DNA of 64,000 nucleotides, from assembly GCF_963853765.1 (NCBI RefSeq), contig NC_088860.1:6262001-6326000 (forward strand), written 5' to 3'. Below are positions 1-64,000 of the stretch, in pieces. The translations under genes were made by a program, and so were the position numbers. The notes below the pieces were generated by a model that was not told the origin of the DNA, ran no database searches, and saw only the letters and a list, made by a program, of their open reading frames with translations. Within the stretch, counting starts at the first letter, position 1. Every line of letters starts with the position of its first letter. Source of the stretch: Magallana gigas. Taxonomy: Eukaryota.

Positions 1-172
1 GCTTTCTTTGATGATTCACGTGGGTTATGAAGGTAGCGATCATTGTAGAAAAAAATTAAAAAACTGGCTATCGCGGGTTATGTATTTTTAGTTATGTCGC
101 TACCTTCATATCCCGAATGAATCACCAAAAAAAAGCAGCATTTTATTGTTTAAATAATGAAAGTCATAAATC
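1..172. mobile_element. Short palindromic MITE-like element, truncated at the window start; further copies at ~43727-43890 and ~51312-51442
   Basis: Internal inverted arms (GCTTTCTTTG..GATTCA..GGGTTATGAAGGTAGCGA / TCGCTACCTTCATATCCC..TGAATCACC..AGCATTTTATTGTTTAAATA). The same sequence recurs twice more in the window. Confidence 0.7.
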
Positions 173-790
173 TCGATTTCCGTTTTCGTTATGAAATAGA
201 ACGGAATTTTAGATACACCTACATGTATATATTGTAATGGTTTAACACACATAGTAAACATGTTAACCATTCTTAGATTTAATGTTTGAATACTGCAAGA
301 TGAAAAAGAACATATTAAGATGAATACATGTCAAAGGATTTACAAAGACACCATTGTTTTGCAGTAGTTGCTATGCAATTGATCAAACATCAGTATAATG
401 TTTCAAGTAATGTTAAACTCACCGACCTTGGTTAGATTGCGATTTCAAGCGACTTGAAGTTTGCCAGAAGTTTGAAATTTATGATGACAGATAACATTTT
501 TGACGGCTTTGTATCTTCTTGCGTTAGGAAAGATACGTAAAGATACATGTACAAAAATTCATTGAGGAAGTTGATTTATTAATCAATAAGTATTTACCTT
601 CCCAAACGTAAAGTTTATCAATTGAAAGAGAAAAGGACATTTCATTGTGCAATTATAAATGCTTAAAACAAAATGACATTTGTCGTCCTACCACAAAAAC
701 CATTAAACTCAGCGTAAGTTCAATCACTGTAACACCTCACTGAACTTAGCCTCACCACAGTGAACATTAATTTGTACGTTTGAATTGATA

Positions 791-842
791 TATAAACCTG
801 CTTTGATTTCGATCCAACATGTTCTTTAGATATATCAAAGCA
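791..842 (+). promoter_or_regulatory. TATA box and probable non-coding exon 1 of Gly/Tyr-rich gene 1
   Basis: TATAAA at 791-796, followed by ...TCAAAGCA|GTTAAAT. Resembles TATAAAA (6221) ...TCAAAGCAG|GTATAG upstream of paralog 2. Confidence 0.5.
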
Positions 843-1436
843 GTTAAATTTGGATTAGATGGTTTTTAAACTTATTTTTCAACTTTAAAAGCTTAAAGAA
901 ATGTTCTCAACTTCATTTTCACTATATTTTTCTTAGAAAAAAAAAAAAAACCAAACATGCTTCTTAACATTTATTTCATTTATCAATTTTTCAAAGCCAT
1001 TTTCACAATGTTTTTAAACATTGATATACTTGATATACATATATCGACATGCATTTAATTTTCAGATCTTGGTTTCTTAACATGATCAATTATTTTTTAT
1101 ATTCAACCTGTTTATGTTATGTGCGTTTTGGGTTTTTTTCACCATCTTCATTATTAACATTTTAAAAGAATTCCAGTGATGAAGAAAAGGTTTACACGTC
1201 TGTTTAGTCCTTACCATTTAATATTCTTAAATGATATTAGATTTGACATTATAACTGAAAACCAACTTATACACAATGTAACTTTATTCAAATTTTTTTA
1301 GATAGTTTTAAAAATAAAATGCAGTAATTAGATCAAACCAAGAATTATTGTTTCTTTAAAAATATTGTTCAAACATCACATTAAGTGCTTGACAATGGTT
1401 AAAAATGTAGATATGTTTCTATCATTTAGGACCAAA

Positions 1437-2228
1437 ATGATTTCCCGCTTACTCTTTGCCATCCTCCTTGGGCTGACCTGTGCCACCTATCCAACTTACA
1501 CCACAGGTGGATCATATCTTCCTTATACAGCAGGTAGAATCCAGGGTCTAGGATTTCAAACCCTTCCTTATTCCACCGCTAAAATAGGAAATTTTGGCCT
1601 ACAAACCTATTTTCCCAGCACGTACAACACATTTGGCAATGGATACTACCCATCATCATCCTACCTATTCAACGCTGCTTCCTATCCAACTGTGGTCAGC
1701 CATTATCTGTACTTCCCCGGTGGAAACCCATGGGAACCTGGTAGGAACTTTATTGATCTGAGAGTAAACCCCTATCCCTGGTACTTGGGATATTATGGAG
1801 GACTTGGTGACGCTGGGTTTGGAAGCACCACTCTTCCAGGAAGTTATGGAACGTTTGGAGGTTCTTTGGGCTACCCCGCTGGTTTTGGTGGATTTCTCTC
1901 TAACGGATTAACTGATATTCCAACCGTTGGGTTTCCAACTGGTTCCAATTTTGGTCTTGATCCGTCTTTCTCAACTCTTACTGGCAGTCTCGGGTTTGGA
2001 ATTGGTGGAAATATAGGAGGAAACATCCATAGAAGTAAGCGATGTGATTCTCAGGTCACTTTATTGTTAAACAATGATAGTAGTTTAAAAAAAGTGTTAT
2101 TTTTTTAAAAAACGTCGTCAATATATCTTTCTAGACATTCAGATTTGATGCATTTTTCATTATTTTGTTTTATAATAATTTCAACAAGAATAACAAATTT
2201 GTCGTATCTTTCAGAGAAAGTATACTAA
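1437..2228 (+). CDS. Secreted Gly/Tyr/Phe/Pro-rich shematrin-like protein, copy 1 (203 aa). Coding exons 1437-2034 and 2215-2228
   Basis: Acceptor TTTAG at 1429, ATG at 1437, signal peptide MISRLLFAILLGLTCA. Donor A|GTAAGC at 2035 and acceptor TTTCAG at 2214 give a C-terminus HRKKVY*. AATAAA at 2285. Combined length 612 nt is in frame. Confidence 0.85.
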
Positions 2229-2731
2229 AGAAAAATGAAAGACTGGAGCATTGGAATGTTCTTATATTTTTGTACAATATGTAGAATAAACTAGTGTCAA
2301 TGTGTCTTGTTCTTCTTTATTATCTGTTTAATGCAATATTTACCTCTCAGAAAATATCAACCTTACTATACATGTATATATAGATAATATTAGAATTAGT
2401 AAAAGAAAATTATTATCATTTCGTTTTGCTACTCCTTTTGCAAAGTACTGTCTCAAAAACACAGTTTGTCACTTAAAAACGGTTCATATTAGTTGATAAA
2501 ATTAATTATACTGCATCGAGTGTAAAGTGACTTATTAAAATATACAGAGCAGTACTGTCTACAAAATATAAGGTTCGATATAAAACGTTTAAGTTATATC
2601 ATAATGTTCAAAAAACTTTCATAGCGTAAGATCCTTCAAAACAGAAACAGACTTTAATAATTGCAAAAAAACCCAAAACAAAACAAAAAACAAACAAACA
2701 AACAAATGTTCATTCCTTATTGAGCAATCAA

Positions 2732-2928
2732 TACTGTACATAGGGTTATTTTTGAACTAAGTGTTATTTTCGCCCTTTTTCACTTGAAAACTGTTTCGTC
2801 CAGGCAAAGTTGTGTTTGAAGAAAGATAAATTGAGTCATTGGAATTGCCCAGTCGTAAATTTTCTCACTGACAACAAGGGCGAGAGGGGCAAAATTATTA
2901 GGGGGCAAATATTTCGCTGTCGACAGTA
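2732..2928. mobile_element. TACTGTA...CAGTA-ended MITE; related copies at ~23897-24116 and ~30770-30980
   Basis: TACTGTA(T/C)A..GGGTTATTTT / AAAATAACCCTGTATACAGTA-type termini and a shared core (CCCTCGTTGTCAG, GGGCGAA) in three places. Confidence 0.65.
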
Positions 2929-3497
2929 CCCAAATCGCACTTCTCGTGAATCGCAGCGGTTTAATTATTTTACATAGGAAGTTGGAATTTCAGAATAGAA
3001 CATATCATAACTCAGAATACCTCAATCACATTAACACTATGAAGAAACTAAATAAAGTCCTAACGTTAATACATTTTCAGTTAGTAATTATAAATAGCGT
3101 TGTATAGTTGTCTAACTAGAAAAATAGTGAGTATTCTATAACTTTGTAAGTTTAATTTATGTTACTCTTACGTATGCAGTAAATTTGTACTTCCAGAAAA
3201 TATTTTTGCTTACTAACTGTACGATTTATAATGCTACAAATTATGTAATAAAGTGGAATCATTTTGTTTACTAACTTTGTATGTGTTATTTTTAATACTA
3301 CAAAGTATGTAAAATAGCTGTATATCTGCTATGTATAGGACATTATGCTGCAAAAGTTAACAGAAACTTTATACATGATCTGAATTTGAAGTTTCATTAA
3401 GATGTTTTATCTGCAATATTACCGTAGAATTATTTGCAAAATCACAGTTCCTACTGTATGGAGAATAGATTGCCTGCATTTTTTTGTCCTAATACAT

Positions 3498-3779
3498 AAC
3501 AAAAGGCTCGAGGCCCACATTGCTCACCTGAGCGATTTGGCCGAGTACTTTGATCAAAGCAGCTTTATGAAGACCAATACAAAAATATTAATACAAAATG
3601 TTTTTTGCTGTTTTTCTTCTCGTTGTTTTAACATTTTAAAATCCAAAACTATATCAGGATGCATTGATACATATAAAAAAAACTTTACAAATTGTAGCAT
3701 GGTAATTTATTAATAGCATGTTTTAAAGACTGTTACCATTCCTACCTACATTGATTCTTTAACCTCTTCAAGGAGCTAA
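3498..3779 (-). mobile_element. Degenerate Helentron/HINE-like remnant
   Basis: AACAAAAGGCTCGAGGCCCACATTGCTCACCTGAG resembles the reverse-oriented 3' end (hairpin + GCTCACCTG subterminal repeat) of bivalve non-autonomous Helentrons, as I recall them. Confidence 0.45.
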
Positions 3780-3809
3780 GTAATAGTTTGCAAGTTAATT
3801 TATATTTTG

Positions 3810-4405
3810 AAGGTGGTATGGGACACCTCCATATTATGATGTACTATTTATCGAAATAAACAATAAAGTGAAGTGTAATTTATTGAAAACAGTAAAACTC
3901 GGTTATAGCGAAGTCCTAGGGACCATGTTTTCTATAAACCAGACGATAATTTTTGCTAATTGAGGCTTAGAAAGAAAATACATTGTTTTAAAACCTTTAA
4001 AATCGAATTGTAAATCCTAGAATTTATGCAAAATAAATTCATTAAATTAAAAGGTAGTGCAAACTTTTTAACTGTAAACAAACTCGTTATAAAAGTGTTA
4101 AATTTCGTTATTATTCAATTCTATAGTCGAGAATTCGCTATATCGGTGTTCGTACTAAACGAGTTTTACTGTATTTTCTTTCTCAAAATTAGTATAGCGC
4201 AAAGTTAGAGTTGGAGCGTTCACTTAAAATCTGTAAATCTTGAATTCGAATTCCGCTGATATTTGGTTAATTTTTACATTCTAAAAAGTTTTAAAACATA
4301 TTTTTGGGTTAAATATTTTATTTTGAACCTCTAACTGGTGAAAGTATCTTGATTATAATGCACTTTTATCCATATTATTATCGACAAGTGTCCCATACCA
4401 CATAA
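3810..4405. mobile_element. Non-autonomous DNA element with GGTGGTATGGGACAC TIRs (Kolobok-like family), containing a tRNA-like fragment at ~4193-4260
   Basis: AAGGTGGTATGGGACACC at 3810 and GTGTCCCATACCAC at 4388-4401. Same TIR as the TTAA-flanked copy at 26979-27148. Confidence 0.65.
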
Positions 4406-6220
4406 AATATATAATGACATATGCTAATAACGAACAGTGTTTAAAATTTAAAGTCCAAAGGAAAAACAAAACAGGAGCAAAGCAAACATGGACCTCTAAA
4501 ACAATTTAGAGGTAAGATCAGGTGCAATGGAGGAGTAACCATCCTCTGCCAACTGGTAACTGTTCGAACAATTAAAAATTAATATCAGGATGGTTCCACA
4601 ATAAAATCATACATTTCAACTTTACCCTCAGTATATGAGTTCTGAACATTTATCTATATTTTATTCTTCATTGATTGTATAGAGGTTTCTAAAAATCATG
4701 CCGCAAAATAAATCGTGAATTTTGTTGCAATAAACTCTCTTTTTCTCGTTTACTTTGATATTCTCTATTACATATTTCACAATATAAATCATCTCATATA
4801 TCTTTTCCCAGACCTAAACATTAAGATTCAGTAACTCACTTTTTTTTTTATAAACAAGAGTACAAATTGTGACTTGAATATTATCTTATTAAGAAGAGAG
4901 CTACTTACGTGTTAGAACTAGTGCCAAATCACATTGTTAATATAGGTTATGTCATATGTTATTTCTCATGTAAATATATAAGAATTAAACATGGAGTAAA
5001 CAATATTTCATACTAACATTCAATCACAAATAGAGGTATAATTTTGTTCATTTAGCTACCGATGGACCGTTTAAACTCAGTTTTCAATCGAAATAATACA
5101 GCAATCATTAGAGTAATATTCAAGTACAAAAAGATGGTAAATAATGCTCTTTAAAATCAAAAGTTATGGTAAATTATTTAACAGATTACACATCAGGTTT
5201 GCCTTAAAATTTGTTGTACACCGTATAACAGTGAATTTCTGTCTGAATAGTGACCCTGTCCTTCCAATGAATGAAAAATAATAGAATGGGTACAATACAC
5301 AATGTGAATATGAGACTTGTGTACATATCAGGTGATTCAATTTATCGCCAAATTCTCAACAGCTGAATTGGGGATTTACCGACCAGAAATTAGATTCGAA
5401 AATACAACTTACAAAATATTACATGTATTGTGAAAAATAAAGGTAAATGACATTTAAAGTCACGTCAAACACTCTTACATTAATCTGTCTCACGTGACGT
5501 CCCATTTTTCGCCTTTCATAAAAAGATAGATTCTGACAAAATGCATTGAACAGTTAAAGGAGAAAAATGTATCTAAATGCGCTCGTGTAGTTTAAAAGCT
5601 TATCTGAAAGTCTACCGAGATTGTAAACAGTGTACCCCTACCATAAATAATGATAAATAATAATTATGTAAATAATGATAAATAATGATTTATTTCTCCC
5701 ATTTGATTGATTTTTTAGGGGGTGGGGTAAGAAAGGGATTCTTGAAGAGTGCATGTATCAAAAATAAGGTATATGCAAAACAAAACAAAAATTCTCGCCA
5801 ATTTACTGAGAGGCCGTATCAAACATTACCCTTTGAATATTTCATATATCTTTTTACAGAACTCTTCGTCTCAAAAAGATAAGTAAAGTCTAAACATAGC
5901 CATGCCTATTTGGCCCACTTTGAAAATGCGATTGATCTCGTGTAAATGTTACTACATGTGCTTTACACAAAAAGCATTTTGGAAATAAATGTATAAACCA
6001 ATGATTTATTGATGAATGGGTTAACGAACCCATAAAATATCGAAACCGTGATTGAGAAAAGGACATTTCATTGTTCAAATTTTAAACTATGTTGTGAACA
6101 TATGTCATTTTTGTTTTGCCTACCGCACAAATTATTAAACCTACCATCATTTTAATCATTCTACCACCTCATAGATCATCGTCTCATCACAAGGAACATT
6201 GAGTTGCACTGTTGAAATGG

Positions 6221-6277
6221 TATAAAAACCAGTTTAAAGTTGAATGAAATATGCTTTATCGGAGATTTTCAAAGCAG
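6221..6277 (+). promoter_or_regulatory. TATA box and non-coding exon 1 of Gly/Tyr-rich gene 2
   Basis: TATAAAA at 6221-6227 and donor CAAAGCAG|GTATAG at 6278. Homologous to 791-843. Confidence 0.55.
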
Positions 6278-8189
6278 GTATAGTAATTCTTTTTAACTGA
6301 AATTATATTGTAGATATTTTTTAATCTAAAATCATGCAATTTATTTTATTACAGTATAAACTTAGAGTTTTAATTCAATAACCAAAGCTTAAGGTACTTA
6401 ATGAAATGTAATGAATATATCAAAATACTATGTTTTGTGGTCATTGATTGCATTCTGATAAATTACTCGTAAATAGTTTTACACCGAACATCAAAAAAAT
6501 GCTGATGTCTCTGAAAACTCTAAAGTAAAGAATATTTGAAGTCTTAAAGAATAGTTAAAAAAAGTGTTAAAATTCCATTATCGGTAATTCTATTATACGG
6601 ATTTGTTTATTCGTACCATATTCCGCCAAATTCTAATAATCTTTTACTGTTAATGGGCCGGCAATGAATAAAGACAGTCACTTTTACCAGATTTCGTTAA
6701 TGATGTACATTTCTAGACTATGTAATATAATATGATAATATGATAAAATGAATATAACATAATTGTATGATATCAAGTCATAAAATACATTTATACATTA
6801 TTACGATAGAATTATCTTTAAATACATGTCCATTGATACATATATATATATATATATATACAATTTACATTCTTTCCAAAATCAGCAAGCTCTTACCAAA
6901 AGTCGGGTTCCAAACACTGGTCAATTATCTTCTACGTTTGATGTAAATTCATCTGAATATTAAAGATATAACTGAATACTTGTTCGTTACATATATTTCC
7001 TATTCACGATATAAAACATTTCCTTAGAAACATTTCTTACTATATATTAGGCTGCATTTACTATTTTTGTCCTACAGAATTATCTACGTCTGACATAATG
7101 AAGAATGCACTTTTACTTATCAGATTTTTCTACATCTGATAATTACAATATTTACAAAATAATTCCTTTTTAATTCTTAATCCTGATAGGTTTTTTTTAA
7201 ATTAATCTCATCTTCTAAAATGTTGGTAAATGGCTCAAATAGAAACTTACATTGTCTGGATGTCTTTAAGTCTTCAGAATAGATCATGAAAATATCAGCT
7301 TCTCTCTTGGAAATCAAAAAGTGATCTATTTGAACACTGTTCACAAGACACTGAAAACTCCTGACCAATAAAACCAGAGAAGTTTTAAAATCAACCAATG
7401 AATGTAAAATGTTTGAATGTGTGTGTGGATTTCAAACTGTGTGTGGAAAGCTCTCACTTAATACTTGTTAGTAGCAGGAAGAATTCGAACTAAAATATAT
7501 TTTATTTTTATTTATTACTTATTAATTAAAACACATCTACAACCACAATGTTTGGCTTCTGGTTCCACGAAGATCTAAATCATAAAGGTAAAGGCAGTCA
7601 CCGATGTACCAGTGCAGTATTTTTTTTTAATTTGATCTCAAACTTGTACATCTATTTCATTATATCAATACTGGGCAAATTTGTAATTATTTTTAAAAAT
7701 ACATGCATATCATCAATATTCTTCTTTTAATTTTATTTCACATATAGAGTTTAAAATAAAGTGAATAACATTTTATTTATGAAAAATACTTTGACGCTGA
7801 GGGTAAAAAACCACAAAAATAACAAATACACTAAAACTTCGTTGAAACTCATTTTTAGTTAAATTTAGGCTATATTTTCCCTCTCAAGTACATAGCACGA
7901 CAAATCTAAGCACATGTTTCAAATCAACATCAAATTTTTAACATCAGCACGTTTCAATGTTCATAATTCAATTTATACAGATTCATTTTCAAGCATTTAG
8001 TGTATCATTTTTTTTTTGTCAGAGAATAGTAATTAACTGTAACTGTAATAAAAAATTGATAGTAATAATGATGATAGATCTGAAATACTATACATTTTTC
8101 TATAACAGAAACTTTCTTTTCTAGCATAAGTGAATGTATGTGAAGCATCACCTGAAAAAGTAAATATTTCTTTTACTTTAAGGAACAAA

Positions 8190-9004
8190 ATGATTTCCCT
8201 CTTACACTTTGCTACCCTCCTTGGGCTGACCTGTGCCACCTATCCAACTTACACCACAGGTGGATCATATCTTCCTTATACAGCAGGTAGAATCCAGGGT
8301 TTAGGATTCCAAACCCTCCCTTATTCTACTGGTGGGATAGGAAATGTGGGACTTCAAACCTACTTTCCAAGCACGTACAACACATTTGGCAATGGATATT
8401 ACCCATCATCAACCTACCTATTCAACACTGCTTCCTATCCAACTGTGGTCAGCCATTATTTGTACTTTCCCGCTGGAAATCCATGGCAACCAGGTAGGAA
8501 CTTCATTGATCTGAGAGTAAACCCCTATCCTTGGTACTTGGGATATTATGGAGGACTTGGAACTGGATTTGGAAGCACCACTTTCCCAGGAACATATGAA
8601 ACATCTGGAAGTTCTTTAGGCTATCCCACTGGCGGATTTCTCAATAATGGATTAACGGGATTTCCCACCGCTGGGTTTCCAACTGGTTACAACTTCGGAC
8701 TTAATCCTTCATACACCACATTCACAGGAAATCTCGGATTCGGAAACTACGGATATCCCGGAACAGGAGTTGGGGGGTATTATCCAACCGGAAATCTAGG
8801 AGGACAAATCCACAGAAGTAAGTGACTATTTTTCTAAAAACTGTTGATCATTTTATAAGTTAAGAAAAAATGTAAACTTTTTCTTCAGACAGAAGCTTCC
8901 TTTTTAGATAATTAACATCAAGATATATAAATACAGAAGGGTTTTATTTGAATGAATAAAATTAATCAACAAATGTCTTATTTCTTTTAGAAAAAATATA
9001 TTGA
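8190..9004 (+). CDS. Secreted Gly/Tyr-rich shematrin-like protein, copy 2 (213 aa). Coding exons 8190-8817 and 8991-9004
   Basis: Acceptor at 8182, ATG at 8190, signal peptide MISLLHFATLLGLTCA. Donor A|GTAAGT at 8818 and acceptor TTCTTTTAG at 8990 give HRKKIY*. AATAAA at 9066. The N-terminal half aligns closely with copy 1. Confidence 0.85.
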
Positions 9005-11400
9005 GGAAGACCGAAACCGATGGAAGACGCTGTGAAGTTTTGTTATACTTTTATACGACGTGTAGAATAAATTAGTTCAAAGGTGTTGTCTTAGTTGTAT
9101 CAATATACCCATACCCGTCGGAAAATATACATTTGGGGGAAAACACACATTGGGCTTCGTGCATTGATCCAGCTATTACTTTAAGCTACATTTTAGTTGG
9201 TATTTTGTTTTCTTTACAGTTTTAACTTCAGTGTGTTGTTAAAAATGTATAAAAATGATATCTTTTACCACTTGAACAAAAACACAAGTACACATTGATG
9301 TATTTTAAGTGGATGTACCAGTAGCAACTGATATAATACTAACTTTGCTTCATCTTATATGTGGTTTTGACCTTACATAGTAATGCAAGAGTTCAAGACT
9401 TATTCTTGCTACATTACTTGGTATAAGTATAGATATAAACATTGATAACCGTTTTACAGATACTCTTTACAGTTACGTCACCAGGAGCAGCTTGTTTTAA
9501 GACTGCGAACAATCCTTAGGCCATGTATTTAATCAACCTGAAAAAAAATTTAAGGTGGAAGGCTACATCGTCACAACATGTCTGACATCCATTTGCAACG
9601 CTATTTTCTTCCGAAATTATAACAATATGTCGGGGTACAAAATAGTTATACACCATTTAAATGAAGTCCTCTAACGAGGGAGATGAAATAGGAAAGAAAT
9701 CACCAAAACGCTTAGAAAATAAGTCAATTTTCTGAGAGGTTAAAGCTTTCAACTTACATTGATAATCAGCTGTTTTGTACGGGAAAACGTAAAATCTAAA
9801 TGATATACTGTTTCCCTGCTATTGGAAATACATTTTTGTCACGTCATCAGCAACAGACGATCATACGTATATAACGGATTATCGATAAAGGTAAGCAGAT
9901 AATATTTTCACTTAAACTATGTATGTAGGATGAATATTAAACTGAAGTACCGTAGTACGATCTCTTAAATTGATCTTAACTTCCCCAATGTAAAACGTTT
10001 GCGGTAAAAGACTTGCATTGAAAGTTTAACATTAAAGTAATGTATTTTAATCAAAATAGATATAGCTAGGTAGCGAAAACAGTAAGAAGCCCGAATTTGC
10101 AAACCAAATGATGAACCGACAAAATTCTGAAAAGGAGCATGTTTTTCACTACCACATATACATGTGTATCACTATGGACATCTAATGTATGTATCACAGT
10201 TGTTGTTTATAATTGCTATTGTATATTTAAAAAAAAAGTAAAAGGCAATTTAACTACTAACACATTGTTTTAAAGAATTAGATATATATAATGCATTCAT
10301 CAAAAATGTAATTTTTGAGATTCCAAACATTATCATAAGCACTACTTACCTTATATTTACATATTTAGCATAGACTTGTTCCTTTTTCTTTTTGATTTTT
10401 ATTAAAAAAAAAATCGGTGCCAAGATATTTGAGAAAATGTAAAATGAAAAAAGACAACTCCGAAACAGGATCTTTCATACCAAATCTTTCATATCAAGAT
10501 TTTGCAATAATTCAGTTTTTCTCTTTTTCATCTCATTAACCAACGAATATTTTATATACTTTTAGATTTTTGTGGGATTTCAGCAGTTTGCCTTGAAAGA
10601 TTTTTTTTGTATTTTAGTTTCATATTTAGATATAGTAATGTTGTTTATTTATTTATTTCTCATTTCTAAAATCTACAACATGCCACTTTCATAAGAATTT
10701 TAAATCAGAAATGTTTAAAAGTTTGACAAATAAGGGGTTATCTGGAACCAGACTGATATTTTAAAAATCCTCTTCTATATTGTACTTTGATATCTATTAT
10801 TGTTGAATACTGTACCTATAATTAGTAACAAATGCATGCAAAAAATTCTCCTACACTTATTTAATGTAGATATCCACCTTTACCGTACTTTGCAATTTAA
10901 ATACCATGCATGTCCCAATGTACTTAATCATGCATTGTTGATTCAGCATCATGCTATGTTCCGATTAGATTCTAATGCGGACGTGTAAAAAACCATAATG
11001 AGTTTTGTATTTTTTATACAGCCAAAATCTTGCACGCAGCAAATGCAATGTATAGTAAACTTAAATAAAATCGACCATGATATTTATTTTTGTTTATCTA
11101 TAAATATCGATAAACAATTTTTTTTTATAATAATGCATTTTAAATGTTTAAATTTTATAAGTTCAGCGAATGTGTATTATGTTCTGGAAATAAACATTTT
11201 CATATTTAAACAAAAAGATATCGCTTCAATCAGTCAATGACAGAGAGTAAATCAAGTTTGTAAACAATTTGAATAATTTAGTTTAAGGTAAACACAATGA
11301 TTAAATCGTTCGTTATAAAAGCAATCCCTGGATTTTCTACCAACTTATGCACGAAACTATAAAAAGCATCCAATGTTTAAAGCTTGAACTCTTTTTAAAT

Positions 11401-14400
11401 ATGGTTCTTAGTCAGTCTACTATTTATAAAGGAAAGCGCTTATTTCTTTTCCTATTAAGTTTAGTTACTTTCCCCAAACCCTGCATTTTATTACAAGAGG
11501 ATGGATACTTCTTACAGCTGAGTCGACTTCGCCTAAGAAGCCCTCATCAGCTGTCGTTTTCCTTGTTCAAGGAGACCCAGTGCTGTTTGAGATGCCTTCA
11601 ATACACAGGTTGCAAAAGTGTAAACTTTGACATGCGGGATGGAAGGTGTGAAATAAACTTTTTCGGACCCCAAAGTCACGGGGTCAAAACGGAAGTTAAT
11701 CAAACATGGGTTTTATATTACAAACCCAATGGTAAGCAGCGTGTTATTTTTAACGTGGTTTTAGTTTTTTCTTTAATTGTAATGCTAAAATGACCCTCAA
11801 TTTTGATTTATAATTTTTATATTTAATGTCCCGGAAATTTTGGTGTAAATTGAGACGTCACCTTCAGGAAATATTATGAAAAAATATGAAAAATATAGCT
11901 TTAAATAAACGAGCTACGCAATTAGTTATTTTAATAGGTGTCATCTGTCATCTAAAAATTATATATGTTAGGTGGCGCCGGAGTATTGCAAGCTAATGAT
12001 TGACAAATATCTTTTTAAGGGTTGATCCAAAAGTAATGTCATACAATGATTCGTACTACATATGGTATTTCAAAAAAATGATTATCAAAATTTGAAGAAT
12101 CACATTATAGTTATCTAGTTTTATTATTTAAGTTTGTTTAGAAGTAAAAGTGATATAAATGCCCTAAAAATATATTAGTAAATCAACGTTTTGTTTGAGG
12201 TTTTATTGCAAATTACACCTTTAAATTTTGATGAAACCTCATACAATAGGGACTTTGAAATTAAAATTATATATGTTAGATGGCGCCGGAGTATTACAAA
12301 CCAATGATTGACAAATATTTGTTAAGGGTTGATCCTAAAGTAATGCCAAACAATGATTCGTACTACATATGGTATAAAAATGATTATCAAAATTTGACTA
12401 ATCACATCATAGTTATCTAGTTATCTAGTTTTATTATTTAAGTTTGTAGTAATAAAAGTGTTATATATGTCCTAAACTTTATAAACATGTTATATTGACG
12501 TGATATATTAGTAAATCAACGTTTTGTTTGTGGTTTTATTTTAAATTACACCTTTAAATTTTGATAAAACTTCATACCTAGGGAGTTTGATAACAAATAT
12601 AGCAAGTACGCTATTAATTTTCATAACAGTAGTTGTTTATAATGGTTACTACACGGTGATTTTCATATCATATGTCAAAGAACAAAAAAGGCCAGAGATG
12701 CAAAAGAGATGCAATACATGTTTTTCTTGTTAAAATCGTTAGAAAATGTATTGGAAATTGATGTCTGGAAAAAAAAACTTCCGGCAGATGGCGATGATAC
12801 TTCTATTGAGGTAATTTATGTTATGCATTAAAATGTTCCGATCTGAATTAAAATAGGTAATTTTTTGCACATAACGAGTTGTTGTTGCTTTACGCCGATT
12901 TTGCATGATTTTGCGCATTCGTTACATTGAGTTTTTAACAAAGACATATTGATTTAAATACAAAACATTAATGATAAATGCCCTTTTTTTTTTATCTAGT
13001 ATGATGATTAAGTAGATGTTAATACTGGCTATACGTATGGCCTTACCAATTTCAGTTGAGCGTAAACGAGGGTTGATCCGAAAGTAGTGTCACATATGCA
13101 AATAAGTCTGTTATATCACCACAGATTTGTTCTTGAATGATACTTTATCAAACTTTTGTAAAAATTCATGGTCAGGGTTTGGTAAAGTTGAAACCAAATG
13201 ATTCATTTTGGGTGCAATTAAAGGTTTTAGTACAACTATTCTTATAATTTAGTTAATTTCCTTAAGTTTTATTGTCTCATTGTTTGTATAATGTCCAATA
13301 TTTTACTTTTGTTATTAAGTTATGACATTTACATTAATACAAAAATTCAGTTCCTAATAAATCAAAAATTGTATTATCCCTGGTCAGTTTCCATTTCGAG
13401 TGAGTAAAAACATCTTTTAATGTTTGGAGCTTTTCATTTTAATTTGTCTTATTTTTTCTGATATAAAAATGTAAAACTAGACATCAGTTGATGACATATA
13501 ATTATGTTTAATGTTATCTTATTAAAATAATTTTAAAAATAGAATAACAATTTTGATTTTGCCAATATTTTCATCCTTTTTTAAAATCACAACGCCCAAG
13601 AATCTTTTTGTGACATTACTTTTTGACCAACTCCTCTTGTGTGCTAATTTGATGAAAAAATTTGTAGAAGAATGTTATTTTTCTCTTGATTTAAGATAAA
13701 AGGGAAACAAAAAAAGCACACACAACAACTTTTACACATAATGCCACATATGATAAATTTGTTAATTTCTTTAGCCGAGGATAGGGAGCTAATGCTTCGC
13801 GCAACTGCCGGAAATGGAATCAGCGTCAGAGACACATGGTTAGGAACAACCAAACCACCTCCTGCCGAAGACGCGTGTATCTCTATGGCAACTGGGGCTT
13901 GCTCTACACACTATCGGAATCCAAATGTCGATCTTTGGAACACTCTTCCTATAGTTCAGGTTATTGATTTGATTTAAAACGTTACTTTAAAATTTGACTA
14001 AAAGGCCTAAAGTTCAAGCGGGTTTTCTTCAAAGAATTTAGTGGCTAAAACTTGTAGAATGTTGACAAGAAGAACATTTTTGTATATTTGAATCACGCTC
14101 GATTGGCGGAGGGGGTTCCAATAATTCACAATATGAAGCATTGCCAGCCATTTAACTCAGTGTTAACTGAAATGTCTGGACAGGTGAATAACTGACAGAG
14201 ATACAACATTCAGTCACCTGTCAGTTAATTTTCTGCTACATTATAATTACCTTTAAGTTGAATAAAATATTTTTATTAAGTTCATCTTCTTAAGAAATGA
14301 ATCGGAAGCAATGACTTATGAAATTAACATGAAGGCAAAAAAGCAAAAAGGTATAGAGAATGTTTTTATTCATATCATAACTCCTGAAATGTAGAAAAGC

Positions 14401-17206
14401 CATATTTAGGATCTAGTTTTACGTATAAAGGTCTTCCGATTAACGATTTCCGATCCTCAGCCATGTTCGATAGCTTATCTGGATCTTTTTTTTCATTCGT
14501 ACCATAAATCTGCCTTTTATATTGACAAATTCAATTTTTCTTCTAGCGCTAGTATTATGATCAATTACTGAACAAAATGCTTGGCTTAGTGGATCCACGG
14601 AGATCTACATTATATAGATGTAGGTAAATATGTTCGAGCCGCCGATCGCGATGGACCGTTATTGCCTTTTTTGTATCTTAACCTGTATACTTATTCCATT
14701 ATATCCATCAAAATTAAATATGCAATACATATGTAAAATACATGAATGCCATAACAAATTTAATTTTTTTAAAATTTGAAGGAAAAATAAGATTTTTATG
14801 ATGAGATAATACTTTTAGGCTGAGGATCGGAGAATTTTGCAGGATGGATTCAATATATGGCCTTGATCAATGAATTCCATTTAAATGTTGTGTAAACAGG
14901 TTTAAGTTATATTGAGCAAATATATGTCAAATAGTCATGCAGAAAAGCTTTATAGAAAATGAATTCATATGATATGTATATCAATAATATTTATAGAGGA
15001 TGTAAAAGAGACTAATGAATAAAAGTCAGTGGTAACCTACAATGTAGATCAATGGTTGTGACTAATGGATCCTTTTTAGTCCCCTACCGGTTTTCACCGG
15101 AGGGGACTATAGCTTTCCTCTGCGTCCGTCAGTCCGTCCGTCCGTCTGTCTGTCCGTCCGTCTGTCTGTCCCACTTCAGTTTTCCACACTTTTTTTCTTT
15201 TTGCGTTTGAGGAATAATATGAAATTTGCTGAACAGCTTCAAAATGTCAAACTACAGATCAAGTTTACACTTTTGTAGCTTCTGTTTGGCATATATTCGA
15301 GAAAATTAATTTTTTACATTCCAATTTTTTAATGTTCGGGTTCGATATTCTGCATAACAGTGCATTTTTTCACAATTTCCACAAACCGGTAGGGGACGTG
15401 TATTGCTTATGCAATACTCTCAGAATGCTTGTTTTTAGTTGCCTCTTAGTCATTAATTATTGCGCCTGTTTGCCTGGGTTTTAGGTTTTCTTGGAGCTAT
15501 ATAAAGAAGGATCACTGGTCATGTTTATGACATTCAATGGCACAGCCTCCAACATAGAGAATTGGATGTCTCCCTCAAGACTTCTGTCGAGCAGTTGGAC
15601 AAAACTTTCTTTGGATGCACATTTCACGTACTTTTCTCTTACAGGGTATATACAGGTTTAACCCATAATCTTACATTCTAATATTCATCGTACAACCGAA
15701 CATCCTAACAAAAGAAGTATAACATNNNNNNNNNNNNNNNNNNNNNNNNNNNNNNNNNNNNNNNNNNNNNNNNNNNNNNNNNNNNNNNNNNNNNNNNNNN
15801 NNNNNNNNNNNNNNNNNNNNNNNNNNNNNNNNNNNNNNNNNNNNNNNNNNNNNNNNNNNNNNNNNNNNNNNNNNNNGGGTTAACCAATTCTATTTATTTT
15901 TAATAATTGAAAGGGCAGAGTCATAAACTAGAACAAAATTTACTAGTTTTTGGTCTAAAGAACTATATATGATAAGAGTTAAATTTGGCCCCCATAATTT
16001 GCCATTTTTTAAGTGTTTCGGGTAAAATAAAATGTTAACTAATTTTTTAGAAGACTTGATATAAAATATATTTTTCATCTATTTATTTGATTTATTTGCA
16101 CTCACTGGCAGTATATGACGTCAGAAGTGACGCCATTTCTATAATTCAATCAAAATCAGCCAACAATTGACATTTTAATTATCTATTTACGAATGGGAAA
16201 TATAGAGCGCATGCTTGAACAAGGAAAAATTTTTCGTCACTTATTAGTCTTGGCTAGATACATCTCCAATTAAAATATTTTATTTGTTCAAGAATGCGCT
16301 CTATGTTTTCGGAAGGAAAAACTGCTTGAAAACAAGCTGTTTTACGCTAAAAATGCAAAAAATGGCGGGAAAAGGTTGTCTTTACAATGTCATATTTCTT
16401 AATTGTGGGCACTTGAACCAAAATGAATATTATGTAAACACATCTCATACATATCCGTACTAGGAAAACAAAGAATGATAGTAAAATGATGATGTTCATT
16501 TTAGGGGGCCATTTTAGGCCCTTATCATATATAGTCCTTTCATCGGAAATGCGTCAATCATTACAATAAAACAATTCAAGCTTAAAACATAATCAGAATG
16601 TGTCATTTTCTACATTCTTATTTGAAAAAAAGAGGCCGCTGACATAATTATGTAAAGGGATCACATTATTTGTAAAATTGGGTAAATCTTAGGGAGGAGA
16701 CGCATGTTATTTGTACGATTTAAGAGTATTATAACAGCTTACAATTCATTGTAGTTTTTGCGAAGTGAAAGTGATTATATGTTTTTGCAAAAAATGACCG
16801 GATGTAGTCTTAAGAAACAATACGCTCTTTGTTTAAGCGACTCCTACTGCTCCTGTGTGTTTCTGATACAGCAGAGTTATGGGGAGTGTGTCAAGGACAC
16901 TGGATGGTTCGTTGTCCTTGACCCGATCTTAACGCCTCCAGATTGCTGTAAATGGAGCGACCTTCCCGAAAAACCAAAGTTTGTTTATTCGATGGATGAC
17001 AACATGACAACGTTCCAAGACGGACGTAAGAATTACATATTGATACATACATCCAAATCTGCTTTTTATTTGCGAGCAATTAGAAATGAAAGTGATTCAG
17101 ATGAATATGATTGACAAATGTAATACTAGGTTTTCTGATTTGTGTTTGTTCTATTTTAGATGTTGGTTTTGCTGATGTTTTGGCTTTGTATGTCAAATAC
17201 GAATAA
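11401..17206 (+). CDS. Probably secreted PAN/apple-domain protein fused to an unnamed ~190 aa domain (303 aa). Exons 11401-11731, 13775-13959, 15485-15645, 16838-17025, 17160-17206
   Basis: Hydrophobic N-terminus and a PAN-like pattern (CCLRCLQYTGCKSVNFDMRDGRCEIN). Five GT-AG exons join in frame (912 nt), giving ELMLRATAGNGISVRDTW...HYRNPNVDLWN...VFLELYKEG...FNGTASNIENWM...SSSWTKL...FLIQQSYGECVKDTGWFVV...CCKW...PKFVYS...GFADVLALYVKYE*. The start codon is less certain than the exon chain. Confidence 0.8.
11954..12590. repeat. Intronic tandem duplication, two diverged ~310-bp units
   Basis: AAAATTATATATGTTAG(G/A)TGGCGCCGGAGTATT... starts at ~11955 and again at ~12264, and the units align throughout. 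Confidence 0.8.
15074..15436 (+). mobile_element. Apparently complete non-autonomous Helentron (DINE-1/HINE-like)
   Basis: Subterminal inverted repeats GTCCCCTACCGGTT (15079) / AACCGGTAGGGGAC (15384), a (GTCY)n microsatellite, a 3' hairpin GTATTGC-TTAT-GCAATAC (15400-15417), and T-rich flanks. Confidence 0.8.
15726..15876. other. Assembly gap (151 N) in intron 3 of the PAN gene
   Basis: Run of N. Confidence 1.
15957..16540. mobile_element. Non-autonomous TIR DNA element (~580 bp)
   Basis: AAAGAACTATATATGATAAGAGTTAAATTTGGCCCCC / GGGGCCATTTTAGGCCCTTATCATATATAGTCCTTT inverted termini. Confidence 0.75.
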
Positions 17207-17894
17207 ACAGTTAACATTTCTTACCACAATAGCAAAATGAGCCGTTTCTTAAACGATGGACTTTTTAGCAAAATGAGCCGTTTCTTAAACGATGGAAATT
17301 TTGTAGTCTTGTATAAATCTTGAGATTCTAATAAAAAGATAAAGTTTTATTTCAGAATTTTTTAGAAATTGTAAAAATGTTTTATGTCCTATGCTAAATT
17401 CAACTACCCCTACCACAATTGCGACTGTATGGTATTATGCTCTATAGCTGAGGAATCTTCGTTACATTAATACACAAAGGTGACAATTAAGCAGTGTTTA
17501 ATTGAATCACACACCACTTCCGTCTTAACCTAATCTCGTTTTGAAATTAAAATTAATAGGGACTGAACAATACATTAATAAAGTGAAGTTATTTCAATAT
17601 GTAGTTATCCTTAAAAAATATCAACATGCAGTTTTCAATAAATCGTATGAACCTATGCAAAGTTTAACGTTGACATTATTGTTTCGCGACCTTGTTTGCA
17701 ACGATTATTAGGTTATTGAACTTTCGATGATTGATCATTAACCGAGTAACTGTTATGTAATCCACTTTTACAAGTTGTACAATCGAAAAACGAGGTGGTT
17801 AAAACATATTCGGACAACTGTTGTACAACTGCACTTTCATCATTTCCTACGATCCTGCTGGCACCAGACAATGAATGCAACTTTTGTCGGTGCA

Positions 17895-17947
17895 TATAAA
17901 TCAATTCTTACGCGTGCGTATCTCCAGTGTCCATCATTCTCTAAGCG
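17895..17947 (+). promoter_or_regulatory. TATA box and non-coding exon 1 of Gly/Tyr-rich gene 3 (paralogous copies at 20455-20507 and ~23208)
   Basis: TATAAA at 17895 and donor AAGCG|GTGAGT at 17948. About 55 nt around the donor are identical in the gene 4 promoter. Confidence 0.7.
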
Positions 17948-18072
17948 GTGAGTAGATGTGCGTTTTATTCTAGATTTGTGTCTTTTCATTGAATGCTGCC
18001 AACAGCTTGTTTTATTTTATCTTTTATTTTAATTTCTAGATTTGTGAAATCGAGTATTAAAGTTTCTTCAAA

Positions 18073-18627
18073 ATGAGGGTCCTACTTCCTGTTAGTCTCC
18101 TCCTTGGCATTGCCTCTGCCACCTTTCCTGGTTCTTACTATGGAGATCCCGGATATGTTCAGTCCCTACCCCCAAGAATCACCTCTCTCACAATGACCTT
18201 TCCCCACGGAAACCCTTTCAGACCAGGCGAGAACTACGTGGATCTGGGAAGAACCGGGCCCTACTATCTTGGTAACGGTTACAGAGGTTACACCATCTAT
18301 CCAACATACGGAATCAGTAATACGTATAACAGGCTGTTTGGTGGTGGGTCTCCCTTTGGGTTAATTGGGGGCAATAATTATGGAGGTTATCCCTTTGGAG
18401 GTTATCCGACGGGAAATATCGGAGGTGGTCTTTTAGGGAGACCTTTTGGACGTAAGTAAAATGACAAAAATCAATATTTGGATGGAAGGGATTGTTTATG
18501 CAAACTTAATATTGCTTATTTACTTTAATGTATGGTGACCATCTAAGTTTGTTATTATAATCTATGATTTTTTAAGAGTACTAAAGTTGTTTGTTTTCAA
18601 TTTGTTTCAGATAAACGGCATGGTTGA
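18073..18627 (+). CDS. Secreted Gly/Tyr/Pro-rich shematrin-like protein, copy 3 (131 aa). Coding exons 18073-18451 and 18611-18627
   Basis: Signal peptide MRVLLPVSLLLGIASA and motif FPHGNPFRPGENYVDL. Donor C|GTAAGT at 18452 and acceptor TTTCAG at 18610 give GHKRHG*. The last exon and UTR align with those of copy 4. Confidence 0.8.
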
Positions 18628-19269
18628 ATTTTTTAAAAATGATTTGAATAAACGTTTAAAAACTAATTTAGTTTTAGTGTTTCTGCATTTTAATTGACAT
18701 ACTCTAATATGGTGTTTTTGCCAAAAAAAATTATCATAATTTTGAAAATAATGAGCCAATGTTTTATTTAAAGATTTGCGCAAATTCAAATATTCACATT
18801 TATTCTTAAGCAACGGATCCACTACAAATGTTTGACGGAAAATTGGAACATTAACAGAAGTTCCAAGACATACTAAAACAACGTTTTACCTTTCAATAAA
18901 TAAGAAGTAATAAACTGAAACACAACATCCCCTTTAACTTTTTTTTGTTAAGAAAAATAAACAGGTTGAATAAAACACTAATATAAATAATAAGTTTCAA
19001 ATTAATATTAAACCTTAAAATACAGAGGATTCCTTATCAATTGCGAGGAATAAATATCCGCGTAAAATCCCAAAAAGCGGCCCTCGAGTACTTTAAAATT
19101 GCGCTTGTATTTTTAAGACAGAAAATATTAACGAAAAGATTGATGCTCGTGATTATGTGTCCGCGATTTGATTCAATAAGCGGAATTGTGGAATTTAAAA
19201 CTCGAGTAAAATGATGAATTTACAGGAAATGATAGGCATGGTGACCCTTTGTACGAAGTTTTTTTCTAT

Positions 19270-19760
19270 CAAATAAATCAACATACGTTGACAATCAAGT
19301 TAATTATATCAACAAGCAACATAACATTTGATTACAATCAAATCAAAATTGTCTAAAATCCAAAAAAAAAAAAAACAATTATCGCCCACATGCGACTTCA
19401 AACATGGTAGATGCTGCTTATTTTACGTGGACATGCGAGAAAAATATGTTTACAAGTAACTTATTTATGTTTACATACGTGTACAACTTATTCCTGTTTG
19501 CATGCAACTTAATTATGTTGACTTGCAACTTTATGATATCATGCAAATTCGTGATATTGACTTGCGTGATCAGTATGTCGACATGCATCTTGTTGACATA
19601 GGTAAGTTGCATGTCAACATATCTATTTCGCATGTCTACATAAACAAGTAGCAATAAGCATGTTGGAAATCACATGCGGGCAATATTTGATGTTTTTAGG
19701 GCATTTTTAATTTCATATGAATGCAAAATTTCTTGCATGTCAACATAATTGTTGTGCATT
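19270..19760. mobile_element. Interspersed element built from GTTGACATGCAAC/TTGCATGTCAACAT internal repeats
   Basis: Multiple direct and inverted (T)TGCATGTCAACAT-type units and no credible ORF. Boundaries are approximate. Confidence 0.5.
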
Positions 19761-20631
19761 ATGGCATAACTATAGGCGTTTGAAGGGGTAAAAAAAAACG
19801 GTAATGCCTTAACTTTCTATGAAAATACACATTTATTGATGACGTAGAGACTTGCGCGCTATCTAGCGTCAATCCAGTGAATAATTGTTGGTTTTACATC
19901 GGTGTCTGTTGATTATGCAGACGAGTCTGTTAATTTTGTTTTAAGCTTGTCTGTTTCGTATTTCAATATGTTTTTAAAAATTAGTTGTCCCTTTCGCATT
20001 AACTTTTTTTTAACCCATTCCGCTGCTCATACATATAACTATCTTGTCTGTAAACATATTTATCTTGTATTTCGTTATATTTAGTAGAAAAACAACTTTC
20101 GTCCAAAGTGCAGAAGTATGCCAACTCCCAAAAAACAATAAAGCACAAGTAATGCACGTTTTTAAGCTTTACGTAAGAATAATGGGGTTAATTATTTGTC
20201 AACTGATGAACACATGCGGGATTGTTTGACCTCACATAATCCTTATCTTTGAATATCCAACTGTAATATATATTTATTTAAATGCCGAATTGCCGTCATG
20301 TATTGAACGTTTTTTAGGTTTACTTACAATTTATGAGGAGGTTAGATCAAATATTTGACGACTATTGTAAGGCTGCGCATATTTTTTACCTTCCGTGTTC
20401 CTTGTGTCATTAAAATGTGTCACTAAAATGCGAATGCAACTCGCAACGGTACCATATAAATCAATTCTGAAACGTGCGTATCTCCAGTGTCCATCATTCT
20501 CTAAGCGGTGAGTAGATGTGCGTTTTAATCTAGACTTGGGTCTTTCTCATTGATTGCTGCCAACAGCTTGTTTCATTCCATATTTATATTTGATATTTAG
20601 ATCTGTAAAATTGGATATAAAAACTATCAGA

Positions 20632-21655
20632 ATGAGTTGCCTACTTTCCGTTAGTCTACTTTTTGGAATTGTTTGTGCCATCTTTCCTGGTTTTTGCTAC
20701 GGTGGTCACGTGCGGTCCATTTATCCAACATACGGAATCAGTAATACGTATAACAGGCTGTTTGATGGTGGGTCTCTCTTTGGTGGATTGACCAGTGGAA
20801 GCGTAGGTTTAATTGGCAATAAATATGAACGTTATCCTTTTAGAGGCCATCCTACGGGAAACGTCGGAGGTGGTCTTTTAGGAGGACCCCATGGACGTAA
20901 GTATACAGGCAACCTTAAAGTAGATCCAGTTTTCTGTGATGTCATACTGTATTGTAAAACTTTGAATTCTTTAAAATTTGTGCAAGATAGTTTTATTAAT
21001 TTTATGTGAATATAATCACATGGATGTAATTAGAATACTGTCAAGTTCAAGATATATTTGCAGCTTAATTCTATCCTAAATTTACAATTTTTTATACATT
21101 TCATCTATGCTAAGGGGAAATAACTCTTTTTCTGACTTTTCTCTCAGTTGTATGTCTAAATGCTATAATTTTTCTAATCCCAACAACCAATTTTAAAATG
21201 TTTTTGTAGTTTTAGTTTTCTAACACAGTTAACAATAAAATTAGAAAAGATAAACAAGTTTCTGCCTACAAAGATTTTACTTTTTAACAAAAAAGTACGG
21301 TTTTCTGATCCTAAAATACGCTTTAGGTCATGTTTATCTGACATCTCAAGAAGTGTGATTTCATGTATATTTTTTCTAATAATTGATGAAATTTAAGTTT
21401 ATTTAGTTGTAATCAGTTATGATTTTCAACTTTCATCAGAGAATTGTACGAGTATGGAGTTACCTTAATATTATATTTTATATTAATCATAATTTGGATA
21501 GAAAGGATTGGTCTAGGGTATATATAAACTTGCAATTGCTTATTTTTCATGCTGACTACTTTAGTTTATTAATTATAATATATGCCTACTATATTGTACT
21601 AAATTTGTACTAAAACTTTTTTTCCTTTTTTTTTTTAGATTATTGGAGGGCATGA
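20632..21655 (+). CDS. Shortened Gly-rich paralog, copy 4 (93 aa). Coding exons 20632-20896 and 21639-21655
   Basis: Own TATA/exon 1 (20455-20507), acceptor at 20600, signal peptide MSCLLSVSLLFGIVCA. IYPTYGISNTYNRLF is identical to copy 3. Donor C|GTAAGT at 20897 and acceptor at 21638 give GHYWRA*. Confidence 0.7.
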
Positions 21656-23182
21656 ATCGTTTCTACGAATGATTTGTATAAAAACGTTTAAAAATAAATC
21701 TAGTCTTAATATTTTCTGCATCGTAATTGGTATACTCTACTTCAATGTTTTCAACAATACGATTTATGATGGTTTTAAAGCTGCTTGGTCCGATTTTTTC
21801 GTTATTACAGTATTTAAAAAAAATTTCTATACAAACCATTCATTTTAGAAAGTTATGCACTTTCTCCTATTTACACCAGCAGAATCAGTCTCCTTTCAAA
21901 GTTAGAAATATTCAAAGTAAATAAAAATCATTTCTTTTTGGGCAAACGAAAAAACAAACCAAAATGCATCACGGGAATGTTTAGAAAAGGAAACCGTTTG
22001 GTTTCGTCCCCCGAATAATTGGGTTATTCAACCCGCATGCTATTCATCGATTGTAAAGAAAGCAAACTTCAGATATATTTGCGAACAAAACGTTCTCGTG
22101 TTTATTTGTAATTTGTCTGATCATTTCGACCTTTATTGAAAGCGATTTCAAAGTCGTAATACAACCATAGACGTCTCGTCGTCAGGGACGAACTTTAACA
22201 TGAGGCGAAATAACGAGGTACCCTTTTATGTCGTTTGTTTTGTTAGCAAATGTACGTATTTTTCTTCTTTGAAATTTGGCTTAAATGACTAGGAAAACTA
22301 CTGCAATGCCTATTATTATACATATACTTAGCATAACCATCGTTTAAAAGCGTGCATAAAATTTAATATAAAATCGGACCAAGCAGCTTTAAATGTATGG
22401 AGCCATATTTCTATCGAACGAGTGGTACAAATTCAAATCTTACGCAAAACAGCCTCCACAAACATTTGCATTTACAATATGTTTGGTCATGTCCTCGCGT
22501 GGTAGTGTGTGAAATTATTTCCTGATGTTTTTGCTTGTATATCAAATACGTATAGGCAGTAGAACGTTTCGTCATCCAAACAAAGTGTGCACATTTTTAA
22601 AAGAAGGACTTTTAAGACAATAGTTTGCAGTCGTGTATGCATCATGGTATTCTATTTAAAAGGTAAAGCTTATCTTAGTATATCTTGGAAATTGGTTCAA
22701 GTTCTAATACTTGCGTCAAACTAAATTACCAGTACGACACTTCTGATTAGATTTTCTAAAGCTTCTTTTCATTTTTTTTTTTATTTCATTGGTTGGTAAA
22801 TTGAAACACCACTACGCCTTTATTTCTTTATTTCCTTTTTCTACCGTTAAAACAATAAACGGGTTTTACAAAACATTAACACAAATAATAAATTCCAAAT
22901 GAAGATGCAATCCTTAAAATTATTAATAGGCACCTCCCAACAAGCAAATCAAACATAAACAGGGTCAGACATCGACACCATGGTACCGGTTTTGCAACAT
23001 TAATTATCAATAATAACTAGGCTATATAAATTCAGATGGTGGATCCTTTACCTTTTGCCGTTAAATAGTGCATGTTTTTAAGTTGTTCGGACGAATAATG
23101 AGGAAGTTAAATAAAGCATTTAACAACTAATATACAACTTCACGTTTTGTTTAACCTCCAGTGAACCTAATGTCACCTAACA

Positions 23183-23670
23183 GCAAATGCAACTCGTATT
23201 GGTGCCCTATAAATTGAATCTGACGCGCTTATATCATCATTTTCTTAAAATTCAGTAAGTGTGTGTCTAATTAAAGATTGTTGTCTTTCACGATGCTTGA
23301 ACTGCTAACGAATTGTATTAGGCCTTTTTCAATTTATAGATCTATAATTGTAGATAAGGTACTTGTTCAGTATAAAGGTCTTTCCTTATGTCTCCTCCAT
23401 GGCCATGCTTAAGGTACATTTCATGGTCCATTCAAACTAGCTGAGTACTTTATTGATTTTGGAAGAACTGGGCCCTACTATCTTGATTTCAGATAATACA
23501 TCATCTATCCAACATACGGAATCAGTGATTCGTATAACAGGCTGTTTGGTGCAGGGCCTCTCTTAGTGGATTGACTACTGGATGCCAAGAGTTAATTAGG
23601 GGCAATAACTATGGAAATTATCCTTTTAAAGACTATCCAACAGAAAATATCAGAGGTGTTCTTTTTGGGG
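23183..23670 (+). pseudogene. Pseudogene of the copy 3/4 family
   Basis: Promoter remnant (AATGCAACT, TATAAA at 23208), a degraded signal-peptide stretch with no ATG (~23380-23410), then GRTGPYYLDFR* with an in-frame TAA at ~23493, followed by IYPTYGISDSYNRLFG and further disruption. Confidence 0.8.
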
Positions 23671-24460
23671 AGGGGGGGGGGGGGGGGCTTTTGAATGATT
23701 CCCTGTGGAGGCAGAATTGTTATCATAATGATTCATAAATTTATCAATCGGTATGTATATAAATGAATAAATAATACATGTAGACTTGTTTTTATTGATT
23801 ATTACATCTTTGATTTAAATTATTTGAAGGGTAGGATTAAATGCGTATGCTGATGAACTTTTAAACTTGACACTGTTTATTCGTATTGATGGTGATTACT
23901 GTATACAAGGCAATCTTTGTCCCTGTTTTATATTCGTCCATTCCCCCTCGTTGTCAGCGGCCGAATTTAGGACTGAGAGAATTCTAAATATCTGGCGAAT
24001 ATAACCTTCTCTACATTATCTTATTGGTGTTTTTTTTTTAATTTAATGATACATGCCTACTGAAAAGTAATGGAATACTTTAATTTTATTTGTTTGACAA
24101 ACTAGTATACACAGTACCTATGAGTGTAAAATGAAAACATTCATGCAAATTTTATTTCATTTTTATCAAAATCACATAATAGAGGATAAAGAGTCGATAT
24201 AAATAAAAGAGCTCGTTACGAGTATATTTGTTTCTTGATAAATATTTCTTTCCCAATACACTGTATATAAATGTTAATTTTTATATAGTGTTGATTCATG
24301 TTTTTAAAATGTCAAGAGTGCGTCAAATTTTATGGTTATGATTAATAGCATATTCATTGTTGAGTATGTTAGTTTGGATTCAGTTTATCTTGTTAAACTT
24401 CAGATGTAAGTCAGAATGGTATCCTTCCTCGGCTTGTGGACGGCGACCAATCAAAACATT

Positions 24461-25982
24461 TTAACCGGGAAAACCTGGTAAAAATGAAAAGAAAGGAACT
24501 TAGAAAGATGGTTCCATTAAACAAAAAATGATTTATGTTAATTTGATATATGACATACCCATGTTAAATATACCTGTGTTTTGACTCTCTGGCATTAACG
24601 TTGATCCTCCGAATAACCCAGGGTTTGGTGATACAAGAGGTGATAGAACGTCTACGCCATTGTTGATGGCCGGGTTACTGCTGCCCCCTGTTGAACCAAA
24701 CCCGTGTAGGAGAGCAGATGTTATATCATCAATTGCGGCTCTCAAATTGCCTGTCCTAATGTTATTGTTCACGGTAGAACCAGGAAAATTGTCAGTAAAG
24801 TGTCTGTCTGAAACAAAAGTTTCTCCAAGCCCGAAATTGTGACTGTTGACACGGTTCTCAGGTGCGAAAGAAGATCCGAGGATACCTGAACTAGGGGAAT
24901 TTCCAGTGAAACGATTGTTTAAGGTAAATCCCAAAGGTGGTGCCATGTGGCTAGTTTCATGGAATGAGTTTAAAAAACCAGAAGGGGCAATCGGATTGTT
25001 TCCAAAACTGCCTGTCCGTGTCAGTTCACGGATTTCTGTTCCACCAAAACTAGTGCTGAAAATTTACATAGAGATATAAAATTAGTTGAAAGCAATTTGA
25101 TCTGTATTTTTTCTCTGCAGAATTTAACAAGTGCTTTTTAATAATTTATGGATGCAATTGTATCATTTATGATTCAATTTAATTAGAAGAAAGATCTATA
25201 TATACAACGGAATACGGAGTAGCAAACAATTTTTGTACGAGATAAGAATTTATAAAGTTAAATATAACTTTACTTAAATCAGAGCCTTGTAAAATTACCT
25301 TTTTCCAAATCTTCAGTGAACTTAAACCATGATTTTTTTTTCGTTGAAATATTCACAATTTGCAATAAAAATGTGCGACATACTAAATTGAAAATAAAAT
25401 ATGTATTGCTTCAATAATAAAAATTGAACTCTCACTTTAATCAAAATGTTAATGTTTTTAAATGAAACATACAGTTTTAAAATTCTCTGTTTCATAAATT
25501 TATTTTGAATCATTATATTCACCAAACTGTTTCCTATAACCTTACACAAATGGAGCAAACTTTTTATTAAAAACATTTAAATATGCACCTATTTTTTTTA
25601 CCTAAAAGATCCTATGCACCTATTTTTTTTACCTAAAAGATCCACCACCGAAATTGTTTGTATCAGCGAGTGGCATTCTAGCCACTTGATTAGAAATTCC
25701 TTGAGAGTAAGGAAAGAAGCTATCGTAGAAGGACCCAGGCTGGGCAACAGCATACGAGTTGTGGTTTATCCCTGGAGATGAAAAATCAGTAAGAGATCCA
25801 ACACTTAATGAAAATCCATTGAAGGACGTTTCTGGAGAGTATCCGAATCCCACATCACTACTGTGGGTTCCGAGTTGTTCCGAAAATTGGCCAGAAATGG
25901 TGTTGGTATGCTCTCCTAGCAAAGCATTGCATGAACAAAGAACGCACAGCAAGAAAACCAGAGTACCTCCCAAACAACTCAT
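24461..25982 (-). CDS. Secreted Ser/Gly/Asn/Phe-rich low-complexity protein (286 aa). Exons 25982-25633, 25055-24559, 24474-24461
   Basis: TATAAA at 26027-26022, signal peptide MSCLGGTLVFLLCVLCSCNA. GT-AG junctions link the two ORF-track ORFs in frame (861 nt), ending ...NMGFPG*. The last exon is the least certain part. Confidence 0.75.
25582..25643. repeat. Perfect 31-bp tandem duplication that duplicates the exon 1 splice donor
   Basis: TATGCACCTATTTTTTTTACCTAAAAGATCC x2. Minus-strand donors at 25632 and 25601. Confidence 0.9.
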
Positions 25983-26978
25983 CCTGTTTTGGTAGAAATC
26001 TTACACACGGCGTTTACTCAATTTATACCGAATGCAGTGTGGTTAGGTTATTATCTATCTGTCTATAGATATAGATAGTCGGCTATTTTTTTAATGTCCC
26101 ATGTTCTTTTTTTATACATATTGTAATTAGCTCTTTTGTAAGTAATTAAGAATAAGAGCAGGATAGGTTTTGGTTAATGTGATCAAGAGAACTGGTTTTT
26201 GCCGGGGGTTTCTTTGGATAATTTTCTTCTATCAGGAAAAAAAATACAAGTCGTTTGGCTGATGTTTTGGGTGTTTTTGTACTTGCGTTTTCGTGTTAAT
26301 TAACAAATTTAATGGTTGCGTTATTAATCACTGGTCATAATGAGAATTTAACATCTAAAAACTGAGTATAGCTCGAGCTTGAAAGAGTTTTTATGGTTGT
26401 TTTTTGGGGTTTTTTTGGGTTTTTTTTTTGTTTTTGTTTTTTTTTTTATTTGTATTTTGGCATTTAAGATTATTGGATTTCAAAATGTTAATCTGTTATA
26501 AGTTGTATAGTGCACCTATCTAGAGTGGTATTTTAGGCAGTCCATACATACCCCCTTCATACCCCACACCCTAAAAAGTTCAGACCTTTAGATTTTTTTA
26601 TTATGATTACCAAAGATAAGCCTTGGACTCAACACTGCTACCCGCTACAAACAAAAAACTCCTTCAAAGGGATTCCTGGATATTCGCATGACTAGAAGCT
26701 AATTAACTTGTTTGTAATTATTGCTTGAACGTACAATTGGCAAAGAAATATTTTAAAGTACTTGAATTCAATTGTTATTATTTCCTGAATGTAAATTATG
26801 GGTGCGTTTTAATATGAATAAAATTATTGAAAAATGTATTTTGTTTTAGCTATCCAAAATCTAAAAGATTATACAAACGAGCTTTACTTTACACGATTAT
26901 GAATGTGTGCTTATAAAAACTTTATTGTTAATTACATATATGGCCTTTCGATCGCCTACAAAATCTGTCTGCCATTAA

Positions 26979-27148
26979 GGTGGTATAGGACACCTGTAGA
27001 TATAAATGTGGATAAAAGTATATTAAATAATCAAAATACTTTTATCGATTTAGAATTTTCAAATTTTACAGTCCATGACCAATTTTTTTTTTAATCATTT
27101 CGATACTCAAGGGAAGTACGTCATAACATGGAGGTGTCCCATACCACC
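26979..27148. mobile_element. Short TTAA-flanked TIR element (Kolobok-like MITE)
   Basis: TTAA|GGTGGTATAGGACACCT...AGGTGTCCCATACCACC|TTAA. Confidence 0.8.
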
Positions 27149-27335
27149 TTAATTGTAGGGAAGGTTCCTCAACTCTTGCCCTATTTCATTGCAATTATAT
27201 AAAAGAACAAATTCTCAACCAAAGAAAACTAAAATTTAAAATACTTAGTTATCACCTACATGTAAATAGGTCTTTTTCATTCTGTCATAACATTATTGAA
27301 AATTTTCCTGTTGCAATGAAGGTACATTTAATTAA

Positions 27336-28529
27336 GGTGGCTCTATACACCACTTTTTGATGACGCAGTACGCAAAAAAGTAAATCTGGAAACATGCATT
27401 TCCGGTACTGGCTGATTTAAACTGAGGTGAATTGTATGGGAACCGCTATTTTGAAAAATTTGTTAAATGGATAGATTTAATTTTATAATTGGAAAATTCA
27501 TTACTTACAAGTAATGTGGTATGTGACTCCTTCACGTTGTGTGGTATTATTTATCGAAATAAACAATAAAATCAAGTATAAATTTTTAAAGAGTTTTTTT
27601 AGCATCATCCTTATGTTACACCGTAGCGCAGTGGGTTAGTGGGTTCACTACAAACCAGTAGGTCATGAGTTCGATTCCCGCTGAGAACAATAAATTTTTT
27701 AACTTTCCAAAAATTTCTAAAACGTATTTTTTGGTTGAATACCGTGAAAAAAAATTCTAAACAGGTGAAAATATTTCAATTATAATATACTTTAATGCAC
27801 ATTAATATCGACACCTAACGGGGATGAGAGGGTTGCTTTGAATTTCTCTCAGGTTGGGATACATAAATCCTATGAGCCTAGTCAATGTTCCCCTTTATTT
27901 ATTTGACTTAGTTTTGCACTAAAGCGAATATATTCACTTATACAGGGCAAAGTCTATAATGAAATATGCATGTATTTATCATTCCAACATTATATTTAGG
28001 AAATTTTCTTCAACTCAGAAATGAAAAGTCCCCAAGGTGTTTGGGCCTTGGGACTTGGGAACGATAACCCTTACATGAGGAACTTTCATACCAAATAAAA
28101 TTTAAAATATTTTTTGTGTTTATTTGCAATTGTTTTCATTCAATTTTTTATTTCACATTTATTAAAATACATTTTCTTATAACATCAAGCAACTTTTTCA
28201 GATGATTTGTCAACAGAGTAAGAAAATATGAAAAAATATGTTTTGGGGAAATACTAAAAAGATTTGCAATAATAACATTTTTGAATGTTAAGAAGTGTTA
28301 TATTTTTTTTTATGTGTCCGAAGGAAATATCCATCATATGACAAAATAATTTCTCTCAATTAGTTGATAGCTGTCTTTTTAAAAAATATTTTACAAAAAC
28401 ACGAAAAAACATTAAAAAATTCTTTAAAAATACCTATAGTATCCCTATCGTCATTTTAATATTTGATAAGTATATGTTTTGTGGTCTTCTATTGAAAATT
28501 GGAATAAACTGTGGGTGTATAGAGCCACC
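27336..28529. mobile_element. TTAA-flanked TIR element containing a nested partial copy of the 3810 family, including a tRNA-like fragment at 27620-27686
   Basis: TTAA|GGTGGCTCTATACACC...GGTGTATAGAGCCACC|TTAA. Internal 27515-27820 aligns with 3810-4400. A-box TAGCGCAGTGG at 27624 and B-box GTTCGATTC at 27669. Confidence 0.75.
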
Positions 28530-29532
28530 TTAATAAGAAACAATATTAGTTCATTAAAATGCCCATTTAATATTTTCTATTCGTTACAATTAATGATGGT
28601 TATGTTTCGTCAGATTTAAAGGTAAATTGTGTTGGTCGAGGAAGTATGATTTGTATATTAAATTATTAAAAGTCATGTTTGACATTTATGATAATAATCA
28701 ATTTGGAAAATAAAGAAATGCATAGCAATACTGTTAACGAGTTGTTTTGTGATTATTTGTATTACATGATATATACATTCTACTATGTTTTTCCATAAAG
28801 TTTTGTGATCTTTAAATGCGTCCAAATGCAACAACCTAATAAATTTACAAGTAATTTACATAAGTACATGTAGTTCCAAAACATTGATTTCTATGTTATC
28901 GGTTTAAAAATATATTTCAAACATGTTGTCAAAACACCATTTTTTACAATTATTCAATAAGAAAGTTCATTTTGTTGTCAAAAGCAAAATTTCAAGAGTT
29001 ATTTTTCATGGATTATATTGTCATGCTCATCTCAACAGTGTATGGTTTTTATAAAACAGTTGTTCTTCCTGTTACTAATTTACTCTCTCCGTGATCTGCA
29101 ATTTGCGTCGATTTATTTCATAGATAATTGATTTCATCGGTGAGCGAATGTAAATATAAGCATCAAATGATAAATCACTGCTGTCGATTGAGCAGAAAAA
29201 TTATCATAAAGCGCTAACGCGCGTTATTCAATCTTTCTGCTCACCTGACGGCAGTTATTGACACGACGACATCAAAAATAAATCATTCAATGCTCTAATG
29301 GTTATATATGACGAATTATGAACTCTTTGGCAAAAACAATTAATGCCTTAATGGGATTTCTATTTATTTGTCATTTAATTTAAAGAAATGCTTCATTGTA
29401 CTCAAAGTTATTGCATAAAAAGCCATGCAGCTCCTTGTATAATCGGACAATTGATTTTAACTCGTACATGTAATCTAATGAGGAGGATAGCATAATTAAT
29501 CCGTAAGATTTTATTCTTAAACATTTAACTGT

Positions 29533-32500
29533 GAGCTCAAAACTCAAGTGAGCTTTTCTGATCAAATTTTGTCTGTCGTCCGTCTGTCAGTCTGTCCGTA
29601 AATTTTTCACATTTTTAACATCACAACCACTTGGTCAATTTCAAATTCAAAAACGAATTGGCACAAAGCATCCCTTGGCAAAGGGGATTCAAAATTAAGC
29701 CTTATGAGAAATTTTCAAAAATCTTCTTCTCAAGAACTATTTTTGGTCAGGAAAGCTAAAAACTGGGGCCCGTTTCTCAAAAAGGCGTAAATCTGGGCCT
29801 AAGTTAGTCCGACTAACGAAGTTACGCCAATATTTAGTCGGGTCTAAGTTGCGTTTCTGAAAGAGGCGTAAGTTAGGATTTAAATGTCGAAAAAACTTAG
29901 ACATCTCCACTGAGTACTAAGCATGCGCATATCGTATTTTGTTTTGCTTTGAGGGTATAATTATATGTGGTGGTTCAATTTTCCAATTCATACTACATGT
30001 AGTACCCGAAAGTACGCATGGTATACTTTACCACTGAATGTGCATAGTTCAAGTTGTTCATAACTTTTAATATTAATGAAAGTAGAACAAATGTTTATAC
30101 ACTTCATAACATAATGCAGTTTTAGAGACAAACAGTTGATATGAAAGCGGCATATATAAGAGGTTCCAGAAACCAAATATGTGACAATTAAATGCATTGT
30201 AGATGATATTGAGGCACACTCGTGCATATTAATTGAACGAAACAATACATAGAAATTAACTTCAATGTTCGTGTAAACTTCAAATATTTATAGAACACAG
30301 GGACAGGGTACAGTAGCTATGCCCCCATACGTCTGCAGAATGAGAAGTATGCTTCATATACACTGTCGATATTTAGACACTTTCAGATGCTGGGATAAGG
30401 CTTGATTCTTTTTCATCAATTCACTATATTATTTATAGAAAATAATATGACCATGTATATAACAGCAACCAACTGAAATCGAAAATATTTACTGTATAAA
30501 TAACATTACATGAACCTTGGTCCATCCTCTGTTCCAATATTGAAAGAATGTAGACAATGACATGAAAACGATTCTTGATTTTCTGCGATTCAAATGATAA
30601 TAGTTTTGAAAGATATTAATAGTCAACAATTAACAAGACAGGCTTTATCAACATTTGAGGCTGGGGTCCCCCCAACTCCCTTTCCTGTTTTTTTTGGTTT
30701 AATCGAGTGATTGTTTTGTTTTGGTTTTTACCGGGGGGGGGGGGGGGGGGGGGTTGAATGTAATATATACCATATACAGGGGAAAATTCGCCCCCGTTTA
30801 ATTTTCAATCATTTCACCCTCGTTGTCAGCGGGCGAATTTAAGACTTGTTGATTCTCAATATCTAATATTAAGTAACTTAAGTAACAGCTGTGACTGGGC
30901 GAATTCACGACAGAGCAAAACTGTATGCAAGTGTAGCAAGGCGGATATTACACAGGACGAAAATAACCCTGTATACAGTATCTTGATTAAAATAAAAATA
31001 TAAAAGCAGTTATCTAAGAACACCCTACCTATTTGAAGAAAGTTTTATAAATCAAATGTTTTAAAAGTTTAATGGAAAAGGCATCTTGAAAAATCCCCTT
31101 TCCCCCTCCGGATAAGACATTTTGAATCTCTGCTGTTTTAACAAGTGCATGTGAGTTTTACTTTTTTCCCTATCTGCTTTGGGTTATTGGGGTTGGGGTG
31201 TATAGAATTGTTTCTATAATAACTAAAGTATGACAAATGCAAGCTGGTTAAATTTGTAAATAATGCACACTGTTTTAAAACTACTAAAACAACGCTTTTG
31301 TATTGCAAGTCGACAACTTCGAAATAAAAAAAAACATCCCTTGGTATACATACATCTGAAATATGATGAAACAAAACTATCATGAATTCAAGTAATTAAA
31401 GATCAATTCAGGAAAATGAGTACAGATAAACAATCATATTAATATGCACGAAGATCATTGATAGTACATGTAAACCATACCTATTTTAAAAGAATTACGA
31501 TCGGTGTTAAATATGAACGCAATTGATGACTTCATCCTAGATTTAATAAGACTAGTTAATTTGATTTCCGAAAATTCATGGTGTGCATGTGAAATTTTAG
31601 AATCTTCGAGAACCCTGACAAACGCTTGTCAATAGATCTAAAATTGATGCACACTCTGCACGCTTCTAAAACATATTTTTAAGTAATATTTTAACAAACA
31701 AAAATTGATTGTATCTAAATGCAAGTTCATAAACATTCAAAATACATGTACAATATGTAGATTTCATACGGTTTTGTAAATATACTAGGAGTAAAAAATT
31801 GAAAATGAGAATGCGTACGTGTTGTAAAGTTGTAAGTAATATAGGTAAAGAACAAAGAACCAGACACAAGGAAAAAATACAACTGTAAACGTTTTGAGTT
31901 GCTCCTATTCATAATTTTTAAATTCAGTTTCGTTTCACGGGTTCAAATTTGATTAGAAACATTAAATTCTAGTTTATGCTTACTGAGTATTGATTTAAAA
32001 ATCAATAATCTATTCGTACTTATATACATCTATCTTGTTGGGGAATACTTGTTTAATTTAGAATTATAGCATCTTTTTAATTATTGTGTTTATATCATTT
32101 ATCGAGGTATACCCATTTTTCATACTTTAGGTAAATTTCATTAACAAGTAGTAATGTATATTACATATGTTTAATAAGGTGAGCCCATTATTTATCAACA
32201 ATAGGTATTTTTTAAAGTTATACGTACATGTACAAATATTAAAATAAATGTGTATGTTTTCCTTAAAAACACATTAAACAAACCAAAAAATAGACTTCTC
32301 TGTTTATTTTGCCTGAGAATCAAAACACTCGCCATTTTTGTGCACAGACTAAGTACTTACGCCTACCCATTAGCAGGCGTAGATTTAAACCCAAATTTAG
32401 TCCTGACTAAGTTTCCGCCTTTTTGTGAAACGCAACTTAGTCTGGTTTTGAGGTTTAGTCCCTGATTTAGTCCGGACTAAGCTTACGCCTGGACGTAGGC

Positions 32501-33160
32501 CTTTTTGAGAAACGGGCCCAGCTGGTGTGGAAGCATTTTCAGGTAGTGTAGATTAAAAATTGTGAAAATCGGGGCTAGGGTGGGGCCACGATGGCGGGGG
32601 GGGGGGGGGGGGGTCGAATTCTTTCATAGGAATTTACCACAGTATATCTTTAAAAATCTTCTTCTCAAAAAAACAATCAGCCAGGAAAGCTGTAACTTGT
32701 GCGGAGAAGCATCCTAATGTATGGTAGATTCAAGTCACCCGGGGTAGGGTGGGGCCACAACCGGGGGGCACTTTTTTACGTTAGAATATTTAGAGATAAA
32801 TCTTCGTATAAAAACAATTTCCCTAAAAAAGCTGTAACTGTAGAGAAAGCAACATCAGGAAATGTAGATCTAAATTTGTCAAAATCAAAATCTTGGGGAG
32901 TTGGGTTTGGGTACATTGAGGATCTAATTTAAAAAGGAAAACATTTTAACTGTTCACAAAAACTTAAATGTTATAATATATGGTTTTATTATATTGCTAT
33001 ATTGCTGATTCTTTTAAATTGTTTAGACTTTGGCCCTTGGATTATTCTTGGGCCTCACAACGGGTTCAGAGTTTGATGTTGGTTTATATCCCATCTATAA
33101 ACAATTATTTAGGATCTTTTTGAGAACTGCAGTGCTCAACATGTGATATGACTACAAAAT
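29533..33160 (+). mobile_element. Helentron/HINE-like element with Cg170-like satellite monomers, split by a nested insertion
   Basis: 5' GAGCTCAAAACTCAAGTGAGCTTTTCTGATC plus a GTCY tract. ~165-bp monomers (AAAATCTTCTTCTC...GGAAAGCT...GTGGAAGCAT...GTAGATT...GGGTGGGGCCAC) lie on both sides of the 29766-32519 insertion. The family name is from recall and the 3' end is approximate. Confidence 0.65.
29766..32519. mobile_element. Non-autonomous PIF/Harbinger-like element with long imperfect TIRs
   Basis: GGGCCCGTTTCTCAAAAAGGC / GCCTTTTTGAGAAACGGGCCC termini plus further inverted matches over ~180 bp. Host sequence resumes on both sides. No transposase ORF seen; TSD unclear (CTG/CAG-like). Confidence 0.7.
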
Positions 33161-33459
33161 CAACCTGATAGAAAAAGGGCTTGGTTATAAACACAAGATT
33201 ATCCAGGAGGAAATGGAGTTTTCTTTATACAGGATAAACATGTTTTATTCTACATTGTCCTGATATTTTGTATTATGTATATGCTTGGAAAATATGAACA
33301 ATATCTCTATAAAAGCACCTCATTGTGATATTTTATAACAACTTTCACGTACATGAATCTTGGAGACATAAAACATGTTTACTTTAAAATTTATTTCAGT
33401 GGAAATCATATAAATATCAATAAATAAATCTGTGAGTCCTGTGTAAACTTGTTGATTAT

Positions 33460-34174
33460 TTAGTAGACGTTCTTCTTTCCTGAAAAGAGGATAGGAACAG
33501 TTAAGATTTATCACGACAAATCAAAAAAGACAAATTTTGGCAGTTGATAGGGCTTATACAGAAAAAAACGTCGTAAAACTTTTTAAATTTTGGGTTTTTT
33601 TTACCATAAATAAGTTACATGAAGTACCTTTGTAGTTTGGTCTGTAACTGGGGTAACCACGGAATCCCCCTCGGATACCGCTAGCATAGATAGAACCGCC
33701 ACGTGGCCCCACGGCTCCTCCTCTAAATCCAGAATATCCATAGTTAGGTCCATATCCGCCATATCTAGCATATCCTCCAATTCCACCGCCGTATCCTCCG
33801 CCAAGCCCTCTACCATATCCTCCGTATCCGCCGCCATATCCGGGAGTGTATCCACCGCCATATCCTCCAATGTTACCTCCCATTGGATATCCAGCACTTC
33901 CGTATCCATATCTTACACCGCCAATTCCTCCACGGCCGGAGTAAGGGTTGTAGTACGCACCGCCGATTGCTCCTCTTCCGTATCCGGGACTTCCGTATCC
34001 GTATCCTCCGATGACCCCACTTCCGCCGTAAGGTCCCTGGATTCCGATGTATCCTCCTCTGTAGTAGTCATCATCGTCCCAATCGTTGTAGCCGCCCCAT
34101 CCGCCGCCGTAATACCCGGGGGTCGCTACTGCTACACCCAACAAGCAGCAAAGGAATATGATGGAGGAAGACAT
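33460..34174 (-). CDS. Secreted Gly/Tyr/Arg-rich shematrin-like protein with an acidic DWDDDDYY patch (188 aa). Coding exons 34174-33628 and 33479-33460
   Basis: Acceptor at 34189, signal peptide MSSSIIFLCCLLGVAVA, and GGY/GYG repeats. A phase-1 intron leads to the tail GKKNVY*. AATAAA at 33395-33390. Confidence 0.88.
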
Positions 34175-35128
34175 TGTGTTCTGCAGTTCTGAAAGATAAT
34201 TAACCTCGTTGTTATCATGCATATTATAAGTGATTCTTTCCAGTCGAGGTATTAAAATCTACCATCAGATGTATACTAAATTTGTCACACTTATCTCTAT
34301 TTATTTATCTTTTTTGGTATTTATTCATATTTATATCTATTTGATTCAAATATTCATATCTATTCATCATTTAGTTAATCTATTTATATATTTACATGTA
34401 TTTATTTATTTATCTATTTGTAACACTATTTCTTTATAATTACTTTTTTAATCAAAGGAATGAAATGTATAACGGCAAATGTTTATCTGGTTATTAACAT
34501 CGTGTTAATTGTCTTCACGAAGTGTTAATGGCCAAAACCCTGACCAATATATGCTCGGAAATACCGAATGCACAATCATAATCCATTACCAGCGACTAAA
34601 AAACGACAATTATTGCATGTCGGAATGTTAATTACACGGCCACAATTAATGCACGACACTGTCCGAACATGACCTTCTTTGTTGTGGTACATGTTTACCA
34701 TTGTTTGTACTTATCTAGTATCAAAGATACTAATTTATGATTACGGAAGATATTGAAATAAGATTTTTACCTAATACTGGTTTGATGATTTGTTTTTTTT
34801 TTCCATTTTGACAAGTATGCAAGTTATAAACTGCGTATACATCTTCTATACGGTAATTCCATAGCCGATTTATAATTTATGAATGACTTTTTAAAGAAAT
34901 ATAATATTTCTTAGAATAAAAAAGAAACAAACTCTTTCAGTGTATAAACATCAAAAAGTAAAACAAGGTTTTTTCCCTCAAAAGTCGATGGTTTATTTGT
35001 TCAATGGAATTTTGATTATCACCATAAATAGATATTGGGAAAATTAAATACGGTCTTATCGAAAATATATTTATACTAGAGTTGGTTTCCTATAGAATTT
35101 CCAATAGAACTGAGTTGTTGGTACGTAC

Positions 35129-35187
35129 CTTTCTTTCCAAGTTCTTTGGCCGTCTGCATAAAGTCCCGGTTTTGGCGCGCTTATATA
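35129..35187 (-). promoter_or_regulatory. TATA box and non-coding exon 1 of the 33460-34174 gene
   Basis: TATATAA at 35187-35181 and donor GAAAG|GTACGT at 35128. Confidence 0.6.
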
Positions 35188-36836
35188 GAGGGGGTCCGCT
35201 TTCGTTCCTTCCCCCGGTAACTTCTGATTGATGGGTAGGTCGTTAGTCTAATGATACAATACACCTGTTTTCTCGGATAAGATGGCGGGTCTCATTTGAC
35301 GGGCTCTAAAGTTTTTGACAGTTATATGACCTGCGCCATTATTATCAACAACTCGTAGTACTTAGAGCATAGTGGCCATGTCAACTGACCGCTAGTTTTA
35401 TGTTGTTACATTATGACAATAATTGTTTTTAGAAATAGTAATGTTTTCTTAATTATTATCTAAATTGTGAAAAATGTAATATCGCTTCTTATAGACGTTA
35501 CAACTAGAGAACATGCACAATAATGCATTTTTTATATAATCTAATTAGCTTATCTTTTGTTCTCCACATTTTGTACATGGTATGGGTCATCATTTGGAGA
35601 AAGAACACTGAAAAGAAACGATATGTAAATAAATCATAAGGACGAGGTATACTCGTGAATTGCCGGATTATCAATTGAAAAAAAAGTTCTAAATAAATAA
35701 TATTAGCCAGCTAGTGATAGGCTGTGCTATACCAATACCAAGCAAAGGTAAGCCTATCAAAACAACATCGTCCTTTTTTAAACAATATTTTTTCACTAAT
35801 GTGAACGTGAATCTACAGCATGCAGTTATCCCTTGAGTTAATGAAGCAGCGTCCAACATTGAAAGCGATTTTGTCTAATTTGATAGACAATTATTAGTTT
35901 TTATGTGTTAAAAGCAAATGCCATTCTAATTTTTATTTTTTATTTTTAATGCATACATACGTTTGTGTTACTCAATGCTTGGCGTGTTGTTTTTTGGTTG
36001 TTGTTGTTGGTTGGGTTTTTTGTGTTATTCTTTTTTAAATGAAAATAAACACGGAAGCCTAAATACGAAGCTTTGTTTACTCATGTTTGCATTTTAGCCG
36101 GAAGAAAAAAACACTTTTTGGATCATTCAAGGGCAAGACAAACATGTAAAGCACACCAATGACCATCCAACGTCATTGCAACAAAATTACAAATCAAACA
36201 ATCCCGTCAGTCTCACATCTAGGACGGGGCCCAGGCCGCGGGCACATGATTGAAAATATCAATAATTTTAATAGCAATGAACTTAAAGAGAACACTGTTG
36301 TTCGTAAACTATAAATGGTGATTGAATGCACACTTAAAAAATTGCAGAAAAGTTACGGGGGGTTGGGGGGAGGGGGTTGTCATCAATATTTCTCATGAAC
36401 ATTGTTTTGTTGAAAGGTGCATTTCGTACACTTTACTTTATTTGTTCACTTGATGGATCAATATTTGTTACCTATCAATCAATTTTCCGTTGGATATCTA
36501 TTCTTGATATATATATAGTTATTTTATCCATCATAGCAAATACACACATAACATATTATAGATAATATAATTAACGCTCATGTAAAATCAGTCAAAAGTC
36601 GAACAAACAATACTAAGTTAACGACACTAATAGCGCTTATTTGCTTTGTATTATAACATTAAAGAGCATTTTGTAATCTTTTTATTCAGTTTAGTACAAA
36701 GAAATACTGTCAATAATTATTGATGATCTGTGTCAATATTTCTTATATTTATCACCCTGCTTACAGGAAATATTTCATGTCTCAGGAAATTAATTACCAA
36801 TTACCACCCCCCACTCTCCCTTCCCTCCCCCACTCA

Positions 36837-36837
<1 letters not shown>

Positions 36838-36902
<65 letters not shown>
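36838..36902. repeat. (CT)n microsatellite
   Basis: Pure CT run. Confidence 0.95.
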
Positions 36903-36906
<4 letters not shown>

Positions 36907-38706
36907 CGCTCTCTCCAAAGGTCGAGGGGTCCTAACTGTTCTAACCCACTTTCAATTACTTTCAGGAAGGTTGCTACATTTCTGTTTATTATCATTCTAA
37001 ATTCGAGGGAGGGGGTGTGTCTCCAGTAAAATAGAGTTCCTTTTTATCTCTTTCGAAACTCTGTCGAGTCGACATTATAACTCATCAGTATGGCACCCTG
37101 GATCTTCCTTACGAAAGCATCAAATCTCAAAACAAGAGGATCAAGTGTAACTAACTTTACATGTATGTGCGTATTTCCGGGTAACAAGCGAACTCCATGG
37201 GAAAGACCCGCCGTCGGCGTGAGATTGTGGCCTCTCTACACACAGCCATCATGTCGAGATGTCATGACCATTCATCCCGGACTTTGTGTCCTTCTGTGAT
37301 GAATTTTCAGGAAAGCAATGAATATACATCACTTATGCATAAATTTCCTCGTACAGTGCGTTTCCTTACCATAGTAACCAATAGCCATTCTATGCGTATC
37401 CTCAATTTGAGGTTCTGTGGTCGTAGTTTGATAGGGATTACATAAATCTATATTATATTTAGAATTCTATGATTTATTCAAATAGATTCTAATCTGACGA
37501 CCAACATCAAAATCCCATATTCAAAACAAGATGTTGTTGACTCATTTGGTCAGTGACGTCTCACAACTGTAACTTTACCAAATAAATCTTCTTATATTTA
37601 CAGTTAAACAGTTTAGATATTGCATCAACATGAGCTATGCTATTTCCCAATCTTGAATATGGTATTGGTAGTACCAGTTACAAGAATTATCACATGACAA
37701 AACAAAACAGATACATGTACATGGAAGGTGTAAAATTTGTTCTCTCGGTTTCTTATTTTTAGCCTTTTTACTCAACTATTGCGTTATCAAACAATATGCA
37801 ATTAAATAAATAACTTAATGAATTTAAAAATGACAGAACACAAATAAAAACAAAATCACATTTATTTCAAAGATTGCAGAGTTTTCTGGTTATCACAAAT
37901 CCTAAAGAATCAAAAGGTGCCAGGATTGGATAAAACTTGACATTCCACAGAAAGTCTGTAAATTATTCTGATTTTACGGAATATTCGCCATACATGTATG
38001 TTAATATGGTATCAGATAGTCATCAATACAACCTCTTACATGCATTACATTCTAAAATCTGGCATAAATGTAAAATTATTGTTTCAATAGCCTTATTACC
38101 ATTATTGTTATGCACCTTTAATAGCAAAGGTTTTTATCTCTTATAATTTCAGAATTCAATACATGCAGATATATATAATTATTAAAAGAATCAAGATTAC
38201 ACTATTTTCTCAAAGTTGCATTGCATTCATGTTGGACAGAAAATAATGGAAATAAGAATAAAATAATTGTCAATTAAACCATTGGGTTGTCTTAAAATAA
38301 TTTCTAAATTATATGTGTAGTTATACGAGAAGTGAGTCAATCTAATCTAAGTCAAGACCTAGATGTCCCTCTCTATTTGCTCAAATGGTCTAAGAATGAA
38401 ATCATTACAAAATGAACTGGTTACAGAAACACTGATGAAAGACCTACATAACAACACAAGTAAGAAATTCAGAATAATGTGTCTTGTCCAATAACTATCC
38501 AAAATTCTTTATTTGATCTGTGTTCATTAAAATGAATATTTCTAAAAGATTGATTAGAAAGACACATTATTTACTGCATTTGAATTCATCATCTCTTCAC
38601 ACCAACACGTCACAATAAAATTTCACAACTTACATTTTACCAAATTTCCATTCAAAACTCACTTTGTCTCTATTCTATATGATTTCTATAATTATATTAA
38701 TCATAC

Positions 38707-38710
<4 letters not shown>

Positions 38711-38752
<42 letters not shown>

Positions 38753-38784
38753 AGTTTTCTTCAGTCTTTCAATAGTTCAAAGAG

Positions 38785-38827
<43 letters not shown>

Positions 38828-38862
38828 AGTTTTCTTCAGTCTTTCAATAGTTCAAAGAGTCT
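38711..38862. repeat. Two tandem copies of (CT)n + GAAAGTTTTCTTCAGTCTTTCAATAGTTCAAAGAGTCTT, just downstream of the SECIS
   Basis: Direct reading of the sequence. Confidence 0.9.
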
Positions 38863-38957
38863 TTATCACACATACATGTAGTACATTGTTGTATAAGACA
38901 TGAAAGTCATCAGATAAGACATCACTACTGATTGGTTAACACTTATAGAAGGCGGCC

Positions 38958-39026
38958 TCTGATTGGTCATCCAACACTTCATTGACAGCAATGCTGTTTG
39001 TAATGAAGGTCTTCATTAGTTCAGTT
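38958..39026 (-). promoter_or_regulatory. SECIS element (type II) in the SELENOT 3'UTR
   Basis: Minus strand reads ..CTA AUGAA GACCUUCAUUAC AAA CAGC-AUU-GCUG UC AAUGAAGUGUU GGAU GACCAAUCAG. Core AUGA/GA quartet, 12-nt spacing to the AAA, CUUCAUU/AAUGAAG stem, and an apical ministem. Confidence 0.88.
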
Positions 39027-39585
39027 TCTGCTCTTCTACTACTGTTAGTGAATCAGGCAATGTTGTTACTTGAGGACTGAAAAATAAAAGTAAAATCCAA
39101 TTTAATTTGTATTTAAATATTAATTCTAATTGTATTGGTTGTTGCCATATTGAAGTTCTCCAATACACTGCAAAAGTCTTTAAAGATAAACAGAACAGAT
39201 ATACATTTCCAACTTGCACTAGATGAACAAAAATGCTCAAATGTACAGTATAACCGAGATTTAAAGGTCAGAGTTAACTTAAGAGTAATACATTAATCAT
39301 CATTAATAAATCTACATGGTTATAAAACAATTCATCACTTTCCTAATGAAATTATTCTGCATCTGATCATTCAAAAATAAATGATGCTATCAAAAACCTT
39401 AATTGAAAGTATAAGAAAATTCATGACATTTGGGAAACTTGAGTTAAAGAAATGAATACCTTATAGATTATAGATAACTCATTGACTCTTCTTGAAGAGG
39501 GATAATAGTGTTATTTCAAATAACTGTTTATAAATATAAAAATAAAGTCCACAAATGATAGTTTACCTAGCATGTCTGTAGACTT

Positions 39586-42038
39586 TTATTGCCCAGGATT
39601 TGTGTATAAACGCATGTGGTTTTCAATGATCTGAAACATCTCATTCGGTTGAGGTATTCTCCCCGTTTCTAATTTTGACCACACAGGAACATCTACAAGA
39701 AAAATTTTACATTTAAACTGAGCAAACATAGGAACAGCTTTAAATTACATGTACTATTTAATATTCATCATTGATATATATATCATTATATAATTACGAA
39801 TACCAGTATAATATAGAAATGTACAATTGTTTGGAGTCATTACCATTAAAAGTGACCTCAAAGGCACCAGTTGAAATCATTTGCCCTTCAATGGCATTAC
39901 TGATGAAAAACACCATGAGACATGCATAAATCTGTAAAGAAGAATTAAATAAATTTTAATAGGTACAGTACAAAGTTGTCCTTCAAATGAAATGAAGTTG
40001 CCAATATCTACCATAATTTTGATTTTAGTCATTTTAAGGAATCAAAAACTCTCTAATAGCACACAAAACAGGATATAATTTAGTATATTGTATTTTTTGC
40101 AATGTGAAAGTGATTGCGGAAAAAAAACCCAAAAAATTTATCATCAGAAAATTAACATATTTAAGAAATAAACAACGTTATTTAGTGAACATGGCGTTAT
40201 GAATAGCAATTGCTCTGCTGGCATATTCCATGATGCGCGCTAGCGCATCATGGAAAATATGCCAGCAGAGCAGTTGCTATTCATAACGCCATGTACACTA
40301 AATAATCGTTGTTTATTACTTATATTTGCATTTTACCACTCGCAAATACCCTGTATTAGCCTAGACCTTGACATTTAGCTATTGCATCAAAAATAAACAT
40401 TCAGACTGTAATGTATCTTTTTAATTCACATAGATTTGTTAACAAAATCAATGATATGTTATAACAGTAATTCTTTTAAAATATTATTATAAGACAGGTT
40501 TTAATATTAAATACATCAATTTTATGGAGTTGGAGAAAAACACATCATGTATCGTATAGTGGTTTAAATCTATAACGTCATGGAAAAGTATATATAACGT
40601 TACACCTTTATGACGTCATAGTATACTGACAGAGCAATTGCGATTATAGAGAAATAATTGCAGCTCCTTCGTATGGGCTTACAGTGGGAAAGAACAATGG
40701 AAATGCAAATATATATATATAAATTCCAAAGATTTAACACTCTTGCTGTAAATTTTGATATGAATGTAATATTTATTAAGTACCTTATTTTCTGTGGCCC
40801 AATTGAATAAACTGGGTGTCTCCATATTTAAATGAGGAAATGGATTTTGACCACTGACGATCATAACAATGACAAAAAGTTTAAAGATGCTAAGGAATTG
40901 AGCAACAGCAGCGCGACCCGAGGGTGGGGGATAATTGTCACCCTGGATGTCAAGCGCTGGGAATCGCTCGTGGAGAAGCTGGGCATATTGGTCAAAGACC
41001 TTCCTGTACCCTCAGGAGAAGCTGTAAAGAAAAAATTTGAAAACATTTATATTCAATCTTTCTCATTATGTGGTTGCATGGATCTATTGAGTATTATCCA
41101 TTCTTTCTACATACATTGTAATTAGTCTATTAAATTAGATCTTATTCATATAGTCACTGACAAAGCCAAGTCAGTATGAGGTATGAATGGGGGGGGGGGG
41201 GTGTGACAGACCTTCAATATATGGGAAGTTAGCCGTTATTTCTGTGCAACTGTGACGTGTAATAGGTATAATACTGCCAGGCTTTTACTAGCATTGATAA
41301 AATCTCAATATCTTATAATATAGTTTAGATAAAGTAATTATAATATACTGAAGAAAGACTGAAAGAAAGAGAGATAAATATTTTATGAAAACAGATTTCT
41401 TTGGTGCTTCATATGGGCTACAAATGTATTTGTAGCAATCACTGCAGAAAATAATTGCATTAACTGCTCGCAGATTATGGTTATGCAATGCTCACTACTT
41501 CAGCATCAAAAATACTGCTGTCATAAAAGGTAAATTCTTAAAATTACAGATCAATCAACAAACAGTGAAATTTTAAAGTTAATTCATGTTAAGTTAGTTG
41601 AAAGTATGTGTTATGAGGAATTCACCTTTTGTACAAAAATCAATATTTTGGCTTTTTTGTTGTACAAAGGTCAAAAACAGTAACATCTGCTTACATTTAC
41701 TGTATGTGAAGAGTAGGTATAAAACTCGTAAAGAGAAGAATAACAGCAGTACCTTATCTTATCATTAATAAAACAAGATGGGAGTTTTTATTTTCACTTC
41801 TTCCTATACACTATATTGGCTTTCAAATGTCAAACTATACACTGTAGAAGTTTCGTGAACATTACAATCCTTACCAAAACATAAATTTGAGCGTCGGTCC
41901 AGCGAATTTGGACAGTTTAGGTGCCTTGATGTCCTTTTCTATGTTAGTTTGTTCAGTATGACTTAAATCTCTCCATGTTAAGAATATTAGCGCCGAAAAC
42001 ACGAATACCATAGATAGCTGACCCATTCTGTCAGCCAT
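39586..42038 (-). CDS. SELENOT: Selenoprotein T (198 aa, Sec58 encoded by UGA at 41014-41012). Exons 42038-41875, 41021-40784, 39931-39844, 39692-39586
   Basis: MADRMGQLSMVFVFSALIFL...GPTLKFMFCFSUGYRKVFDQY...IQGDNYPPP...ENKIYACLMVFFISNAIEGQMISTGAFEVTFNDVPVWSKLETGRIP...PGQ* matches the SelT family (CxxU, Rdx fold). All junctions are GT-AG and in frame (597 nt). A 3'UTR intron at 39566-39077 precedes the SECIS exon. Confidence 0.96.
40160..40325. repeat. Near-perfect ~160-bp foldback palindrome in SELENOT intron 2
   Basis: AATAAACAACGTTATTTAGTGAACATGGCGTTATGAATAGCAATTGCTCTGCTGGCATATTCCATGATGCGC-GCTA-GCGCATCATGGAAAATATGCCAGCAGAGCAGTTGCTATTCATAACGCCATGTACACTAAATAATCGTTGTTTATT. Confidence 0.9.
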
Positions 42039-43219
42039 TACTGGCCGGAAGTGTGACGCGGGAAGGCATAATTACCCAAAAGGCATGGAAAACTGAAACG
42101 ATAATGAAGACAGATAAAAAAAATCACAGATAATACTTTTTTAAAAAAGTAAATAAATATAATAACTAAGAAAAATACATATACTATTTTCATATAATAC
42201 CTATCTGTAAAAATAAGTATATATTGAGTCAATACTTCAATTAAATTTCATCTCACAGAATTTATTATATAATTAGGACAAACGTTTGGAATTACACATT
42301 TTTTTTTTTCAATTGATATAAAATGCAATACAATTTCTTGAATAGGGTTTTCATACAAATTGCGATCCGATATGTTAAAATTTTGCCAAGTGTGGGCACG
42401 CATGAAGATTAATGAAAATCCATTTCCTATGAAAAAAACTTTTTTTTGCAGACAAAGAAAATAAATTTCTAAAATTTCAATTGTATTTGTATGTTATGTA
42501 GTACATCTAAAATTGATTCATTTAAAATTAGCTTCAATCAGTAATTCCAGTACTTTGATTTTTAATTGCTTTCTTAATTCAGTCTACAAGAGCTTGCATA
42601 AAGAGGTTGTATAAATAGTCATGATCAAATTTAGACCATAAGAAACTCACCGAGACAAAGAGGTCTGTGTAACAGATAATAGGTAAATATTTTTTTATTA
42701 AATGTTCAAGCAAAAATTAACATAGGGATTTTCCCTTCTAAATAGAATTTATGGCAAAAAATCATATATTAGTATAACGGCAGATCTGATGTGTAATTTG
42801 TTGATAACCCAGCCTCCTTTATTGGAAAAATAAATTAAAGTAAAAATTTAAGTAAGTATCTAAGAAATCAGTCGCACCCATACAGGGCCTTTTGCAGATA
42901 TCATTGACTAATACATGTACCTGCTCTAGAAGCCCACCTTGGTCTGTTGAAAAAATTTACGTTCTTTGCTTGAAGCTTGAAAATCTTTTGAAATTTAAGT
43001 ATTTTGCATAAACTTCAAGTTAAAAAGTATCGATTTTTGGAAATGTCTTTTCCTTTTATCAACACAAAAGCCATCTTGTAGTTCATTCTCATTGTTCTGA
43101 AACACCTGCTTCTATATTCATTTATTAGTATACTTCAGTTTTTCACTCCATAAATTCATTGAGTTTTCCATACTTCTATTTACCAAATGTAAAGACAGCT
43201 TCTATTTTTTTTTTTTGGT

Positions 43220-43257
<38 letters not shown>

Positions 43258-44232
43258 ACAAATAGATGTACTTATACATAAGGCCGAATGAACAATCTTC
43301 AGTATTATTTTTTTTACCATGCTTCAACACATGTACACATTTTGTAAATGAATGCAAGGTTTGTTTGCACGTATTATATGTATAATTTACATCTACCGAG
43401 TATAATTCCTTCTTTTTCTTACGGAAATTGTCAAATTGATTGTACATTCATAGCGCGGTAGAAACTGAGAGGACTGAAATCTACACGCCCCGTTTATCGA
43501 TTGGTCGAAACCTTCAGCAACCTAAGAAAAATCACGGACTGCACGAAATAATCAAAGTCCTATAGAAGACGATGTGGCTGGGTTTTTTTTTTCTTTTGGT
43601 GTTTTTGTTTTGTTGTTGTTGTTGGGTTTTTTTTTTGTCTAACATACTGATGTACAATGACATTAATAAAGTTAATTTCTCTTACTTTTTGCGATTAATT
43701 TATTAATTTGTTAAAACAAATGTAAATATAAACAATAAAATGCTTTCTTTGGTAGATTCATTCCATACGGATTATGAAAGTAGCGATCATTGCAGGAAAA
43801 AGTTACTTAACCCGCAAACGCGGGTTATATATGTATTTTTTCTGCATGGTTGCCACCTTCATAACCGCATGATTCTATACAAGAAAGTATAATAATACAA
43901 CGCATAATCATATCTACAACGAATAAATGCAGTTGTAAGCGTTCATTTAACTTGATAACTTTAATATGTCCTAGTTAACGTTAACTCCAGTTGTGCACAG
44001 ACAGCTGCACTAATAACACTCAATATGTGTAAGTTGTAATTGGGTTTCAATAATTCCCCATTTTGCTCTCTATGAAACCTATATATAATCTTATATCCGA
44101 CATAGAAATACTCACTCTTAGTCCATAGGCACCTGAACGACGTTTTGAGATTTTCTCAAAATAATAAAACAATCCCCATACTAAATAATACTTATAGAGG
44201 GTTTATATTTTTTAATATATAAAATATACATC

Positions 44233-45321
44233 GCCCGTTTCACAAAACATACTTAGGACTAAGTTATATCTTAGGAAAGAACTTTTTCCTAAGTTCATTA
44301 CTTCACTATTCCAGTCTTATCTAATGAAATTCCTAAGTTACAATGTATGTCTTAACTTTAAGACAGGTAAATCGATGTCTTAGGAACAAACTTAACATGC
44401 TGGTTTGCTGTTTCACTAAGAAATTGTCGCCTTTTATCCTCGCTTTCTCTATCAGCTAAGGTGCATTTATTTGCGATGTTTCCTTTTCTTAAAAAAAGAA
44501 ACCCTATTCTTATATCAACCATTAGGCCTACAAGAAAACACGCGTTACATTAAACTTAGTTTAAAAGTTCCACATCTTTCCATTCTAAATCCTCCTTGTC
44601 ACTGCATGTGGGTATTGTATTCTATTTCAAAATATACCGTAAGATATAGTAAATTAAACTCATAATATTTGGATATCTCAACGGATATTTATAATTTAGG
44701 ATTTAGCATATCTGTATTTGTTAACGTGGACTATTTACAATGGATAAACTGGACAAAAAATGAATTCGGTCATTTATAAAGAATAACAGAAATTCTAGCA
44801 GTGACAAATGTTATCAAATGATTCATGCTGTCAAGAATTATATGTACATGCAGCAAAAAACAAGAAATATACTGCGATCTCTCAAATTAAAAAAATACCG
44901 TTTTCAAAGAATAAACGGTATTATTACGTTATTTTTATCTACTCGTGTATGCACGTGAAGGTAAATTTTTATGCAAAATTTCAGGACATGCACATAGGCA
45001 CTACACTATTTGCACTCCATTTACACGATTAAACTTTTTTTCCTAATTGATAAGGGAATGTGTTTTTACGTTTACTTAGAAAGTTTACACTCGTGCCATA
45101 TTGAAAAGAATTTACATGATCGATATAAGTTAGGAATAAACGAAATGATTTAAAAGTGGCTTACAATGTATCTTAAGATAAGATTTAGTCAACTGCGCTA
45201 CGCTAAGAAAGTTTTGTGAAACAGCTATGACAAATCTTAGGAACTTCCTAAGTTATAACTTAGGCATATCTTATGTTCTATCTTAGGAAACATCTTAAGA
45301 AATCTTTGTGAAACGGGCCCC
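44233..45321. mobile_element. Harbinger-like MITE with TIRs related to those of the 29766-32519 element
   Basis: GCCCGTTTCACAAA / TTTGTGAAACGGGC termini and internal CCTAAG/CTTAGG repeats near both ends. Confidence 0.7.
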
Positions 45322-45827
45322 CGGTGCTTGTCTTAGTCTTCAATGATCTGCAATGTCGTTTAAATTTCTGATGAGTTAATGATGACAACTTTTCCACGAG
45401 CACACAGTGGAATTCCCTGTTGGTTCACTTTTATAAATGAAAGCAGTCGTATGTGATTTAAACTTAAGTCTACCTAAACAAAGTCTATACAAAAGGTGTC
45501 AACATGGGTTTTAGATCTATTTGGTTTCTCGACACACCGGAAGTGTGTATTTGCTTGTACGACCGCTTGTCAAAGAGTACTTTTGGTTGAGAATTTTTTA
45601 TTATCAAACAACAGTTATTCCAGTACCTTGACATGTATATACAAACATCATATACCAATGTGTATAGCTGTTACAGATATATCGTTTTCATAAACTAGTC
45701 TGAAAAGTAAATGGTCGTGTTTTGAATTAATTTTAAGCCTCTGTCGGTCTCGAAATATCCAGTAATTTTCATCATAATCGGGAGATTCCGCGCGAGCTGG
45801 CAGCCTCTGGGTCCAGAGTGTGAAACC

Positions 45828-47018
45828 ATGTCTCTGGAAAACCGTATCATTCACGCTGTTCTGGACAAACACGAGGGATTTCTCCGGCGCCATCTTGTTC
45901 TCTCGCCGGACGTCGTCGACAAGCTCCGACAAAGGTTCGTCATTACGAACAGCACCAAAGAGAGGCTAAACAAGGTACATTAACAAAGGGTTTATTTAAA
46001 ATTTAATCAAGTACATGTACTACAGAATTAAAATGTTCATTAATTTAAATCAAAATTTGAATATATAACTGTATAATGAACCAAAGTTTTGTAAGGAAAT
46101 ATACTTCATGACCATTGGCGATTTAAGGTGTAATGCGTGCTAACAAAAATATTCCTAAATCGATGATTTCCAATTATCGTTTTTCATAAAGTTATTGCGG
46201 GGTTGGGCAACGATTTGTCCCAATGCTCGATAAATATTGCCATTGATAATCTATCTTAGCATGCAAAAAGGCCAGCTATCAGTGATAATGAGAAGATATT
46301 TCGTGATTGTCCCCAATAGGTTTCCTCAGATGTCCAAGTCACTCTTGTAATTGACATTCTTCGTCGCCGTGGAATTCGAACTTTGGCCAAGTTTCTGCAC
46401 ATTCTCAAAGATTCATTAGATGGTTGGATCGCAGACAAGATATTGTGTACCGACCTTCGGATACTCAGTAAATACATTCTCACAGACGAGAGGACACTTA
46501 GTGATTACATCATCAGGGTATGCGGTCCCCCTACTCCCGAACCAATCTTACAACCAGTTAAGAAAACCGTCATTAAAGAAGAAACCAAACCAAAACGACC
46601 AAAAACACCCCCTGAACCACAAAGAAACAAAAAAGAGAACGACCTGTTTCATACACTCCCTCAACCTACGAAAATAGCGGAGGTTCCGGGACAGGTTCAG
46701 AATCTTCACCGCGTGTTTGAGGAGAGGCGGCTACAGATTGGGAGTACACTGTCCATCCTCAAACAGGAAGAGCAGGCGATCAAGGACATCCTGGAGAAGA
46801 ACGTCAACGAACAGCGCCATCTGAACAAAAACCAACAGGCCATCTACGACATCAGCAGACGACTCCAGTCCATCCACCACGAGGCGGGACAGCTTCTGAA
46901 ATCGGCGCCCTCTGGCGTCATTGTGCGCAATAGGCTGGACTATTTGCACGGAGTTCCGTGGAATTCTGTCAAAGTCAATGAACACGACATTGAATGGCGA
47001 ACGAACGAAAGAGATTGA
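45828..47018 (+). CDS. CARD (death-fold) + Pro/Lys-rich linker + coiled-coil protein (281 aa). Exons 45828-45974 and 46320-47018
   Basis: MSLENRIIHAVLDKHEGFLRRHLVLSPDVVDKLRQRFVITNSTKERLNK|VSSDVQVTLVIDILRRRGIRTLAKFLHILKDSLDGWIADKIL has a CARD-like helix pattern. Phase-0 GT-AG intron. Heptad-rich C-terminal segment. Confidence 0.75.
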
Positions 47019-47573
47019 TGATTAAGAAAGCCTTGAATATACATGTATTTATGATGTAGTCGTGTACAGCAGTTGTTCCTCCGATCAACACATATGCATT
47101 GTATCCAATTTATAAATATATTTTCATTGCATGTACATGCATCACATTTTAAACATCATATTTAAAGTTTTAAAAAAAATTCATCGCAAATACTTATGTA
47201 AGATTTTATGTTCATCGTGTTAATTATACAATTTATCAAGGTACATTTAAAAGAAGAAAGATTAATTTTTTAAAGGGTTGTGCTAAATATAACTTAGTAC
47301 TTAGTGTCACATTCTACAAAATGTTTTCAATCATGCATTTCTTTTCAAAAATATCATAACAAATAAATTGTAATAGAAAAAAGTTGTTCAACATATTCCT
47401 GATGCTGAAATCATTAAAACAGTTTTAATTTCAGATGTACATGTAGACGCTGCATGCGTGCCGATCGTGGATCTGCTTTTAAAAGCCTACAAAAAATGAA
47501 CCCTAACCAACAGGGCTATACATGGAATAAATAATGGAGTAAACCCCATAAAAGCGGCTTTCTGAAGCAAGCG

Positions 47574-48668
47574 TTAATGCAGATAAATGACAGAGTCCAA
47601 TAGCTCCTTCAACGATCTCTGTAAATCGCCATAATTCACTGACAATTCTCTCAGACTGTGATGAATGTGTTGTAACATTTTAAAACACTCGCCAGGAAAG
47701 GCATCGGGTGTTAATAGATTCGTGAAGAATAATTCGTTTGCTTTTTCTATATTTCGCTTTGCATTATGCCCGGTACACAGTCCCATTTCGCACTTCAAGT
47801 TGTAGGAGCAGGGGGGTTTCTGTGTGTTGCTCTCGATAGAGTACGCATCACAGGAGGGTTCTATATTATCTACGTCATCTAAGTCAATCATCTTTATTGT
47901 ACTGTTTACCATCAAGAAATGTTCCATTTTAAAGTCTCTCACTCTCAGTGACCCGAGAGGGGAGGTGGCTAAATATTGAAAAAATGAAACGAGATGAAGA
48001 GACTGGCGAACTTTATTCTCCGTCGAAAGGCTTTTTAATTTTCCCACTGAGAGAATGGTGCCCCTCTCGTAGACCGCGATCACGCCATGTTCTGACAAGT
48101 CCGTACTGTCGGATTCCTCGCTACGAGCACAGAATCCTAACAGTCGTAAGAAACCTTCGTGTTTAAGCTGGTGTAGCATTAGAATTTCCTTCATTAGTTT
48201 CATCGTTGGAAACACAAAACACTTTGAGCGTTTTACTACATCAGACGAATCACTACCGAGTAACTCATTCAAACACTCCCGAGCCTCTTTCTGGTGTCGC
48301 GTCACCATTTTAACCACCACTTCCTCGCCTTTGTAAAGTCCAAGAAACGCTTGTTTCGTAACTCCATGTCCAATCTTTTCCAACAGTTTGATATGTTTGA
48401 TATTTTGACAGTTGAATTTAATGTTGTTTTGGCATTTAGATTCATATTCCTCACAATATGTGGTTGAATTATTTTCAAGAAAGTCAACAGAACCAGCTCT
48501 TTTAAAGTTAGAAAAATTTGCTTTCAAAGTGGGAAAACTATCTCCGGTGATACCATTTTCTTCGTGATCCGGAACATTTGTAATAAGGTCAAATATAATG
48601 GCAAAGTACATATATAACATAAAGGGTATAACTAACATTGTACAGTGTAATATACTTCTCCTCGTCAT
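47574..48668 (-). CDS. PKDCC: PKDCC/VLK-like secretory-pathway (extracellular) tyrosine kinase, single coding exon (364 aa)
   Basis: N-terminal hydrophobic anchor, GHGVTKQAF Gly loop, VVVK lysine, KLMKEILML helix C, SPLGSLRVRDFK catalytic loop, IDLDD in place of DFG, and a Cys-rich tail. These match PKDCC-family hallmarks. One-to-one orthology is not established. Confidence 0.8.
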   Translation of the reverse strand: MTRRSILHCTMLVIPFMLYMYFAIIFDLITNVPDHEENGITGDSFPTLKANFSNFKRAGSVDFLENNSTTYCEEYESKCQNNIKFNCQNIKHIKLLEKIGHGVTKQAFLGLYKGEEVVVKMVTRHQKEARECLNELLGSDSSDVVKRSKCFVFPTMKLMKEILMLHQLKHEGFLRLLGFCARSEESDSTDLSEHGVIAVYERGTILSVGKLKSLSTENKVRQSLHLVSFFQYLATSPLGSLRVRDFKMEHFLMVNSTIKMIDLDDVDNIEPSCDAYSIESNTQKPPCSYNLKCEMGLCTGHNAKRNIEKANELFFTNLLTPDAFPGECFKMLQHIHHSLRELSVNYGDLQRSLKELLDSVIYLH

Positions 48669-51600
48669 TGCGCGTGCATTTTAAAAAATCCGGAGTGAAA
48701 CAGCAAAGTTTTATACTCACATTCTTTGTCATAAACTCTGAAGTTCCAGATATATATATATATATATAAATATAACAATTCAAAAGAGCTTCAATCCAAC
48801 ACTAAATGGTGAAATACTTTTAAAAACAACGTTTTTGTCGCAGATGTAGGAAACAACAAGAAGAAATGAAAACTGTTAGGATATTTACCAAGCACCAACA
48901 AACGAGGATCTGCGAATTGGCGCGGTATTTTATCAAGATCTCCAAATGCAATCAAATGTCCTAGATTCCCCCTGTGACAAACATCGGGCCATTTGTCTGA
49001 CTGTGGATATCAATGTTTCGATGCTCTCGTTGATTAACTTCAAGAAAGAAAGTCGCGAGCGATACTTAATGCAATTATGATCCCCTCACTATAGGCGACA
49101 GCCACGCAGCGCTGTGGAAGAGGTGTCCACCAAAATAGGCGGATCGATCGGCATTAATTTTCCAAATATTTCTTCTTTTTTGTATTTACCAAATTATTAA
49201 TATTGTCTATCTAAATTATGCATAATAATACCATAGTCATACTCCCGAGATTTAGTATTGGGAAACGCTGATAGATGTAGCGGAGTCCACGGGTTAAAGA
49301 GCTTTATTGGCTTTTACGGGGATATCATTATTTTATAACATTGTCAACTTTTGGGATACGTGTTCATTATTCAATTTCTTGTCAGGATATGCGAGATCAC
49401 AGAACACCATTCTGGCGCCCGTTGCCTGAACTATATAGACCAACACTGAACTAATATCCCGAAGTCTTATTTGGAAATCTTGAATTATTTGTAATTTGAT
49501 TTCAGTACCGAAGAAAAAAAAGATCAACCAATTGCTCATTTGCTCTTTATAAATCTCATGAGTCTGATATAGCTCAAACCCTCTATACAATCGGGCGATG
49601 TGGAGTGTAAGGATTGTAAAAAAATGAATTGGTTTGTATCGAATTAACGGTAAAGAAATCAAATAAAATATTATGCATTATGAAAACTTTATCATGATAC
49701 TTTACAGTGTAAGTATTTGTAGTTTAACTTCATTTGTCCTTGTTTCCGTCTCTTCATGTTGCTGAGAGGACATTGAGAATTGTACATAGAATTGTACGTA
49801 CATGTAGTGTTGTACATTGTTATAAAAACTTTTTATTAGCTTTCTTTACCAGGCTGTAAACCATAAAATACAAGAACAAAATCTTTTCTTGTAATCGTTA
49901 TTGGAAAAGCCGCTACAGGTTTCCGCACGCTAAGCTGTATGATAAGGTTAAGCCACAGCTAGGCTGTTTGATGTATGACATTCATACCATTTACTAGTTA
50001 CATGTGTATATATACGGCACTTCACCATAGGGAAACAGCCAGGGTTGACTGTAATTACATACTGCAGAGGGAGCATTCCTTTAATTCACGCTATATTGTT
50101 CTCCAGGTTGCATTACCAACTGAGAAAACTTTATTGAAGGCATGTTACATGCAGTGATACAGAATTGGTCACGCCGGAAGAAAATAGACATTTGATATTT
50201 GATTACCAGTCATTCAATGCAAACATTATATGACATCTTTCTTCTTGTATTGCTATTATCAGAAATAAAACTATGTACTTTAAACAAAGATGCACTATTA
50301 AAAGACATACCGCAATGCAATACAGTAAAACTTGATTATGGAAAGTCCTTGGGTTTTTCTTTATCCGAAATTCGCTAGATATAATTTCCGCGTATAACAA
50401 ATTTATTCTTTCCGCCTATAATGAATTTGTTATAGAAATTATAACAAATTAACAATATACATGTTACCCGTTATGAATACCAGACGATTTTATCAAATCA
50501 TTAAATACAAAAAGTACAACGGAGAACTGGGTATATCAGATTGTAAAAAAATATTAATTCTTACGAAAAATAAGGTCAATTTTAATACTGTTAACTTCAA
50601 AAACTTTCAGCACTAGTAAATCATTTAAATTTCGTTATTTTTCAAGTTGATTGAACTCAAATCCAAGTTTAAGAACGATCTATATTGTATTAATATTGGT
50701 ACGAAATACCTGACGATGTCCTGGCTTTCTTTTACGATTTTGATATTTTACATGCAAAAAAAACCTATTGTTTATCAGTGTGATTATCAAAATGTGCAGT
50801 GAATTATTGAGTTTAAATATACATTTATTTAAAATCGAGCCTAGAATGCCGCTTCCAATTAGAGGCGCTGGATTTCAAGTTTTCGTAATGGCACCGGTTC
50901 TGACGGTTTCCTGGCATTTAAACTATCAAAATCGATAAAAAGGACAAGAAAACTTAAGTTATTTCAAACTTATTTGAATGAAGTTAGATCTTAAATCTTC
51001 ATCATAAATGAATCGTCACACTTTTACTAGTTGGTGTAATGGTTGTTTTATTTTATTAATGCATTTATTTATTGTTTTATTTATTTTTGGCTTGTTTGTT
51101 TCACAATGCACAGATTGAAATGTCAACATGGACCAGCTATTGTATGCGCTTAGCTGAAACATTTGAGAGAAACAGAAATAAATGTCATCAAAAGTTTCAA
51201 TCGACCAAGCAATACTTTGTTCCATAACGTATAGTACTGATGTATTAACGTTAGTTAATTTCACTTGATTTTACAATCAATTTATTAATTTGTTTAGAGA
51301 AATCTAAGAATGTAAATAGAATGCTTTCTTTAATGATTCATGTGGGTTATAAAAGTAGCAATCATTGCAGAAAAAAATGAATAACGCGATAACCTTCATA
51401 TCCCGCATTAAATCACCAAAGAAAGCATTTTATTGTTTAAGTATTTCTATATGATTATAGTATCTATCATAGTAAAACACCAGTATTATAGAAAATAGGG
51501 TAAATAGTAGAATGTATAAACGGCAGCGATTTGAATTGAATAGGGTCACCCTATCCAGTTACCTTCATTGATTATGCCACAATGTCACATGAAAAAAAAG

Positions 51601-52224
51601 GTATAATTCCACTGTATCTCAATCTCACATAAATTTTTTTTGGTTCAGTGAAGAATATTAATAAACTTGGGCTTTCTGCAGGAGGAAAGTTGTTATGTGT
51701 ATAGTTGGTAAAAGGTTAAGGAGGGATGGTAAGGAAGATAAAAATACTATACAGTATAACATACTTATAACAAAGTGCCAAGGATGATTGATTTTACTTT
51801 GTTATAAGCGTAATTCATTATATTCTTAAAGTTTACATCATAAAATAAAGTCACGGGGAATGAAAATCACTTCACTGTTAGCATCAATTCATTATAAGGG
51901 TATTCGCTATAACCATGTTTTACTGTACAACTTTTTCTGTTATTAAAAAAACCCATCATAATCGCTTTTTCTTCTGTATTTTATTATAAACAAGAAAAAC
52001 ATAAAATGGTAAAATAAATCCAGTAAAAAACATATACATGCATACAAATGGTTTAGTGTACACATATATGATTCCGTGTAGTATATATTTCATTAACAAA
52101 TATCTAAATGCAAAAACACTGGAAGCAAGTGTTTGGTCCATTAAAAAAACATTCAGCTTTTCCAATTATGTGCTATATTAGTGTTTCACATCTGCCCATC
52201 ATAACCTTTGACCCTTGACCTGCC

Positions 52225-55200
52225 CTAGATCTGTATGGGTAGTCTGGGTGTGGCTATCAGGTCATCGTTGAAGGAGAGTTCCTGGGTCCACTCGTACAGT
52301 TTGCTGGCCTCCCTCTCCCATTCCTCCCCCTCCTCTCCATCCTCTCCCGTGATCCCGTACTTATCAAAGTAATCATCTGGCTCCTCGGACACTGCTGTCG
52401 GCTCACGCGAGTCCAAGAGTTTACTCCCCTCCTGAAAGGAAACATTGCTTGACAGTTACAACCCTGTAGACCTGTTTTTTTTATTCTCAAATGAGAAAGA
52501 TGAAACTGAACAACAACAAAATAAAGCACAGCAAAGAAATTGATAGGAGTTTTAAAACATAGCATAGGATATTGCATGGGCAGGAATATAGCAAATAATA
52601 AAATTTATCTAAATAGTCATTATTTTTTTATGGGGCTGTCATTTAGAGGAAAACTATTTCTGAATGAATATACATGTACATATTTACATTGTACATGTAC
52701 AAATGCATTTAGATGTGTGTTTAATTTCATTAGATTAGCAGGAAACTTTTATCAGAAATATTTGATATGTCAATAGATCTTCTATGCAAACTGAAAAAAA
52801 AATCACTCCTTTCTATCAAGAAAATACCGGTAGTTTGCAAATAAAATATCATGGTACAAATAATATTCTATACAAAATAACAAAAATGATATGGAGATCA
52901 CGATCAAAGAAGCATGAAAACTAATTGGACCGCAAGGATTGCTAATAAATGCATGTCATATAAATAAAGATAAAAAAGAATGCATGAAATAATAATAATC
53001 AACTTATCAGCTATTGTCCATCAATAAATAATACATAAAACATTATATACAAGCAGTAACATTGCAGGATACACATCTCTACATTCTTACCGAACTCGTT
53101 TCAGTTGAACTCTAGAAGAAAGGCAATCAAGTCCTCTTTGTTACATGGTCTTTTATCGATAATTGTTACAGAGATATTTTTCATAACCAGTGATACAATG
53201 TGATAAATTGAGTTGCAATACCAAACTTCCGATCACGTGTTAGAAAAACAGAGAATGATAAGACTTACTCGATCTAGACCGTACATCTTCCTGAGTTTGG
53301 AGGCTCGAGCTTTAGCCTGCCGGGACCGCCGACTTGAGATGGGATGACTTCCATAGCCAGACATTTTGGATTTGGGTGTGGTTAAAGGGGCTCCTACAGG
53401 TATGGACTCTGACCTGTTTTTATATAAGCAATTACATCAGGCCGTATCATTAAACATGTAAGTTTGATTTTTAAGGTGCATGCATAAAAATACAAATATT
53501 AATAGAACATGAACTTTTGATAAGAAATTTTATTCAAAATTTTTTGTTGTTTAAATTACTGTATCATTTAATATGCAATTATTATTAGAGTAAAAAAAAT
53601 TGCCAGCTGTTCAGTAATACTTAAAGTTGATACTTTTCACTGAAACCATAACCTACCGGAGAGTAGAAATGGCCCGTATATGTTGAACTTTGATCTCTTG
53701 TGACACAGGCCTTTGAACCAAGATAGGAATTTCCTGCCGTAGCCTGGGGGTGATTCTCTGATTGTACAAGTAGTCAATCACATCATAGAATATGGTCCGC
53801 CTTGAGAGAACTTTGAATAAAAAAAAATTCATTGTTTTTGAAAACTTTCTGCTATTTACAATGCAACTTAGTTTATTGTGTTGCTATTTAAAATACTGGT
53901 ATTTTTTTCAATTAAAGTTGATAGCTAAATTAGATTGTAAAATAAAAACTGTTTAACAAGAAACAAGGACTTTTAGTCTTATACACCTGCCATGTCTTTT
54001 TCGAAGAATTAGAATTGCTATATTTATGTGAACTTGACCTTGGTCAATGACCTCAAAGAACCTTTATGTCAACTGTATAGGTTCTGCTTATAGTTTAATC
54101 ATAAAAGTTTTTTGATGAGGTGCAAAATTCAAATAGACTGACATGGCCAGTGATTCTAATATAACCCCCCCCCCCCCCAAAAAAAAAATGTCCATGGAAT
54201 GTGATTATGATTAATGGTAAATTTAACCTTTTGATTAGAGTTTTTCCATTTTATTATTACCCCCCCCCCCCCCAAAAAAAAATAAATGTCCATGGAATGT
54301 GATTATGATTAATGGTAAATTTAACCTTTTGATTAGAGTTTTTCCATTTTATTATTTTAAGATATTGCTCATGGACTTTTAGTGAACTTAACATACTGTC
54401 TAATGTGAGTTTTCTCCAGTAGTTTTCTTTGCCTCCCAGTGATGCTGGAGCTTCATCCACATTAGCAAGATACTGAAATAGAAGCATTCACTTTATCAAT
54501 GTTAAGGCCTACATGATATCCTTACACTTGTGTAGAATTAAAGGTCGTTTGAGTTATTTACAACTTTGGAATAAACTTTGCATTTTTTAAGTTTTTCTTT
54601 AAATGTGTTAAGAATGGATTTAAGAAGTTGTTTCCCTTGAAAGGTGTTTATACCTGCATGTAATCCTTTAGTGTAGTGACATCAATTTCATCGGTGACTC
54701 TGTACTGTTGGTTATACATGGCGTCCTGTAGCATCTGATCATAGAATCTCCTGTTCCCCATGTGTCTCAAAGAGTCTTCAGAGGCCTGCCATAGGAATTT
54801 GTTATACATTATAATGATTTATTAAAATTTCAATAATCCATTGGATGATATATACCACAATGATTGCATATAAAAATGCTTTTAACAAAAGGAGATTTGC
54901 TAAAATTTCTAAAAGTTAATTCACTCCATCTGATACATAATAACAAACACTACAATTAAGTTTGATGTGGTCAGATCAACATGCTTTGGTAATAATTTTT
55001 TTTTTTAATTTTTACGCAATTAATTTTACAATAAATAATATAAATGTAAAAAATGATATGATGAAGCATGTTTCACATAATCAAAGAGCATTGTGCAAGT
55101 GAAAATCAATATTTATGTTGGTGTAGTAAATACCTATATACACATGGTATCGGGTGCGTTCGCCCCATCCACATGTTCGCCTTAGTCCGTTCGCTCTGGG

Positions 55201-55707
55201 TCCCTTCGCTCTAATTATCGTTCGCCCAAATAATCGTTCGCCTTAAACCTCGTTCGCTCCTTGTTTATAAATAAACCATATTATAAGTTATTTCATTTAC
55301 TTTTAGCTTAAAACTTGTTAACTTTTATTCATTATTCGTATTAGCAGATGATTATCACCTATTCTATAGGCCTAGCTATCTTTAAAGAATTTACATATAA
55401 CACAATTCTTTGATCTGTAAATGAGATGTATACGGAAATGGAACATGTAACTGTATCAAACTACATGTACTGTCAACCATGGTGATTATTATGTGGAAGT
55501 AGAAAGGGCGGTATTGTTTTTATTAATTATATATGTATCTTTCAAAATGTTTAAATTGACCAGAATACACAAAAATATATAAATTAATTAATCCTATATA
55601 AAATTAAGGCGAACGGACCTAGGGCGAACGAAAACTAGAGCGAACGGCGTCAAGGGCGAACGCGTTTTAGAGCGAACGAACAGCCAATCTATACACATGT
55701 ACTTCAC

Positions 55708-55746
<39 letters not shown>

Positions 55747-57219
55747 GTCATGCATACCTCAGAGGCTGGTTTGATCACTCGTTTTCCACTTAGGTATTTC
55801 ACACCTTTTCCTTCTGTGTGAATAAATATCTTGAAGAAAATCATGGGAGGAAATTCTTGTCCACCAAATCTGTATATGGGAATATGGGAAAAGTATTGTT
55901 AGAATTAGTCAACAAGGAAATTGACTACTACATGTACAAACATTTGAAAACAAATGATCAATAAAAATTTTAAACAGCAAGTTTCAATAAACTTTTTTCC
56001 TCAAATTGAAGCAAAATCACAACTTTTATGAAAGAAAATATATTTGTGAAAATATAAAATAATTATACATGAAGTGTTCATCCAAACACTTAAATAACAT
56101 ATCATACATGTAGTATCTAAAATAACTCAACTGTATAATTCATTAGACAGGAGCATATAATGCAATAACAAATTCCTCTTCAATACAAGAATTCAATAGT
56201 CTTTAATTTTTTATAAAGAAATTAACCCCTTAAGACAATTTTTTCACAAAAATGTACCAGAGATTACTCCAAGATAAGCCTTAATGTTTGACTAAACAAA
56301 CATTTTTTCTGAGGTACACTGAAATAACAGAGCTGAAATACATGTACCATCAAGACAGTGGCGTGAGTCATTAAGACAATGAAGTGTGTCATTTACCTGA
56401 ATCTAACTCTGACTTGTTGAACTTTGTCATCAAGAAGTTCAGCCTCCTTGGGACAAACTTTCCTCAAGATCTCTTTTGATAAAGAATTTTCCTAAAATTG
56501 ACAATTTTTATATTTAAAGAATATATACATCAAAACCCTTATGTGCACATATACCAGAAAAGTTTTGAATATGTATATAACTATACTCACTGCTGCACAT
56601 ACAGCATGTTTCAACAATCGGAACATTTGTTTGTCTCTGTAAGCGATCCACTGTCTCTCTATTATGGTAGCAGCAGCTTGCCTTATCAGTCTGTTCAAAA
56701 TTGTTTAAAGCATGATAGATAAAACATACTGTTTACACAAAGTTAAGCTGAGCAAAAGTTAAAAATATACTTTAGTGTGAGACAAGAGGATTAATATTAT
56801 TGTGTGAGCTTGAATACTTTAAAAAATAAAAACATAAAAAAAGTTCTGACACCCTCTGTAGAAATGTAAAATAACCCAACATATTTTACTCAGTTCATTC
56901 AATGTTTGTGGATCTTTACAGAATTCATGAAAAGATAGTCTTACTCCATTTCTGATTTCTGAGGCTGGCGAAGACCTTTGCTTAAAGTGCTTTGATTCAG
57001 ATTTGAGCGGCTTCCAGCTTGATAATCCTTTGAACTAATAGGCGTTGTTGTAAGTGCTCTATTTCCAACATCATCCTGTCCAGGAACATCCAGTCCAGGG
57101 CTTTTGGAGGGGGTTCCACCTCTTTTACTTGCTGCGGACGGGATTTTTACATTTATGGAAGTCCTGCTGGTCATGCTCTTGGCATCTGGACTCTTTGTTT
57201 CACTCCCCGATTCAGACAT
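52225..57219 (-). CDS. CXorf58: CXorf58 homolog (438 aa, IQ-like motif). Exons 57219-56945, 56690-56591, 56491-56397, 55869-55758, 54785-54654, 54472-54397, 53810-53657, 53413-53269, 53111-53091, 52431-52225
   Basis: AAATIIERQW...MFRLLKHAVCAAE...RFRFGGQEFPPMIFFKIFIHTEGKGVKYLSGK...GGKENYWRKL...RRSRQAKARASKLRKMY matches my recall of human CXorf58 better than its relative C11orf65. Ten GT-AG exons join in frame (1317 nt). Confidence 0.85.
54165..54357. repeat. Two tandem ~90-bp copies, each starting with poly-C/poly-A, in a CXorf58 intron
   Basis: ATGTCCATGGAATGTGATTATGATTAATGG...TTTTATTATT x2. May be an assembly artefact. Confidence 0.8.
55146..55689. mobile_element. MULE-like non-autonomous element with arrays of GTTCGC/GCGAAC subterminal repeats and a 9-10 bp TSD
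   Basis: TATACACAT(G) flanks both ends (55137-55145, 55690-55698). About 7 GTTCGC-like units at the left end and 5 GCGAAC units at the right. Confidence 0.7.
55711..55744. repeat. (AG)n microsatellite
   Basis: Pure AG run next to a CXorf58 donor site. Confidence 0.95.
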
Positions 57220-57513
57220 CTTTGAAGCAATGTTTCTTTTATTTCTTCAATAGAGAAAAATTGTTTTGCATTTACTTTTTTATGCAATCATATGTTTATG
57301 AGGCATCAAATAATAATGACTGTTGATATTGATGCATTTTGTACAAATATCACTCCCATTCAAACATGAATGACAATCAACAATTACTGGTTTCGTACAG
57401 ATTACTGACTTTCTAGAAGCAAGAAATCAGTACATTTTATTTCACGTGTGCACATTTGAATAACACAACTGCGTGAACATAATCAATCGAGGAAATTCGG
57501 GATTGTTGCTTAC

Positions 57514-57799
57514 CACAATTTCGATGTTCTTTACCATAACCATATAGGCAAAAGTTCTAGGTATCGATATAAAACTTCATGTTGTGGTATTCCCCATTCA
57601 AATTAGCAAAGATTTAAGCAATGACATGATTGATTACTGAAATTTTAGCGTTTCTATTATAAACATTTGCGAGAGCTTCCGTAGAAACCTGTCCCATAAT
57701 ACAATATTTTCAGATAGTGCGCATGCGTAGATACAAAATTCCAGACGGCGAATGTTTTGATGTTCTGTAACTAGTGTGAGGATTTTATGCTGCCGGAAA
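57514..57799. promoter_or_regulatory. Bidirectional promoter region shared by CXorf58 (-) and IFT80 (+)
   Basis: Probable CXorf58 non-coding exon donor at 57513 and IFT80 ATG at 57800. NRF1-like TGCGCATGCG at 57718-57727. Confidence 0.6.
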
Positions 57800-60700
57800 A
57801 TGAGATTGAAAACTTCGTTACAGAAAGAAGCAAAGCATATCCTTTTTTCCAACAACTATAGTTTAATGTAGAAATGTATTTATAATTGTATAATAACTTT
57901 GATCTGATGAAAAAAACATGACATGGTGTTAAAAAGTGGTGAAGTTTTTTAGTGGATTTTGCTTGTAATATCATGTGTGTTATTTTGGGGATTTTGTATA
58001 GAGTCTGTAAAATTACAAAACTCTGAGGACTTAACATAATATGTTACTGCTTGTTTATGTCTCATGTATATAAAGTAGATGTTTATGTTGAAATTTAAGA
58101 CCTATTTCATTTTAACGCTGCATTCCTTAACACCATAGCACATTCAGAACTTGTTAGTTGTGTTGGATGGACAACACCAGATGAATGTTACTCTGGAGCA
58201 GACGACCACCTTGTTTTGAAGTGGAATCTGAATTCAAATGAAACAACAACATTAGTCAAACTGCCAGAAGATGTGTTCCCTACAGATATGCACTGGTTCC
58301 CGAAATCAGCGGCAGGGGGAGGGGCCGGCAAAAAGGGATCAGACCTGTTTGTGCTCACTTCTACTGATGGTAATTCTAATAAAATTTCTGTTGGGTTATT
58401 AACCTTTTTCAAGATTTGACAGAAACTTTGATTAATATATTAATTGTGCATGGATCTATAGAAATGTATACTAACTGTTGATGTTTTTGTTGCCCACTCT
58501 ATAGAATCAAAGTACTGAAGAACTGACGGGAGTTGATTTTATCGTTTATTATATATTTTAGAATCAACGATATATTATTTTGCATGGCAAGTAGTATATA
58601 TTTGAATTATGCACATTTAAAAAAAAATGAATTATTCTCCGACAAGAATTTCGCGAAAACCCCATATGAATCATGTTGTGTAATATTCAAATAATTAATT
58701 CCATCAAACTACGTATCAGTAATCGACATTTCAAAGAAATAGTATGGATCGAAGCTCTATTGAACTCTAGTCTCGTCTGTCTCCGTTAATCTACGATAAG
58801 CAAGAGAGGCTCTCTGCTTGTCGGAGATTTACGGATATGTTGAACTCTGGCGTAGGAATACAAACAATGTACAACTACAAAAATATCTAAATTGTTCGTA
58901 CCATTTAAAATTTGACTATTTACAAGGCATCTTTAAATAAGTGTCCTTGAAAAACAATGTTTTAGAATATATTACATCGAATTTATCGATTATTTTCAAG
59001 GACTAAATGTTATCAGCGGTGTTAGTTTGTGCTTAGGTGCAAACACTGTTTCACTTTCGGTTTGCCTGAGTAACTGCATAGGAGAGTTGATTTAAAATCA
59101 ACTCCCAAAAAGATCAAAACTTTGACAGTTATAAGTACTTTTCTATTATATCCTGATACTTGTTTGATAATGGTAATTGCATGTCGTTGTTTGCAAATGT
59201 TTTTGATGTTCATTGACCTACAAATAGTTTCGATTCACTATATCTTTGTAGGAAAGTTCCATTTGATCAGCAGATCTGGAAGAGTAGAGAAAAGCATTGA
59301 TGCTCATAAAGGAGCTGTTTTGTCTGGCCGTTGGAGTTGGGATGGAACTGCCCTGGTTACAGGTATGTCATAATGAAGATAAAATCCTTTATAACTACAG
59401 TCACTGCCACTTTACAAAAAAATGTTTTACAAAATTTACTTTATGATTGAATTGTTAATTGGGTTCTTATTTTCAATGATGAACATATACCAACAAGTAT
59501 AGATGTGATTTACTGCAGGTTATTGATAATGATTAGCTTATAAGTAACTGTTGTATAAATTTAATAACATTTTGAATATGTGTAACCACTTGTATTTACC
59601 ATTGTAGCGGGTGAAGATGGACAAGTAAAAATCTGGTCTAGAAGTGGCATGTTGAGGTCTACTCTAACACAGAACAGTAAGTAGTTACTGATCACAGTAT
59701 TCAGTGTCTGAGAGCTGTGAGCTACTCTAACACAGAACAGTAAGTAGTAACTGATCACAGTATTCAATGTCTGAGAGCTGTGAGCTAATCTAACACAGAA
59801 CAGTAAGTTGTAACTAATCACAGTATTCAATGTCTGAGAGCTGTGAGCTTCTCTAACACAGAACAGTAAGTAGTTAACTGATCATAGTATTAAGTGTCTG
59901 AGAGTTGCAAGCTACTCTAACACAGAACAGTAAGTAGTAACTGATTACAGTATTCAGTGTCTGAGAGCTGTGAGCTACTCTAACACAGAACAGAAAGTAG
60001 TAACTAATCACAGTATTCAGTGTCTGAGAGCTGGTGTAACAAGTGAGGAGGTTGCTAAATTATGTATATCTATTTGACTGCAGGTAACACAGTGTATGGT
60101 GTTGCATGGGGACCAGACTCGGATCAAGTTCTATTTACCAATGGGAGACAACTTGTCATCAAGTCACTGCAGGCAAATGCTAAACCCACAATGGTAAGTT
60201 GTTTAATTAACAACTAAAGCTGTGTACTTCATAAATCATCATCCATTATGTACCTGATCTCAAAGGTGGGATATATAACTTCCAAACAAAGTCATTTATA
60301 TGTTATTGTCGGTCACTTGAGGTTTTTTTTTCTCCTCAGTGGAAAGCCCATGAAGGTGTCATATTAAATGTTGACTGGAACCCTGTAAACAACCTCATTT
60401 TGTCAGGAGGAGAAGATTGTAGATACAAGGTTTGTTACTGAACTGTCCCACTTTTCATGAACAGTATATGATTTAGTCTTATTCATTAAATATGCTTTGT
60501 TAGGTTTAGAGTTGCAATCTTCTCTGTTCATACACTGGTCCTTTTGTTAAGGTCTGGGACACATACGGGCGCATTATGTACAGCAGTGCTGCCCATGACT
60601 ACCCAATCACCTCATTAGCCTGGACACCCAATGGAGAACTATTTGCTGTCGGCTCCTTCAACACACTTAGACTCTGTGATCAGGCAGGGGTGAGTAATCA

Positions 60701-63217
60701 AACAATTGGTACTGTTATCAATCATTCTAGAGTTGTGCTTAGTGTTTCATTGCTATCATTTTCAAATTTAGAAAGAGTTGTTATTGAGATGAAATGTGAG
60801 AATTTTATAAAATGCTTTAAAATAGTTGCAGTACATGTATTGCTCTGGTAAAATATGATATTGTTTGATAAACATAATTTTAATATGTGCCATCTAAAAC
60901 TATGCCAAACTGAAATGAATTGCTCTTCTAAAGAGCATTTTGCAGTTATCTTGAAAGTCTAAATACTGGATACAGTTGTATAAGTATTTGTGATTTAGTA
61001 CCTGTGTATTATTTTAATGTTGTAGTGGTCATACTCTCTGGAGAAACCAAACACTGGTAGCCTGTTCAAATTGGCATGGTCCAGTGATGGAACACAGGTA
61101 GCAGGTGCTTGTGGCAATGGACAGGTACTGATAGCCAATGTCATTGAAAAGTAAGTACTAAGCAGTAACTACTACAGCACATGTGTGACTATAAGCTACT
61201 ATAAAGAAAAAATAATATTTCAATGTCAGTAGCTACTTGGCACATGTGTAACTTAAGTTATACTCATAAAAAACCATTATTCGGTTATTGTGTGAACTTT
61301 TGTCATACAGTTGTGCAATTTCAGTGCTTCAGGTTAATCTTTGTTTGTGTATTGTAGGAGACTGGAATGGAAAAATTATGAGGCAGTGGTTGTAAGCAGC
61401 AAACAAATCCATGTCAGAAATGTGATGAATGAAGCTTTGGAGAAACTAGACTTCAGAGACCGGGTCATCAAAGTCTCGCTGTGTTTCAATCATCTTGTGG
61501 TGGCCACAGCGTCGCAGTGCTACATTTACAAGTGTGTTTTATTCTTTACTGATTAAGTTTGTGTAAATAAACACAAAACAAAATATGAGGGTTTTTTCCC
61601 AGTTTTTAAAATTTGCAAGAGCAAAGTAAATAATATTTTTATTTGTACATGTCACATTTTGTAATTTCACTTTTTTTTGGTTTAGTTCAGAATTCTAGAT
61701 ATAATTATGCATGTTTTATTATATTTGCTACATAAAAAAGATACCCTAAAAAATGAACAAAAAATATTTGAAATTGAGAAAAAAAAACCCTTTAACATAA
61801 TATATCACAATTTATCAAAATAGAAAATGTTCATGCATGAGAAAAAAGATTTTAAATCTATACAGTACTTACCAAAGTTTTTTATTTTCACTTCAGCACA
61901 AAGAATTGGAATACTCCTATGATTTTTGATTTGAAGGAGGGCAACATATCACTGATTCTTCAAGCAGAGAAGTAATTTTCCATAAAACTTTTACTTATTA
62001 TGTATAAGTGTGTGTTGTTTTTATTTCATTTCTCATTTCTTAAGTCAAAGATGAAAGCTCTTCTTACAGCATATTAACAATAAAGAAAACATATATGTTC
62101 TTTTATTTTAGACACTTTATGCTGGTGGACAGCTCCAATGTGTACATCTACTCCTATGATGGTCGGATGGTCTGCTCTCCTAAATATCCAGGAATGAGGG
62201 CAGATATATTGAATTATCAAACAGTATCTCTGAGTAATGACACAGTAGCAATTAGAGACAAAACAGACGAAAAAGGTACCAGCACACCCTTTATAAAAGA
62301 TTATATCATGAGAAATGTATCTTATTTTTAAAGTTTAAGCTTAAGAAAAATAATGCTCCATAGTAATTTTTTCATTAAAAATTGATTATTAAATAGGCAA
62401 ATACTGTTCCTATGAACTGTTTAGAAGACAATCGTTTTTCTTTGTAGTAATTTACGTCTTTGATGCACAAAATGGAAAACCATTGGGAGACGGAAAACCT
62501 ATTACACACAAGGTACATTGTACATTACCACATCACTGTCATAGTGTTTCCTTTAAGCTTCAGAAACGGTCAGTGAGATTTGTCTCTATGCTCTATATGT
62601 CTCATCACTGGTCGTTGTTTTACAGTTGGAGGTGATGGAGATCGCTCTGGACCAGTGTGGACCGGCAACAGAGAGGAGACTGGCCATCATTGACAAAAAC
62701 AGAGACCTGTACCTGACCTCTGTCAGAGTGTTCGGCTCCGAGAGGAAGTCCAACAAGTTAGGTAGGGGTTGTTGTTTATGAACATTGTAGAATACCATAC
62801 ATCATGGTGGACGGGTTGCGATTATTTTTTTTTTTTGCTATGTATCAATAATAATTATTTTACTGACATATTTTTAAAATGAAACTCCCCCTTCCAAAAA
62901 TCAGTAAGTAAAAGGAAATGTACCAGGTATACACAGAATTGTTTGAAACAAGGGTGAGGTTTTAACCTATGAACATGTACATTTTGATTGGACAGGGAGT
63001 TTTGACATCGGAAGTCATCCATCTATGAGTGTAATTGTTTGATAGGTGAGAATAGTTGTTGTTATACAGGAAACATGATACAGTCCCTGTGTTGGAACGA
63101 CTCGGCCAACATGTTAGCTGCTCTAGCCGATGGGAAATTCACTGTGTGGTATTACCCCAACACGATCTACGTGGACAGAGACCTAGCCAGCCGCACTGTG
63201 TTTGAGAAGGAAGCAAG
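57800..63217 (+). CDS. IFT80: Intraflagellar transport protein 80, 5' part; the gene continues beyond the window. Exons 57800-57836, 58142-58369, 59252-59362, 59608-59676, 60084-60193, 60340-60429, 60552-60689, 61026-61150, 61358-61531, 61897-61971, 62112-62275, 62448-62512, 62626-62761, 63070-63217
   Basis: [24 protein letters not shown]...[23 protein letters not shown]...[14 protein letters not shown]...[13 protein letters not shown]...[10 protein letters not shown]...[14 protein letters not shown]...[14 protein letters not shown] matches IFT80 throughout. All 14 exons are phase-consistent. Confidence 0.97.
57837..58141 (+). other. U12-type (minor spliceosome) AT-AC intron, IFT80 intron 1
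   Basis: 5' splice site ATATCCTT at 57837, branch site TTCCTTAAC at 58123-58131, terminal AC at 58140-58141. The join restores K-H-S-E. Confidence 0.92.
59659..60033 (+). repeat. Minisatellite of six ~63-bp units derived from the IFT80 exon 4 / intron 4 junction
   Basis: Unit CTACTCTAACACAGAACA|GTAAGTAGT(A/T)ACTGATCACAGTATTCAGTGTCTGAGAGCTGTGAG, with the ACTCT sub-motif starting at 59661, 59724, 59787, 59850, 59914 and 59977. Confidence 0.95.
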
Positions 63218-64000
63218 GTATGAATTATAACGGCATCTGTATCTCATCATGATTATAGAAAGTATTCTGAATTCTTCATCATGTTAATGTGTAATATAAA
63301 ACTTGTGTGTATTTAACTTACAATGCTAACCAAATGTTAACATTTAAATCTGCTCTTCATCAGTAAGAGGTAAGATAAATTCTCTTTAGCTCATTTAATC
63401 ACATATTATTAGTTGTTTAGCTGCTCTCATTTGAAAACTAGGAAATAGAATAGATTTGTATCAATATCATTACATATACTGGTACATGAATAACTTATAT
63501 ATGTACACTTTTCTGTTGGTTCTATGGTACATAGTTTTCAGTCACCAAAGGCTGCACAAGGTTACATGGTATCTTCCAATCCTGATTTAATATTCTTCTA
63601 TACTCTGGGAATCCTAGTGGGTTGTTTTATTGTAATACAAATATAGCACATTGGAAAAGGTGATATCTACAGTGTTCATTTAGTTTCTAAATATCTGTCA
63701 ATGATATACATTAGATTCACTCATTGATCGGTATCTAAAGGTAATTTGATAACATTGTATGTACATGTATGTTGATGACACTGATTGATTATTCAAATTT
63801 AGTTTGAACATTATTTTTGTGTCTTTAAAAATATATTTTATATACAATATAGTGCTTTGCATGTCTTTTAGGATATAGTTTAAATCTTTGTTTTAAATAA
63901 GAATGCATGGTTATTTTTTATTTCATAATTTATGAAAATTGCTAATACATGTACCTTTAAAAAAAAATTTATTTTTTTTTACATGTGAAATGAATATAAA

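What the first reader, a model, noticed from the sequence alone, without database searches (positions are those of the whole stretch)
791..35187. Uncharacterised tandem cluster of secreted Gly/Tyr-rich (shell-matrix-like) genes with one shared architecture
Seen: five intact signal-peptide genes rich in G/Y/P (1437, 8190, 18073, 20632 on +; 34174 on -), one pseudogene (~23183), and a Ser/Gly/Asn-rich secreted gene (25982, -), all within 35 kb. Each Gly/Tyr gene has TATA, a non-coding exon, one large exon and a tiny tail exon. Established: shematrins of pearl oysters are Gly/Tyr-rich secreted shell proteins with a basic RKKKY-type tail. Inference: this is a lineage-specific, co-regulated biomineralisation locus evolving by duplication. 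Low-complexity genes like these are often mis-annotated.
Basis: partly seen in the sequence, partly recalled or inferred. Interest (0 to 1): 0.72.

Follow-up and report, generated by a model that had tools for sequence, protein, structure and literature searches.

The report
Oyster shematrin-like secreted gene cluster
A roughly 73-kb stretch of the Pacific oyster genome holds about ten tandemly duplicated genes for small, secreted, basic, glycine/tyrosine-rich disordered proteins built on one gene plan; they are probably shell or periostracum framework proteins, are already annotated in RefSeq (partly misnamed), and have never been studied functionally.

Summary
The window is Magallana (Crassostrea) gigas chromosome DNA (G000:C8:6262001-6326000). 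ORFs with signal peptides start exactly at 1437, 8190, 18073 and 20632 (+) and at 34174 (-). A dead copy lies at about 23180-23700, and a 281-aa acidic Ser/Gly/Asn-rich secreted gene starts at 25982 (-).

Genes A and C are letter-for-letter RefSeq proteins, and B is 96% identical to "shematrin-like protein 1". So the genes are annotated, though functionally uncharacterised.

The main exon ends at a phase-1 GTAAGT donor. A micro-exon of 4-6 codons follows, giving the tails KKVY, KKIY, GKKNVY and HKRHG.

The cluster continues 38 kb upstream of the window, with three Gly/Leu-rich genes (tail KKKVY) and an inverted copy of D. Earlier scan notes (s1-361700, s1-361728, s1-361782) had already seen those parts.

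A, B and C share a non-repetitive core of about 35 residues. An exhaustive profile search finds that core only in true oysters (Ostreidae), not in pearl oyster shematrins.

RNA contigs show that C is transcribed and spliced. D is barely covered and the pseudogene is silent.

Mantle-specific expression and presence in the shell were not testable here. The assembly gap lies in an intron of an unrelated PAN/Apple-like gene.

Verdict: a new member of a known kind, of moderate interest.

The parts
654..713 (+). Gene A: candidate TATA (654) and short 5' non-coding exon ending at a GTAAGT donor (714).
   Evidence: Sequence signals only. Not verified by RNA.
1430..2034 (+). Gene A main exon (CDS 1437-2034): 16-aa signal peptide, Gly/Tyr/Thr/Pro-rich body, conserved core. 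Phase-1 donor GT at 2035.
   Evidence: Identical to RefSeq XP_019927159.3 (P0019).
2215..2290 (+). Gene A tail micro-exon: completes K, then K-V-Y-stop (stop 2226-2228). AATAAA at 2285.
   Evidence: P0019 ends HRKKVY.
8183..8817 (+). Gene B main exon (CDS 8190-8817). Phase-1 donor at 8818.
   Evidence: 96% identical to 'shematrin-like protein 1' P0002.
8991..9071 (+). Gene B tail micro-exon: K-K-I-Y-stop (stop 9002-9004). AATAAA at 9066.
   Evidence: The orthologue P0002 ends HRKKIY.
11347..17114 (+). Unrelated PAN/Apple-like gene embedded in the cluster. Its intron holds the assembly gap 15726-15876.
   Evidence: tblastn of RefSeq P0024 places exons at 11632-11742, 13774-13962, 15470-15646 and 16821-17036. 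The C. angulata orthologue has a faint PAN_1 hit.
17895..17947 (+). Gene C TATA (17895) and 5' non-coding exon ending at 17947 (donor GTGAGT).
   Evidence: 84% identical to the same block of gene D. An RNA contig overhang AAGC before 18039 fits the exon1/exon2 join.
18040..18451 (+). Gene C main exon (CDS 18073-18451) with the conserved core. Phase-1 donor at 18452.
   Evidence: Identical to RefSeq XP_011442225.3 (P0046). RNA run X6 covers it at depth 70-150 against 2-5 in the flanks.
18611..18652 (+). Gene C tail micro-exon: H-K-R-H-G-stop (stop 18625-18627). AATAAA at 18647. If the intron is retained, the protein ends GRK.
   Evidence: P0046 tail. 159-nt skip in an RNA contig. Another allele gives the tail HK.
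20455..20896 (+). Gene D: TATA 20455, exon 1 to 20507, exon 2 from 20601, CDS 20632-20896. It is a C-type gene with an in-frame 47-codon deletion of the core. Candidate tail exon at 21639.
   Evidence: D-type ORFs are conserved in C. angulata and in other samples (P0018). RNA depth is only 1.6-4.6 and the contig is unspliced.
20835..22426 (.). High-copy repeat inserted downstream of D's main exon.
   Evidence: Depth in the thousands in all four runs, with many loose ends.
23180..23700 (+). Pseudogene of the C/D type: start ATG>ATA, deletions, TAA at 23494-23496, frameshift, poly-G insertion, donor lost.
   Evidence: No coverage in the RNA runs X6 and X21.
24461..26026 (-). Gene F: TATA about 45 nt before the ATG at 25982. 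Coding exons 25982-25633, 25055-24574 and 24474-24461. 281 aa, Ser/Gly/Asn-rich, acidic (pI 5.0). Its last intron is also phase 1, before a 4-codon exon (GFPG).
   Evidence: A 281-aa gene sits in the syntenic place in C. angulata. Single copy. No sequence similarity to the Gly/Tyr genes.
33460..33479 (-). Gene E tail micro-exon: G-K-K-N-V-Y-stop. AATAAA about 84 nt further on.
   Evidence: Prediction from splice signals only.
33628..34188 (-). Gene E main exon (CDS 34174-33628): 17-aa signal peptide, then G 40% / Y 19% low-complexity body. Phase-1 donor.
   Evidence: 98% identical ORFs occur in other oyster samples. Single copy.
35129..35187 (-). Gene E TATATAA (35187-35181) and predicted 5' non-coding exon ending at 35129 (donor GTACGT).
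   Evidence: Signals only.

Best explanation
This is part of a roughly 73-kb cluster on a Magallana gigas chromosome (G000:C8, about 6,224,000-6,297,200).

Gene order: U1, U2, U3 (+), D' (-), A, B (+), a PAN/Apple-like gene, C, D, pseudogene (+), F, E (-).

The Gly-rich genes fall into four subfamilies:
- U: G 44%, L 20%.
- A/B: G/Y/T/P-rich, with a conserved core.
- C/D.
- E: G 40%, Y 19%.

Their middles cannot be aligned with one another, but they share one chassis:
- a short 5' exon;
- one large exon that opens with a 16-17-residue signal peptide, cleaved before T-(Y/F)-P or T-P;
- a phase-1 intron;
- a micro-exon of 4-6 codons that adds a basic C-terminus, usually ending in Tyr.

Shown: the genes, the splice plan of A, B and C, transcription of C, the duplications, and the restriction of the core to oysters.

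Inferred: the mature proteins (7-23 kDa, pI 8.1-9.6, predicted disordered) are secreted by mantle epithelium. There they would be cross-linked through their many tyrosines (DOPA/quinone or dityrosine, by the oyster's tyrosinases or peroxidases) into an insoluble organic framework of the shell or periostracum, as proposed for pearl oyster shematrins. The basic tail would dock onto acidic matrix or mineral. The conserved core, FPxGNPxxPGxNxxDLxR..PY, would be a small structured interaction module.
For: Genes and coordinates.

Identity with RefSeq models that carry the spliced tails.

Name 'shematrin-like protein 1' for the A/B type.

Common phase-1 donor, micro-exon and nearby poly(A) signal in 8 genes.

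N-terminal 30 residues similar between subfamilies beyond composition: z = 3.6-5.7, while the signal peptide of F, used as a control, scores z <= 2.1. A against C over the full length gives z = 8.7.

Invariant core residues.

No Pfam or PDB relatives.

Basic pI, few acidic residues and high Tyr.

AlphaFold mean pLDDT is 42.6, with only the core near 70.

RNA contigs cover C at 70-150x, with the intron-length skip and + strand polarity.

Family found only in Crassostrea/Magallana, Ostrea and Saccostrea.

Literature:
- Shematrins are Gly/Tyr-rich, with RKKKY-type ends, and are thought to act in prism formation (PMC3896809).
- They lie in tandem arrays in Pinctada (PMC4759782).
- Shematrin-like genes are among the most mantle-specific transcripts in Dreissena, are basic, and cannot be aligned with the Pinctada proteins (PMC9210306).
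- 'Shematrin-like protein 1/2' appear in a C. hongkongensis mantle transcriptome (PMC13465682).
Against: No tissue-resolved expression and no shell peptide evidence was obtained. The tissues of the RNA runs are unknown.

The tails (KKVY, KKIY, KKKVY, GKKNVY, HKRHG) are not the canonical RKKKY, RRKKY or RRRKY.

A profile of A/B/C finds no Pinctada protein, and the literature states that shematrin homologues are absent from C. gigas (PMC4759782). The analogy may therefore be convergence.

Neither UniProt id (K1R514, K1RPI0) occurs in the one C. gigas shell-proteome supplement I could search.

Cross-linking and docking are pure inference.
Confidence: 0.6

Rival explanations
1. The proteins are structural but belong to another secreted material rather than the calcified shell matrix. 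Candidates are the hinge ligament, the larval or adult cement that glues the oyster to its substrate, and an egg coat. Tyrosine/DOPA chemistry would serve adhesion or tanning there. (Periostracum is already counted under the best explanation.)
For: Basic, Gly/Tyr-rich, disordered secreted proteins are equally typical of quinone-tanned and adhesive materials (own knowledge). Nearest Atlas feature clusters are arthropod cuticle-like and Prisilkin-39-like, but at chance-level scores. Tyrosinases are candidate settlement genes in C. gigas (PMC6337334). No shell-proteome match was found.
Against: No positive evidence for any of these tissues. The A/B type is named after shematrins and is listed among mantle transcripts in a sister species (PMC13465682). 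U, A and B give 0-2 tryptic peptides of usable size, so their absence from shell proteomes is uninformative.
Confidence: 0.25
2. The small members (C at 12 kDa; D and D' at 7.5 kDa) are cationic glycine-rich host-defence peptides rather than matrix proteins, and the cluster diversifies under pathogen pressure.
For: They are small, secreted, basic and Gly-rich. They show rapid duplication, copy-number differences between assemblies, and allelic tail variation.
Against: They share core, promoter and architecture with the larger structural-type members. There is no amphipathic or Cys-stabilised motif. No induction data exist.
Confidence: 0.07
3. The similarity is only low-complexity noise, and several of the 'genes' are not functional.
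For: D has almost no RNA support. One copy is a pseudogene. The 5' exons are unverified.
Against: ORFs are conserved across species and individuals. RefSeq models exist. Splice phase and tails are conserved. The core has 18 invariant columns, including 12 core residues. Shuffle z-scores are significant. C is transcribed.
Confidence: 0.03

Closest known systems
Shematrins 1-9 of pearl oysters (Pinctada; Yano et al. 2006, as cited in PMC3896809, PMC4759782, PMC5400390)
   Same: Secreted, basic, Gly/Tyr-rich repetitive low-complexity proteins. Short basic C-terminus ending in Tyr. Genes in tandem arrays. Rapid divergence of the repeats. NCBI names the oyster A/B genes after them.
   Different: No alignable similarity was found by an exhaustive profile search. 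The tails carry a V, I or NV between the basic run and the final Tyr. A, B and C hold a non-repetitive core of about 35 residues that was seen only in Ostreidae. The literature calls shematrins pearl-oyster-specific and absent from C. gigas. Whether Pinctada genes put the tail on a phase-1 micro-exon is unknown to me.
KRMP (lysine-rich mantle proteins) of Pinctada
   Same: [quoted passage not shown] Similar in size to C and D.
   Different: There is no Lys/Trp-rich domain after the signal peptide in any cluster member.
Shematrin-like proteins of other bivalves (Dreissena polymorpha, Mytilus edulis, Chlamys farreri)
   Same: Same kind of protein. In Dreissena they are basic, built of G(n)Y arrays, are among the most mantle-specific transcripts, and cannot be aligned with Pinctada shematrins (PMC9210306). 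RnKmY tails occur in Mytilus isotigs (PMC3896809).
   Different: Different species and sequences. Homology was not tested, and the conserved oyster core has not been reported there.
Prisilkin-39 and Gly-rich cuticle or keratin-like proteins
   Same: Composition-level likeness only (Atlas scores 0.77-0.81).
   Different: The scores are at chance level. There is no shared domain, and O. edulis 'keratin type I cytoskeletal 10-like' (P0013) is clearly a misnomer for a C-type protein.

Membership tests
Shematrin (Pinctada) | N-terminal signal peptide; secreted | tested here: met
   Hydrophobic N-termini of 16-17 residues ending in small residues before T-(Y/F)-P. Heuristic only; no SignalP run.
Shematrin (Pinctada) | Gly/Tyr-rich repetitive low-complexity domains (GnY followed by a hydrophobic residue) | tested here: inconclusive
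   Clearly met by E (mature G 40%, Y 19%) and, as Gly/Leu repeats, by U1-3 (G 45%). A, B and C have only 19-24% Gly and contain a non-repetitive core.
Shematrin (Pinctada) | C-terminal signature RKKKY / RRKKY / RRRKY / IRRKK / PRKKY (PMC3896809) | tested here: not met
   The tails are HRKKVY, HRKKIY, YKKKVY, KGKKNVY and GHKRHG. They are similar (a basic run, mostly a terminal Tyr) but none matches a listed signature.
Shematrin (Pinctada) | Basic isoelectric point | tested here: met
   Mature pI 8.1-9.6 for all Gly/Tyr members. F is acidic at 5.0.
Shematrin (Pinctada) | Detectable sequence homology to Pinctada shematrins | tested here: not met
   The A/B/C profile run against 1.84 billion representatives gave 7 hits: 6 oyster proteins and one spurious repeat. 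U and E were not searched this way. The E word search was swamped by low-complexity candidates.
Shematrin (Pinctada) | Expression at the mantle edge and presence in the prismatic layer | not testable with these tools
   Tissues of the available runs are coded. The only hint is mantle DEGs in C. hongkongensis (PMC13465682).
Oyster core-motif family (A/B/C type; unnamed) | Conserved block S-x-x-x-x-F-P-x-G-N-P-x-x-P-G-x-N-x-x-D-L-x-R-x-x-P-Y | tested here: met
   Invariant F93 P94 G96 N97 P98 P101 G102 N104 D107 R109 P112 Y113 in 13 proteins from Magallana, Ostrea and Saccostrea. Present in A, B and C, partly in the pseudogene, deleted in D and D', absent in U, E and F.
KRMP | Lys/Trp-rich domain directly after the signal peptide | tested here: not met
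   Mature N-termini are TYP(S/T)Y, TFPGSYY and TPGYY. There are only 3-14 K+R residues in total.

The most novel reading that the evidence does not exclude
The shared chassis is a 16-residue signal peptide cleaved before T-Y/F-P, one big exon, a phase-1 intron, and a basic micro-exon that usually ends in Tyr. On this reading it is an old bivalve gene plan. Oyster U, A/B, C/D and E genes, pearl oyster shematrins and KRMPs, and mussel or zebra-mussel 'shematrin-likes' would then be one superfamily whose middles have been rewritten beyond recognition. These textbook 'lineage-specific, de novo' shell genes would not be de novo, and C. gigas would not lack shematrin homologues as published.
Probability: 0.3. 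Interest if true: 0.6.

Novelty: new member of a known kind. Interest (0 to 1): 0.4.

Why it matters
Oyster shell proteomes were reported to lack silk-like framework proteins, and shematrin homologues were reported absent from C. gigas (PMC4759782).

This cluster shows that the oyster does carry a sizeable, fast-evolving battery of shematrin-like genes. Their products would escape standard proteomics almost entirely: U1-3, A and B yield 0-2 tryptic peptides of 7-30 residues.

The cluster offers three things:
- a clean case of how low-complexity structural genes diversify while keeping only their ends and splice plan;
- a conserved core motif that could be tested for binding to chitin, matrix or mineral;
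- candidate markers for shell growth in an aquaculture species.

It also flags concrete annotation errors.

Tried and rejected
1. Pfam on all seven products gave nothing above noise. The PDB profile search gave nothing.

2. The ESM Atlas feature search for A, E and U1 gave only chance-level, composition-driven hits.

3. The AlphaFold model of A was too poor (pLDDT 42.6) to justify a fold search.

4. The word-based homologue search for E was swamped by low-complexity candidates and returned only one genomic ORF.

5. I looked for spliced transcripts among Logan contigs (P0010, P0011, P0037 and others). All proved to be genomic read-throughs. Exact look-ups of the RefSeq products were blocked because the window's own genome is left out.

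6. Paper searches for the LOC and UniProt ids found nothing. A search of the one shell-proteome supplement held as text also found nothing; a second paper had no supplement held.

7. No paper in the library describes the exon structure of shematrin genes.

8. The upstream regions of A and B, and the tail-exon DNA of different subfamilies, show no significant nucleotide similarity. Cross-subfamily homology therefore rests on architecture and the N-terminal module only.

9. The RNA joint in gene C was reported at 18460>18620 with non-canonical ends. I read it as the canonical 159-nt intron (18452-18610) placed 9 nt off, because the skip length is identical and RefSeq uses that intron. The contig letters were not visible, so a 159-nt allele deletion is not excluded.

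10. P0057, the only non-oyster profile hit, is a translated satellite and was rejected.

Full report
**Where we are.** The window is G000:C8:6262001-6326000 of a 564-Mb genome. Gene A's product is letter-for-letter RefSeq XP_019927159.3 of Magallana (Crassostrea) gigas. Gene C's product is XP_011442225.3. The gene between B and C matches XP_011442144.4. GC content is 27-38%. This is Pacific oyster chromosome DNA, and the genes are already in RefSeq.

**The assembly gap (tested first).** The only run of N is 15726-15876. It lies between two exons (15470-15646 and 16821-17036) of a PAN/Apple-like gene that happens to sit inside the cluster. The RefSeq protein P0024 aligns on both sides with overlapping residue ranges (91-149 and 144-215), so that model loses no coding sequence in the gap. 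No Gly/Tyr gene is near it. True continuity across the gap cannot be proven from the window. However, the sister species C. angulata has the same order, B-like / 303-aa Apple-like / C, on one contig. I did not fill or infer any letters.

**The observation.**
- A (1437) is 203 aa and B (8190) is 213 aa. They are 78% identical and have G 19%, Y 10-12%, T 10-14%, P 8%.
- C (18073) is 131 aa, with G 22%, Y 11%, P 11%.
- E (34174, minus strand) is 188 aa, with G 36% and Y 16% (model corrected).
- D (20632) has an open frame. It is a C-type gene with an in-frame deletion of 47 codons that removes the family's conserved core.
- The copy at about 23180-23700 is dead. Its start is ATG>ATA, part of the signal peptide and core is deleted, there is an in-frame TAA at 23494-23496, the frame changes between 23556 and 23592, a poly-G run is inserted, and the donor is lost.
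- F (25982, minus strand) has three coding exons and encodes 281 aa with S 15%, G 14%, N 10% and pI 5.0. A 281-aa gene lies in the same place in C. angulata.

**Gene plan.** In A, B, C, D and E the large exon ends at a phase-1 donor (GTAAG in A-D, GTACT in E). A good acceptor 70-550 nt further on opens an exon of only 4-6 codons, followed by AATAAA within 36-115 nt. The resulting C-termini are:
- A: HR-KKVY
- B: HR-KKIY
- C: G-HKRHG
- E: YK-GKKNVY

RefSeq proteins confirm the A and C tails exactly, and the B tail through its 96% identical orthologue. One RNA-seq contig of run X6 covers C's exon and skips 159 nt. That is the exact length of the predicted intron 18452-18610, although the tool places the joint 9 nt further on. 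I read this as the canonical intron and cannot exclude a deletion allele. Another allele gives C the tail HK. With a retained intron the protein ends GRK, as in K1R514. D's tail exon is uncertain. The homologous acceptor is at 21639 (tail HYWRA), beyond a high-copy repeat.

**The 5' non-coding exons** rest on signals.
- C and D share an 84% identical block running from the TATA through exon 1 into intron 1 (TATA 17895 and 20455; donors 17948 and 20508).
- A read overhang of AAGC before 18039 fits the C exon1/exon2 join.
- E has TATATAA at 35187 and a donor at 35128.
- For B I found no clear TATA.
- F has no 5' non-coding exon.

**Expression.** In RNA run X6, C's exons reach depth 70-150 against 2-5 in the flanks. 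In the stranded poly(A) run X21 the few reads have the polarity expected for a plus-strand transcript. D is covered at 1.6-4.6 by an unspliced contig. The pseudogene has no coverage in either RNA run.

**The cluster is larger than reported.** Upstream of the window lie three more genes with the same plan, at C8:6225145, 6231550 and 6252629. They encode 263-273 aa with G 44%, L 20% and the tail Y-KKKVY. An inverted copy of D lies at C8:6255553 on the minus strand; it is 97% identical in DNA over 1 kb and its ORF is intact. Nothing similar lies in the next 60 kb upstream or in window 36-64 kb. E, F, the U genes and the A/B genes have no other copies in the genome, apart from one weak low-complexity hit on another contig for U1, and within the limits of that search. 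A 178-aa A/B-type paralogue is annotated in an earlier C. gigas assembly and twice in C. angulata, but it is absent here. C. angulata carries two D-type ORFs after C that its annotation does not call. Copy number therefore varies.

**Are the subfamilies related?** A/B and C share a non-repetitive core with 12 invariant residues across 13 oyster proteins: F-P-x-G-N-P-x-x-P-G-x-N-x-x-D-x-R-x-x-P-Y. The shuffle z-score for A against C is 8.7. The middles of U and E cannot be aligned to them beyond composition (z = 0-4.7). The first 30 residues, however, are more alike than shuffles: A-U1 5.7, C-U1 4.5, C-E 4.2 and A-E 3.6. The signal peptide of F serves as a control and gives -0.8 to 2.1. Together with the identical splice phase and similar tail codons, this favours one ancestral gene for U, A/B, C/D and E. 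F shares only the phase-1 terminal micro-exon and is otherwise unrelated.

**Distribution and fold.** A profile of the A/B/C family, run against 1.84 billion representative proteins without a word filter, returned seven hits. Six are oyster proteins and one is a translated satellite. Named relatives come from Magallana gigas and M. angulata, Ostrea edulis (misnamed keratin-like) and Saccostrea. There is no Pfam or PDB match. AlphaFold predicts disorder (mean pLDDT 42.6), with three short strands and pLDDT near 70 only around the core.

**Comparison with what is known.** Shematrins are Gly/Tyr-rich secreted shell proteins with RKKKY-type ends (PMC3896809). They lie in tandem arrays in Pinctada (PMC4759782) and are described as restricted to pearl oysters and absent from C. 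gigas (PMC4759782, PMC5400390). Shematrin-like proteins of the zebra mussel are basic, among the most mantle-specific transcripts, and cannot be aligned with the Pinctada proteins (PMC9210306). The oyster cluster works like these: it is secreted, basic (pI 8.1-9.6), Tyr-rich, repetitive, tandemly duplicated, and carries a basic tail ending in Tyr. It fails two membership tests: the canonical tail signature and detectable homology. I therefore file it as shematrin-like, not as shematrin. The only functional hint is that 'shematrin-like protein 1/2' are among mantle transcripts in C. hongkongensis (PMC13465682).

**A practical point.** U1-3, A and B contain so few Lys/Arg residues that trypsin gives 0-2 peptides of 7-30 residues.

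**Annotation problems seen.**
- Gene A is currently named 'probable glycoprotein hormone G-protein coupled receptor'.
- An earlier model of A read through the intron (216 aa).
- UniProt K1RPI0 fuses B with the Apple-like gene.
- The O. edulis C-type protein is called keratin.

**Verdict.** The biomineralisation role is plausible (about 0.6) but unproven. It is a new member of a known kind. The shared chassis and the oyster-only core motif are its modestly novel features.

Noticed in passing
G000:C8:6225145-6255553 (window -36855 to -6447; loci L002-L005): Three further genes of the same plan (U1-U3: G 44%, L 20%, tail YKKKVY) and an inverted, 97% identical copy of gene D lie upstream of the window. 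U2's proximal upstream region and N-terminus resemble U3, while its distal upstream region and the rest of its coding sequence resemble U1. That fits a chimera formed by unequal crossing-over.
   Followed up: partly
window 20835-22426: A high-copy repeat, with depth in the thousands in all four runs and many loose ends, sits between gene D's main exon and its presumed tail exon.
   Followed up: no
window 23667-23690: A poly-G run inside the pseudogene attracts G-only read ends in the raw-read run. This looks like a sequencing artefact, not expression.
   Followed up: no
window 47574-48668 (-): An intron-less 364-aa ORF matches PF12260 (protein-kinase domain of FAM69/DIPK, E = 6.5e-06, just above the cut-off). 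This is a secretory-pathway kinase-like gene 12 kb from the cluster.
   Followed up: partly
window 1437-2228 (gene A) and 8190-17114: RefSeq names gene A 'probable glycoprotein hormone G-protein coupled receptor'. Its previous version read through the last intron. UniProt K1RPI0 fuses gene B with the neighbouring PAN/Apple-like gene.
   Followed up: yes
L007:12586-12819 and 15611-15874 (C. angulata): Two intact D-type ORFs lie downstream of the C orthologue and are not called as genes in that annotation. The B/Apple-like block also occurs at two places on the same C. angulata chromosome (41.39 and 46.56 Mb).
   Followed up: partly
window 25590-25655 (-): A tandem duplication of about 33 nt repeats the donor site of gene F's first exon. 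Use of the second copy would bring in a stop codon.
   Followed up: no
own genome, whole: The 178-aa 'shematrin-like protein 1' (XP_034330151.1) of an earlier C. gigas assembly has no locus in this assembly. This suggests presence/absence variation.
   Followed up: partly
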